From Bilabrum cf. latius (taxonomy: Eukaryota): 64,000 bases of DNA. Location: positions 682,001 through 746,000 of the forward strand of contig OZ237737.1 of assembly GCA_965178125.1 (NCBI GenBank). The letters run 5' to 3'. Below the pieces are notes generated by a model. That model ran no database searches and had not been told where the DNA came from. It was given only the letters and a program-made list of their open reading frames with translations. Made by a program: the position numbers and the translations under genes. Numbering within the stretch: position 1 is the stretch's first letter; every line of letters begins with the position of its first letter. Below, one piece after another: positions 1 to 64,000 of this stretch.

Positions 1-3000
1 CTGGAATGGGAGTAAGACGAAATCTTCCTGCCAGCCGGCTGCAAGCATTGGTAGAAATATTACACTTGTAGGCCAGAGAGAATGCTCGGGGCTTGCAGCT
101 GCAGTTTGGTGAGATGGGGCTCACTGCTACCCGAACTCTACTGTTCTCGTCGTCGACTGAACGGGACGAGTTCGTGGCATTATTTAGCCGTCTGGTCGGA
201 GCAAAGGCCATTGCACGGCCGCTATTAAAGCTTGGCAGCGCACTCGGGGGTGCCGGGCCGGCGAGTGCCTCGAAGTCACTCGCCTCTGCGGATAGCCATG
301 CCAAGAGCGTGCAAGGCCACAGCGGGAACCACCTCGTCGCCATAGAGAACCTGTACGGCTTCCAGTGCAACCGAGTCACGCAGCTGGACACATCCAGCTG
401 CATGCTGCGCATCCTCGAGCAGCCCGCCATGGACAGCACCAAGGCGAGCGTGCTGCAGGCCCACTCCCTCTCCCGCCTGGAGCGCTTCGACGTGCACTCG
501 GTGGACCCCTGCGCCCTCGGCCTGTGCTTCCAGGGCGACAGAGCGGCCTCTAGCGCCCCTGCACAGCTGGTCATATCCTTCCGTTCGCGTGACGAGCGCG
601 ATGATTTCGTTGAGGCGCTCAAGCCCGTGGTGGACCGCTCGGGTGCCACCGGGGAGGACGGGGGTCCTCTGCTGCCCAACTACACGTGGAGGGTGCCGCT
701 GCCCGTCAGGAAGTGGTTCCGGTTTCTCGTGCATCGCAAGGCAGGGGGTAGCATGGGATCCGGGAAGGAATTCATCCTCATGTGCAGCGTGCGGCACCGG
801 ACGCTCAATTTTATCGACTCGGCCGAGCTGGCTGCGCTGGGGGGCGTGGAGGCCCATTTCATCCCGGACACGGTCAAGATCGCACAAACTATCAGCACCC
901 TGCCCGGAGCCATGCAAGTGGAGCTGGACCCGGCCAACCCTAGGCGAATTCGATTCTCGACAGACACGCCGGGCACGCCTGTAGGCGACCGGCGGTACAT
1001 TGACATTGAGCTGCCCACTGCTGGGGAGAGGCAGCGGCTCTCTGCAGTCCTAAACTCGATTGCAGCCGCGCCCACGGCAAGCAAGGACAATCAACCGTCG
1101 TCTGCCGCCAGGCTAGCCGCCCGAGACCCGGCCCCTCCAGTTGTGCCCGCCCTGTGGCATGCGGACTGGCCGCACGACGAGGTGGGCGTGTATGTGGGCA
1201 CGTACAACGTGTCGGGGTAGCCACCTCCTGGCCCGCGAGAGCTGCAGAAATGGATCCCATTCCCGTTCAACAAGGCCCACGACCTCTACGTCCTGGGCTT
1301 TTAGGAGATCGGATCGGCTGCCAACCGCGAGAAGTGGGGCAAGGCGCTTTTCGAGTTCTTGAATACGAACCCGAGATCCGCTGGGCTGGACCCAATGCAG
1401 ACAGAGCGGAACCGGTCGGCCACGGTGGCTGCATCAGCACACCCACTGTACGGCGACCTGTCCGGAGGTGGATCGTCTGGCGCTGGGGCAGCAGAGTAGT
1501 CCGAGTCGGCGCCAGAGCCGATCCACACCGGCGGGTATCTTCAGGTTGCCCACGCCTTTATGTGGGAGATATCTCTATGGGTGTTTGTGAGGGCACCGCA
1601 CGCCGGTGACATCTCCAACGTGCAGACGCACTACGAGCCCACGGGCCTTGCGCTCCTGAAGAACGTGACGGGGCAGCAGCTAGGCAACAAGGGTGGGCTG
1701 GGCTGCTCGCTGACGTGGAGGAGCACCCCACTGGCCTTCGTAAACTGTCATCTTGCTGCGAGACCAGAGCGCATTCCGGAGCGCGAGTCTGACTTTCGCT
1801 AGATTGTTCGGAACTTGCAGCTCAACAGCAGCATGCAGGGGTACGGGCTGGATTTTATCCATGGGCACGAGCACGTGTTTTTCTTTGGCGACATGAATTA
1901 TCGCGTGGATCTCCCATTTGCCACGGCGGTGGACTGCCACAAGCGGGGCGACTACCCGATGCTGGCCAGCAACGACCAGCTAGCCAAGCAGAAGCAGCTG
2001 AGGCGCGTACTGGATGGATTCGAGGAAGGTCAGCTTGACTTTCCACCGACGTACAGATGGCAGCGGCAATCAGACGAGTTCTCTAACAAGCGGGCGCAAG
2101 CCCCCTCCTACACGGATCGAATCACGCACAAGAGCGCGCCTGGTGTGGCTTGGTGCATCGACCGCGAGTCGTACAGAAGCGCGCACCAGCTGTATGGGTC
2201 GGACCACAGGGCCGTCTCCGCCGAGTATCAGGTGCAGCTGAGGCAGTACTACACGATCCCCGCACCCCCTCCAGTGCACTCGCTCATCCCTAGGCCGAGC
2301 TTCTTCGCGCAGTTCGACCACAACGTGTGCCCCCCTCCCGTGATCCTGCTGCAGGACCTCAGGGTGGTGGGCTACCAGGCAGCCATGGCTCCTCACGCAA
2401 TGTTCCTCTCGGTGCTCTCGCCCGTGCTTGAGGACAACCCGTACGTGACGCCGGCCATCGCAGCCGAGGGGATCTCAGACTTTCAGCGCAAGCAGCTGAA
2501 CGACCTGCTCGACACCATGCGCAAGGAGGCCAAGGCAAGGAAGGCTGCGCTCAAGGCCGCCGCCAAGAAGAGCAAGAAGGAGGCAAAGAAGGCTGGGAAG
2601 TAGCCCACCCCTAGCCTAGACTCGAGCGCGGACCCTGCTGGTGCCAGTGTGGGTGGCTCTGGCACCGACATCCGCCGCTCGCAGTCGAGCCGGCTGGCCA
2701 GCATGCAGTCGCACCCCCTCATGGTGACCTCCATGGACAGCGCGAGGGATTCCCCCCTCGACGAGCACGACAGCGACGATGAGGTGCTGCTCGAGGACGC
2801 AGAGGGTGGTGCGGGGGCACGCAAAGTGGACATCGACACGTCGAGCCTCTCGCTGGCCTGGCTCACGGAGCAGAGCGCGGGGGCGAGCGATGGTGGCGGG
2901 ATCGACCCGCACCGGCAGGGGCTGCTGGCCCTTAGCTGCGAGTACCCGATCACACCCTACGAGACGGCCCTGCCGCCCATGCGGCTGCATCTGTGGGACC

Positions 3001-6000
3001 CTCGCATCCTGCGGTCTATGCACCTGAACGTGGTCGCACAGCAGCCGCCCAAGTCCGACCTGGGTGATGCCAAGTCCAGGGTCGTGGGTCAGGCCACTCT
3101 TCCCCTGGCGCCACTCTGCGATGCAGCTGCCGATGCCGCCCTCGAGGGCCTGCAGCGGTCCATGGAGGAAGAGGACGAGGAGGGCGTGGAACTCAGCCCA
3201 GCCGAAGCTGCGGGTGCCAACCCCGCGGCCGCGCTCCAGAAAATGCAGCGGTCTCCCAGGGCAAGATCGAAGGGTTCCAGGGCCCGCCGCAGGTCCGAGA
3301 GGCACCTGAACACGTACAAGCGGCAGTTTGACAAGCATGGTATCCCCTGGGCCTTCCAGCACGAGGCTCTCCCCTTCTGTGTGGACCTGTTTCTCGAGGG
3401 GTAGCCCGTGGCGAAGCTCCACGGAAAATACTGCATGCGCGCTGCCACGGATGAGGAGGTAGCGGGGCGCCCGGGGGCGGCCTTGATCGCGTCTCACTGG
3501 AACTTTGACGACAGCATCGATGCCTTGCGACAGGCTGTGGACGGCGTGGACGGAGGAGAGCCCTCCAAGGCTGGCAAGGCTGTCGGGGCGGGAGGTGAGG
3601 AGGACTTCGATGCGTGGGAAAGCAAGGGAAGCGACGTTGAGATGGAGGACTTCGAGGCAGACGCGGCTGGGCTTCGCTACAGGCACCGGCCAGACCACCC
3701 CGCGTACGCCGGTAGCGACGACAGGGAACTGGGCGGCAGGCCCAGCTCTGACCTCGAGGGCGGCATCCCTTCGCCGCTGCGGGAGAACGGCGAAGAGCGG
3801 GCAGCGTGGGCCGCTGGGATGCGCAAGAGCGAGAGCGGCGAGTACGAGGTGAGCGAAGACAGCGTCCTGGAGATCATCGCCAAGAAGGCGGACGAGGAGG
3901 TCCAGGTGCAAGGGGGCGGCGACCTAACCGGAGGGGCTTCCTCGAGCGATGGACCTCCCATCGGCTCGCAGGTAGGCGTGCAGGAGAGGCTAGCGGCGAG
4001 GAGAAGGTCCTCGGCTCCTCCCGGCAGTGTCGTGGAGCAGTTCGCCAATAGGCACATGGCGCAGGCAGGGGAGGCCATCGCGGAGGCCGACCAGGAGACG
4101 GACTCGGAGGACGAGGAAGGGGGCAGAGAGGGAGGGGGCAGCGCTGGCACTCAGGCTGCGCCGGCACCCACCCGGAAACCAGCACCTTCTCCACCTCCGC
4201 CGCCAAAGCGACAGCCGGTGCTGCCCCCGCCGCCAGCATCGCCCCCGGCTGCAATTGCGCAGCAGGCCAAGCGCAACAGGCGCAGGCGCAGCACCATCAA
4301 CCTGCTCCAGACCTCCATGCTGCCGCACGAAATGCTCCCCGGCCCACCGTCAGAGCCCCCGCCGAGTGGAGGCCCCACCCTACCGCCGCCTCCGGTGCCC
4401 CAGCTGGCCATTGGGTCAGAGGCCAAGCCGGGTGCGTCAGCATCTTCTTCGGTCCGAGCCGATACGACTCCAGCAGCCGGCCAGTCACAGGGCACCGTGC
4501 CCCCGCCTCCCCCCGCAGGCGCATCGCAATAGCAGACCTCCAGCCCAGCCTTGGTTCAGGCAGGTGGAACGGCGGGGAGTGCAAGCGATGCAGCGGCAGC
4601 AGCAGTACCCGTCATGCCGGCAGCCCGCGCACCTCGCTCTGCCCTCCCGAGCCTGGCATCCCTGCGCAAGCAGACCCAGGCTGCGGCAGCCGCAGAGGCG
4701 ACGCAGCAATCCAGGCGAGTGTCGGCATTCGCGGTGTCGGCCATCAAGATCGTCCAGCCTTAGAAGCCCAAGCTCGGTGCGGCTGCGAGCCTGGCTCCCG
4801 CTGGCAACGGGTGGGGCGGAAGCACCAGCAGCGGTGGGTCCACGCTCACGCACCTAAACGGCGCCGCGGGGATGCTGCGGAACCAGGGCAGGGTGACCGG
4901 CGCGCTCCGAGCGAATGCAGGCCAGTCCAGGCCACCCCCTCCCCCTCCGCCGGTGGACACGTCCGGCTCCAGCGTGGCGTCGAGCACCAGCACGCAGCGG
5001 TTCGCACTGCGGCCCAAGCTCAGGGGCTTCGAGTCCAGCGATGACCGGGCCTCGCTGGGAGGAGGCACGCCGACTGGGATGGGCGGGGCAGGGGGCATGC
5101 AAGGGGCCAGGGCTGGCGTTGCGTCCAGCGGTGCGGGGACCGGAGGAGGAGCCGGCTCCACCGGTGGGGAAGGCATCGCCAAGGGGTCTCGGTCCCGGGT
5201 GCAGGCAGGGGCCGTGATCGGATCGTCGGCGGTGGTCAAAACGGCAGCGAAGCCGCTGGCCCCCGGCAGCAAGGGCATCGCTGCTGCCAGGGCGCCTGTT
5301 GTCTCGGCGCCCGCTGGCATGGGTGTCCGCACGCAGGCCGCAGACGGGCTGCAGGCAGGTGGCAGCGAGTCGCCGCTTGGGGGCAAAGGCAAAGGTAAAG
5401 GCAAGAGCAAGGGAAAGGGAAAGGGGAAAGGAAAGGCAATAAGGGAGGGCAAGGGTGCAGACGGAGGCAAGACACCCACGGAAACCGGCCCCAAGACGAC
5501 CAAGAAGCAGCCCATGCCCAAGGAAACCGGCCCCAAGACGACCAAGAAGCAGCCCATGCCCAAGGAAACCGGCCCCAAGACGACCAAGAAGCAGCCCATG
5601 CCCAAGGAAACCGGCCCCTAGACGACCAAGAAGCAGCCCATGCCCAAGGAAACCGGCCCCAAGACGACCAAGAAGCAGCCCATGCCGAAGGAAAAGCAGC
5701 CCGCTCCTGGGGCTGCTGGCCTGGCGTCCGGTGAAAGCAAGGGTGTGGGAACTTCCCTGCAAACAAAGCCGAAGCTCAAGCCGAAGCTTAAGGCGGCTGC
5801 CGGCGCAGGAACTCCCAAGCCCGCGGCAGGTGACCGGCAGCCTCCCCCTCCGCCCCCAGCTGGTGCCGGTGGTGCAGGTAGTGGCGTAAGCTCCGGGCAA
5901 TCGTAGAAGCCAGCAGCTCCGAGGGGGCTAGCAGGCTCCGCAGCGGCAGCGCCTGCACCTGCGTCTGGCTCGCAGTCCGGCCGCGTCGTGATTGTGTCTT

Positions 6001-6035
6001 CGAGCAAGCCCAAGGCCCCGCGCCCTGGCAAATGA
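1..6035 (+). CDS. Inositol polyphosphate 5-phosphatase with long Pro/Ala/Lys-rich C-terminus (5' end probably outside window); TAG read as Gln
   Basis: Same-frame ORFs 93..1220, 1560..1802, 1815..2603, 2649..3404, 3408..4532, 4551..4763, 4872..5621 and 5640..5906 are separated only by TAG. Motifs: GTYNV, DLYVLGF(TAG)EIG, GNKGG, FVNCHLAA, FFGDMNYR, DQL, PTY, PSYTDRI, SDHRAV. First TGA at 6033-6035. Confidence 0.9.
5481..5690 (+). repeat. Coding minisatellite: 5 copies of a 42-bp unit (ETGPKTTKKQPMPK)
   Basis: Near-identical units start at 5481, 5523, 5565, 5607 and 5649. Copy 4 has TAG in place of AAG at 5619-5621. Confidence 0.95.
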
Positions 6036-6223
6036 TTATTCGGTGTTGGGTCATGCTTATTAAGTGCAGTTCCGTGTCGATTGATTGCAGCACCAATCCG
6101 TCCATATTGCGGTTCATCATGTTGTGGCGTGCAGATATGGTTCCAGTTCAAGATCGCTCACTGCCTTGCAAGAACATCTGGCTTGTTGCGATGATCAAAG
6201 GGCGACTTTCCATTCGGAATGGG

Positions 6224-9178
6224 ATGAACTGCATTGCCAGTGGTCGTAGGATACGCTCGCTGACACGAGCTTGCAGCACATACGTCTCGACACAGCAGCT
6301 GATTGAGCAATTTCGAACGAGCGGCCACGTTGCCGCATAGCTGGCCCCAGTCGGCGATGGGGCATCCCGATTTGACAAAATTGCACAGGAGCTAGACTGC
6401 AGGGTGTATTTCCCCGCCAGTGAGTCGCAGATCGCCCAGGAGCTGGTGCCCACTCTGACTGCCGGCTCGCCGCCAAGGACCGCTGGCGAGCTGGAAGCAG
6501 CTTTGCGTGACGTTTACTGCGGCACATTTGCGGCCGAATTCTCGCATCTCGCTAGCCGAAGCGAGCGATGCTATTGGGTTGACGTCATGGAGAAGCACTT
6601 GCCGGCAGCCAGGGCTGTGGGCGCTGGTCGTTCAGCCCGGCATGCCTTTCGGCAGATGGCTCAAGCCGAGGAATTCGAGAGGTTCCTGGGTGTTAAACTG
6701 CCATCGTTGAAGAGGTACAGCGGAGAAGGCGCCGAATCTATGCATCCCTTGCTCTCGGCCGTGTTTGACGGGCTGGCGCAGCGCGGCTCCCGGCAGGTTG
6801 TGGTGGGCATGCCTCACCGTGGCCGCCTCGCTTTCCTCGCGGGTGTCATGCAGTACCCGGTGTAGAAACTCTTCCACAAGCTGCTGGGCATGCCTGACAT
6901 CCCAGACGGTGTTCCTGGGATCGACGATGTCAGCTCGCACGTCGCGCACTCGCGCCCCGCCGTCCCCATCGGCCCCACTGGACCTGCGCTGGAGGGCCTC
7001 ATGCCAGCGGACGTCGAGTCGCAGGAGGGCACTGCCGTGACTCTGCTTCACAACCCCAGCCACCTGGAGGCCGTGAACCCCGTGGCCATGGGCAAGACTA
7101 GAGCCAAGCGGGTCTCGGGGGAGGACCCAGAGGCGAGCTGCGTGCTGGTACACGGCGACGGGGCGTTCAGCGGACAGGGGGTCGTGGGAGAGTCGCTAGC
7201 AATGGCCCAGCTGCCTGGCTTTGGCATCGGGGGGACCGTGCACGTGGTAGTGAACAACTTGCTCGCCTTCACCGCAGGGGCGCACGAGGGCCGATCCACT
7301 CCTCACGCGACCGATGCGGCCAAGGGCTACGGCATCCCTGTGGTGCACGTGAATGCCGAGGACGTCGAAGGGGTCTTTCTGGCGGCGCAAAGTGCGGTCG
7401 AGTACCGACGACGCTTCGGAAACGATGTGGTGATCAACCTGGTGGGCTTCCGCAGGCACGGGCACAACGAGGTAGACGAGCCCAGGTTCACCAACCCCGC
7501 GCTGTACAAGGGTGTGGACAGCCAGGAGAGTTTCCCGACGAGGTATGGGGAGCAGCTGGTTAAGGACAACGTCATAACCAAGGAGGACCAGGAAGGGATC
7601 AGGAATCGCGCGAGGGCGCACCTGGAGAAGCAGTTCGAGGCGGCCAAGCAGCTGGCGGCAGGGGAGGGGTCCTTCTCCATGCAGGCTCCCGGAATGAAGC
7701 ACAGGGAGAATCCAGGGGACGTGGTGAAAGATGGGAGCGCATACGCAGGCAAATGGGAGGCCATGCGGCCGGCCACTCCCGAGGACGTGTCGGGGAGGCA
7801 GTCCACTGGCGTCGCGCCGGCCAGGCTGGCAGAGTTCCTTCGGGCCTCGATCAACCTGCCCTCTGACCAAGGCTTGGAGTTGCACGGGCGGCTCCAGCGA
7901 ACCTTCGTGAAGGCACGGGCTGCGATGTGCGAGACGATCGAGAGCGATTCGAATGCAGAGGTGATCGACTGGGCCTCGGCCGAGGCCATGGCATTCGGGG
8001 CGGCGCTCGCCGACAGCTGCAGGGTCCGGCTGTGCGGCCAGGACGCGCAGCGAGGCACCTTCTCGCACAGGCACGCCGCCATGGTCTGCCAGAACAGCGA
8101 GAAGCGGATCGTGCCCCTGAATTCTATCGCTGGCGCGCCAACGGTCCTGGACAGGCGCGACCGCCCTGCTACTCTCGGCCTCGAGGTGGTGAGCAGCCAC
8201 CTGTCGGAGTTCGCCGTGATGGGGTTCGAGTACGGGCACTCCCTGGAGTCGCCCCAGCAGCTGTCTCTGTGGGAGGCCCAGTTTGGAGACTTCATGAACG
8301 GCGCTCAGATTGCAATCGACGCGTTCGTGGCGAGCGGAGAGACCAAGTGGTTGCGGTCGACTGGCCTGGTGTTGCTGCTGCCGCACGGCTTCGACGGTGC
8401 AGGACCAGAGCACTCATCTTGCCGCGTGGAGAGGTTCCTGCAAATGGTCAATTCGCAAGAATTAGCGGGGGAGACGGCCCCGTGCCTGTAGGCAGCCAGC
8501 GGGCTTCCAGCGGACAAGTCGATTGGGGAGGCCGTGAACATGCGTGTTGCCGCGCCCACCACGCCGGCCAACTACTTCCACCTTCTCAGGAGGCAGACAG
8601 CGGGGCACTTCCGGAAGCCGCTCGTGGTGGTGGGCCCCAAGACCCTGCTGCGCCACAAGGCGTGCGTCAGCTCCCTATCGCACATGGCCGAGGGCACGGC
8701 CTTCGAGCCGGTGCTCGTGTCAGCTGCCGCCGACGCACCACTGAGTGCCCCTGAGGATATGCATGAGGCTACCAGCAAGGGCGCCAAGCGGGTGATCATC
8801 TGCTCGGGCAAGATAGCCGTTGAGCTTGAGGCCAAGCGCGCCGAGCTTGCGGCATCTGCCCCCGACTCGGAGGCCGCCTCAACTGCGATCGTGAGGGTAG
8901 AGGAGCTGGCACCTTGGCCCAAGGAGGCCCTTGGGGGTGCCCTCGAGGCGCTGTCAGCGGGCGAGGAGATCAAGAGCGTACGATTCGTACAAGAGGAGCC
9001 GGCCAACGCCGGCACGTGGTAGTGGGCCAAGGCACATTGCGAACGAGCGGTGCGTGAGGCGACAGGGTGCGAGCTGGAATACGTGGGTCGCCCAGCCCTC
9101 GCAGCCCCGGCTGTGGGTGTGTCCCACCTGCACAAGGCCTAGGTGGAGCGGCTGTTTCATTTCGCATTCCAGGAGTGA
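6224..9178 (+). CDS. 2-oxoglutarate/2-oxoadipate dehydrogenase E1 component (DHTKD1-like), mitochondrial
   Basis: Motifs KRYSGEGAES, GMPHRGRL, NPSHLEAVNP, HGDGAF, GHNEVDEP, GQDAQRGTFSHRHA, WEAQFGDF, LPHGFDGAGPEHSS, QEEPANAG. In-frame TAG at 6338, 6863, 8489, 9020, 9140; TGA at 9176-9178. The start may instead be ATG 6191. Confidence 0.92.
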
Positions 9179-9390
9179 GGGGTGGAGCTGATTCTGGTTC
9201 TGGATCGCGTGGGTGAGGTTGGGAGGTAGACTCATGCCTTATGAGGCTGGGACTGACGCCGGCCGTGAAGTGTCGGCGTGGATTTCACTGCGGATCCCTG
9301 TGCGAGTGCAACGCGCCGTGAAAGAGTGATTTGCAACAAAACGGAGAATACTAGGTTCAAACATTATTCAGGATAGGCGCCCCCGGATCT

Positions 9391-12300
9391 TCAAACACCT
9401 GCAGCGGTGCGGCGGCGCTTGCTCGCCGGCGTCCCATTGCGGCTTCCGGCCTCCCTAGCCCCGATCTGCGATGAGCCCTTGCGCGAACCAGGCTTTCCGC
9501 TTCCTGCCCTTGACTCAGTGTCGACAGAGTCACTTGCCTCGTTCGGTGGCGTTTTCGTGGGCGTGTCGGGGTCCAGTTCCGGTTTGGGATTCGACGCAGA
9601 CACTTGCCTGGACCGCTTTGAGCCGAGCGCCTCTGTCGCATCGCTAGCCTAGCTTGCCACCTCTACAGCTGTAGACGCACTGCTGCTGCTACTGCTAGCC
9701 CCGCCTGCGACGTTGCCGTTGTCAGCGAAAGGTGCCACCAGCGCAGATGCCGGCGCCATCCCCATCACCCTGGCAGTGTGTGCCCGCGCCAGCTCCTGAG
9801 TGGCGGGGTCCTCGAGCCGCATCGATGCGCCCGCCTTAGTTGTGCCTCCAGGGAGCCCGTCCACGCTGACGTGAGCGGCGCGCTGCAGACCCGCGGACCT
9901 GAGCGCCGCCTCCACCACGGTGCTGATCTGGGCCTTGGCAGAGTAGGCCCCGCGGAGCCCGTCCACGATGGGCACCCCGATACCAAACTGAGGCAGGGCA
10001 TCCGGCCGGCGCAGGTCATCCACTGCCTCCTTCACGAACGACTCGAGTAGGTCATCCTGCCCCCCTCCAGCGCCGTACACGCCTCCCCCCGAGCCCATCA
10101 TCGCACCGGACTGAGCCTGGGAGCGGGACTGCGCCCTGTCTCGCAGCAGGGCCTGCACGCACAGCCACCTTACCTCGCACCTGTCGCGCTCGGCCTCGCT
10201 GGCAAACAGAGGCGCCTGCTCGCTGTCGGCAGCACTGCTCGCTGCAGCCTGCGATGCCGCCGATTTGGCGCCCCGCTTGCCCTTGGGTCGGCCCGGGGAG
10301 CGCTTGGGCGCGGGGGCCGCCGCACCGGCGCCCGCGGCAGGCTCCAGCTGAGCGATCCTTCGCTGCATCCGGTCCAACAGAAGGGTCATCTGGTCCATCA
10401 CGCGCTGGTTTCCTTGCAAAATCACCGCTAGCCGCTACGCGTTATCCTCTGCGGCAGCCATGCCCGCATCAGACCGGAGCTTGGCAGTCCTCAGCTGGTC
10501 CACAGCCTCGAGGGCAGCAGCGGCCCGCTTCCTCTGCTCGCTGAGCCGAGCATACTGGGCGAGCTCGGCCTGCCTCTGCTGCTCGATGAGCGTGAGCTTG
10601 CTCCTGAGCTCGTTGCATTCCCGGTTCTTGGCCGTGTAGTTGGTGTGTGCCGTGTCGTACTGCGCCTTGGCCCGCTGCACCTGCTCCTGGGAAGCGGCCA
10701 GCTTGGTCTCCACCGCAACCACCTTGCCCTTCTCCTCTTGCAGGAGGGTGGACAGCTCGGTCACCCTCGCGGCCTTGGTCTTGGCGGACTGCTGCGCCTT
10801 GCTCAGCTCCCGATTCACGGCATCTTGCTGCTGTGCGCGTGCCTGCATGCCAGGCATCCTCATGTTGAGGGCGTCCAGCTGCTGCTGCAAGCGGCGGTTC
10901 CTGGCATGCAGCTGGTCCACGATGCGCTCGTGCTCGCTCCTGGCGATCACGCCGCCCAAGAACTTCCCGCTGCTGCTCGATGCGGACGACGAGGCGGCCT
11001 ATGGAGCGGCACCGGACGAGCCCCCCGAGCTCGATTTCTCAAACCAGGGCTGCAGACCAGACCCACCGGAGCCTGCCCCTGAGCTGGCGGCGGGACCCGG
11101 GGCCGGCCGTAACGCCCCCGACGAGGCTGACGCGCCGTGTGCCCCTGTCCCAGACCTAGAGTCGTCCCCGGTGTCGTCACTGAGGTCCACCACGCGCCCC
11201 TCACCAGCGGCACCTCCCAAGTCACCACCACCACCGAGATACCCGGCAGCTAGCCCACGCCCGTTCTCCAGGGCCTCCAGAGGTTCCGTCTGCTCGAACT
11301 TCTTGTCCACGATGTCCTGGGCCACTTGCTCCAGCACTGTCACGGCGCCGCCACCGCTGGACCGGCGGCGGCCCCCGGTGCTGACTCGGCTCACGATGGT
11401 GCTGTTGCCCTGCGATGGCGAGCGAAATAAAGCGTTTCCAGCATGGCATAGTGACGCTGCGACGAGATTCGATGAGCGGATCAAACACTGCACGGCTGGC
11501 TGGGAACGCATCAAGCCGAGCTACTCACGCTGTCCTTCCGTGTGACCACCACCTCGATCGAGCTGGCTAGCTGCAGCATCATGCGGACGTCCTTCGCGTC
11601 CGCCGCGATGTGCAGGGCCGTGCGCCTCTGCTCCATCTCGGACTGGTTCGGCTTGGCCCCGTGGTGCAGCAGATGGGCGACTGCCTCGTACTTGCGCGTG
11701 CTGGCGGCGTGCAGCAAGGCGGTGCGCTGGGCATCGGGAGTGGCGGGGATCTGCGGGCGTGGGAGGAGCGGATGGGAGAGCGCTGCAGTGCAATACACAC
11801 GAGACGGGATACATTCACACAGGATCACCCCGCGCTGGGACCAAAATCTGGGTGCTCACAGTTTCGTAGTCGTTGATGTCGACCCCATTGCGGATGGCCG
11901 ACTCGATGAACGTGGCATGCACGCCGGGTCTGTGGTCTTTCGGGGCACGCGCGCACATCTCATGCAGCGCATTTCTGGACGCGGCCAGCTTCTGCCCACC
12001 GTACTACACGGTGCAGGGACACATGAGGCAGGCATTCGCACCCTCCTGCATCAGCTCGATGGCCAGCTCCACCTGGCCCATCGACGCGGTGTGGAACAGG
12101 AGCGTGCAGCCGTGCTGCGAAACGGAGGAGCAAGCGCAGCATGCGTGGATCCGGTTATTACAAGCTGGCATTGTGGGAACGCTGGAGCGTGGTGGGACAG
12201 GTTTTGGGAGCTTGCTCGGGCAGGCCACGGTTTGCTGCCTCACATCATCTCTGGCATCAATGTCGATCCCAGCGTTCCGCAGCATACCGCACACACGGCG

Positions 12301-12956
12301 GGCCTTCTCGCGATCTCTGCGGCTGTTGCGCGGGAATCGGAGGATCTGGTGCGCGACAGTGCTGTAGTCGAGTCGCTGGTGAACTCCTTGGCCCAGCAAA
12401 TACTTCACGCAGCCCTCTGCCAGGCTGCCAACCGCCTGGTCGAGCGGAGTTTCATCCCCGATCCGAGATGTTGATGTTAGGCTGGCTCCCCTGCTCGCTA
12501 GCAGCTCCATCATTTCCACATGATCGAACGCTGTGCATGTATGAATTGCCTGGAGTCCAAATTTGGCTTCCCCGGCGTTGATATCAGCACCATTGTCCAA
12601 CAGGGCCTCAGCAGACCTCAGCCAATTATGTTGTGCTGCCAGCGTCAGCAGTGTGTGTCCATGTATCTGCGAAATAGTAGTTCGGCGATGCGAGTAACTC
12701 TTGATTCACAAAACTGCTTTCATGACGTCCCATACTTGTGCGATCTTCCATGCGTGTGCCCCGTAATAGTTTGAATACAACATGTGTTCTGAATTGGCAG
12801 TCATTGTGGTGCAATGATTCTCACAAAATTCGCATGTGGCGAGTTTACATCCTTCATTTCCTGTGCGTCAGCCTTGGCCAGCAGCTCTCTGATTCTATCG
12901 ACTTTCTGCTCTTTGACAGCTTCATATAGTTTCTTTACGAAAGGGGGTACCGGCAT
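9391..12956 (-). CDS. Ankyrin-repeat plus coiled-coil protein, 5 exons
   Basis: Ankyrin motifs LLDNGADIN, ETPLDQAV, RTALHIAA; coiled coil at 10435-10959. Predicted introns 12667-12824, 12115-12243, 11751-11859, 11410-11528. In-frame TAGs at 12004, 10999, 10435, 9649; TGA at 9391. Confidence 0.75.
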
Positions 12957-13097
12957 TTAGATGATTCTATCGCAACAACTGCCTCTGCTGCCAACACAAG
13001 CCAGTTTTGAAATTTTATTTGTAGCGTTTGGAATTGCCTGAGGGAGAGATAAACCAGAAGCTCCCCAAGAAGCACAAAGTGTAGCCTACTTGAACTC

Positions 13098-14063
13098 ATG
13101 GCGCGACGGTTGCAGCGGTCTATAGCTAAAAGTTTGGTGAAAATATGCTCCACTCGTATGCCTACTGGGAGCACCCGGATTGGCTCAGATATTTCGTTTC
13201 GATAGATTGCGTCGAGTGCGCCAGCGAGTGCAAGCGATTTCGCTGCGCCGCTGCCGTCCATCCGCTTGAATGACCTAAGAGATAACGAGGGAGCGAAGGG
13301 AAGGGTGAGAATTGTTCTGGGGGGCCTGCTACATACAACCTGTGCCTGCTACTGCCTCTCATTGTCTCCTTCTTGATGTTTTGGAGCTCAGGTTAAGCGA
13401 AAGGGCCGCGGAAGAGGCGGTGGCCTCGGGAAAACCTCAACTAGGGGCCACAAGGGATAGAAAGCCCGCCAAGGAGGATCAGTCAGGATAGGATTCGAGG
13501 GCGGGTAGACTCCGCTGTACAGGAAGCTGCCAAAGTACGGCTTCAACCGAAAGCGCTTGCAGACACCAATGAACGAGCTGAATTTGGGTAGACTTTAGTT
13601 GTTCATCGACTAGGGACGCATCGATACGTCTACGCTGATCGATGTGCGCACCTTGCACGAATCGAATGTCTGCGGGCGCGTGAAGCATGGGGTTGCCCTG
13701 CTGGGCAAGCACGCCGAGCACTTTGACGCAAAGGTCCGAATTCATGTAACAAAGGCCTCACAGACAGCGATTCGCAGGATTGAGGAGCTCGGTGGGGAAA
13801 TACGGTGCGTTTACATGAATGCAACGGCCCTGCGCGCCCACTTGCATCCGCACAGGTTCCACCCTGCCCTCGTGCCGCGGAGCGCCCGACCACCCCCGCG
13901 CCTGATGCCATACTATACCAATTGGGAGAAGCGGGGGTATTTGTCGGCGGAAGCTCAGCTGGAGGATGTGAGGAAGCGCATTGAGCGTGGTGAGCACGGC
14001 CTTTCGCCGTATGAGGCTGCCTTGCAGCGGGAGAAGCAGTCGGACGAGACCGCCGCGCTGTAA
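13098..14063 (+). CDS. MRPL15: Mitochondrial large-subunit ribosomal protein uL15m
   Basis: Arg/Ser-rich presequence, then LNDLRDNEGA, intron 13305-13391, then KRKGRGRGGGLGKTSTRGHKG(TAG)KAR...GFEGG(TAG)TPLYRKLPKYGF...LGRL(TAG)LFID(TAG)GRID and YYTNWEKRGYL. Ends TAA at 14061-14063. Confidence 0.95.
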
Positions 14064-14307
14064 AGATGGCAAGGGAGTGATTGTAGTATGCAAAGAACAT
14101 AAAGTCAACCATGTGCTTCCGTTTGGGGTCTCTGTGTGATCACCTGCCCACCCTGATCCGGATCCTCGGGTGCAGTGCATGGCATTATTATTGGTCCGTC
14201 TATTGGTCCGTCTAGTCTGCTGCCAACACCCGGATTACGCGCGAATTGCAAGAAAGCACAGTTCTGCTGCATCAAAATCGTCCAGTTAGCCTCGGCACGG
14301 GGGAGAT

Positions 14308-15697
14308 ATGAACTACTAGCTTGGCGCGTAGTTAACCCCCGAATTTCAGGACCTGGTGCAAAGAAAACGGCTGGTTCCAACGAAAGGTCCTGGCAAGAGA
14401 CAACATGTACCTCCGAAGCTTCCGTCTAGCACTGCTGAATCGGGCAAGGATGAAACTCCAGAATCTAGACGGCAAAAGGCTCGCGGCTTCAGGGCAGCGG
14501 CTGCTGTGGTAGCGGACGATATCAGGCGGACTTCATCTAGGCTCACAGAGCTCACCAGGTGTAAGTTTCGTTTGTCAAATCTAGTTTGTACTGCAATGGT
14601 CTTGCGCCTCTCACTCTTGATTTAAGTTGTCTTCTGTTCTTGACTTCGCAGTGGCCCGGCGGCCGGCTCTAGATTCGCGTACTCAATCTAGGATTGATAT
14701 GCTAGCCGGAGCTATCAAGGCTGATTTGACTAGGGTAGGCTCGACGCTGGACACTTTGGAGGAGGAAGCGGAGATGGCAAGGCAGTCGCCAAGACCTGGC
14801 GATCGAGCCGGGAGCGCAGGCGCTTCCGCTGCTGGCGGCGTCCAGGTGTCTGCCCACGGCCGAGCCATCGTCGGCTCGCTGCGGCAAGCCCTCCTCGGAG
14901 CTACTTCAGATTTTAGCGGGGTGCTGCAGAACCACACGCAGGCGATGCAGACTGCCTCTGAGCGGAGGGCCCGACTTGGTGTGGGTCTGCGTGGGGGCGT
15001 AGGCGGCCGGCCGATGGGGGCGTTTGCCGGCCGTCGAAAGTCGGATGGGCCCGGGCGGCAGGGGCAGGGTTAGGATCAGGGTACAGGGGGGAGCCACTCC
15101 CTTTTATCTTCCTCTTCGCTGGGCGGCGGGGGCCCGGAGTCGGCAGGAGGCAGGCGATTTGGGGAGAGGGAGAGAGCAGGCAACGGGGGCAAGGGGAGCG
15201 ACAGGAGCGGGGGCGGTGGCGGTGGCGGTGGCGATGTGCGGGCCAGTCTGCTGGGGGCAGGCTCCTTACGGGTTGTGGGAGCGAGCAATACTGGGCGTAT
15301 GGGAGGCACTCCTACTCCTCGCAGTGCGGTGCCAGACCTAGAGGGGGGCAGCGGGGCTCCCGACTTCGCGCCTCTGTCGCAGCAGGAGCTGCAAATGGTC
15401 GACCGGCAGAGGGGCGGCGAGGTTGCAACCGCTCGCGCAGACGCGGTGGAGGGTGTGCAGAGGCACGTGCAGGAACTCTCCGGGATGTTCCATCGACTGA
15501 GCACGCTGATCGCGCAGCAGAGCGAGCAGGTGGAGAGGATAGAGACGGACGTGGGGACTGCAGTGGAGAGGATTGACATGGGGAGGAGGGACATAGAGCA
15601 GGCCCACGAGGCGGAGCATGATAGCACCTGGTTGCTGGCGAGGGTGGGGACTGTGGTGCTGGGCTTCGCGGCCGCGTACGTTGTGTTCCTCGCGTGA
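14308..15697 (+). CDS. Qa-SNARE, syntaxin-5/Sed5-like
   Basis: N-terminal LTPEF and Habc-like helices (FRAAAAVVADDIRRTSSRLTELTRLARR across intron 14561-14651). SNARE motif VEGVQRHVQELSGMFHRLSTLIAQQSEQVERIE and a C-terminal TM helix. Ends TGA; 3 in-frame TAGs. Confidence 0.8.
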
Positions 15698-15923
15698 GCT
15701 GGGCCTGGGCCTGGCATGCTTTGTTTGCCTCCTGCCAGTGGGGCGCGAGCATGGTGTGGACCGGGCGAAGAATACAGGGTATTATTATTGTGTTGGCAAA
15801 CATATCGTCCTATCTGTTCAATGGCTGCAGCATTCGTCCAAGCCCGAAGGCGCTGGCACCACCACCCCATGCAGGCGAAGGGAGGCACTGTGTACGTCTG
15901 AACATGTGCTCCGTCCTTCATGC

Positions 15924-16852
15924 TCATGCGTCGATCACGCGAGCATTCGATACGGCAGTGCCGCTCACAGCCCCGCGGACCCTCTTGAGCCAGGTGACGT
16001 ACTCGAGCTGCTCCTTCTTCTCGGCGGCGTCCCTCACGCCGTCGATGAATTCGAACGAGATGCCCAAGTCGTCCAGGTACTTGGCGAAGCTGCCCTGCAG
16101 GCCAGTGTCCAGCTCGGAGAAATCGCTGGGCAGGTACGTGTCGTCCTTCTCAGCGTCGTCCATGGTCTGGCCCTTGCCCAAAACCAGCACGTGGTTGATC
16201 TCAGGGCCCACCCCTTCCTCTTCCATGGGCAGCAAGACGGCAAACATGAGCTTGTCGGACTGGCCCGTTCGCTCCACGTCCACGGTGGCGTGCAGAGCCT
16301 GCACGCCAGATTCTTCCTCCTCTTCCTCCTCATCCGCCTGGTATGTCTCGGGGTTGCAGCAATCCACCTTGACTGTCACAGTTCTGTCCCCGACGACTCG
16401 TGTGAACTTCATCGTGGAGGATCCGGGCATAACATCAACCTCAAAGCCTGGCATGGCATCCTTGCACAAGCTGGTCAGTTCGTCCACAGTCACAAGTCCG
16501 CCGATTCCATCCTCGCCGCTTTGGGCCTGCGATACGGTCAGTACTTGATGCAAATCGAAGCGAGTTTCAGGGCTTCTTCTGCGATATCCGATTGGCAAGG
16601 CCGACTCGAATACAGGCTCACTTCTTCGTAGGCAATTTCACTTTCTACTGCATGCTCCAGTTCAGCAGGCGGCTGCTCCTCTTCTTCCATGCTTGCCGCG
16701 GCCCGAACAGGAGCCGACATTGACAAGTGGCGGAAAGCACCTGCTTGAGCAACCGGCAGCATGCCCTTCATGACAGACTGGCGACACATAGCCCCACCCC
16801 TCACAGCAATACTTCTGATAACCCGCATACCAGCACACCTGATAGCTGCCAT
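15924..16852 (-). CDS. Mitochondrial acidic glycoprotein MAM33/C1QBP family
   Basis: Presequence MAAIRCAGMRV, LEHAVESEIAYEE, intron 16527-16621, C-terminal FSELDTGLQGSFAKYLDDLGI...KEQLEYVTWL. Ends TGA. Confidence 0.88.
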
Positions 16853-17012
16853 ATCAAAATTCAGTAGAACGTGAGCAGAATACCGACCTGCCCTGTGCTC
16901 CGCCTTTTGTTGCGAGTACTTTTGAGCGTCCAGAGTTTCCGTTGCACCAAACTCTGAACGACCACTGGAACAGCGCTTGCTGCGCGTCGCAGCTTTTGGA
17001 TAGTCAAATATA

Positions 17013-17600
17013 ATGGTATGTTCATGTGCTGCTGGTCACGGACCCATACAGTAGCTTCTCCGTTACGCGTCTCTACTCCTGAATCGCTCCATCTCTTTTT
17101 GTCACTTATGCAGAGCGCAATAGAAGAGGCAATCAAGCGTATTGAGCACTCCAAAAATGTGCAAGCATTTGTAATCGTCGATGATAAGGGTAATGTGCTA
17201 CGCCACAGGAGAGACATGTCGGAGGCGACAGCCAAATCTTTGGCATCAGCTCTGTGGAAGCTTACCTCCAGGGCCTAGCATACCGTCCGAGACATTGATC
17301 CCACGGATAGATTAAACTTCTTTCGCTTGAGAATGGAAAAAATTGAAGTTCTTGTAGCTCCGGGTGAGACAAACAAGTAGCTCGTGGCGTGCCATCGAGC
17401 GCCGCCCAGCCGGGAATTCAAGTCTCAACTTGAGGAATGGTCGTGTATCGTTCGAACGCGTTCGTCTGTGTCATGTAGGCACCACTCAGATCACACAACC
17501 CTCACATGTGTCTCGTGCCTCTTCGCTCATCGCAGGTCCGGGGTACATGGTGATAGTGTCGTAGGAGTGGACTCCGGCAGCCTGGGCGCAGGAGTCTTGA
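17013..17600 (+). CDS. DYNLRB: Dynein light chain, roadblock/LC7 type
   Basis: IEEAIKRIEHSKNVQAFVIVDDKG...RA(TAG)HTVRDIDPTDRLNFFRLRMEKIEVLVAPGPGYMVIVS(TAG)E. Introns 17016-17113 (probable) and 17364-17535; TGA at 17598-17600. Confidence 0.88.
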
Positions 17601-18789
17601 CCTGATAATTGAAGGATATGATGATAGTCTTGAAACGTCAATGCGTGCATCATTTTCAGCATCACAGTCAATTGTTGATACCCAATGCAGTCGATTCACG
17701 AGACTTGCCAGCAGGCGTTTTGGTTCGATGCGTTGCCGCGTCCAATTAAACTGCTGAATGTAAGTTGTCCTTCTGATGGAGCCATTCCAGCCACCTTTCA
17801 ACCCTTTGACCATATCTGGATACGAATCTATCAAACCGGTTAACTATTTACGATATCGTTGTACGCTTGTGTGTAGCTGTACGGATCACAATTGCATGGA
17901 AGAAGCTCACGCAGGCGGGTAGGTAGTCCTGCTCCAATAATGATATTGTCATTGATTTCGGTTTTTGAGAAGGGCAGGTCAAGCTGACATTGATTCTGAA
18001 TCTACCACGTATCTGGTCCAGGGTGACATGTTCATACAATGGATATTTAATTACGCGACAAAACTTTTGTCGTACAATACGAGCTAGTGTTCAGATAAAT
18101 CATGTAGACCTAAAACTCCTAGAAAAGTCTCAGTCAGGGTACGCTGGAAGAGCTGACTAAATGAGTGAATATCCTGCAAGCTGATCAAGCCTCATGCTTG
18201 TAGTGGGGCATTGTGGCGGAAGCTCAGTACCCGTTGGCAACATCAATATCGCTGTGCCCATCATCGCACTCGCTCCCACGAACATGACACAGTGGGACAA
18301 CTCAAAATCGATGCCACTGCAGAGGTGGGGTACACCATGGGTCCTCTGATCCGCAGCAACTTCTCGTGAACCTAAACTACAGATCAGATTTCTTCCTTCG
18401 ACCACACCAATTGGCTCGTCTTCACGGCTACTGCAATCCCCATTGGTTTGCAGTTACCAATAGGAAAATTCCTGCCCCCGGTAACGAGGACTCACTGGGC
18501 TTCAACCCGAACGACTGGTTCTTCACCAGCCCACCTGAATTCCGTATTCCTCTTACACTACCAATGAACACACCACTTTCCCAATACACGTCAACTTGTC
18601 TCGTCGCTACTTGCCACTTCAGTCAGCCCAGTGCGCGAAGTACCCAGGCGACACTCGAATATGTAGATTGAGCCAAGCAAGTAGACAGACACAATTTCCT
18701 CTCGTCGCAGCAGTAGCACTGCAAGCGAAGACATTGTTGGATGGAAGCGCAGGAAGCGACCTAAACAAGGTCTACAAGAGCACTGAGTC

Positions 18790-19290
18790 AGGCGCGAAGG
18801 GAACCGAAAAGCGTCGACTGAGATGTATGTGTGCACAAGTGTATATGTCCATATCCCTACTAGCTGACTAGTTGAGAGGTGGCATAAATGAGGAATTCAA
18901 TCGCCGCAGGCGCTATTGGCACCAAGCCGCAGTCAAAAACCACTCCTTGAATCCTCAGGGCGTCAAGTTTGCGCACATAAGATTCACGTTGCATAGCAAG
19001 CGCTGATTCTTCTTCCTCTACTTGAGTGCGCATCGCTGCGATCTGTTGTTCACACTCAATTCAATTTCTCTCGACTTGAGATTTACATTCCTTCCTGCAA
19101 GCATTCAGAGCCTATGCAGCCTTGCATCAAGTTGTGAATCAAAAGATGGTTACACCTAGAAAAGATGTTAAGCGTGAAGACTTCACAATAAACATGTATA
19201 TGTACACAAATTTAAAGTCCATATCTTGCAGCATTTTTGTTTTCCTTTCATCTAATCCATTTTCTCAAATCGTTCTTTTTATTCTCTTAA
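18790..19290 (-). pseudogene. Possible decayed coiled-coil gene fragment in AT-rich island
   Basis: Protein-like stretch ALNACRKECKSQVERN*IECEQQIAAMRTQVEEEESALAMQRESYVRKLDALR is broken by TGA at 19061-19063. No long ORF even with TAG as Gln. Confidence 0.25.
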
Positions 19291-19829
19291 GGAAGGAATA
19301 CGAACTGCGTATCTACCAACGTAGTGAAAAAGCGGAGGTAACACATTGAGTGCCACTCAATAACCGTTTCCAGCGTATCGTTGTTAGCCTACCTGCAAAG
19401 TTATCTACTACTTTATTTCTTTTGATCGGTTCGAACCCGATGAAGACGGATAATCTAGTATCATCCCTAAATATTGCTGATTGTTAGTGTGCTGCAAGTA
19501 TATAATTTAACAAATATCCAAGCGACTGGTACAAATTTAACTCTGGACGAGTTGGGAGCTAGAAAGATTTGATTGTATTTGTAGTCAATTAGAGCGCGTG
19601 GATTGTGTTGAGTCCGTTACCAACATAATCAAGTAGATGTCATTATAGTATTCTGAACATCTCTATTACTAGTCAGCACTAGTGAAACTTGAATACTCGG
19701 CGAATCACAAGAAAATTAATCAAAACCGCTGTTGTCATTAGCCATTTGAATTTATGAAATAATTGCCAACAGAGTATCGTTAACACTTCATCATTGTACC
19801 TACGCTAGTAACGGAGGCCGTCAAGTAAT

Positions 19830-20903
19830 TTAGTCAACAACGGCAAGCGCGGCGAGACCTGCTGCAATTGCATTCTTTGCAGTTTCATGGATAGAGTCTA
19901 CGTGCATGTGAGAGCTCTGGCCCGTGTGGCCCATTGCCTCAGTCTTCTCATGCATGACTTGGTCCACATGGCCCATAGCTTCAATTTCACCCTCTCTTTC
20001 CGCTAAAGCTCGTTCGAGCATGTGCACGTCGCGTTCCTTCTGGCGCAAAATGTGATTTCGCAGCTCGACTTGAGTTGTACGTGACTTGAGAAGCTATTCC
20101 AGCTTTGAAATTCGGGCTTGTTGTTCTTCAAGCTGCCGTCTCAATTCAGACATTGCGGCGTTGTGGCGGGCCTGCACGCCTGGGGGAGTTCGGATGAGAA
20201 CAGTGCCTGGGCTCACAAAGCCTGGGTCTCGTTGCCGCGGTCGAGAAACCCGGGGACTTTCCAGGTGCAACAACCTGCTTCTTGATACTGAGCTATCGAT
20301 CTGAGAGCGTCTCAGCTGATCTTCTAAAGCGCGCAGTTTGGCCCGCAATTTGTTGCACCGCGAACAGGTGATCTTACTTCCACGCTGTGGACCCTGAGAA
20401 TCACGAAGTCCATCTGCATTGCTGGCAGCAGGAACGACAGAAACGAACCTCTCCACTGGACGATCAGGCAACAGCGTCGCACTGGAGCGATTTACACTTC
20501 CTTTAGCGCACGCCTTTGCTGCGATGGCACCTCTGGCACCATCCGCCAGGGCATCCGCTGCCACCAGCTCCCCGGAACAAGAATCCATCGCTGCACCGTC
20601 AAGCTACACCTCGTCACGAAAACTACCATCTGGTGAGGTCGAAATTGCCTCAGTCTGACGTTCTGTCTCGGTCGAATGGCATGTTTCCCTTTCCCTTGGT
20701 GCTGTGCTTGTCGCTCGCCCGGGATGACCTGACTTCGTAGAAAGCTGAGAGTTCGGGCGCTTAGCTAGTTGCTCATCCTTGTGCGCACCACTGTCCAGCT
20801 TATGCTGCACTTGAGTTTGAATTCCCCCCTATTTGCCTTTCTGAACGCCCATGGACTCCCTCAGTCGGGCAAGGGACTGGTAAAGATCACCAACGGCGGC
20901 CAT
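19830..20903 (-). CDS. Hypothetical coiled-coil protein (~357 aa)
   Basis: Same-frame ORFs joined by TAG at 20829, 20604 and 20094; ATG 20903; ends TAA at 19830. Coiled-coil segments such as ELRRQLEEQQARISKLE. Confidence 0.65.
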
Positions 20904-21169
20904 GGCGCTTGCGACTGCTCCCAGTCTTTGGTTCAGAAGACAGATTCTGTGAGTTGCACTATCATAACGGTATGCCCGGGTCCCACCTTTTGGTACGCAC
21001 TGTAACAGAGCTTCGGGTGAACATACAAACCTCGGAAGCGAGTAAACGGAGTGAGAACGGAACACATGCTTGGAGTGCGCGGCGCCCCAAGAAAGAATGA
21101 ATCGACGGCACCAGCACCGCCCCCTCTCAACCTTCCATTGTTCGGAGTTGACAGGTTCTGCAAGTTGTA

Positions 21170-21513
21170 ATGTCCTCTGTTGTTGAGAGGCTATGCGCTG
21201 TGGAACAGGCTCTTGGTGAGTGACGCTGGTACATACACTGAAAACTGCGTTCCTTTGCCAGAATCCCGTGATGATTTGAGTTCAGCAGCACGTCTTGCTT
21301 GCAATTTTGTTATGCATTTTCTTTTTCGCAGGTCTGCCCGGTGCCAGAGCCAGTGCAGATGTCGCGTCTGGTGCCGAAGTTGCGAAGCTGGAGGCTAGAG
21401 TTGCCGAACTAGAGAAGGTGACCGAGCGATAGGCGTACAGAATAAAGATTCTGGTGAAAGCACTGGACCGTAGCACAGGGGCCGATGCAGCCGCAGCATC
21501 AACGGACAAGTGA
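21170..21513 (+). CDS. Small spliced coiled-coil protein (~75 aa), absent from the ORF track
   Basis: MSSVVERLCAVEQALG, intron 21216-21331 (GTGAGT...TTTTCGCAG), then LPGARASADVASGAEVAKLEARVAELEKVTER(TAG)AYRIKILVKALDRSTGADAAAASTDK and TGA. Confidence 0.7.
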
Positions 21514-21687
21514 CGCGGTATTGACTTGGCCGAGACTCGGTTCGCCCGCCACAACCTCAAATACTCCATGATTATTCAGAATGCTCGAATCAACTCACAT
21601 GTTGATGACAACGGGGCTGTTCCACAGCATGGAACCCACTGATGCACCCCGCTGCGCTTGCACGCAAACGCACTTGCGCGGCGTCCT

Positions 21688-24600
21688 TCAGTTCTCTTGC
21701 ACATCGCGCATGGCGGTGCGCCGCCTGCCGGTGCGCCGCGCGGCCTTGAGAGCCGGAATGCCGGACTCTCCGTCGCCCTCTGCAGCAGCCGAAGCTCCTG
21801 TGCCCGATCTGGAGGAGGCCCTGCCCCTGCTACGGCCCCCCCTCGAGCGAGACCGGTCCCTCGCCCTACCGCTCGCGCTCGCCGCAGCCACCGCCGCCTT
21901 GCTCGTGGCCTTGCCGCGCCCTGCAGCGGGGCCCGCGGTCTTTCGACTCCGACTTCCAGAGGCGGCTACCTTGCCCCTGCTCGCCCTACCTGACCCGGAC
22001 CCGGACCTACCGCTGGACCGCACCGAGCTGCCCGATCCCGAGGATGCCTCCGAGCCGGCGGGGGATGCATCGCTCGACCCACCAGACCCAGACCCAGACG
22101 GCGTGCTGGCGGCACCGGGCGATGCCTCCTCCCCCTGCTCCTGCCCCTTGTCTTTGGCCACGTCTATGAGAGACGCCAGCGAGCTGGTGGACTGTCCACG
22201 GCCCATGCCGCGAGACACCCTCGACGTGCTGCCGCCGCCCGTCACGGAGCCGGCACCCTCGGAGGGGGAGGGACTGCCAGCCCTGCCAGCAGCCTCCTCT
22301 TGCTCCTCCTCGCCTTCCTGCTCCAAGCCTGCATCAGTTCCAGCTCCAGCTCCAACCAACGCCTCATCGTCCTAGCCGGTGCCGGTGCCGGTGCTTTTCC
22401 CATCCACCGCTTCTTGCGCACCGCAAGTCTCAGGGATTGCGGGCGGCGCCACCGCGCCCACAGGCTCGGGGGCCGTGGCGCTGATCGCCGCGTTCTCACC
22501 AGCCTCAGACCAAAGCCCAGACCCCTCCACCTTCACCTCCTCCGTGGCGCCTGCAGCCGCCGCCGCCCTCGCCTCCTGGCTCCGGGCCAGGGAGGGGGTC
22601 ACGGCCGCGCCTGCCTCGCGCCTGGCGCGCACACGGGCCAGCACGCGCCCGTCGGGCGAGGCCGCCGCGAGCCTCGAGGGAACAAGCGCGGCCCGCTTGG
22701 CCGGCGTGGTGCCAGTGGGCGGCTGCAGCGCTGCCTGCCTCCGCGCGAACCTCTCCGACTCCTCCCCGTGAGCCGCGGCCCACTCCGCCACCCGGGCGCC
22801 GAAGGGCTCCGCGTGCTCGTTCAGCTCCCGGGCCACCCTCTCCGACGCAGCGTCCCAGTCTCCCTGCAGCGACGACACGGCCTCCCCGGCCGCATCCTTG
22901 GCCGCGGCGTCCCCGGCCTCCGCGGCGGCCCTCAGCCCCGCGCACGCCTCGTCCACCTCGGCGCGCAGCTCCTGGGCGGCGCCGCGACCAGCGGCTCCGG
23001 CTGCCTCCGCGGCCTTGCTCTGCTCCGGCACCCATTCCTGCGCGACCTGCGCCACAATCCCGTCCATCGCCCCTGCCTCCTTGGCCGCCAGCTCGGCCTC
23101 CCTGCCCGCCGCCGCCTCGCAGCCCGCCAGCGCCTCGGCCACCGCCCCCGCGCCCTCCCGCAGCCCCTGCGCCTGCCGCTGCCCGAACTCCTCCGCCGCC
23201 TGCTCGGCCTTGTCCCGCCCGCGCGCCACGGCTCGGCCCGCTGCCTCGATGCTCCCCGTGGCCCGCCCCGCTGCCGCCTCGCACTGCTGCACACTCTCCC
23301 TGTCTGCCTCCGCCTGCCTGCCCATGCCCTCGTCCAGCAGCTTCGCAAGCCCGGCCACGATCTGCTCCCGCGCCTCCTTGGCTGCGAGCGCCCTGGCGTC
23401 CGCGGCCTCCCTGCCCGCCCGCAGCGACTGCGCCACGGCCTCTTTGGCCCGGGCCAGCTCCGACTCGGCCTCCTGCGCCGCCGCCGCCAGCGCCGCGCTA
23501 TGCTCGTTCACGAACGTGTCGGCTCGCTCGGCCTCCTGCTCCAGCAGCTCCCGCGAGGCTCGGGCCCAGGCAGACTCCGCCGCCGCCCGCTCCTCCCGGG
23601 CCGTGGCAGCCGCCGCCCGGGCCTCCTTGGCTGCCGCGCCCGCGTCCTCGGCTGCCTTGCGGAGGGCCTGCAGCGCCCGCGCCTGACCCTCGGCCAGATC
23701 AGACCACCCCTGGCTCGTCCGCTCGCACGCCGCCGCGACCGACTCGGCTAGCCGCCCCGCCCGCTCCGCCGCCTCCGCCGCAGCCTCGCCGGCGCGGTCC
23801 GCGATCCCGCTCGCGTGCTTGCAGGCCCGCTCCCGGGCCCTTCCCGCAGTTGCTTGTGCCTCCCTGGCGCGCTCCGCGGCGCCGCTGCGGAACTTATCGG
23901 CGTCCCGAATGAGTGCCTGCAGCCGCAGGGCCACGCTCGCGCGGTGCTGCCCCGCATCGCTGGCCATGCGCGACCGTTCCGCGTCCCGGCGGGCGATCTT
24001 GGCGCGCAGCCCCGCGCCCTCCGCCGCCCCCATGCGCACCTCCCCCACCAGGGCCTCCGCCTGCGCCCTCAGGTCGTCTCCCGTGCCCCGGTGCGCCTCC
24101 AGCAGCACCCCCGTCTCTTCGCACCGCTCCCTGGCCTGTCCCAGCTCCTCGGTGCGCTCGGCCAGCTCGCCCCTGGTGCCCTCCAGCGCCTCCGAGGTGG
24201 TGGCCAGCTCGGCCCTCACCTCCTCCAGGAGATCGTTGCACCGCTCCAGCTCTGCCTTGAGCCCGTTGATCTCGTCCTCGGCGCCCGCGTGCACCTCCTT
24301 GAGCTCCTCCAGCTGGGCCTGGGCGCTGTCCCTCGCGTTCTGAAGGGCCTCGAACTCGGCGAGGGGCAGGTGCACCCCATCCTTGGACCTGGCCGCCATG
24401 AGCATCGTCTGCAGGTGGTCGATGCGGGTGCTAAAGTCGGTCAGCAGCTGCCGCTTGGTCATGCGCTGGTTGGCCTCGGGCCTGTTCTTGATGCTGCGGG
24501 CCCGGCTGGCGTAGTCCAGCGTTGACAGGGTCTCGTCCAGCGAGCCGGCACACGGGGACAGCGTCGCGATGATGGTGGTCTTGGTCTTGCCGCCGAGCGA

Positions 24601-25917
24601 GTCCCGCAAGAGGCGCGTCAGCTTGGAGTCCCTGTAGGGCACGTGGCCCTGCTTCTCCACCAGCGAGGTGATGACCCGACCGAGGGTCAGCAGGCTCTGG
24701 TTGATGTTGCCCGCCTCCCTCAGCCTCTTGTCCTTGGCCCCGCTCCGGCCCACGCTCTCCGACCCGGCGAGGTCCACCAGGTGCAGCTTGCCCACCCGCA
24801 GCAGGTCCTCGCCCTCCACCGTCTTCTCCTTGGAGTGCGTCATGATGGTGAACACACCGTGCGAGCGGGAGGAAAAAGCGTTGCACTTGGTCTCTGCCAC
24901 CTGCCTCTTCTTGAGGGCCCTGCCCAGGTGCTCGAACACCTCCTCCGAGTTGTGCACCAGCTTCTCCTCGAGGTTCTGCACCACCACCACGCCCTTCTTG
25001 GCGTCCTCCACCAGCTTGAGGCGCTCAGCGGGGCGCTTGGCCTTGCGCGACATGTGGGGGTTGTACCCCGACCGGCCCGCCCCTCCCGCCGAGCTGCCCG
25101 CGGCGATGGGCTCGTCGGGTATGTCGTCCTGTCCCGCGGCCAGGAGGTCCGTCAGCTGCTCGTTGTACAGCTCCAGGTAGGAGATGCGCACGCTGTACTC
25201 GAATTGCCCGGCACCCTCGCCCTCGGACTTTGCCCGGCTCTCCAGGTGCTCGAAGATCGCGTTGATGCTCCTCGGGATGATGCCGGCGTTGGCCGAATCC
25301 GCAAGGTCGCCCTCCATCGTGAAGGTCTTGCCAGTACCAGTCTGGCCGTACTGCGTCGGAAGGAAAGACAAGAACATCATTCATGGAAAACTTGCTGTGG
25401 ATTGTATTCTATAGCCTTTGCGCAGACTACAGGCTCCAAGAAAAGCTCACCGCAAAGACAGTGGCGCTGTAGCCTTGCAGCACCTCGTCAATGGTCGGCT
25501 TCACGCACTCCTTAAAAATCTCCTCCTGCTTTGTGTACTGCCCGTACACTTGATCATACGCATACTGTTTTGTGAGCTTTGGGCCGGCGGCTGCTCCGCC
25601 AGTAGCCGCGCCACCAGCACCGGACGACGGGCGAACACCACCTATCTAGTTGCGAACGGTGACATTCTTCTTGCCACAGGTCACAATGACCGGCTCAGAC
25701 CGGGCAGCCTCCTATTTGTTCTATGGTCTGCGAAAAAGCAAGCTGCCTTGTATCGTTTGCTGGGTCGCTTGTGGTCGATCTACGTGATCTGCACCTCCCC
25801 GCGAAGCTGCTCAAGATCTCCGTGCAGCAAAACTCGAACTTCGACTCACCTACAACGAACGACGACACGAACTGGTACAGTGGTATCACCTGATCCCTTT
25901 GCAGAGGAATCACTCAT
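21688..25917 (-). CDS. Kinesin-5 (BimC/Eg5/KIF11-like) motor protein
   Basis: VRVVVRCRP, YGQTGTGKTFTMEG, SSRSH, LVDLAGSE, EAGNINQSLLTLGRVI, HVPYRDSKLTRLL, ARSKDGVHLP and a BimC-box-like PTGTTPAKR. Introns 25728-25849 and 25351-25450. TAGs at 25721, 25712, 25586, 22372; TGA at 21688. Confidence 0.92.
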
Positions 25918-26047
25918 GGCTAACCTGTGTGATTGCCACTCAAGTCTAGCCTGGCGTCCAAAAAACGGCTACGAAGCTTTGTAGCGTGTACAAACAGAGT
26001 TTTGCTCCGGCCTGTTTAGAATGTTCCCAAATTCATCAAACGGCAAG

Positions 26048-27079
26048 ATGGCGGGCGTTCCAGGAAGTGGTCCCAACCCAGATGCAATTGTCAGATCGTT
26101 TTTTGACGCCTACCATAAAGGTATGGCTGAGGGAGACAAGGGGGCGTGGTCAGCTGCCTACGTGAGTGCCACCACGCGGCCGGGAACGCGGTCTCGTGTT
26201 GCGCTCGATTGAAGCATTGCAGCACCACCAATTTCGTTGGCGTGCCAAGGTCGTATTCGCAGACAGACAAGGCGTTTCTCTCGTGGGACGGTTCGAACCA
26301 CAAGGATGCAGCTGGGGTTGGCGAGCTGGTCGGGAAAGTTGTGAGTGCCGAATTCAAAATGCAGGCCCTCTTGGCCCAGTCAATGCAGTGTCGAACGCGA
26401 TTTCTCGTAATTTGTGCGTTATACTAGAATATGCGATCACCCTGGGATTGTTTGCCGAGCACTAGACGTTTCGCAGGCCGGGCGGGGCAAGTTCCCAACC
26501 AAGCAGGAGCTTGTGACGGGACAGATGGTGAGCATGGGAGGCTTGCGAGCAGTTTTTGGGATGTGGACCGGCTAGATCAAGCTTGGTGAGCCCAAAGACA
26601 TGGAAGAGGCGGCCCTTGTGGTGCCAGGCGGCCGCCCCGGCGTCGCAGTGGCCATGAACCACGCGATGCGGACTAGCGACGGCAGCGCCAAACTGAACTT
26701 CGGCAAGTCTCCTGCCATGGATTTCATCAAGAAGTACTACGACATCCTGGACAACAAGACCGGCGAGGAGCGCGCCAACGCCCTCAAGCCCCTGTACACC
26801 CCCGGCTCCCAGATGACGTACGAGGGCAAGATTTTCGCGGGCGAGGACCTGCTCGAGCAGCTCGTCAAGCTGCCCCCCTTCCGCAGGAAGCCAGGGACTC
26901 TGGACGCACAGCCCGTGAATGCCGACAGCTACATTATCTTCGTGCGCGGGGAGGTGCTCGCCAAGGGCATGGACCACCCGTTCAAGTACGCGCACGCTTT
27001 CCTCATGGTCAAGGCGCCAGCGGGGAGCCCAGCCGGCCTGACGCACATCATCGCAAACGAGATCTTCTCCCTGAACTGA
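26048..27079 (+). CDS. Tandem NTF2-domain protein
   Basis: Two NTF2-like units (SFFDAYH...AY/TDKAFLSWDG and DFIKKYYDILD...LYTPGSQMTYEG...TLDAQP...IANEIFSLN). Introns 26162-26262 and 26341-26476; TAG at 26573; ends TGA. Confidence 0.8.
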
Positions 27080-27344
27080 AGTGTGGCAAATCGAAATGAG
27101 ATCGGTCAATGGATTCTCAGCTGCTATTCAGCCACGCAGTCCAACTTGGAGCACGGGGCAGCTCGCCCCCACCCTCCACGACAAATAACACGCAAGCACT
27201 CAATCGTTGGGCGCATCGCCCCAACCCCCCACCGCTCCACTCGGGACATGTGCGGATGTTGAACCTCTCGGTGGCGCATGGGCGCGACCACAGGTCACTT
27301 CGCGCTTTATCCCCTAGATGCATGGAGGCGACTAGATCTACAGT

Positions 27345-29237
27345 TCATTTCCCTGCCGAGGCCTTGCCCTTGGGCTTCCCGGTGGGTTTGCCTGTGGGCT
27401 TGCCAGAGGCCACTGCCCCGCCTGCTCCTGCTCCTGCTCCTGCTCCTTTGGGCTTGGCCACCTGCTGCGGATCTGACTCTTCCGCCTCGGCGGCGGTGCC
27501 CTCCTCTTTCCCTGCGCTCGGCTTCTTGCCCTTGTCCTCCTTGGGCTTGGGCTTGGGCTTGGCCCTGCCGCTGGCGGCCTCCGCTGCGATGCCGCCACTG
27601 CTGCTTCTTACCCCGTCAGCCAGCTTGCCACCCATCATCGCCCGGCCCTCCGTCTTTGACCTACGCAGCTTAGGGGGCGCTGCCTCGCTGCTGCCAGCGG
27701 CACCCACTGCTGGCAACAAGGCACCAGCATCGGCTCCAGCGCCCCCGCCGCCCAGATCGCTCGAACCAGAGTCCGTGGCAGGCGCCGCCGTCGCCATCCG
27801 CCTCAGCTCCCCCGGTCCCGCGGTACGAGCCGAAGTCAGTCCCCTCCTACCCCCCTTGGTGGAGCGACGCCTGGAGGACTGCGCAGCCCGCGCCCTCTCC
27901 TCGAAGGCCCGCCGAACGTCCTGCACGTCGCGGTGAGCCGCGGCCCCTGTGACGAGCTCGCCCGTGGCTCCGTCGGACCCCCTGTGCAGGTGCCTGCTCT
28001 TCTGGACCTTCACCTCCCCCCATTTGGAGGGCTGCTCCTTGCGGCTCTGAAGCATTTCCTCCTGCTTGCGCCGCTGTTCCTGCGCCCGCTTGGCCGCCTG
28101 CTCTAGGTTCACGAAGCTCTCCCTGGACTCGAGGAAGAGGCGCTGGGCCTCGTTCAGCTGCTCCCGCGGGACCTTCCTGAGGTACTGCACGGCTCTTCGA
28201 ATGGCCCTCCTGCCCTTTTTGGAGCGGTCCCCGCTGGCCATGGACTGCTGCGCTGCTTTGAGCAGCCTGTCGGCCTCCTCGGCGGTGACCTCCTCATTCT
28301 CCTCCTCGTCTTCAGGCTCGCCATCCTGCCCACCCTCCTCTTCCTCCTCCTCCTCCTCCACTTCCTCTTCCACTTCCTCTTCCTCTTGCACTTCCTCTTC
28401 CTTTTCCACTCCCTCTTCCTCGCCCACTTCCTCTTCCACTTCCTCTCCCTCGCCCACTTCCTCTTCCACTTCCTCTCCCTCGCCCACTATCTCCTCCTCC
28501 TTGTCCTAGCCGCCTTGCTCCGTTACTTCTGCAGCAGCCAAGTCGTCATCAACCACACCGGCACTTGTCCCCGCATCCTCGGCTTCGCCGCCTGCTGCTC
28601 CTGTCTCTGATTCAGTCGTCTGATCATCTCCCGTAGCATTGCCAGGACCATCACCAGATCCATCCCCCTACGATTCAGAACCATCAGCCCCCTCTGCGTC
28701 CCCCTGGGCCTCTGCCGGCTCGTCCCCAGCAGCAGCAACATCCAGGCCAACGGCCATAGTGGTCACAGCATCGCCTTGCTCGCCGTCACTTCCTTGCTCA
28801 GGCGCTGTCGCAGTGCCTGCTGTGGCATTGGCTCCACTATGATTATCGTCTTTGTCTTGATCTCCATCACCGGTTGATACTTCGCCATCCTGCCCAGGCA
28901 ATGAAGGCCCGTCTGCAGGCGCGCCGGCCTCAGTATTCCCGTGGCTGGACGTAGTACCCTCCATTGCTGAACCGGCCCCCTAGTTAGCAGTAGACCGATC
29001 TACTGAGTTCGGGTTGCGGTCATTATCTATTGCGCTGTGGCCTTCAGAAGACGTAGCTTTCGCGGCGAGATCTCGTGGCGATCTGTCGCCGGAGTCGGTA
29101 TTCTCCTGCACCTTCACCTGCTCAACCTGCACCGCAGAACGCTCGTCTTTATTGATAGTACGCGCATCGGATGCGCTGTCCAACTTGTTGCCTCCAGCAA
29201 CGGGCTTCGGCGAAGCTGGCTGCGGTGGTCGCATCAT
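27345..29237 (-). CDS. Hypothetical low-complexity protein with Glu-rich tract
   Basis: Same-frame ORFs joined by TAG at 28980, 28668 and 28506. Contains imperfect 30-bp repeats encoding VGEGEEVEEE. TGA at 27345. Confidence 0.7.
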
Positions 29238-29523
29238 GGCAAAGCATACGGTATTTGGTCTCTTCAGCGCCTACGGTGACGTTTTGCATCAGAACGCCCA
29301 AATTTCATAACTTACAGCATTTTGTTCTGCTACATTCGGAGAAGAGGCTCCACAGCCCATTGCTGGTTGGGTAGTGCGCGCAGTTGCCCTTAGTGCGCGT
29401 CGGCGGCTTAATTCGAACGCAACAAAAATGTGGGCCAAAATAAATCAGAGCTATCCACAAGGGAGTACAACCGCCGTATCTATAAACCTACGGCTATTTT
29501 GTGGTGAATTGGTACGCATTCAA

Positions 29524-32500
29524 ATGCGATCTGGATAGGTCCGTAGATTGACCCGGCTGCTGCGCCGAGGTCGCGCCGAGAGGCTGACTGCCCGGGGCAC
29601 TAGACCTCGAGCGCGTGAACCCGAGGCAGAAACCGGCCACCTGAGTGGTCCAAGATCACTGTCAGGAGCTCCCGCCACAGAATCCTTTGCCAGTGGATCA
29701 AAAAAGTATCCTACGGTATCAGTGTCTCGAGTAGCCGATGCATCTGGCCATAAGCTTGAAGGCGGTGAACCTGGTCGCGGAGCTGGTGCCCCCAGCCGCC
29801 GGCAGATGGCTACAGCAGCTTCAGCGCAGATTCGAAGAGCAAATCTTGACGCTGCGCAGAGAAGAGTCGCTGCTGAAGGGATGGTACTGCGAATGAACGA
29901 CTAGGTATCGAATCGCGTCAGAGTGCCCCGTGGGGATGACTTCAGCCCATCGCAGCTGGCAGCAGAGTCGAAGCGGCGAAAAGAGCTCATGCAGATCCGG
30001 CAGATGCAAATTGACGAGGATGCTGCCTTTGATCGGTTCGTGGATGCGTGGCTGCGAGAGCGCTTGCGCCAGTACAAGCTCAGGAAGCAGTTCGATGACG
30101 GCTGCAAGGAGCTGCTCGAGCAGCAGGCCAAGGCTGGTGTGCCTGGCCTAGGGTACTCCAGACCGGCAGGTACTGACGCTATGCCCCTAGAGCTAAACGA
30201 CGAGCAACTCGAGCAGCTGGCTGGCTTGGTGTACGAGTCGGGTGGGGTGCAGCCCGAGATGGACATGACGGAGGAGACCGCCGAGCAGGCCGGCCTCAAC
30301 CCTGACGATCCGCCGATCAAGCAGCTCGCCATGGGCCTGGAGGCGGGTGCCCGCATAGAGGAGGGCATGGCAGAGGATTCAGACGTGGAGGACATCCCCG
30401 TGAGCGCCAACCTGGCGGCCGCGCGCGCCCTCCACGACATGGTGAGGGCGGAGAGGGACGGGGCGCCCTTCCGGTTCGATTTCAAGATCACGGCCCACCA
30501 AGGGGACAAGGAGGCCAACAAGATTCCCGAAGGTGCCTCAGTACCCATGCGGCTGCTGTTCCCGGACAGGTTCGCCGAGTCCAGCTCGCCCGCTGGCCGG
30601 GAGCTGACAGAGAAAGACATCCCCAGCGTGATCGCCGTGGATCCCTTCCTGGCGGGCAGGCGCTTCTCCGAGGACCAGGTGCAGTCCGTTGCAGTGGCGG
30701 GCGAGGGCGCGGCGGGCGACTAGGGAAGGTTTGCCGAGGACGCGGCTGCGACGTATCCCCCCACGAGCGAGGCGCGAAACCCGCACCCCACGGAGGACCC
30801 GGCCGTGCTCAAGCACTGGGAGCAGGGCGAGGACGGGGACGTCACCACGGCGACATCGGCCGATGGAGTGAAGAACCTGGATGCCGTGAATGCCGGCAGG
30901 GTTGAGCTGGAGGAGCAGAGCGAGGGCAGCGAGGACTCGGACGGTTCACCGCTGGACTCGAGGGCCGTGATGGACCAGTACGTGGACTGGCACGAGCAGA
31001 GGCAGGACAAAGCCGACGTGCTTGCCATGGATGACGGCACCTCCACCCTCAAGTTCCACCACGAGCGCAAGGAGGGCAAGAAGGTGCAGCTGCCCCCTCG
31101 CCTGCGCCTCAAGGGCCTTCTCGAGAGCCAGCGGCCGGACCTCGCCAAGATCAGGGCTGCGTGGATCCTCGAGTCGGGCAGGGATCCCGTCCCCGACCAC
31201 AAGCACCTCATGCGGGAGGTGGCCGCCCCCCCGCTGGGCGAGGAGGCCTTCGAGGCGCTGCGGATGGGCGCGGACGTCAGGGGCAAGCAGGGGTCATGGG
31301 AGCCGAGGGACCACAGGCTGGCGCTGCCGGGCGCGCTGCGGGACACTCACAAGCAGGAGAGGAACAACGCTATCGCCTCGGTGAGGGTGGAACTGGAGCG
31401 CACGCAGGGCACTCTGCTGCCGAACGGCCTGCCCATGGACATGCTGGCGAGCGAGAGGCGGATGGCGCCGGACAGCCCGCTCGTGCGAGCGGACGAGCAC
31501 CTCAGGGCGGAAGCCGCCAAGCGGGGCACTGTGGAGCACAACCAACTGGCACAAGCCGACCGCACGCTGATGCTGCAGCACGACAAGCAGGGTCTGCAGG
31601 AGTATCTCAGCATGCTTGAGCTGGGCCGTGTGCTTGAGCCGTACGAGCCGAGCAGGACTGACACTGAAGGCGTGCACGCTGCCCGCCGCAGGGAACAGGA
31701 GGTTGGCCCCTTGGAAGTGGAGAAGAAGGCCATGCAGGACGTCGCTGGGCTGGACCAGGTGCCCGAGGTGGCTGCCGTGGGAGGGGGCCAGCAGGCCATG
31801 TACCTGACCTTGGCCTCGGTCATGAAGCCAGGCCCTCAAGGTGAGCTATCCATCGGTGATGGCAAGTTCGTGAACTTTGACCACGCACTCGTGGACACAG
31901 AGAAGAAGGGGTGGTTCAGAGAGAGGGTGCTGGCTGCCGCGGAGAAGCTCGGCATGTCGCCGCAGAATGTAGAGCAGCTGCTGGACTCCACGGCAGACCC
32001 CGCCAGAGTGAGCGGTTTGCTCGAGTACCTAGAGTTCCAGGAGAAAGGCATGACAACGATCGATGCGTGGACCAAGGCCCACGGGTCCGACCGCGTGCCG
32101 GAGGCTGGTTTCGGTGAGTTTAGCAGCCAGGAGGACCGCAGGCGCTTCCAGAAAGACCTGGAGCAGGCCGTGTTCCGCGGGGCGCTGGCCAACAGCGAGG
32201 AGAAACGCGTGCACAACCGGCCCCTGATCGAGGCGATTGAGGCGCAGCGGTCGCGGTTTGCCGTGGCAGATGAGGGCAAGTCTGCGGAAGAGCTGGCGGG
32301 GACATCGTCGACCAGCGGGTCTGCCGCAGACTAGAAGGACCAGGCGGCAGCTTCCGCGAGGGAGGAGGCCACCAGGACCAACTATGACTACACCGTGCGC
32401 AGGCTGCGCGGCATCGTCGACGACCTTGCTGACGGTGCCACGGAGCAGGAGGAGCAGCTCCGGCGCGTGGCTCAGAAGCTGCTGCAGGGACTGCCCGCCT

Positions 32501-35500
32501 AGGCGGAGAAGGCTGCTGCCGACGACATGGACGAGCTACAGAGGCGCCTGCGCAAGATCGTGCTGAATGCCACGGCGGATCTCGAGACTGTGATGGGTCG
32601 GCGTCAGATCTCTGACCTGGCCCTGTCGAAGCTAACGGGCGCCTCCTTCCTCGGGGGCGGCGAGCAGCCACCAACGGGGGAGCTGCTGCGTAAGCTGTAC
32701 AGCGGTGGAGAGATGCTTAAGTCTACGCCGCGCCTGGGAGCGTACCAGAAGGCCGCTGAGGCTCACGCCAAGGCCTTGCACGCCAGCGAGATGCGCGCGC
32801 TGGCCGAGGAGCAGCAGGCCGGCGTGCTCGAACCCGGCAGGACCGAGCTGATCCGCACGGAGGTCGAGCACGACGGGGTCACGATTGAGGTTGACGTGCC
32901 CAAGTACGCGGTGCGCCCTGCTGTGGAGGATCCTTTCCAGGGGCCGCTGCTTGGCGGATCTGGGGCGGGGTTGGGGCCAAAGGGCCAGGAGGCAATCCGT
33001 GCTGCAATGGACTCGATGCTGGAGCATGCTGACCTGGCCGAGCTCAAGGAGACGACTGGTCTGACAGAAGAGCAGCTACGCAACGCTGAATTTATGACGC
33101 CAGAGGAAATCTAGAGCCTCAGCCCAGAGCAGAGGCAGCATCGCCAAGAAATGTTGGCGTCTCTTCTCGCATAGATGGAGTCCGACTCTGGCGTGTCTGA
33201 TTTGCAGGGCATGCTCGATCTGCTGCACCTCGGCCGCGATTCGTTCGAGCCAGCAGAGGTGCCTGGTGCGCCAGACATACTGTCGAAAGACCCTTCGATC
33301 GATCGCGTCGCTGACAGCAACCCCGCCGCAGCCTACGACGGGCAGTGGAAGGACGAGCTTCGTGCAGAGCTGCTCACTGGCTCGACTGGATTCCTGCCGT
33401 ATCCCATGGGCAACAAGTTTGCACCCCCGGATGTGCGCGAGCTAGATGGCAAACCCGGTGACAAAGCGCCCGAGCCCAAGGACGACTCGTCAATTGCTAT
33501 CCATAGCGAGCGAGTGTGGCTGGACAAGCTTCTAGCAAAGCTCGACGCGGAGGGCAAGGGGCACATGAAGGCAGCGGTTCGGCTGGTGGTAGGGCGGCGC
33601 TTCGACCGCTTGCGTATGCAGCGGAGGGTGCGTGACTACTGGAGGGCAGAGGCAGAGAGTGCGCTGCAGTAGCTGCTCGAGGACAACCAATTTCAGCTCC
33701 TGCGCGACGGCATCAATCCATCTATCTTCCACAAAGCCTTGTTTTCGGTGCCAATGGATGGAGCCGTACCGTACGGCCTGAGCTCTATCGGGATCCAGAC
33801 AGACAGCGAGGTACTCAAGTTCGAGGTGCGCAAGCACATGCAGGCCGGATCTGAGTCGGAATCTGACGGTGGAGGGCTAGTTGGGTTCACTGATGAGTCG
33901 GCCGAGGCTGTGTCAGCTGCCGCGCAGGTTGCCAAGGCCCTGAACATTGCGCAGGATGAGGCGCTCCAGCGTGACCTTGCCCTCATGTTTGGAAGCACCC
34001 CGGAGGCACGCAAAGCCATTCGTGAGGTTCTGGGCGAGATGGTCGGTGGCGAGTCTGCTGGATTCGAAGGTAGCGGTACCGGGGGTACAGACGCTGCCGC
34101 CGAGGGCGCGCTGGCTGCTGCTGCAGACGGCGAAGACGCCACGCCGACCGGCAGCGAGGAGAATCCCTTCGATCGAGAGAGTGAGGATGAGTTCGTGCCG
34201 TACATGCGCCTGTATGAAGACCTTGCTGGCATTGGTGAAGTGAGCAGAGAGGGCAGGCGATTGGAGGGGTGGGGAGCGGCAGTGCAGGCGTCCTCCGTTG
34301 GCCATTCGGCTGAGAGCGTGCTGGACCTGCACGGGCCGCAGGATCCCAACCCCGAGCACGCCGGCAGGCTCGACCTCGCCCACCCAGATCACCCCGAAGT
34401 GATTGGGCCCCAGCCTGGGGTGCACCACAACCTGAGAAAGTACCAGGTTGACCCGAGCCTGGATGTTTTCATTACCACGCCTGACGAGTTCGGCGATCCG
34501 GCGGTGATGACGGCCATTGGTTCCGGATCTGCCGAGGATTTCGCGAAGAACCTGACGAGAAAGGGGACGACCAAGGCGGTTGACGCGTCAGTGCGGGAGC
34601 TTCGGATGGAGGATGCAGACAAAGCGCAGTTCGAGGCGAATACTCTTGAATCGATGCTTCCGGTGCACTTGCAGGGCATCAAGCACATGGCGGCTGCCCT
34701 GCAGGAAGCGGCGTCGAAGCTGTCAGACGATGAAAAGGCGCTGATTGGCATGGAGTCCGAGGGCCTGGACGAAATCGAGAACCTGAACAGCAAGGTTGCG
34801 GAGTACACGTCCAAGGTGACCGCCGGCCTTGCCGAGGGCAAGACTTACGCGGAAGTGTTTGAAGAGGTAGGCCCATTCGAGACTGGTCATGACCGTTCCT
34901 TTGACGATAGGAGAGCCGAGTTCGAGGCAGAGGCGCTCAAGGGCACAACCTTTGACAACATAGTGATCGGTCTGCAGCCTGATACGACTGGAGAGGACCC
35001 CGACGACGAGTCTCCCACGGCTGAGGAACAGGACGAGATTGACGCCGTGCGGCAAATGGATGCGGCAGAGCGTGATGAGTACATTCTCAAGGCTCAGAAG
35101 GAAGGAACAGGGTACTGGGGTCGCATGCACAAGCGAAAAACCAAGGGAAGCAGCGAGAAGCAGGCCCCTGCGCAGGCTGTCACGTATCCGGAGCCCAGCG
35201 AGGAGCTCGCAGCCGCGCTTAACAGCCTCTCGAAGCACCTGTCCGAGTACGAGTCCAAGCATGGCATTGACTTTGCTCAAACCGGCGTGAACAAGATCAT
35301 TATGCAGGCGTACATCCCTGAGGAATCTGAGGATCAGGCCGTGCGAAATGCCCTCAAGGCGTTCGGTCTCGGCTCGGATGCCACCGAGTAGGAGAAGCAG
35401 ACTGCTTTGCTTGTGTACAAGTCAAGGAATCCCAAGTACGTGGACGCTTGCATGCGCGGGATCATGCAAGGGGAGCAGCAGTCTGCATACTTGTACGGCG

Positions 35501-36846
35501 ATATTGCCGCATCAGCCATAGCGCAGCAGGCGCAAGCTGGCGACGACATGGTGTTGAGTGACATGCCGATGAACTCTGCGGATGAGTCAGAGCAGGAGAG
35601 GATAAACTAGTACATGGATCTGCGGCCCCATGGCATCGCGCCCAACAAGGGGTACTATGACGACGGGCCCGATTCACTGCTGACTGTGGAGGACGGCAGT
35701 CTGCTTGACAAGCTCACCAGGGGCATGAACGGCGGCTACCAGCGACGCATGGAGTGCCCGGATGACTTGCATCATTCGAGGCACTACACTCCCTACCACT
35801 TCCGTCTGCTAGAGGCCATGCACCACCATGATTTGGACGCTGTGCTCATGATGTGGAAGCACCACAACAGGGACGTTGGGCCGAAGGATGAGCCGGACTG
35901 GCTCGGGTACAACATCGTGCTGGATGCATGCGCTCGTGCCAAGCAACTCGCGCCCATGCAGATGGTCATCGAGGACCTCTTCATGCGGAACGTGACACCA
36001 ACTCACGAGCACTACTCGCTCATGCTCAAGGGCGCGGTGCTGGCTGAAAGGCGTGACATGGCTGAGTCCCTCTTCCAGCGCATGAAGACCAACAACATCT
36101 CTCCGAACGTGCACGACTTCGCCGCTATGATCTCTATGCACGTGAACGAGGGCAGGTATGAAGCGGCGTATGCCACGTACAACGCGATGAAGGCGCAGAG
36201 GGTACGGCCGAACACCCACGTGTTCTGGATCATGATGCGCAAGGCGATCGAGGACAAGCGAGCAGACCACCTGCACTACCTGTGGAGAACTCTGCGGCTG
36301 ACCCCGCAGGTCAAGCCCCCGGCCGAGATGTTTGACAGTCTGATCAACGCCTTTGCGGATCTGGGACAGTTCGAGGACCTTTGGGATACGTTCTAGACGA
36401 TGCGAGAGAGCCGGTACGGCAGGCTGGTGCCATCGCCTCAGACCATGGTTCTGATCTTCAACGAGCTAGTCTCGCAGAAACGCTACACCGAAGCTAGGGA
36501 GATGCGGCGAATCTTCAAGGGGGCCGGCTACTTCAACTCTGGTGCCGTCCGCGCACAGGACATGGATGCGATAATTCGTTCCTTCGACGATGCCGAGGAA
36601 GCCGCCGCCATCGCTGAGCGAGCGAGAGTTGAGAAGCGGGAGCCGTCCGTGTACTCGAGGACTTACCTGCCTGAGACCCCCGAGGAGCTTCAGCAGATGG
36701 AGTTTGCAGAGGAGCAGGCCGAAAGGTACAAGTACGGCATGCTGGTGAACGACCAGGATGCCCTCCGCATGGTGAATGACAAGTTGGGAGACGATGATGC
36801 GATGGAATTGAGTGACGGCAGCGACTCCGACGGAGCCCGGCAGTGA
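29524..36846 (+). CDS. Very large (~2440 aa) pentatricopeptide-repeat protein, probably mitochondrial
   Basis: Nine same-frame ORFs linked only by TAG. Arg-rich N-terminus MRSG(Q)VRRLTRLLRRG. PPR motifs at 35890-36520 (PDWLGYNIVLDACAR, PNVHDFAAMISMH, AYATYNAMKAQRVRPN). TGA at 36844-36846. Confidence 0.8.
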
Positions 36847-36975
36847 GCCTGCGTTTCGCCGCCAAGTTCAAGTTTGATTTGAATTCATTCAAATAATGAA
36901 TAGATTTGGTACTTGTTTCGAAACCTTCGATTGCTTGGATCCGAACGTGACGACCGGGGCGGACTTATCCGCTCG

Positions 36976-38652
36976 TCACATGGATCCACCTGATCCAGGC
37001 ACACAAGACCGCTTCGCGCGCCTCAGCCACTTGAGGAAAGGGGCACCGCCAGGCGGCACGCGAATGTCAGCTTTCCCGCTCAGATGCTGGGTCACGTAGC
37101 CGGCCGCCATGCGGCCCAGCACCGGTGCGAGCTTGAATGCGTGCCCGGACCCTCCGCCAACCAGTATGACGCCTGGGTCCCACTTGCTGCCATCCAACGA
37201 CTCCCCTTCTTTGGGTGCTGCGTCTGATCCGGATCTGGAGCCCTTGGTGTCACTGCCTGTACCAGTACCTGCGTGGGTACCTGTCGCGGGGCTGTCGTCA
37301 CCCTATCCGTCGCCATTGCGCGGCAGCGGGCCCAGGAGAAAGTCCTCGTCTGCAGTCATCGTGTACAGGCAAGCCTCGCTACTGACAGGAGCAATAGCAG
37401 GCGGTGCGGGCCCCACGCTGCCGGAGGAGCTGGATGCCATATCTGCACCGGCGGAATCCGCTGCCTTTGCGATGATGCTCGGGATCCTGGACTGGCACCA
37501 CCGGTCCAGGCTGTCGTGTGCGAAGGAGCCGGGCTGCGGGACCCACGAATGCTCCCGCATGTCGGGCACTGGCACGCCGGAGTGTGCCGCTACCTTGATC
37601 TAGCCGGGCCTTTCCAGTGGTGGTATTGAGTACACAGGGTGTGGGGGGCTCCAGTCCTCACCCGCGGGTAGTCCAGTCGCAGCGCCTGAAGATCCGCTTG
37701 AGTCGGCTTCGGCTGGCTTCACAGCGGGCGACGACTCGGCCTGAGCAGCACTGGATACCAATGCTGGTGCGCGTTTGTCTGCAGTATCAGCAGCAGCCCC
37801 AGCCTCAGGTTTATCCTCTCCGTAGTCGTTCCCGTAATCAATCAAGACGGGCTAAGCCACCGGCAGCCGCCCCTCGCAGGACCCGGATCCATCGGAGGAA
37901 GGGGCACGGCCGAGCCTGCCGCCCATCGACCTACTTGCTCCTGACAAGGCAAGATAGTGGACATGGACCTTCCATGGAACAAGAGGAAGCTTCTACTGGA
38001 AGAGTTCATGAACTAGCCGTCCCATCCACGCCCCTGTTGCTAGAACGAGAGACTTTGTTTTTATCTCACAGGTTCGATGCGCCTTGCCCGCCACTCGACA
38101 TGCAAACTTGCAGATTTTTGCCCTCTCCGTAGACGTGACTGACACAAGCTCAACATCTTCGATGACCTCACCTCCACTTCCCGTGAAAGCTGCATGCAAC
38201 GCCTGCAAACACTGTCGGGCTCGTAGCACCCCACTCCTCGGCAAGAACCAAGCTTCGTACGACGAAGGCAGATGCACTCCGAACGCAAGACACTCCGCCG
38301 CAGACATTGGCATAATGCTTTCTTTTGCTCGAATAGCCTCAGCCTTTACTTTATTGCCCGGTCTTGAGCCCACAGGAGCCATTTCTAAGGATCCAACTGG
38401 CAGCAGCAACTGCCTGCCTGAAGACTGTTCGAGTCGCTTCCAGCCCGCAAAAGCTTCCTTCATCAACATTTTATATCGCTTAATAGGGTACACAGATCGT
38501 ATTACTCTGCTTTCCCCATGTGACGACCCAAGAGAATGCGACAGAGAAAACCTATCGCACAAGACTACATGATACCCCAACTCTCGCAATATCAGAGCTG
38601 TGTAGGACCCAAGGATACCAGCACCAGCCACTACAACATCAGCAGTAGTCAT
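36976..38652 (-). CDS. FAD-dependent sarcosine/pipecolate oxidase-like enzyme
   Basis: DVVVAGAGILG, GSSHGESRVIR, LATGAW, CLYTMTADEDFLLG, GGGSGHAFKLAPVLG. In-frame TAGs include 37993, 37600 and 37303; TGA at 36976. Confidence 0.9.
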
Positions 38653-38779
38653 AGCGAACACTTTCGTGCTGGTGTATGACGAAAAAGTTGGTTTTTAAGT
38701 TGTGCAAAGCTTGTCATTGAAAAAAGAGGAGGAGAGCAACTACTGTACAAGATGCACGATTGATCCAGACAACTGCACA

Positions 38780-41700
38780 TCAGGACATCGCCACGCTGCC
38801 TTCCTAGTCCACCAGAAGAGCCCAACGAGCTGCTGATTGCACGGAATCAGCAGCATCCGGCCACCGCGATGCAGTGGTCCCAGCGCCTCGACTAGCCCGC
38901 CCGGCCCCATCTCGCCACCCCAGCTGAAAGAGAGCACCGATGTCTTCGAGGAATTCCCAGCGCATGTGCGGTGGAATGGGTAGCAGCGGAACCCACAGCG
39001 CAATGGCTTGCTTGAGCTTGTCCAATCTGGAATGCCTCGGGCGGCCCGGGTGCTCTTGAAACGCATCCTCTGTCACTAGGCCGCCACTTCCTATCTGACT
39101 CGCGGGCTGCTTTGACGCTGCCTTCAACCCAGCCTTCGCGCCAGAATTACTCGGTCTCTTGCCTGCAGCAGGGCTCTTCCCTGCCGCAAATCCACCGGCA
39201 GCAGCAGCAGCAGCCGCCGCCTTGGACCTATCCCTCGCGCGATGCATCCTCCTGGCCTCCTTGAGACCCCTCCAGGGGGCAAGCAGGTCCACGCGGTGCT
39301 TGAAGCGACGGTAGTACATGACGACGTCCACGATCTGAGCCAGGGGCCCGGACATGGCAACGCCGTACTTGGCCACGATAAAGTGCCCCGCGGCCGCGAG
39401 GGACACGTGTTCCCTGATCCGATCCTGGATGGCCCCACCCTCGTCCTCATGCAGAGGGGAGAACAGGGGGACATCGGCGGCGTCTGCAAGGGCGCGCTGA
39501 CCGAGCTTTCTGCCGCTAACTTTGTCCTCATGGGCCTTCTGCTGCAGGAAGAGAACCTCCTCCTCCCGCTGGGCCAGCTCCTGCAGCAACAGCTTCACCA
39601 CTGGGCCTGCCCTGCGTCTCTCGTGGAACCGTGCCTGCCGAGACAGCCTCAGCTGCGTCTCCAGGCGCTGCGATACGCTGCTGTATCGCGGTGCACCATT
39701 TCCGACCCGCCTCCGTTTGCGATCCGGCGCCGTCGAGCTGAATTGGTCCATGAGTGATACCTCGCCGCCGAGTGTGTCGCCGGCTGCATCCGATCCAGCC
39801 ATTGCATCATCAAGTAGCGGACCTGCTGCCGGATCACCCCCAAGGTACTCGTACATTTCTTCCTCCCATAGAACATCCAGTTGGTCCCAAGCGTCGTGAA
39901 ACTGGTCGATTTCCGCCTGGGTCGGTCGGGGCAGGTGCGGGCGGGCTGCAAGCAGACGACGGCGCCTCCTAGCAGCACACTCCTCAACGTGGCGCGCGAT
40001 GGATTCTAGCGAGCCCAGCACCCGCTCCCACTCAGTTGCCTGCTACTTGCTCTTCCTGTGCTCCTGCAAACGGTCCTACGCTGCCCGAAACCCTCGCAAC
40101 GCCACCGCATGGAAAAGCCTCGGGTCGCTCCCATCCCTGCAGAGCTCCCACAGGTCGCCCAGCACAGCCTGAACGTCAGCAGGATGGCAGCAGCCTGCCA
40201 GCCTTACGCAGAGACTCTCCCACCCCCAAACCTCCCTCGGAAATCCTGTCCACACGCGCCGGGAGGCCAGAGGGGCGCTCCATGTCGGAGGCCACTCGCT
40301 GCTTGAGCCGGCCTGCATGCCCAATCCTGGAGCCAGCTCCAGTAACCCTGGGGCATTCCACCGCGACAAAAATGAAGCTGTTTTTTGCACATGTTCCCAC
40401 GCTTGCTTCTCAGTATCGGATCCAATTGCTACCGTTGGAGCAAATCCCATCACTGTTGCCCTGCGACGATCCAGCAGCGCAACAGAGCCTGATGATTGGG
40501 CAGCCGCGAGCGATGCATCGTCGCTGCCGCGGACGGAGCTGCTCGCACTCGCTGCATTTGCAGAACTGCCACCAGCAGGGTGCAATGCTGCTGCTGCGGA
40601 GCTAGAGCTGCTGCTCTCCGGCGCGGCTCGTGCGCCTGCTGCAACTTGCACCTCTCCAGCCAGAGGAATCAATCCACCCTTCGCGTCGCTTCGTCGCGCC
40701 TCATCCGCAGCAGTCCCTACGTGAGACTCCATCGCTGCTTGAGCTTTCGTTTCGAAAGCTGGTACCCTCTAGGTAGAGACGCTAGGTTGCGAACCCCTCG
40801 CAAAGCTGCTCGGTAGAACGCCGTATGGAAGTACCTCCTCGTGCTGCCGCGTAGTCTCGATCCACGACGACTAACTTTCCGCGGGGAGAGACGACGCTGA
40901 CCCTTGCCTGCCATCGCGCACAGCTGCAGCTGGGGGAATCAGCTCTCCGCGCCCCACTCCGCACTCATTAGAGACCTCCTGAACCGCTGCCTCTAGAGTT
41001 GCTGAGGCACTGGATGCCTCCGCGCCATGAGCCAGGTACACTCCCTTCGAATGCCACGACACCGACCTGCCCAGTACCGGGATACCCAGTGCGCCTGCCA
41101 CCCCAGACTTTACAGCAGTAAACCTGCCCACAGGCTCAGCTGCGCTGCCCTGGATAGGCCTTCCGATGGCTGCCCTAAGGTTTTCCCGAAGCTGCTGCAG
41201 TCGCTGCCTCCTATTTGCGCAAACCTGCGCATGTCTGGAGAGTGCCGACTGCCAGATGAATGATGCGGCCCCGGTCACAGCGATGCGTCGTGCCTGCTGT
41301 GCAACAGCCTGAATGTCGGCAGATACGGATAGGCCTATTTCGTCTCCAACCCCTTCAGTTGTAGCGGCCTTCGATTCGCTGCCATGAATTGAGTCGTCAG
41401 CAAGCTATGGGGCCTCCCGCATGCCACTACTGCTAGCAGCAGCAGAAGCGCTTGGGCGGCTGCTTTCAGACGAGATCACGCCACCCCCCAAACTAGCCTA
41501 GAGCATTCTGTACCCTTCAAGTTCCATGGGGATCCTGAATGGAATCGGCACGCCTTTCTGCTGCACGACGTAGAACGCGTTCAGGTCGCTGTGTGCACTG
41601 GCAGCCTCGGGGTTGAACGGGGATACAATCAGGCCAACAAAAGGAGAGAACGAATCACCCCTGCTTGCAGATCGACCGGTCCGAGCAGCGTCGTCGACAT

Positions 41701-44122
41701 TCTACTCTGCGAATATAGCTTGCAACATTAGCTGATTCTCACAGTCCTTCAGTGACGGGGTTGTCGAAAACGCTGGGTGCGAGTGATACCAGCCCACTAT
41801 GTCCAGCCCAGCAGCACGCACCTGCGCACGCACCTCCATTTCAGACACAGGATCTAGCTCCACGTTGGTCTCTGCATCTGCAAGGTCGCTTGTCCACTCG
41901 CCGGACTAATCCTGCATCCCGCTGCTGCCGGGCGCCTCGTCCTCCTCCATTGCAAGTGCACGGCAGGCAAAAGCCCTCGAAATCCAGAGGGTGCTGGAAT
42001 CGCGATCAAAACTGCCAGCAAGCAAGCCAATAATCTCTGTGCGTGCGCAATGAGAATGGATATCCATCACAAGTGCAGCTTCCGGCAGCAGGCGAACCCG
42101 GAACGGGTGCCTGGCCGCACCCGCCATACCCCTCGTGCGACTGCTGTCGGCTGCCGCCGCTACTGCAGCAGCCATCTCTTTGGCAGTCGACGCTGCCTGT
42201 TTCACTTGGTCTTGCGGCAGCTCCAGCGAGCCGGCTAGTGAAGCCGCAGCGCTAGCCTCCAGTTCGGCATCGGGGATGAACTCGGAACACTCGATCTAAA
42301 CCAGCGGATGCACAGTGCCCTTCTAATACTGCCTGCTGTACAGTACTGCTGCCGAGAGAGCCTTATTACTATCTATTGATACCCTACTAACAGCGGCAGT
42401 CCCCACTGCGTGTCCCGACGCGTCTTTTGCTGCCGTGGTGCCGTGGCTACCAAACTGTACACTGGAGGAGGCTGCTTGACTCGGATTCGACCCAGTACGG
42501 CTGGAAGATGAAGGCTTGGAAGCCTTGACTTTCCTGGATGTTTTTGTTCCACTAGATCTCTTTGTTAAACTCGCACTGGTGCGTGCCAATGCTGTGAGGC
42601 TCGCAGTCACGCTACTGCTCTCGTGCGGGCCACCGTTGCACGTGTGCGGGAATCCTGGCGAGGTGCACCAGGGCCAGTATGACACTAGCGGGCCCTCCTA
42701 ACCGCCACCCTACTGCCCTCTCGGAATGCTACTGTCCCCTGACAAGCCCTAACCTTTCCCACCAAGATGCACGCTATACATGGACACTGCTGTGGTTCCC
42801 AGGCCATTCACCAGAGCAAGGGCCAGGTGGCCCTCCGCGTCCGGTACCAGTGCCTCGCCCCTGCCAAGGCGAGCGCTGAAGCTGCACAAGTCGGAAGCTG
42901 ATAGTTGCATACCAGTGTCGCCGTCATCATCTCCGTCGCTCATAGGCGCCTGGGCCCTGGCTCGTATGCTCGGCCGAGACTGGCGCACAGCTGCAGCCTG
43001 CTTGTCGGTCGAGGCAGCGCAGGTGGCTGCCGCATCAACAGCCACGCCGGTCGCGGCCAACCCTGACCTTGCTACACGACAGGCGAGGACAAATCCACTG
43101 TGTGGGATCTTGGGAGGGTCTACATCCGTGGACGATCCCGAGCTCGACGATTCGACTGCAGCCGACGAGGCAGACGACTGCGACGGTGATTGTGCGCTAG
43201 ATTTAGCGCCAACTGATGCAACAGCATGACCAGAATCCTCATGCTACGCTTTATTATCAAGTTGAAATGCTGGTACGAACGAATGCCGATCTTTGCCCAG
43301 CCAGAATGCCGGGGTGCGATACCCACTAAGGACTCCTTTCCAGCATGACCCAAGAGCCACCGAATCGCGTTCGCTACCAAGGTATTCTTGCCCCCAAATA
43401 GAGGACTTTGCAGTCATATCTGACGCAAAAAGTGTCTAAGTTTGGTGACTATGTCTGACAGTATCTGCCGCGCGCTACTTTGCCGCCCTGTGAACTCGGT
43501 TGGCGATGTCATCAGCGTGGCTGCCAAGCCCCCGCTGCTCTAGCAGGAACGGAATCACCCCAAAGTGCAACGGGGGCACCTCATCGTCCACTTCAGAAGA
43601 CAGTGCCATACCCGGTCGCACAATAGGGGGGCCCCCGAGAGCCGTCGATTCCAGGCTCAATTGATGAGAAGACACGATACGAGCAATAGTAGCTGCAGTT
43701 GGTAAAGCTACCGGCGCCACGCCATTGACCCGGCCGGAGAAAGAATTGCTTAACTTCGACGACGACATCTTTTGCCTCCCAGAATCACCAATTGCAACAA
43801 TTTCTTTCCTAGATCGCTTCGAACCCGCCCGATTTCGGTCTTGGGCGGGGCGGCCCCGACTTGCTTGCCCAAGTTTTTTGCGCTATGGCATGTCTTCCTC
43901 CTGGGGCTCTGCGACTAACTCACTTGATGAAACACTTATTCTTGCCCGTGAACTCGGAGTTTGCCTCCTAATTGGACGTGTGGACGCCGCAGTCTTCGCA
44001 GTTGACGTTGCGGCTGAGCCAATGCCAGGAGAGCGCAACGGGACCAGTGCAGAGGCTGGCCTCTCCGCATCATGAGACTGTGAAACGCCTGAATACTTAA
44101 GTCGAACCTGCACTCGCCTCAT
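38780..44122 (-). CDS. MPN+/JAMM metalloprotease (MPND/MYSM1-like deubiquitinase), ~1780 aa
   Basis: One frame, open apart from ~18 TAGs. VMDIHSH...TEIIGLLAG...VELDPVSE...VGWYHSHPAFSTTPSLKD...PFVGLIVSPF at about 41560-42100. C-terminal YYRRF..RVDLL..W...DKLKQAI. TGA at 38780. Confidence 0.82.
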
Positions 44123-44236
44123 TCCTTGATACACGCAATTGTAGCATCAGCAAAAATTCAAACCCGATTGTCCCAAAAGTGCACGCTATTTATCTCGAAA
44201 CCGACCTAACCCAAGACAAAGATCCAGCTTGCCAGC

Positions 44237-47200
44237 ATGAGTGACAGCGATTCAGACTCTAGCTTTTCGGATGTAGGAAGCCTTTCTGATGCAGAGCCTG
44301 TTGAGCATACTTCAGCCGAGGAAGAATCATCTGGGGTTGTGGTAGCCGCCAGCGGGGCGGGGTCGTCACCAGTGGAGCCCAGTGTGGATGGCGAGGAGGA
44401 ACACCTTATAGAAGACAGGGACTGGTTCGCGGTCTTGAAGGGTGTCTTTGAAAGCGCTAGCCTGTCGACGGCGAACGAAGAAAGATTCCTTGCAGTGTTG
44501 AAGGACCAAGAATACACGAGTGGAGACTACATCGTAAAGCAAGGGTCCGAGGGCGACAGCTTCTTTATCATTGTAGAAGGCGACGCAGTTGTTCGAGAGG
44601 ATGCCAAGAAACCAGGCGATTAGCCGCGCGATCTCGTTACACTGCACAGCGGAGCTCATTTTGGCGAGTTCAGCCTGTTGCGCAGCCAGCCTCGTGTGGC
44701 TTCAGTCGTTGCCGTAGATACCGTGCGATGCAAAGTCATGAACAAGGCTGACTTTGAAGCAATCATGCAGGATGAGCCAAAGTTCAAGGAAATTATCACT
44801 GGACTGGTCGAAGAGACGGAACGCACCCGCAAGAAGCGCGAGCTGGTGCGATCCAAGGCCGGGACGCGCAAGAAGGTTTACGTCACGGGAAATCCGAAGC
44901 TGAAAGTCACAGACACAGTAACGCACTCGAAAGATGAGCAAGGTTTGCGCCGCCTGAACAACTACGTGCTGCGTCGCAAGCTTGGTCAGGGCTCGTTTGG
45001 CACCGTGTGGCTCGGCCAGGACACGACGGCTGACGAGGGCGCGGCGCTGGAGGACACTTTTGTGGCCATCAAGGCTCTAGACAAGCTCAGGCTGCGCAAG
45101 AAGCGCCTAGGCATCACCGACGAGGAGCTCATGCGTGAGGTGGCAGTGATGAAGCTGCTCCGCCACGAGAACATTGTGTCTCTCATCGAGGTCATGGAGG
45201 ACAAAGACCCCACCAGCAATCGGGACATCCTTTACATGGTGCAGGAATTCATGGCCAATGGGTCTATCATGGAGGAAGAAGAGTATCAGGACCCGCTGGA
45301 CCCGGAGGTGGCCCGTCAGTACTTTCGAGACGTGCTCAAAGGTCTAGAGTACCTGCACTTCCAGCGGGTGTCACACCGGGACATCAAGCCCAGCAACGTG
45401 CTCATAAACAACGACAAGGAAAACCCACAGGCCAAGCTCGCCGATTTCGGAGTGGCTGCTGTGCTCCCTGATGACTCCAACATGCTAAGGGACCCGCAGG
45501 GTACGCCCGCGTACATGGCCCCGGAGCTGTTCGACGATGCAGCCGAGCACGGCTACGACGGCTTCTAGGCCGACGTGTACTCGCTGGGTGCAACGCTCTT
45601 TAACCTAGTGGTGGGCAGGCCGCCCTTCCTAGCCAACTCGCAGGCAGAGCTCAGCAAGATGGTGGAGGAGCAAGGGGTCAGCATCCCGGCCAAGGTCAGC
45701 TCGCACTCGCTGCGGCATCTGCTGCGCGCCATGCTGGAAAAGGACCCCAAGAAACGATTAACCCTGTCTCAGATCATGCAGCATGACTGGGTAACCGTGG
45801 AGGGCTCAGAACCCATCGCAGGCACAAACTATGTGAGGGTCACCAAGGCGGCGGGGGCCGGGGCTGCGGGCGGGGGTGCGGGCGGTGGCCCGGGTATATT
45901 GCGCCGGCTAGACTCGTCCAGCAAGTCTATCGCGAGCAAGATGGCCTCGGGCGCCGGGCGAGTGGTTCGGGGCTCGCGACGCACCCGTCGGTCCAGTCTG
46001 CACCGCTCGGATGCCACGAAGGGAGGCATTGATGCCGCTGTGGCAGCGGCCCAAGCAGCAGCCGCGGCCGAAGCCAGCGGTGGCACTACTGCTGCTGCTG
46101 GAAAGGCGGGTGGTGGAGAGGGCGGCGGCGCCACGCCTGTTCCTCGCATCATCGGCATTGGCAAGAGCAAGTCAAACAGGAAGCTCTCGGAGCAAGCCAG
46201 GCAGGCCCAGCAGAGCCACCTGGAGACACTCAGGAGGAAGAGGTTCCAGCTGCTGGCTAGTCTGGACCTCTCCGACCAGGACAAGGACCAGATGCTGGAG
46301 CATTAGCGCTTGCCAATCCACGGCTCACGCGCGCACGTCACCATTGAAGAGATTGTGATCGATGACTCGCCCGCAAAGGTCGAGGCGAGTGGCGCCTATT
46401 CTAGCGCTGCCGAGGCTGCGCCAGCGGAGGGGTCGATGAGAGCTGCTGCCATGGCCGCGCACGATGGTGGTGCTGGACCAGCTGGTGAGGATTCTCCCAT
46501 GCCTGGCCAGAAGCTGCCTGGAGCTAGCTTCCTGTTCCGGCAAGCCAGTCTTCGCCCGCGCGAAGAGTCCGAATCGCCAACGAACGAAGGCGATGCCAGG
46601 GTCCGCACTGCCTCTGGGTCGGGCTCGGTGCTTAGCCGCGGGATGAGCAACTATGAGGGGAGGAGGCTGATGGTGTCGAATCGAACGCAGTCCAGCGTTG
46701 ATCTGGGGGCTGCTCTATACGGGTACGCAGGATCCGTTGTGTCTTAGGATCGGCATGGACACTATGGCAGCTAGGCGAGCCAGGCAGGGCAGAGCCGGCG
46801 AGACGGGTCGGTTTCAGGGTCTACTTCTGGGGGCTTGCGCCGAGGGTTTCCAAGCCGGTACACCTCGATGGGGTCGGAGGGCGGTACGGAAGACCAGTTT
46901 GGGCCCCTGCTCGGGGCCGATATTGCTGGCAACGCGCTGGTGACGGCGCTGTCGCGGTCACGGTCCATGCGATACATGTTCGGCAGCGTTATGTAGGCAT
47001 CGAGGCCGAGGAGCAATAGCAGCAGCGGCTCTTCAGAAGCTGAGAAATCACACTCTGGAATGCTACCAACCATTGCTGCGGCTGGTGCGGCGCTCGGCGG
47101 TGCTTCAACGTAGGGATCGATGGGTGTGCGAACATATGCCCAGCGGCGCAAGCGAGGTCGACAAATCGGCACGCACGAACGCAGGCACTCGGCACCCCCT

Positions 47201-50200
47201 ACTGTGATGCTGGAGCCGTCTGCACTGGCGCTGTTGCTCGCGGCAGAGAACGGGCTAGCTATTGGACGTCCGAAGCCCAGGCACCCGGAGCCTGTTGTCC
47301 TCCCGAAGAGCAAAATCCCTTTCCAGGCGGGAGCCTCTGATGGGGAGTCTTCGGCTACAAAGGGTCTCCTGGCGAGTGGCAGCCAGAGCTCAGACGGTGC
47401 CAGCGCGCCTAGGTCGTTGCCGTAGCCGCCTGGCATTCGCGTGCCCAGAAGGGCCTCTCGTCCATGGATGCGGGCGCAGCCAGCCTTCGTGATGGCACCG
47501 CTGGCGAGGGCCCCCTCGCTGATAGAGAACGAGTGGATCTCTTCCATTACGCCGATGGCGCACGAAACCCGCAGCCCCAAGCTGGGAAGCACAGCCGATA
47601 CCGGCCCGGTGGTTGGTGCAGCTGGCCCGTTGCCCCCCCCGCTTCGAGCCGAAGAGACCGCCCCCATGTCAGACGGGGATTCTGGGTCCCGGTTGCACAC
47701 CGACCGGAGCACGGGGCTCGACAAGATCCTGGAAGGGATTGGCGGCGTGCAGGAGGTGGACGAGGTGCACGGCGTAGATGACGATGGGCGCGAGAACAGC
47801 GACTATGGGGACGTGCACTCCCTTAGCAGAGACCGGGACGATGACACAGGCAACAGCGGAGCCAGCCAGGGCAGCGGTGGCGAGCAGCCGGTGCAGAGCC
47901 TTCGGGAGGCGGGGGATACTGTGGCTGTCGGTGTGGCGCCCCGGACACGCGCTGGCTCCAAGGATGGCAAGGGCAGCCTGGTGGGCACCAAGTCACTCGC
48001 CAACATCATGCACGCCAGCAAGGGCGAGCTCCTGCGGGATGGTGCCAGCGAAGCCGTTGGGACCGTTGAGTCATTTTCGTAGGGATCTAAACCGACCAGT
48101 GCCGCCACGGCAGTGACAGAGGCGCAGACAGCTGGCAGCAATGTGCCAACCCATGTATCAGGTGGATCCGGCATCAGCAGTGGGCTGCGGCGGTCTGGCA
48201 GCATGCCTGGGCAGTCTGGTGCGGGCAACGCGGCGGTGGTTCGGGCGAGCATGGCCATGGCACGCCAGATGTCCAGCAAGCCCGTTGCGCCCCCGCCACT
48301 ACCCCCTTCAGTGTCGCGCGTCGCGACGCCTGGCAAATCAGAGTCTCCTGCCGGTGACTTGCGTGGCAGTGGCGTGGCTAGGAGAGGGCATGGCGATACA
48401 GGGAGCGTTTGGACCACCGCAGTCCGCCACCTGCCGCGGCATGTGCGGATGGGGATCCGCCGCCGGTCCATGGGCATGCCTCCCCTCCCCATGCTCCGGA
48501 TGAAGGAAGCCAGCAACCATGGCTCCAGATCCATTCGCACGCAGGGGTCCAGCGCAGCCGCTGGGGGTGCTCGCCTGCTACCGCCCGCAGGGGCTCCCCA
48601 CCTGCCGCCGCGAGGCGGGCCGCAGGGCGTATCTGGGGACTCATCGCAATCTGGCGACACCGGCAGCGTGTCCTCGAGCTCGCATCCCGCCGGCAGCCTG
48701 TCGCGCACGGGCAGTCTGAGGGACGCGCCCCCCGGGACGTCCTTCAAGGGCAGGACCCTCACGAGGCAGGCGGATTTCCTCATGGTGACGGAGAACGTGG
48801 GCACCACGGCCGCTGGGGAAACCGTGAAGAAGGCTGTGATATTTCGATCGAAAGGAGACACGGGGCTCTCCATTGCCACGACCAACATGGACAAGAAGAC
48901 GCTGGAGAGGGCCAAGTCCAAGGCCTCCAAGCGCAGCCTGTTGAGCTCCAAGTCATCCCAGCAGAGGCTCAGCGATGGTGGGTCGCAAGGCGACATGCTT
49001 GACAGCGGTCGGCCGTCACCTGGTGGAGTTGTTGCGGTAGACAGCGGAAGTGACAGCGATGACCTGGGCCTCGATGGCGAGGTTGTGCAGCTGGTCAAGA
49101 CAGGTGAGGCATCCTCTGGATCCGCAGAGGATGGTGGGGCCAAGGACCTAACGGAGGAAGACGTCGGGCGCGGTCTGACCCGCATGGGCAGCCGCAGCAA
49201 GCAGGCCCTCCGCATGCGAATCAATCCCACGGTAACCGAGGGAGAGGCGGAGGACATCTCGAGCGAAGACTCGGACAGCGACTACAGCGACCTGATGGAG
49301 GAGGAGACTGGCGACGGCGAGGCCACCGGAGAGCTTAAGGATGTCACGGACATGCTGGACGATGTGCTGGGGCTGAATGAGGAGGCCGTGGTCAAAGTGG
49401 ACGACGAGCTGGAAGCCCTCAGCGACGCGGACCTTGACTCTGACGACGACGGGGACAGCAAGACGGGCAGCGACTCGCAGGCACAGGGAACACCGAGGTC
49501 TGCTGCGGTGACGCCGCGCTTGACCGGCCGTCGGCTCGGCATGTTTGCGTCGCCGGGGTCCGCTGCTGCAGGTGGCGCTGGTTCGAGCGGGGCGGCCGCT
49601 CCGGCAGCGAAGCCGGAAGCAGGCAAGAAGTACCGCGGTGTTGATGTGGCTCGCACGCACGGCTCGCAGACGAACGCCGAGCTGCAGCTGTCGATGGCCT
49701 CGGCCGAGGTCCAGGGCAAGCGCTCGACCATGGAGGACCGCAGCATCGCTCTCGTCCAGGTGGGGGCTGCGCTGGGCGACGAGATCGAAGCAAGTGATGG
49801 CAGCGCGGTGCCGCCGGCAAAGGCGCCCACCACGTCCTATTTCGGAGTGTATGACGGGCACAACGGGCAGGAGTGCTCTCAGGCGCTGCAGGATGAGCTT
49901 CACCTGGCCGTGTGGGAGTCCGTGCGTGGCAAGGAGGACAGCAAGGGTGTGGCGGAGGGCCTGCGGGAGGCCTTCTTGGCTGTTGATGACCACTATACCG
50001 CGGGGTCGATCGAGCGCGAGAAAGCGAACCGCGGCAAGTACATGTTCTGCGGCTCAACCGCGATCGTGGCCCTGGTGCGCGAAGAGCCAGTGGACGAGGG
50101 CGAGGTGTACCTGCCTGAGGAGATCGCCGATCGGCGGGGGGCAGAGGAGGACCTCCCGGAGGCTGAGGTGAAGCGCATTCATCTGGAGGACGGCAGGGTG

Positions 50201-50941
50201 CTCGCACCCGTGCTGTACGTGGCCAATGCGGGTGACTGCCGCGCGGTGCTTTCGCGTGCAGGCCGTGCCATTGACCTGAGCGAGGACCACAAGCCCTCCC
50301 TCCCAGAGGAGAAGGCGAGGATCGAGGCCGCGGGAGGGTGGGTGCATAACGGCAGGCTGCATGGCGTGCTGGGAGTCGCAAGGGCGTTCGGAGACGCTGA
50401 GCACAAGCACCTGAAGGAAAAATCGTGGGGCAAAGAATTCAAATCGGACCCACTGGTGGCGGACCCGGACGTGCACGTGGAGGCTGTGGGGCCTCGAGAT
50501 GAGTTTTTGATCCTGGCATGTGACGGGCTGTGGGACGTCATGGGCAGCCAGTAGGCCGTCAACTACGTGCGTTAGGCTGTCCGGAAGCATCACGACCTGC
50601 AGGAAGCAGCAGCGGGCCTTGTCTCTAAGGCCATCGGCATGAACTCGGCCGACAACGTGTCGGTGATCGTGGTTGCCTTCAACCAGAGGTGGTGCGCCAA
50701 GGGAGTGTTCCAGAGCCGCTCCATGGGCTCAAGCCTAGCTCTCGTTGAGGACGCTTCCGCTCTAGACGCGGCAGCCGCGGCCCCTCGGCAGGAAGAAGCA
50801 GGGACGGTAGCTGCCAGTGGTGGGGCGGGCACCGTGGCTTCTTCGGCGGGAGGGGCCGTGTCTGGGGACATGCTGGGAGGCGATTCCGATTCGGATTCAG
50901 ATGACGATGACGATGATGGAGACGCCCTGGAGGAGTGGTGA
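44237..50941 (+). CDS. cNMP-binding domain + CAMKK-like Ser/Thr kinase + PP2C phosphatase fusion (~2234 aa)
   Basis: cNMP: IVKQGSEGDSFFIIVEG, HFGEFSLL..QPRVASV. Kinase: LGQGSFGTV, VAIK, HRDIKPSN, DFG, GTPAYMAPE. PP2C: GKRSTMED, GVYDGHNG, ANAGDCRAV, DHKP, LACDGLWD, SADNVSV. One frame with 11 TAGs; TGA at 50939-50941. Confidence 0.88.
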
Positions 50942-51069
50942 CCAACCACCCCCGTAACTTGTCTTGCATTGCACTGTACTAACTCGCTGTGACTCGGAGC
51001 CAGTCTGCGTCATCGGCACCGAACGTACACCTCATCAAACCTGTTCCTGGCATCGATTGACTTCTCTGC

Positions 51070-52674
51070 ATGCACTCATCCAAGGCAGATTCAGCACAAA
51101 TGATTGCTTCTGCACTGGCCCGCGCTGCTGGTAAGGCTAGGGTGCGCCTAGGGCCGCCAAAGCAGGTGCCTGGGTACTACTTCCGAGGATTTGCTGAGCT
51201 GCGCACTGTAGGTCTAGCGGCCCCATATGCCAAGGAAATCATCAAAGACAAGTTTGAAAGGCTTCGTGGAAGGGATTCAGCTTTGCAGGCTTGGCAAGCC
51301 GGCGGAATTCTGCTGAGGTCCAAGATTCAAGATCTTGCATATCTGGGCAACCTGTGCATACGTGAAGCTGTCAATCTGATCAAGGCAAAACCTGCGCAGT
51401 TTACAGACAAAGATATTGAAGACATGCTGACCGACATCGAGCAATTGCTCTCGTCTGGACTGGTACAAGAGTGGGGTACGAGCGACGGCTTGTCGTCATT
51501 TAGTAAGATTTGCGAGGCCCGATGCGACGCGTGGGACGGCATGGACCTCGCGTGGCCCGTCCTCGCCCGATGGTCCCGCCTCGCTCCCGATGGCGAATGG
51601 GCCCCCATCCCCGACCCCTCCCCGCTGCTGGCCGCCGCCCCCGCCGCCCGAGCCGCCTTCGAGGCCGAGGCGGGTCACCTGCTGCAGGCTCCCCCGCCGC
51701 TGAGGAAAGGGCAGTGGCCCCGAAGCGTGACTGATGCAGTGCCACACTGGCTGGTGGATGCGGGCAGAGGCCCCGATGCCCCTGCAGCAAAGAGAGCGAG
51801 GGTGGCCTCAGGCAGCAGCTCTTCCACGGATGCATCTGAATCTGTCGAGGCAGCTGGCGAGACGCAGTGCTGGTCCACTGACCACCGGCCCTGGCGGGGA
51901 CGGGCGGCATGCGTGGCACTGCTTGCACCGGTGCGGCGCCGGCTGGCAGGCGTGCAGCCGCTGGCCATGCTGTGCGCGGCTCGGCTGCTCCGTTGGGACT
52001 TCCGGTTTGCGCAGCTGGGGGCGGGCTGGCTGCTGCGCGAGCTGTGGGCCGTGGAGCACAAGGAAGCAACCAGGGCAGGGCGGCGGGCGGGGGCGGCATC
52101 ATCGTCTGCATCGGCTGCATCGGCTGCATCGGCTGCATCGGCGGGCGAGGCTGATGTGCGATGGGACGTGGCGGTGGAGGGTCTGCTGGGCCGAGCCATG
52201 CGGAACGTGGGACTGGAAGGCAAGTCAGCTTGGGACAGTGCGGCAGCCGAGGGGGCTGCGTTGGATGGACTGGCAGTGGCATTACGAATGGAGGCTGAGC
52301 GTGGTGGTGAGGGGGCTGTGGGGCTGGCTGCAGCCAGTACTAGTAGCAGTACGGATCACGTGAGGTATCGCGATGCGGCAGCTGAGCTGCTTGGCCATAT
52401 GCGTGCAATCCCCGAGGGCATGCAGTATGCCGCCAGAAAGATGCCCGCAGGCAAGAAGGCCCGATTCGCATCGACTAGATCCTTAGCTCGGGTGAGCGAG
52501 AAATCAGCGAAGATACCCGGGGGAACCGCAGTCTCAAGCAAGGCAGCCCCGAGCAAGGCAGTCTCGAACAAGGCAGCCGGTGGTGCTGAACAACTTGCCT
52601 TCAATAGCCAGGGCAAGAGCAAGGCCAGCGGCAGGCGAAGTGACAGGGCCAGGAAGAGGGTGAGGGGGTCGTGA
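51070..52674 (+). CDS. Hypothetical protein (534 aa)
   Basis: Long ATG-to-TGA ORF filling the space between neighbours, with a basic C-terminus. No recognisable family. Confidence 0.6.
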   Translation: MHSSKADSAQMIASALARAAGKARVRLGPPKQVPGYYFRGFAELRTVGLAAPYAKEIIKDKFERLRGRDSALQAWQAGGILLRSKIQDLAYLGNLCIREAVNLIKAKPAQFTDKDIEDMLTDIEQLLSSGLVQEWGTSDGLSSFSKICEARCDAWDGMDLAWPVLARWSRLAPDGEWAPIPDPSPLLAAAPAARAAFEAEAGHLLQAPPPLRKGQWPRSVTDAVPHWLVDAGRGPDAPAAKRARVASGSSSSTDASESVEAAGETQCWSTDHRPWRGRAACVALLAPVRRRLAGVQPLAMLCAARLLRWDFRFAQLGAGWLLRELWAVEHKEATRAGRRAGAASSSASAASAASAASAGEADVRWDVAVEGLLGRAMRNVGLEGKSAWDSAAAEGAALDGLAVALRMEAERGGEGAVGLAAASTSSSTDHVRYRDAAAELLGHMRAIPEGMQYAARKMPAGKKARFASTRSLARVSEKSAKIPGGTAVSSKAAPSKAVSNKAAGGAEQLAFNSQGKSKASGRRSDRARKRVRGS

Positions 52675-52783
52675 CTTGTGACATGCGCAACCAGAGTGCC
52701 TGTGGCATTTGTGGAGCAGGGGGTGATGCTTCTCTGCAAAACCCGAAAACAGACGACCTGCGTGACTCGTGGTATCGAATCAA

Positions 52784-53986
52784 TCACTTGCCGGCTCCTC
52801 CCTTGGCAGCCCCATCGGCCTCTTTGCTCTCGTCTGCCCCTGCATCTTTCTTCTTCTTGCCCTCCTCCTCGTCCAGTTCATCCTTGAGCTTCTTCACCGC
52901 GCGCCGCTCGAGGGCAGCATCCGAGTAGCGTAGCTTGTTCGTGGTCAGCTCGTGCAGTGCAAGCACGCTCGCCACCAGGCCGCTGACGTACATGGCCATG
53001 TGCATGTCGTTTGTCTGCTGCATGACGGCCTTGCGGGTGGCCTCGACCGACATGTTGGGGAGCAGTCCGACGATCTCTTGGATGTGGCCCAGGATCTCCT
53101 GGTTCGCCTGCAGTTCGCCCGAATCCACGTCGCGCAGGTACGCTGCAATGGTCTCCAGTCGCTCCTGCAGCCCTCTCAGTCCGGCAATCTTGCTGCGAAC
53201 CTTCGCCCCAACAGTCGAGACGGAAGGGTCGTTGATGTCGCGCAGCAGGTGCTCCACGCCGACCTCCTCCGACTCGTACGCGCCAACTTCGGACGGGAGG
53301 TGTTCAAAAACTCGCTCTGTCTCTTTCCCAGCGGCTGAGACCTCTACACTTGTGTATGCGGACGTCGGCAAGCCCTCGTTGTCGGGCTTGACATTGACGA
53401 TCAGAAACACAGGGTTCGGACAATACCTTCGAATCATCCTATCAATTGCCAAATCTGCGGGTTTTACATTCGGGCCGGTAGAGTACCACCCAATTACTTT
53501 CTCCTTGCCTGCGATGAATCTAAATGGTCCGTCGGCACGGCAACGAGAATGCAAGCATCGCTCAAACACAAAGCAGACCAAGTGCGGCGTCGCAGGACAT
53601 GAGAGCATGCAAGAATTCAGCAAATAGAAGACTTGACAATTTCTGTGATGACACGCCCGCACAGATGCAACAAACCGGGATGAATGCTCACTAGTTACCT
53701 TCTTGAACATCCTCGCCATCACTTCAAGATAGTTGTGATCAATGAACCAAACCCTAGGATCCTTCTTATCCTCTTCAAACGGAACAGCAAATGAATTAGC
53801 CACGTCCACCTGGCCTTTTGATGTGCTCCCAAGCAAAACGCCCACCACACGTCGTGATCCTGGCTCCTTGGCATCCTTCAAAATTCGGTTGTAATGGTCG
53901 GTCACGTTCAGCAGTACCAATGGATGGCAAATTACACCTTTGAACCCATGGGGGGTAGCTGCTTTTGCCTCGCTTGCCGACGACAT
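52784..53986 (-). CDS. PSMD7: 26S proteasome lid subunit RPN8/PSMD7 (MPN-)
   Basis: HPLVLLNVTDHYNR, RVVGVLLG, NSFAVPFEED, WFIDHNYL, GWYSTGP, EEVGVEHLLRDI. Removing intron 53509-53691 gives KKVTSKEKVIGWY. Ends TGA. Confidence 0.95.
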   Translation of the reverse strand: MSSASEAKAATPHGFKGVICHPLVLLNVTDHYNRILKDAKEPGSRRVVGVLLGSTSKGQVDVANSFAVPFEEDKKDPRVWFIDHNYLEVMARMFKKVTSEHSSRFVASVRACHHRNCQVFYLLNSCMLSCPATPHLVCFVFERCLHSRCRADGPFRFIAGKEKVIGWYSTGPNVKPADLAIDRMIRRYCPNPVFLIVNVKPDNEGLPTSAYTSVEVSAAGKETERVFEHLPSEVGAYESEEVGVEHLLRDINDPSVSTVGAKVRSKIAGLRGLQERLETIAAYLRDVDSGELQANQEILGHIQEIVGLLPNMSVEATRKAVMQQTNDMHMAMYVSGLVASVLALHELTTNKLRYSDAALERRAVKKLKDELDEEEGKKKKDAGADESKEADGAAKGGAGK

Positions 53987-54101
53987 ACCGGCAAAAAAAT
54001 GAATTGCGCTCGTTCGTCTTGTTTCGTCTGTGACGGTGTGATGATTAAAACGAGCACTTTTACACAAATTACGAAAACTATCTGAATGCAGAATTTGCGC
54101 A

Positions 54102-55319
54102 ATGCTAATTGGAATTTGGGCAATTTTCCTTGCCCAGTTGTTTATTACTAGCTTTGCACACCGTTCATCGAAGAGGGGGGTAGAAAAATATGCTAATTCG
54201 TCGTGGAAGCCACAGTCTTGGATCCATGATATTCTGCCAGAGCTTGGCGATGCGAGCTATTTTGATGTAACGATGCCTGGGACACACGATGCCGCCACGT
54301 ATAAACTGTATGAAGTGTTTGCTCCTGGATCCGACGAGGCCCTAGAAGACATCGTGAAACTCGCAAAGGATCTTGGCATCGATGTGTATCCAGTCATCGA
54401 ATCATGGGCCACGGCACAGAATGTAACCCTGTTCGACCAGCTGTCGCAAGGAATTCGGTTTATTGATCTGCGAGCTTGCAATAACGGCACCAGTGGCTGG
54501 CGCACTCACCACATGATAATGGGCAATCCCATTCATGACTTGCTAGAGCAAGTCAGGTCGTATCTTGAACTGCCAGACGTGCATGGCGAGGTCGTAACAC
54601 TCCACGTGTCGCATTTCTACGGAACTAACACAAACGACACGCGCCGTAGGGAGCTGGCAGCCGACATTCACTCGGTTTTGGGAAAGTGGCTGGTTCACAG
54701 GCCGGCGACCCTGCCCGCCCCTCCTTCGCCTAGCACGAACCCCCTCGCTCTGCCACTGCGGCAACTTCTAGCCGGAGGCAGCAAGGTCTTGGTCTCGTTT
54801 GAGGACCAAATCGTTGGCACAGACCCTGAGTTCCCTGGCCTGTGGCCGGACACGGACACGCTCGCCGGCTCGTACTGCAACATGGACAAGCTGGGTGACA
54901 TGCTGGCCTGCAATGAGGCAAAGGCGCTGCAGCTGCCCCTCGGGGCAGATGGAAAGATCTCTGAGATGTGGTACACACTCACAGAGCAGACCGATGACAT
55001 CATCGCTGGGTTGCTTGAGCCTGGCTCGCACCCGACCTCTCTTCACGAGCTGTGCGCGCCCGCCGACGCTCGCTTCCTGTCGTGGGCCCACGAGCTGAGC
55101 AACTCGACGCTGGGGAACGCGCTGCTAGTTGACTGGTTTTAGACCACGGGAGTGGTAGAGTGGGCGGTCAACGACGCGCTCCGGCTGTGCGTGGACGACA
55201 TGGCGTGGCGGGCCAGAGACGCGGGCGGGGCGGGGCAGGACTGCAGGTCCTGGGCCTTGGCAGGCAACTGTACGGCCGCCAATTCCAAGAGATGCCCAAG
55301 GTCTTGCCAGGTGTGCTAA
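54102..55319 (+). CDS. Secreted PI-PLC X-domain protein with C-terminal ShKT-like domain
   Basis: Signal peptide; MPGTHDAATY, QL..GIRFIDLR, GEVVTL. After TAG 55140: CVD...DCRSWALAGNC...CPRSCQVC, then TAA at 55317-55319. Confidence 0.82.
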
Positions 55320-55605
55320 GGATATCAATGGCGTACCAGCTGGTATGTTGCTCGCAGGCTGCACACCGCCATCTCGTCGAGAGGTTGCAGGTGGAGCATG
55401 CCGATGCAGCGAGTGGGCCTGGCCGTGGTGCCGCAGCAAGCGTTGTTGGCCGAGACGCGAGATTCTCATGATAATTGTACTAATAGTATGAATTTGAAAT
55501 GCTCTATTCTTGTGTGGTCGTACCCAAGATTCGCTACAACGGGCGGGCGATCTGCCGAGCGCGCATCGCAGGCGAGCCATGCTCACTGGCTGCACTGACT
55601 TCGCT

Positions 55606-58419
55606 TTAGAGACCCCCGCCGGGCTTGTTCGGACCGGCTGCAGCAATCGGGATCACAGTTACGGGGCGGCGCGACCCGGAGGGGCACAAAAAGTACTGGC
55701 GCTAGGTGAGCGGGCCAGACGCGCCCGCTACTGCCAGCTGCCGTGCAAGCCGTTCCTAGTCCTGTCGGCTTTGTGCAATGCCACTCGCCCCGCTGCGTTT
55801 CTTGGAACCAGCAGTTTTGTGACCGCTGGCACACGCCACATTGGAACACCCAGGTTGGCCACACCCTCTACGCAGCTAGGCAGAGTACAGTCGCACAAGG
55901 TGTCGGCTGAGAGCACCGACAGACGCGCTCGCGTCCGGCTCCTGCATGACATCATCGGACACTGGGTCTACGATCCGGTCAAAGCAGTCGAGGCACAGCT
56001 CCCAGTCATGCCGGGACGTACCCTCGTCGTCTGTATCGCTGTCACTGCCCGCACCAGACTCTGCGCGTCGCCTGCTTGAGCCATCCACGAAATGGGCACA
56101 CGCCTGGTTCCGGCACCGTCGGCGCGCCGAAGCAACCCCAGCGCCGCCGCCCGAACCTTGGGTAGCTGCGCCTTGTGTCCCTGCCTGCCCCCCGAGACGA
56201 TGCCGCATCGCTGCTGCACGAGCCGTGGTGCCGATAGAGGTTCCGCACATGGCGCAAGCAGTGGCTCCTGGTGCGTTCTTATAGGTGCAGTTGCTGCACG
56301 CCTTCTCTGTGTCTTTGGCCCGGATTGGTGCAGGCGGGGGCGCTGCAGCAGCACCTGGCGCGGCCAAGGCGCCCGTGCCTGCCACAATTCGGCACCTCTC
56401 AGACAGCGCAAAGTGCTCCGGGTAGTCCTTGAGGCGATACCTTCGGCTGCATCCAGGGCATATCTCGGTCCGGTTCCCGCACCTGGCTTCGTGCCCAGAC
56501 AGCTCATGGCGCGCATCCACTGGGTCGCTTGGTGGCGTGCCCATCTCCACGATGTCTTTGCAGAATCGACACTGCTGCAGGCGCATGGGGCAATCGCCCC
56601 TCTTGGTGTTCCTGTGCTGGCGCAGGCTGACATAATTCTTTACCGAAGCTCCGCACTCGCAACGGATAGGAGAATGCCACGCTGCGTTATGGCGTCTACG
56701 ACCGGCTTCGTCATCCCTGACTTGTCGCCCACACAACTTGCAGTGCCCGTGCAGCCTTGCTTCCTCCGAGCCAGCCCGCAGCAGCTCACCGCACTCTTTG
56801 CACTTCCGCAAGTGTCGCCGGCAGTAGGCTTCATGCATGACCATCCTGTGCTTTGGCACAGATCCCCCACAGTTGCTGCATACGCTACTGCCTGCATCCA
56901 CTGCACCAGCCGCACTGCCTCCGTCGCCTCCCACCCTCAGGCCGTGCCTGGCAGCTTTATCGAGCGAAACACGGATCCGCATTCGAACAGTGCGTTGGAC
57001 TTTCTGCTCCGAAAGCTCTTCTGATCCATATCCCGAACTTGCATCGGCACGCACCGATACAAAATGCCTCTGGCCAGCGGTCCCAAGCAGGTGTGTCGGC
57101 GCCGGAGGCAAAGCCATGGGCAGTCTAGACAGGGAGCCGCCATGCAAACCATCACGCTCTGCATCCTTACTTGGCATGCAAGCGTCGAACTCTACTGAAG
57201 CTAGCTGCATTGCATCGATGCTAGCTTGCTCGTGCGAAAGCAGAGAGGGTCTGGGGCATGCCTCCCCGCACGAGACGAACAGACTGGGGCAAGGCCGACT
57301 GCCGACTCGGGGCGATGATGACGCACCTGACCCACCGGCTGCAGAGGACATCGCTGGCATTGAGGACTCGCCCCGCATAACCTCTGCCTCGACTCGGAAT
57401 CGGGGTGCTCCGCCCTCTGACCAACCGACTGGCAGCTACAAGCCACTCGAAGGCGTTGAGGACAGCTTGCCAGCGGCGGCTTGGCTTGCTCGCCCTGCTT
57501 GTGCACGGCCAGACGGGCCATGCATGCTTCCGGCCGTAGCCGAGGGATTTCCTAGCCATGCCGGTGGATAAAATGCGAATCGGCTGTATGCATTCATGGG
57601 TGCCTCGAATTCAGTCCACCCTAGGTCTTGCCGGTGGCCGGCCCCGGCAGCAGCACCTCTGGATCTTGCTGGCTGCTCACCGGAGCTGCTCTGCTCTGCT
57701 GTAGGGCGCAGCCCTGGGGACACGCATACGGCTAATTTGGCTGTGGGCTATCTGCCATCACAGCTCCCTGCATTCATGGCTGACTTGATGTCGATGCTCA
57801 CATCTGCGTCCAGCAACGATGCCCCGGTGGCTTCCACTCCAGGCCCGCCTGTCGCAGCCGCGCTCAATGACGCGCTTCCGGCGGGCTCTGTACGCGCTAC
57901 TCGGACATGCTCTATAAGTACTTCAAATACTTCGCCTCCGTGCCTTATTTTGATGATTGATCCTCTTGTCGCAGTTGCAACTGCCTTGCCTAGCACCTGC
58001 TCCAGGCAGGCACTAGCGTCCGGAATATCGCTGAAGTCAGCCGTAAGCGGCCTCAGCACCAGCAAAGACGCCTTTTGCAGACTAATACTCCGAATTACTG
58101 CAGTACTGGAGCAAGGAATGGCCTGTGTCACGCCCTCCGCAGGCAAGGATGCTTGGTGGGGGCTCGTGCGCGGCGGCAACGATATGGAATCCATCACACG
58201 CTCGGGCAGTTCAACGGTACCGGGAGCTGCAGAGAAATCCAATATGCCACAGAATGATGAGCTCGTCCCTTTGGACAGGGAAATTCGAATGTGCTTGCTA
58301 TTGGACGACAACACTGGTTGCAGCGCTGCTGGGGGCAGCCGAACCTTGTCTCCCTGCTGTTCAAACCATTCCGCGCTGCGCAGTGGTACACATTTGAGCT
58401 CAAATCGAAACTGTTGCAT
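55606..58419 (-). CDS. UFD1-like N-terminal domain + TRAF/XAF1-type zinc fingers + RanBP2-type ZnF + AZUL-like domain
   Basis: GDKVRLPPAAL...CGILDFSA..G.VELP; CSNC...MHEAYCRR; CRFC..HEARCGNRTEIC; ACSNCTYKN..C..CG; LYSA(TAG)LRRGCGQPGCSNVAC. TAA at 55606. Confidence 0.8.
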
Positions 58420-58579
58420 CCCATACGTTGGCTTTCTGCTATTGTGACGGCATGTGACTGTGGTACTTTTTGAGCATTTTGTGTGATGATCGCGTGAACA
58501 GTGCCCACACATTCTGGCCACGCATGACCACAACTAGCATCTGCTTTGAGAACTTCGTCTTGGGGCTGCAAATTTAATC

Positions 58580-59353
58580 ATGAGGCGGTTCGGTGGTTTG
58601 TATTCAAGAGTTCTACGCTCAACAGCGCCTTGGGCAGGCCGCCAAATGTCGCGGATCTAGCAAAGGTTTGCGTCTGCTAAAAGCACCGGGGGGCAAAGTC
58701 CTCTGCAGTGGTACATGAAAATGCTCGAAACAAATCCCCTCCCAACCAAGGTGGTGACTTCTTGCGTAATTGCTTTCGGGGGCAACATGATTTCGCAGCT
58801 CGGAATAGAGGGCAAGTCTGTCGACAAGATTGAATGGCAGAGAACCGCAAGGTTCATGCTAATCATCGGCGTAGGTCTTGGTGGTTGGCTCCACTACTGG
58901 TACGGTTGGCTGGGTGGAGCGATCCCGGGGTCGGGGGCAGTGCAAGTTGCCAAGAGAGTCCTTGTCGACCAGTTTGTGTCAGCGCCGCCGATCCTAGCCG
59001 GGGTATTTTTGGCAGAAGGGGCCCTCAAGGGTGAACTTCACAAGGTGCCCGAATAGCTCAAGGCTGGATACCTCGATGTGATGCTTACGAACTACAAAGT
59101 TTGGCCGGCCGCAATGGCGGTGAACTTTGCCCTTGTGCCTCCGTAGTTCTAGGTTCTCTTCGCGAATGCCGTTGGATTGGCATGGAACGCATACCTTGGC
59201 TACATGACCAACGCTTCTGCAGGTGGTGATGGAAGCCAAGATGGTGTATCAGCTGCTGGCGGAGCCGAGGAGGGTGCTCCAGCGCAGTCCGTTTCGCCGC
59301 AGGCTCAGGCTAGCTTGGACGAGGGCAAGGACCAAAAGGAGGGGCGGCAATGA
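58580..59353 (+). CDS. Mpv17/PMP22 family membrane protein
   Basis: WY..ML..NPL.TK..TS, RTARF, HYWY.WL, RVLVDQ, NYKVWP....VNFALVPP(TAG)F(TAG)VLFANAVGLAWNAYL. TGA at 59351-59353. Confidence 0.9.
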
Positions 59354-59708
59354 TACCATCAGTGTATTAGCAGTGTTGATGGACGGTTTCTCAGTCAATT
59401 TCTGCGAACGCTCTGGACGGGTTGTGGTTGTAGCATCAACGAGCTGTCAACCCCGGTGCTATCTTTGTCAGTCCGGCCGCCTGTACTGCATAGTATGTTG
59501 CTGGTCCCACGCAATCCCTCATGTTGCCCGGTACTCATGAAGGACGAACCAGCCGGCAAAAAATCGTGCGATCATCGTGCAACGCACAGGCAATGCGACC
59601 ACACGCCCCATTCATCAAGAAGAAGATAGGGACTGGCCACCATGAACTAGAAGAATCTCCAGCAGTGCAAACTCCATTCGTACTCATGCTGGATTGCGCA
59701 AGTTTAAA

Positions 59709-62700
59709 ATGAACATTCACCACCTAAGCGTTCTTGATGATCAAAGGAATGAAGACGCCGTTGCTGCAGTGCTTGTGTCGTTTGAATGCTCTATCCGCAT
59801 CAACAAGCACGATGCGCAGCAGGGACTTGTATCTGTTCTTCCTGAGGGACTCATTGTTACAGTTCATAGAGAGAGAGCAACGGATGCCGCCGGGTCAGGG
59901 CAGGCGTTGCCTTCACCGGTGAAGTTTACAAGAGCGTCCATTCGTAGACGAATCCAGTCTGCATTGGCTGCTAGGGACAAACATGCAGCCGCGGTGCTCA
60001 CAATAGAGGAAGACAGCACATGTGCATGTTGTCTCCCTTTTTGCGGGGGCGATGATTTTGTTGTCAACACTGCTCAAATGCACGCCCAGTAGAAGCGCCT
60101 CGAAGCTCTGCACTCGTTGCTCCAACCAGAGCATGTACAAGCAATTGCTGCGAAGGCAAGCGCGGCAGTGCCAATTTGCGGGCCCCTCCAACATTTTGTC
60201 TTCCCCCGAGTGGAATGGCGGGACCACAGGTCTCATGTTGTCCTGGCTGCATGCAAGCCTGCCGCTCACATTGGAGCAAGCCCTGGGCAAGTCGATGCTG
60301 CGGTCGAGGAACACCTCGAGTGCATGCAGAGCGGGTCGGCAGTGCTGCCAGAGATCGCCAATCCGATCCATGGCAGCGGCATCGAGAGCCACGCCGCTGT
60401 GCGACTTGAGCTATCCCCTGCCGCACTGGTCCGCGCTGACCGAGGCTAGAAGGAGACAGGTCAATTGCGAGAGCAAAGCAACGAAGAAAGCGCTGAGCCA
60501 TCCACTGCACCTGCACAAGGTTTTGGGGCATTGCAATCGAAAGGGCGGCTGTCTGGCGCCTCGGCAAGCCGTGCGGTGGAGCCACTGGTAGCCGCTCTAT
60601 CAGAGTGGGGTGACGAATACAAAACCGCGCAATAGCCGTCCGAACCGGGAGCTGGACCTGGCGGGGGTCATGGCGGATCAAGCGGCTCAGATGATGCCGT
60701 GCTTGTTGAGCAGCACTGTGAGGGCTCACCTAGCCGCGGGCAGGGGCAGAGACCGACGGGGCTCGACCTGCGGCAGGTTGCATCGGGCGCAGCCTCCGCA
60801 AAGCAACTCCTGCTACTGGACTCCGATGGCCCCGGCTCGTAGCCTGCTGCATCCGGCGCGAATTATGCGGCTTCTTCCGGGTCTCGTTCTAATGGTCCTT
60901 TCGCGCATGAAGTTGTGTCGTGCACTTCAGAGATCATGCGTGTAGCAGCACGAGCCGGCGTGTCCGGGGCCTCCTCGCAGTAGCCACCTGGTACAGGTAG
61001 TGGCAGACAAGATGATGGTAGCCTCGCCAAGATCTAGGGCAGAATCAAGCAAATCTGGTTCGTAGCTCGAGAGCTCCTAGTGACGGAATGCTCCGGTGCC
61101 CTGGATGCTTGCACCACGGATGGCGTGCTCGAGGCATCGCTCACTGGCAGGGGGGGGCGCCCAGAAGCCCCAGCCTCACGTGGAACGCATGCCGCGGAAA
61201 GAGCAGAATCGAGCACTTCCACTGCAGATCCGCCGCATACGACTGGGTCAGACGGTGCTGCAGCAACCGCAGCTGCAGACGTGTCAAGTGCCGCCGCCGG
61301 GCTGCGAGAGCACCTGGTCAACGCAGGCGTCGCCTCATGGAGCCAAGATGCGCCGAGGTAGCTGCTGCGAGCCGTTCCAGTGCCTCAATGCAGCTAGGCA
61401 GTTCAGTGGTTCGGCAATAACTTGGGCCACATCGCAAAGGCCGTACTTGCGGCGAGCGAGGATGGCGCCGGCGGGCTGGCCTCGGTACAGGCTGATGCGG
61501 CCCTGGCAGACAGGTGGGTTCCGTTCCTTGCCGTGTGCAGCACGATTTGTACGGCACTGAAGGAGCGCTTTATTGCTCAGGTGGCAGCAGATGACCAGCG
61601 GAATGGCATCTAGGTGGCGTCCCTCCTGCCGTACTGCCGCAGGTATGCCCGGTCGCAAGCCACGAGGCGGCGCTGGCGGGATGCTGCTGATGTGTAGTGG
61701 AAGGCCTGGGAGTCGGCGTGCGGAACGGCTGCTTCCACTGGTATCGTCTCGCTAGATGCACTGAAGAGGCCCCTTGTCCCAGAGGCGGAGCCGGGCCAAG
61801 CCAGGGCGGCGTCAGGTGCAGATTCTCAGTACGCACAAGCCGGAGCATTCCTTGTGCTGAAACCGCGTCCAGAGGCCCGATCTCTCGACAACCTGGAGTC
61901 TGCTCTAGTGAGGCCCGTCCAACGAGCTTGCCGATACCCGCTGCTGGCACATGCGCTTGCGTCAGCCGCAGACAAGGCCCTGGCTTGCGTGGAAGAGTTT
62001 GCCGGTGGCGCGGGCGGGGAACGGGGCAAGGCAGACGGGGAGGCAGGAGTGCCCAGCATGGGTGACACGGAGAGAATTGCGGGAGCCTTGAGTGCCCTTG
62101 CAGTGGCAGCCAGGTCGCTGGAATCTAGTGCAGCAAGTTTTGCAGCTGCCGTGAACCAGTGCGCCTCGGAAGCAGAGATGGACCGGGCCCTGCAGCACCT
62201 TCATGCGCAGCTTCTTCGAGGCAACGCGCTTGCACCAGGCGCCGCTCTGCCCCCGCATGACGTGGTCGCACCTGGCCGCAAGCTGGGGTGGTGTATGCCG
62301 GATGCAGCCCAGAGTGGCCCAAGCACAGCTGCAACGACCAAAGGCGGCACCATCGGCTGGGTGGTGATGTGGGACAGGCACGATCACCCACTCGCGATTC
62401 GGCCGGTCGATAGTGCACCGCCATTGATCCGAGGCGCTGGCGCAGACGAGGCCGGCTCAAGCGCCAGCCCTGGGGACCCAGCAATAGCGACGTTAGTGCT
62501 CGCTTGGGCATCGGGTGGTGCAGATGCAGCAGCAGCCCAGTCCAAACAGAGTGGTAGTAGTGTGGGCGATGGTGCTCCACGGAAAGCAAAACCGGCCAGA
62601 AGACTCGTCAAACCTGGGGCAACACGTGCTTCCAAGATGCTGAAGCGAAAGCGTGCCATCGAAGCGACCATGATGGTGAAGCCAAAAGTAGAGAAGGGCG

Positions 62701-63503
62701 AAGGCTAGGGCAAAGCAAGCTTCAGACGAGGCGGCTCCAGTGGCGCTTCATCGGAGGGCACCCCAGCCGGAGGGGGTTGCGCGGCTGGCATGCCAAGGGG
62801 TGGCTCGGCTGGCCCGGGGGGAGAGTCCGGAGAGGCTGCTGCCGACTGGGAATGGGACAGCAGCGGGCCAACCCCTGCAATTCTTGCTCTCCATGGGATG
62901 CACGTGCTTCTACCGGACCAGCTTTTGCTCTCAACAGGCATTGCGCAGGCTTCCAGTGGCAGTCCCATCATGATCGCTGGGGACGCTGTTGTGCCTGCAG
63001 ACGGTGCTTGCAGTGCGCTCGGGCTCGCCGCGAGGGTGGATCTGGGCCGGTGCCACGCGCCCAGGGAGTTGTACAGGATATCAGATGCGAGCGATGCGTT
63101 TGCGTTCGATTTGTTCCATTCGTGGTCCGCTGTCGGCGGCGCAAGAGGCGATGGATCCACACTTGCGGCAGTGGAACGCATCTCTTTCGTGTTTGCTGGG
63201 AGGGTTGCTGCGATCGAAGCACGGCGAAGGCTGAATGATGTCATTGGTAAGCTCAAGGAGGGGCAAAACGCGTTGTTGCTCCAAAGCTCGGAGCAAGCTG
63301 CCGATGAGGATAGGTGCGCGGAGGGTGTTGGGCAATAGCACATCGACGCTCCAGGTGAGATGCCAGACCTGTCAGCCGCCCCTCGAGAAACTGGCCGGCG
63401 GCTAACTATGACGAGACGATCATCAGCAGCCGTACGCCGGAGATAGGATGCGTTGGCTGCGCTTGTCGGTAAGCTCAAAGCCAGTCGAACAGACCAGGGC
63501 TGA
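59709..63503 (+). CDS. Divergent RhoGEF (DH-domain) protein
   Basis: One frame with ~13 TAGs. DH-like ARELLVTE, WFGNNL, PYC, LESALVRPVQRACRYPLL, AVN. TGA at 63501-63503; start uncertain. Confidence 0.7.
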
Positions 63504-63687
63504 CGGACGTGGCTGTGTCTCGACCCCAGCTCGCATGGCCTCAACTGTTACAATATACGGTTAAACGATATATTCAAATTCTCAATGGTTTCTATGAATA
63601 TGCAGTCAAAACAATCGTGACGCCGCACACTGGAGCAATTACAACCCTCGATCGGCCAGACTCTGGTGCCCGATGGACCCTGCAGGA

Positions 63688-64000
63688 TCATGTCCCGATT
63701 GTCTTGGGCATCTTCATGTCTCCTTGCAATTTACCATCTATTGTTCGAACAGGCGAGTGCGCGCCGGCCAGTTTCTTGGTCTCTACGAATTCGATCTTGC
63801 CACGTGATGGAGTCCCCTCCGCCGCACTGTGTGTCGACGATTTGGTGCTAGGACTATGAGCCAATCCGCTGCCAAGCGGTCCCAAACACAATGCATCAGT
63901 TTCACAAGCACGTACGGGGGATGCCATGCCGCAACTTATTCGATCAACTACGTTTTTGAGGCCAGAACAATCCGAAACTCGAGAGCGCGCGAAAACAGCT
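63688..64000 (-). CDS. Possible 3' end of a gene extending beyond the window
   Basis: Frame is open from the window edge to TGA at 63688. No recognisable motif. Confidence 0.25.
   Translation of the reverse strand, partial: AVFARSRVSDCSGLKNVVDRISCGMASPVRACETDALCLGPLGSGLAHSPSTKSSTHSAAEGTPSRGKIEFVETKKLAGAHSPVRTIDGKLQGDMKMPKTIGT

Follow-up and report, generated by a model that had tools for sequence, protein, structure and literature searches.

We find that a 64,000-nt stretch of DNA (henceforth the window) is, with high probability, nuclear DNA of a bicosoecid-type stramenopile from a lineage in which UAG has come to encode glutamine, the ending of translation being left to UGA (mainly) and UAA. 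We incline, by a little, to the further view that this would be the first nuclear code change in stramenopiles: an independent UAG-only glutamine code in a GC-rich clade of bicosoecid flagellates (60.8% GC in the window) beside the standard-code marine grazer Cafeteria, with UAA as a minor stop.

Across the 22 gene models of the window (24 segments, 17,772 codons) we counted 104 in-frame TAG codons, with at least one in 18 models. A preliminary description of this DNA had put about 100 TAGs in 19 of 22 genes; the count is borne out, but the gene number becomes 18. Its tally of gene ends (18 TGA, 4 TAA and no TAG) is identical to that from our own models. The description had also placed TAGs inside conserved domains, and we indeed see them within Pfam-matched domains or PDB or homologue alignments of nine named domains or proteins, carried by eight genes (TGA ends throughout, unless TAA is given). 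These are an inositol polyphosphate 5-phosphatase with a long low-complexity tail (3..6035, plus strand, PF22669, start uncertain; 11 TAGs over the whole frame, 10 of which follow the Met from which we counted); a DHTKD1-type 2-oxoacid dehydrogenase E1 (6224..9178, plus; Pfam E1_dh, Transket_pyr and OxoGdeHyase_C; five TAGs), which served as phylogenetic marker; the mitoribosomal protein uL15m (13098..14063, plus; 87-nt GT-AG intron at 13305-13391; TAGs at 13203, 13458, 13506, 13596 and 13611; TAA end); a Roadblock/LC7 protein (17012..17600, plus; two introns; TAGs at 17276 and 17562); a kinesin motor protein of several exons (21688..25930, minus; Pfam Kinesin; four TAGs, three of them in exon 2); a FAD-dependent oxidoreductase (DAO; 36976..38652, minus; four TAGs); a fusion of cNMP-binding, kinase and PP2C domains (44237..50941, plus; 11 TAGs in all), both the kinase and the PP2C part being among the nine; and an Mpv17/PMP22 protein (58580..59353, plus; four TAGs). 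In the 5-phosphatase tail, one copy of a repeat has TAG where the other copies have AAG.

TAGs are also present in a multi-exon ankyrin/coiled-coil gene (9391..12666, minus; Pfam Ank; four in the two segments counted), a coiled-coil-like protein (19830..20903, minus; three; TAA), a small spliced gene (21180..21513, plus; one; start approximate), an acidic low-complexity protein (27345..29237, minus; three), a large PPR protein (29806..36846, plus; ten after the Met used), a JAB/MPN-domain protein (38780..44122, minus; 18) and an unknown protein of 1,264 codons (59709..63503, plus; 13). Three more TAG-bearing genes carry names of our own reading: a syntaxin-like gene (14480..15697, plus; no Pfam match; one TAG, in exon 2; start approximate), which is syntenic in the relative L001 described below, a Phospholipase-C-X-like gene (54102..55319, plus; no Pfam match; one; TAA) and a UFD1/zinc-finger-like gene (55606..58419, minus; five; TAA). 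The four genes without TAG encode MAM33 (15924..16850, minus; spliced, start approximate), an NTF2-domain protein (26717..27079, plus; none after the Met used), an unknown protein (51100..52674, plus) and the proteasome subunit Rpn8 (52784..53986, minus; 183-nt intron at 53509-53691). The kinesin, proteasome and dynein light-chain genes, together with five canonical intron joints seen in contig sets X6 and X8, give the genes a nuclear eukaryotic character.

Since the models were cut at TAA and TGA, the zero count of internal TAA and TGA, as already claimed for this DNA, is partly circular, and a comparison of how frames open serves as the non-circular control. With TAG read as sense, frames of at least 400 codons in the window rise from 14 to 30, and the longest, 1,003 codons with standard stops, gives way to frames of 2,512, 2,244, 2,011, 1,789 and 1,286 codons. 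Reading TAA alone as sense yields 15 such frames, lengthens none and leaves the longest at 1,003; TGA as sense opens many medium-length frames, all of at most 1,090 codons. These results bear directly on the ordinary code of table 6, under which UAA and UAG would both encode glutamine and TAA would go unseen through sheer rarity, the genome being GC-rich. TAA-type codons are in fact disfavoured here (TTA 18 versus TTG 167), and only four genes end in TAA, in models that were cut there. However, were TAA a glutamine codon, about 29 would be expected in frame in the window at the pooled NAA/NAG ratio of 0.27, and about 11 at the lowest ratio, that of TTA/TTG, against none observed. Moreover, the TAA that ends uL15m in the window lies a few codons from the TGA that ends it in L001, the next stops following 13 and 31 codons downstream. 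We therefore consider table 6 extremely improbable.

A central question is which residue UAG encodes. We scored alignment columns from 47 uL15m and 258 DHTKD1 homologues. The fragmentary P0001 and P0235 were excluded from the column counts, and the DHTKD1 TAG column at aa 764, with under half of its rows filled, was excluded from the score. Over the eight remaining TAG columns glutamine obtained the best log-odds (+10.1, runner-up Thr at -2.8), and the same score returned the standard residue for 8/8 control codons. The mean glutamine fraction per column was 0.32 for TAG, 0.26 for CAG, 0.29 for CAA, 0.06 for GAG and 0.04 for AAG. Glutamine is the top residue in 3/8 scored TAG columns, the others being led by Asp, Arg, Ser, Glu and Met; CAG columns behave similarly, with glutamine commonest in 7/26. 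The three best-conserved TAG columns are glutamine, and in uL15m the columns of the TAGs at 13458 and 13506 hold it in 31/42 and 38/43 homologues. In the 5-phosphatase, the TAG at 1302 faces glutamine in 5/5 and that at 1218 in 4/5 of the PDB alignments shown; these alignments are weak (E 0.02-0.3) and came from a shorter query, as the full-domain search missed that region. Elsewhere, the LC7 column of the TAG at 17276 is Arg/Lys in 3/3 PDB alignments shown, and the two PP2C TAG columns are Glu/Asp and Ser/Asp in five PDB alignments, so that glutamine is seen in none of these three; a structure search with Mpv17 gave no PDB match.

A relative adds codon exchange to the column data. A metagenome scan returned 31 loci, of which only the syntenic L001 is close (86% protein identity), the other 30, at 29-50% identity, being left unused. 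L001 carries seven in-frame TAGs in all, three of them in the same exons of the ankyrin/coiled-coil gene, and at the four TAG sites of uL15m exon 2 it has CAA, CAA, TAG and CAG. Among the 11 non-identical TAG pairs between window and L001, four face CAA/CAG, versus a glutamine background of 4%; two L001 TAGs face GAG (Glu) in the window, and five pairs show neither Gln nor Glu. Together, the codon exchange and the seven TAGs of L001 argue that the code is common to a clade. On the further view given at the outset, it would probably also be used by the organisms behind P0235 and X10, the latter a relative with about 90-95% identity across seven long pieces and the one run drawn on among six listed with a share of 0.10 or less. 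Could UAG then stand for a different residue (Lys, or the Glu of some ciliates) or be ambiguous? Glu tops one DHTKD1 column and also appears in the PP2C alignments, and the two L001 TAGs facing GAG and the AAG-to-TAG change in the phosphatase repeat point the same way. By contrast, both Glu and Lys fall outside the five best residues of the column score, and the three best-conserved TAG columns are not only glutamine but have CAA or CAG in L001. We regard another residue, or ambiguity, as very improbable; the alignments and the TAG/CAA/CAG exchange support the reading, also that of the preliminary description, that UAG specifies glutamine, with UAA and UGA as stops.

Within the window models the glutamine-type codons total 104 TAG, 550 CAG and 154 CAA, so that TAG makes up 12.9%. 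The TAG:CAG ratio is 41:365 in segments with GC3 of at least 0.7 and 58:175 below 0.7 (p 1e-6; 20/24 segments). TAG thus behaves as a minor synonymous glutamine codon, commoner in low-GC3 genes. Because the models read through TAG by construction, a terminal TAG would go unseen, which leaves room for a dual meaning of UAG as both sense codon and terminator. Three TAGs do lie 8-12 codons from a gene end, one each in LC7, JAB/MPN and DHTKD1, and those of LC7 and JAB/MPN are without an alignment across that point. Yet the DHTKD1 TAG, 12 codons from the end, has a residue in 249/258 homologues, and whereas dual-meaning codons are depleted near gene ends (PMC11687900), TAG here is not: within 20 codons of the end we find 4/100 TAGs versus 14/696 CAA/CAG codons. 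From these 22 genes we judge a dual meaning to be most unlikely, and favour UAG as a sense codon for glutamine.

The TAGs persist in spliced transcript contigs. The spliced contigs of X6 and X8, from two studies, differ from the window at no position and keep the TAGs, and the unspliced X5 contigs are likewise free of differences. In uL15m, the spliced record 24 of X8 matches without a difference across the five TAGs and the closing TAA; the ankyrin/coiled-coil gene is spliced in X6 record 15, the coiled-coil-like gene is identical in X6 record 19, the small gene at 21180..21513 shows its GT-AG joint (21214/21331) in both X6 and X8, and DHTKD1 is without differences in X5 and X6. Among the runs listed as containing this DNA none is on record as RNA, and the RNA status of X6 and X8 is a program's guess (X6 being flagged as probably DNA), so that we rely on the five canonical intron joints. 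The persistence of TAGs in intron-spliced contigs argues against sequencing error and against U-to-C editing of the mRNA back to CAG. Partial editing would be invisible in the contigs, which are consensus sequences with minor variants dropped. Against such artefacts, and against pseudogenes, stand TAGs that read the same in contigs, both DNA and spliced, from three further studies, their presence in essential housekeeping genes, and the 73%-identical L001, which has TAGs of its own, one at the same codon. An artefact is thus barely conceivable.

A Cafeteria-like stramenopile had been suggested as the source, and a single gene, DHTKD1, supports a place beside the Cafeteria clade. In the DHTKD1 tree, which includes one named bicosoecid, the window organism is sister to a clade of four entries with Cafeteria roenbergensis (support 100/99); P0341, a transcriptome protein, lies in an adjacent clade. 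An oomycete placement was rejected by the AU test on DHTKD1 (p-AU 0.0005). Nor does the genus Cafeteria itself fit, the sequence falling outside the C. roenbergensis clade and being 44% identical to its full-length DHTKD1, with an end branch of 0.89. Eight neighbouring DHTKD1 homologues, that of Cafeteria among them, run to full length at 946-1,064 aa and contain 26-48 Gln apiece, as would fit a standard code there. For uL15m, Rpn8 and DHTKD1, few of the top matches are named, and the named best ones come predominantly from stramenopiles. A less likely outcome, in our view, is that the code holds but the organism falls outside the bicosoecids, with a long branch or gene transfer misleading DHTKD1, or that the case has already been published. 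The placement comes from a single gene, and in the Rpn8 tree, whose set holds no Cafeteria sequence, the window sequence sits on a long branch without a named neighbour; Cafeteria is absent among the 120 Rpn8 and 48 uL15m matches listed. The stramenopile matches speak against a different origin, however, and a more careful DHTKD1 tree flags no long branch. As for prior publication, the literature searched, which takes in few subscription journals and no supplementary code tables, holds no stramenopile nuclear reassignment; within it, the earlier suggestion of a possibly undescribed code stands. The sections available of PMC6723347, PMC11008856, PMC11412368, PMC6972860 and PMC4987115 report mitochondrial code changes only, or nothing.

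We thus favour a bicosoecid-type stramenopile with UAG as glutamine, and compared its code with those known. Ciliates are a known hot spot of code change. A UAG-only glutamine code (NCBI table 15 type) is already known from Iotanema and three ciliates. Iotanema spirale (Fornicata; PMC5304391) likewise has UAG as Gln with UAA and UGA as stops, and a tRNA-Gln(CUA) is predicted there, but it is an anaerobe of an unrelated supergroup whose primary stop is UAA, versus UGA in 18/22 window genes. The phyllopharyngeans Hartmannula sinica and Trochilia petrani, and Protocruzia tuzeti, share the UAG-only code, with UAG spread like other glutamine codons and no suppressor tRNA found (PMC11687900). In the phyllopharyngeans the preferred stop is fixed at UAA, and UGA comes last in use (1.7-13.1% of genes); the UGA-dominant window differs in this from H. 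sinica and T. petrani as from Iotanema. UAG is uncoupled from UAA also in the rhizarian exLh and in TARA phyllopharyngean MAGs, but as Leu, and in Scotinosphaera, but as Ser. Conversely, the table 6 codes of Tetrahymena, hexamitins, ulvophytes and Amoeboaphelidium have UAG as Gln but UAA too; in the window, UAA does not occur within frames and serves to end genes. The nearest named relative, C. roenbergensis, resembles the window in its intron-poor, GC-rich genes and differs in GC content (about 70% versus 60.8%), and in the passages of PMC6972860 consulted the one non-standard code mentioned is that of its mitochondrion.

How might UAG have been separated from UAA? Following the precedent of PMC5304391, a tRNA-Gln whose CUA anticodon is a single C-to-U change away from that of tRNA-Gln(CUG) would pair with UAG but not UAA and be charged by glutaminyl-tRNA synthetase, while an eRF1 less able to recognise G as the third base of a stop codon would leave UAA and UGA as terminators. 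ARAGORN found no tRNA and Rfam no match within the 64-kb window. The reassignment probably followed the split from Cafeteria, on the branch that leads to the window organism and to L001.

Nuclear codes that split UAG from UAA are on record from a few lineages, chiefly ciliates or protists that are uncultured or anaerobic, and PMC5304391 cites a survey of marine transcriptomes, several hundred in number, in which no variant code turned up outside ciliates. Standard gene callers fragment the proteins of this lineage (P0001, P0051 and probably P0235), which hides the lineage from protein databases and phylogenomics. The organism's DNA and spliced RNA are already in several public studies. Cafeteria genomes have been sequenced and their code is apparently standard, so the two would form a close before/after pair for eRF1, tRNA-Gln and glutaminyl-tRNA synthetase. 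With UGA as its dominant stop, the window puts to the test the idea that UAA persists solely because it is the main stop. If our reading is true, UAA can be retained as a stop without dominance, contrary to the explanation offered for ciliates, and a CUA anticodon together with third-base reading by eRF1 would be indicated as the cause of the uncoupling of UAG from UAA.

At 60.8% GC, the window is tightly filled with eukaryotic genes. Scanning it whole under the standard code gave 14 frames of at least 400 codons, the longest of 1,003 codons; with TAG read as sense there were 30, the longest measuring 2,512, 2,244, 2,011, 1,789 and 1,286 codons. With TAA alone as sense, 15 such frames appeared and the longest stayed at 1,003 codons, and reading TGA as sense produced many medium frames, none above 1,090 codons. 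From frames, Pfam matches and splice joints we built 22 gene models by hand, part of the starts being approximate and some small exons lying outside the counts. The models total 17,772 codons, including 104 TAG (12.9% of Gln codons), 550 CAG and 154 CAA codons. TAG stands in frame in 18 of the 22 genes, which end in TGA (18) or TAA (4) and never in TAG. The preliminary description, which had placed about 100 TAGs in 19 of 22 genes and had given the same gene ends, was essentially right. It had also held that TAA is absent in frame, unlike in table 6; indeed, we saw no internal TAA in the window against about 29 expected had it coded for Gln at the rate seen for other NAA codons, a zero that is partly by construction of the models, the frame scan being independent of them.

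The frame at 44237-50941 (+) encodes a single 2,234-codon protein with a cNMP-binding domain, a Ser/Thr kinase and a PP2C phosphatase, and at 29806-36846 about 2,000 residues without a Pfam match precede C-terminal PPR repeats. The coiled-coil exon at 9391-11814 of the ankyrin/coiled-coil gene (9391-12666, -) matches PF25660 (filamentous dsRNA virus capsid) at 25.5 bits, below the cut-off of 27 and probably by chance. The Rpn8 gene (52784-53986, -) contains a 183-nt intron (53509-53691) that is in frame, lacks TAA and TGA, and so reads through as a false insertion. The region 17700-19800 is AT-richer (45-52% GC) and without a long frame, and several runs have high-depth contigs with many differences at approximately 18240-18610 and 18950-19140, which suggests a multicopy repeat or a decayed mobile element.

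Homology shows the meaning of the codon, and TAG is present in spliced contigs. For uL15m (13098-14063, +), queried with X placed at TAG, 31 of 42 and 38 of 43 homologues have Gln in the first two TAG columns of exon 2, as do 17 of 45 and 6 of 31 in the third and fourth. PDB searches, likewise with X, placed the TAGs at 1302 and 1218 of the inositol polyphosphate 5-phosphatase gene (3-6035, +) opposite Gln in 5/5 and 4/5 of the alignments shown, which are weak. Over the eight scorable TAG columns among 47 uL15m and 258 DHTKD1 homologues (DHTKD1: 6224-9178, +), Gln scored +10.1 and the next residue -2.8, and all eight control codons gave their standard residue. On the other side, Gln ranks first in just three of these eight columns, the two TAG sites of the PP2C domain lie opposite Glu/Asp and Ser/Asp, and the one at 17276 in the Roadblock/LC7 gene (17012-17600, +) lies opposite Arg/Lys. 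CAG columns are equally mixed, with Gln on top in 7 of 26, so non-Gln TAG columns reflect the usual behaviour of Gln sites. We conclude that UAG almost certainly encodes Gln, with UAA and UGA as stops. Within the phosphatase tail lies a tandem repeat (5490-5690) in which one copy has TAG (5619) and the others AAG; this TAG is young and arose from a Lys codon.

Fifteen runs from nine studies, one of which may be the window's source, contain the stretch or part of it, eight of them half or more, and four were aligned to 5901-25900. Run X5 covers 5901-14284 in three pieces with no differences. Five canonical introns are missing from contigs of X6 and X8, which come from two other studies, and these contigs are therefore spliced; that these runs are RNA is a guess from run screening, which flagged X6 as probably DNA. 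One X8 contig (record 24) joins 13084-13303 to 13391-14109 without differences and hence includes the five uL15m TAGs together with the TAA end, and one X6 contig (record 15; 6178-11408, no differences) covers eight TAGs. That the TAGs are retained in spliced contigs speaks against both sequencing error and editing, although minor editing may occur since contigs are consensus sequences. The convergent DHTKD1 and ankyrin/coiled-coil genes (6178-12666) lie together on one spliced X6 contig, which suggests that their 3' ends overlap, not necessarily in one transcript.

In codes where a codon has a dual meaning, it is depleted near gene ends (PMC11687900). By contrast, TAG in the window is not: 4 of 100 TAGs fall within 20 codons of a gene end versus 14 of 696 CAA/CAG codons. 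Across 20 of 24 segments, the TAG:CAG ratio was 41:365 in high-GC3 genes versus 58:175 in low-GC3 genes (p 1e-6); TAG is rarer at high GC3, like a non-preferred synonymous codon. In all coding segments, G directly precedes TAG in 35/104 cases but CAG in 336/550, a difference that GC3 or the avoidance of a word resembling a splice site may explain.

A metagenome scan returned 31 loci, of which only L001 is close. It shares the window's gene order (ankyrin (-), uL15m (+), syntaxin-like (+)), with uL15m 73% identical in nucleotides and 86% in protein, and has seven in-frame TAGs; its first 145 nt, at the contig start, repeat about 39 nt head to tail, at the position of an ankyrin-gene intron in the window. 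At the window's four uL15m exon-2 TAGs, L001 has CAA, CAA, TAG and CAG. Among 12 TAG-containing pairs in seven aligned exons, one is TAG/TAG; CAA or CAG is the partner in four, GAG in two and another codon in five, of which three fall in a targeting exon of 39% identity. The background frequency of Gln is 4%. The code is common to both organisms. Database entries from the lineage are fragments: P0001 (uL15m of L001) begins after L001's TAG, P0051 is a C-terminal piece from the window itself, and P0235 and P0334, DHTKD1 pieces from two assemblies (76-77% identical), both end mid-protein at residue 300, presumably at another TAG. Run X10 holds a further relative (~90-95% identity).

The named best matches of uL15m, Rpn8 and DHTKD1 are mostly stramenopile. 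In an Rpn8 tree, from a set without a Cafeteria sequence, the window is a long unplaced branch. In two DHTKD1 trees, a quick one of 70 rows and a careful one of 38 rows, selected out of about 260 and run with masked TAG sites, it branches as the sister group (100/99) of a clade that comprises Cafeteria roenbergensis and three unnamed proteins, in line, for one gene, with the earlier suggestion of a Cafeteria-like stramenopile. Placement inside the oomycete clade was rejected for DHTKD1 (p-AU 0.0005). Lying outside the four-member clade and only 44% identical to Cafeteria, the window represents another genus-level lineage. NCBI taxonomy places Cafeteria in Bigyra, Opalozoa, Bicosoecida, and by this single-gene placement the organism is probably a bicosoecid. 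Eight neighbouring DHTKD1 homologues are unbroken (946-1,064 residues, 26-48 Gln), and each would lack TAG by chance with a probability of 0.001-0.03 under the window's usage, which suggests that they use the standard code, although the list could admit only unbroken proteins.

To read UAG and pass over UAA, a tRNA needs a CUA anticodon, the anticodon is an identity element for glutaminyl-tRNA synthetase, and the first two cases have eRF1 with T32G or L69A, expected to weaken reading of a third-position G (PMC5304391). Here too, tRNA-Gln, glutaminyl-tRNA synthetase and eRF1 would be altered, and the simplest source of a CUA-anticodon tRNA would be a duplicated tRNA-Gln(CUG); the 64-kb window contains no tRNA gene.

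UAG-only reassignment is described to Gln in Iotanema spirale, Hartmannula sinica, Trochilia petrani and Protocruzia tuzeti, to Leu in one rhizarian and three ciliate MAGs, and to Ser in Scotinosphaera (PMC11687900, PMC5304391, PMC10553269). The word 'stramenopile' is absent from the main texts of these three papers, and searches of openly readable full texts, together with passages of individual bicosoecid and stramenopile papers, yielded no nuclear reassignment in this group. The case is probably unreported; an existing report in subscription journals or supplements is the less likely situation. The feature is real and the code table itself is already known; as far as checked, the lineage and the stop usage are new. 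Iotanema, the rhizarian and the phyllopharyngeans all use UAA as their dominant stop (PMC11687900, PMC5304391), and the ciliate paper argues that such dominance fixes UAA as a stop (PMC11687900). In the window, by contrast, UAA terminates just 4 of 22 genes and yet has not been reassigned.

Follow-up and report, generated by a model that had tools for sequence, protein, structure and literature searches.

The plus-strand locus at 13098-14063 of the 64-kb window (the whole stretch of DNA that was analysed) raises the question of how TAG and TAA are read in this genome, since under the standard code the frame of its uL15m gene is broken five times. The initial annotation had claimed that this locus alone shows UAG to be glutamine together with UAA as a stop; the first part of this claim holds at the locus, while the second is better shown by window-wide counts than by the locus alone.

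The gene runs from the ATG at 13098 to the TAA at 14061-14063 on the plus strand and comprises two exons that encode a 292-codon precursor. The 5' leader of its transcript (13084-13097) is drawn from the starts of the RNA-like contigs of runs X6 and X7 (13084 and 13085), contig ends being rough guides only to the ends of transcripts. The coding part of exon 1 (13098-13304, 69 codons) was obtained by translation, with its end set by the joint in the RNA-like contigs. Its product begins with an Arg-rich N-terminal leader, presumed to be a mitochondrial presequence, and continues with the conserved LNDLRDNEGAKGR; the final 25 residues share 84% identity with those of the metagenome contig L001, the relative described below. 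An intron of 87 nt with GT..AG borders (13305-13391) follows; one X6 contig and one X7 contig lack it, and the DNA contigs from X1 and X5 retain it. The coding part of exon 2 (13392-14060, 223 codons) carries the uL15 core and a mitochondrial-type C-terminal extension; its first base, 13392, coincides with the start given in the initial annotation. The reading frame is closed only by the TAA at 14061-14063, where the initial annotation had also ended it, and GC3 is 0.76 before this point but 0.36 after it. A 3' UTR of about 46 nt (14064-14109), containing a second in-frame TAA at 14100-14102, leads to the position at which the contigs stop (14109).

The identification of the product as uL15m, made in the initial annotation, is borne out by the Pfam profile check, in which the L15/L18e/L27A domain (PF00828) matched with an E-value of 8.4e-16 and 58.6 bits (cut-off 21.5). 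A search of the exon 2 protein against the chains of solved structures returned 71 distinct chains at E <= 0.001, with mitochondrial uL15m on top: yeast 3j6b_J (E 5e-37, query 2-201 on chain 75-279), followed among others by the chains from Arabidopsis (3e-35), Tetrahymena (2e-34) and human (3e-33). The non-mitochondrial chains were weaker, at about 1e-20 to 6e-23 for bacterial uL15 and 5e-15 for plastid uL15c. Judged by these matches, 13098-14063 is a nuclear gene for the mitochondrial ribosomal protein uL15m. Alignment with yeast MRPL10 and mammalian MRPL15 extends over the GHKGQ and FEGGQ motifs, the core of L15 and the C-terminal extension, and the protein differs from known uL15m only in its Gln codons, a lineage-specific leader and the C-terminal tail.

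Translated in a single frame, 13092-14066 yields a uL15-like protein in which TAG is the sole interruption. Five in-frame TAGs are present in the gene, one in exon 1 and four in exon 2 (codons 23, 39, 69 and 74 of exon 2). The three TAGs listed in the initial annotation are among them, but the list was incomplete, as those at 13203 and 13611 are also in frame. The exon 1 TAG (13203-13205, codon 36 in the translation) falls in the variable leader. For exon 2, columns of homologues were obtained by aligning the protein with the best 120 of the 7,411 matches passing E 1e-10. The TAGs at 13458-13460 (GHKG-TAG-KAR) and 13506-13508 (GFEGG-TAG-TPL) had been placed at highly conserved glutamines, and Q indeed occupies these columns of the GHKGQ and FEGGQTP motifs in 115 and 119 of the 120 homologues. 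The TAG at 13596-13598, noted in LGRL-TAG-LFID, is likewise in frame at the glutamine of L(G)RLQLFID (Q in 116 of 120). The fourth, at 13611-13613, occupies the variable position of FID-Q-GRID, at which homologues have M in 95 cases and Q in 5 of 120. A Q content of 90% or more is reached in just 4 of the 223 columns, and at these the window has TAG three times and CAG once. The occurrence of three of the four exon 2 TAGs in such columns has a hypergeometric probability of 8.7e-6, to which the building of the alignment with Q already at the TAG sites may have given slight help, though the flanking motifs are near-invariant. In the structure-chain alignments, the first three exon 2 TAGs stand opposite the Q of yeast GQKGQKAR, FEGGQTP and RIQWF.

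Contigs from four public runs carry the uL15m stretch, with no differing letters. In X6 and X7, which belong to two studies, one contig each of about 939 nt joins 13084/13085-13303 to 13391-14109 with the intron absent, and both runs also show canonical joints in the flanking genes, at 12667-12824 (minus strand) and 14561-14651. None of the three joints occurs in the DNA-like runs X1 and X5. X6 and X7 were typed as RNA by a software guess, no run being recorded as RNA, and they are treated here as cDNA because the three canonical spliced joints are missing from the DNA runs. The uL15m mRNA is spliced with all five TAGs kept. The initial annotation had envisaged a copy left untranscribed beside an intact CAG/CAA paralogue; as regards transcription, the X6 and X7 contigs show that this copy gives a spliced transcript in which the TAGs are intact. 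Runs X1-X8, filed under four different organism labels in four studies, contain near-identical copies of the stretch, and runs labelled as 'protist' and 'algae' metagenomes hold small shares of it.

The minus-strand neighbour (11815-12935) is an ankyrin-repeat-like gene with a 158-nt intron (12667-12824) in the RNA-like contigs and an in-frame TAG at 12006. On the other side, a syntaxin/t-SNARE-like gene (14230-15697, plus strand) has SNARE-like heptads and a hydrophobic tail, both judged by eye, and a 91-nt intron (14561-14651) in the RNA-like contigs; its ORF at 14621-15697 gave no Pfam match passing 0.001.

A single close relative, L001, was found among the 31 metagenome loci returned. This contig of 4,005 bp (GC 0.53) is collinear over positions 1-4005 with about 11.5-15.1 kb of the window and carries the same coiled-coil ORF, ankyrin-repeat gene, uL15m and syntaxin-like gene, the gene order being kept despite the saturation of synonymous sites. 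The L001 uL15m protein is 86% identical to that of the window. At the four exon 2 TAG sites L001 has, in order, CAA, CAA, TAG and CAG, and its exon 1 leader bears an in-frame TAG of its own. In the neighbouring genes, in-frame TAGs of L001 stand opposite CAT, GAG and GAG in the window, and the window TAG at 12006 stands opposite AAC; these non-Gln pairings are single conservative replacements, which would be compatible with glutamine without proving it. As read from the aligned codons, TAG is a sense codon shared by the two lineages, swapping with CAA and CAG.

Over 215 aligned uL15m codons the two sequences have 78 identical, 109 synonymously different and 28 non-synonymous codons. The resulting pN of 0.094 against a pS of 0.80, which is saturated, indicates strongly purifying selection on uL15m over a long divergence. 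The L001 gene ends at TGA, at a similar distance past the conserved ALQRE, and was deposited as a 138-residue protein fragment that starts after its last TAG. The other 30 loci have CAA or CAG at GHKGQ in 30 of 30 cases and at FEGGQ in 20, the motif being unmatched in 10. All 31 were found with patterns back-translated using standard Gln codons; because such patterns could not find TAG users, the 30 CAA/CAG loci are no evidence on the spread of the code.

The use of TAG as a sense codon extends over the whole window. With TAG read as sense, the window contains ORFs of 2,511, 2,243, 2,010, 1,788, 1,285, 1,230, 1,143 and 1,114 codons. The 16 long ORFs together (17,524 codons) have 100 TAG, no TAA and no TGA in frame, while their off-frames contain 128 and 123 TAG, 50 and 60 TAA, and 272 and 346 TGA. 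Pfam domains were found in 12 of 16 ORFs scanned, a list that overlaps with the one used for the counts but is not identical with it, as exon 2 of uL15m replaces the domain-less ORF 15510-16748 in the latter. The domains include inositol 5-phosphatase, DHTKD1-type E1, kinesin, PPR, MPN/JAB and a cNMP-binding-kinase-PP2C fusion, and further UFD1/zinc fingers, DAO and Rpn8. In-frame codons number 100 TAG, 536 CAG and 168 CAA, which makes TAG about 12% of the Gln-type codons, although the counts take in some non-coding parts of stop-to-stop ORFs. TAG is frequent in frame in practically all genes of the window. Its reading as glutamine thus holds across the entire window, and the uL15m locus is one instance of it and not a local oddity.

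Among the long ORFs, that at 44210-50941 (plus strand, 2,243 codons) combines cyclic-nucleotide-binding and protein kinase domains with a C-terminal PP2C phosphatase and contains 11 in-frame TAGs, and the ORF at 29311-36846 (plus strand, 2,511 codons) has PPR repeats only near its C-terminus (about 2199-2322), with no Pfam match elsewhere in the ORF.

The observations are very probably explained by a functional, expressed uL15m gene in a nuclear genome whose code has UAG as glutamine and UAA and UGA as stops. We take this code to be NCBI table 15. Under it, the five UAGs of the uL15m mRNA would be translated as glutamine, so that the invariant glutamines of GHKGQ, FEGGQTP and LQ-FID would be made normally, and translation would stop at the UAA at 14061. 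By analogy with the mechanism treated in PMC5304391 (section 9), UAG would be decoded by a tRNA-Gln with the anticodon CUA, which could not pair with UAA and which a single anticodon substitution in tRNA-Gln(CUG) would have produced. An eRF1 that has lost efficient recognition of UAG would be expected alongside, and glutaminyl-tRNA synthetase (GlnRS) would have to accept the CUA anticodon. ARAGORN and Rfam searches found no tRNA or other RNA gene within the 64-kb window, and the eRF1 gene is absent from it.

The meaning of TAA separates this code from one of the table-6 type, in which UAA and UAG would both be glutamine, UGA would be the only stop and in-frame TAA would be rare through GC-richness. 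UAA and UAG usually change together, according to PMC11687900, and a predominance of TGA is evident in the window: it terminates 13 of the 16 long ORFs, with TAA terminating 3, and TAA is the rarest stop triplet (175 and 191 per strand). Since ORFs bounded by TAA cannot test TAA, ORFs were re-derived with TGA as the sole stop. Nine gene ORFs keep their exact bounds under this rule, and their 9,991 codons contain 58 TAG but no TAA, against about 18-25 TAA expected if it were glutamine (on the ratios CAA/CAG of 168/536 = 0.31 and off-frame TAA/TAG of 110/251 = 0.44). In four other gene ORFs TAA occurs only at the 5' edge (codons 150 of 2,661, 39 of 2,282 and 126 of 698) or at the 3' edge (codon 1,144 of 1,289); internal TAAs are present in antisense and off-frame ORFs. 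Nine segments conserved between the window and L001 likewise have no in-frame TAA in either sequence.

The ends of the genes also argue against a sense reading of TAA. GC3 falls across all three TAA ends, from 0.72 to 0.58 and from 0.54 to 0.26 in the two besides uL15m. The uL15m contigs of the two studies end 46 nt past the TAA, short of the next in-frame TGA, which lies 31 codons downstream; the second in-frame TAA is 13 codons downstream of the first, and the contigs of the next gene begin at 14230 and 14232. A code with both UAA and UAG as glutamine is therefore improbable. On the combined evidence the function of TAA as a stop is well supported for the 64-kb window, though its terminators of this kind are few (three) and the contig ends add a weak hint.

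There is a similarly small chance that UAG is ambiguous, being glutamine inside genes and a stop for some genes by context or position. Context- or position-dependent reading of stop codons is known from Condylostoma and Blastocrithidia. Reading TAG through everywhere would hide any genes that truly end at TAG, and uL15m is the one gene whose end was compared with poly(A) data. However, TAG is not depleted ahead of the TGA and TAA terminators, with 6 found against 4.6 expected in the last 50 codons and 3 against 1.8 in the last 20, and the base following TAG (+4) resembles that following CAG. The DHTKD1 gene has a TAG 12 codons ahead of its TGA, and the alignment with the human homologue continues beyond this TAG. 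There is no hint of a position-dependent dual meaning of TAG.

A sense reading of UAG as some residue other than Gln, such as Glu, Lys, Leu or Tyr, is very unlikely, though several sites outside the conserved uL15m motifs pair TAG with other residues. Besides the pairings with GAG, CAT and AAC between L001 and the window, TAG faces AAG in a 42-nt coding tandem repeat (5475-5694, 5.2 copies, 97% matches) towards the C-terminus of the 2,010-codon inositol 5-phosphatase ORF, where one copy has TAG at 5619-5621 and four others have AAG, the ORF continuing to the TGA at 6033-6035. E-rich columns occur as well: the four TAG columns of DHTKD1, among 120 homologues, are H/R/E, a gap, T/S/A, and Q 67/E 45, of which only the last is Q-rich. 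In PDB alignments made with TAG as X, the 5-phosphatase and PP2C TAG sites shown face V, D, E and S, and the GF-x-E TAG site is unaligned in the top three matches, so that these alignments carry no information on the amino acid. Outside uL15m, the majority of TAG sites within conserved domains are at variable positions, which would be compatible with glutamine without proving it. Against another amino acid stand the three uL15m TAGs in columns that are 96-99% Q and the CAA or CAG that the relative has at three of the four sites.

The view that the TAGs are true stops or errors, arising from a pseudogene, an assembly error or RNA editing to CAG, has a negligible chance: the five breaks under the standard code speak for it, but the same letters occur in four runs, the spliced RNA-like contigs keep TAG, purifying selection relative to L001 is strong, and the 16 long ORFs combine 100 in-frame TAGs with no TAA, TGA or frameshift.

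With UAG read as glutamine and UAA and UGA as stops, the question becomes which lineage uses this code. The window has a GC content of 0.61 and its genes are long and intron-poor. The best 120 uL15m matches include 28 rows with an organism name, 27 of them stramenopiles and 1 a fungus; the named matches are led by oomycetes at 53-55% identity, followed by pelagophytes, diatoms and a thraustochytrid. For DHTKD1, the best named matches are Aphanomyces and Cafeteria (44%). In a maximum-likelihood tree of 121 DHTKD1 rows, a quick analysis of a single gene with a long window branch, the window, Cafeteria roenbergensis and three unnamed rows form a five-row group (SH-aLRT 96), nested in a larger group of 60 rows, among them all 26 from oomycetes (SH-aLRT 99). 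The window may thus derive from a stramenopile, possibly one near the bicosoecids, which is a lead and not a result. The aphelid Amoeboaphelidium was rejected as the source, as its DHTKD1 has 39% identity and falls among the fungi in the tree. For ciliates and Iotanema the rejection is by inference, drawn from the GC-rich genome with long ORFs and from the mitoribosomal and DHTKD1 genes.

The nearest DHTKD1 relatives have been called at full length (966-999 residues), presumably by standard-code gene calling. These relatives seemingly have no in-frame TAGs in this gene, which suggests that the change is confined to the lineage of the window and L001. Our confidence is evenly divided on whether this represents the first nuclear stop-codon reassignment in stramenopiles, maybe in a bicosoecid-related lineage, with UAG alone turned to glutamine in a GC-rich genome that uses UGA as its main stop, and with the change old and bounded. 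It would be old because the relative that shares the code is saturated at synonymous sites, and bounded because the nearest DHTKD1 relatives are full-length under the standard code. Full-text searches of a collection with few subscription journals turned up no description of an altered nuclear code in stramenopiles or bicosoecids; given this coverage and runs that date from 2025, a published or pending description may exist.

The kind of code is already known, and this may be its first case in stramenopiles. Reassignment of UAG alone to glutamine is described in PMC11687900 for Iotanema spirale, Protocruzia tuzeti and, on two occasions, phyllopharyngean ciliates; PMC5304391 likewise gives UAG as glutamine with UAA not reassigned in the fornicate Iotanema spirale. 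These lineages resemble the window in having UAG as glutamine and UAA and UGA as stops, and the same tRNA-Gln(CUA) and weakened eRF1 would be expected in them. The window differs from them in its high GC content (~0.61), its long intron-poor genes, its mitoribosome and DHTKD1 genes and its stramenopile relatives. The preferred stop differs as well: UAA is described as dominant in Iotanema and exLh (PMC5304391, section 9), whereas TGA closes 13 of the 16 ORFs in the window.

Both UAR codons are glutamine in many ciliates, ulvophyte green algae, Hexamita, the oxymonad Streblomastix and the aphelid Amoeboaphelidium, according to PMC11687900 and PMC5304391. Those codes share with the window the change from stop to glutamine and the interchange with CAA and CAG, but in the window no TAA stands in frame, and 3 of 16 ORFs end in it. 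TAG is also glutamine in crAss-like and other phages (PMC9523058), as a strategy of viruses whose hosts use the standard code; the window, in contrast, is part of a cell's nuclear genome, with introns and genes typical of eukaryotes.

Separate meanings for UAG and UAA are rare; the papers cited here name Iotanema, an uncultured rhizarian, Scotinosphaera and a small number of ciliate lineages. Codes that split the two codons bear on how eRF1 discriminates between them and on the first steps of reassignment. As this genome is GC-rich, is not that of a ciliate and has both genome and transcript data, a further independent case would allow a test of whether the capture of a stop codon by glutamine depends on AT pressure. 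If the reading is true, the uncoupling of UAG from UAA, which is rare, would have one more independent origin, and the changes in the tRNA, GlnRS and eRF1 would be directly readable, as DNA and RNA data exist. Gene calling with the standard code truncates most proteins of this genome and its relatives.

Other features of the window concern its composition. The region at 16000-20000 has a GC content of 0.45-0.52 against about 0.61 for the window and contains no long ORF even with TAG as sense. GC peaks at 0.76 in 22000-24000, where the kinesin ORF (21688-25380, minus strand) encodes a coiled-coil tail rich in Ala and Glu; this ORF has only one in-frame TAG in 1,230 codons. Within 9391-11814 (minus strand), a low-complexity stretch rich in Ala and Ser weakly matches PF25660 (filamentous dsRNA virus capsid) with 25.5 bits, below the threshold of 27, and this match is probably compositional.
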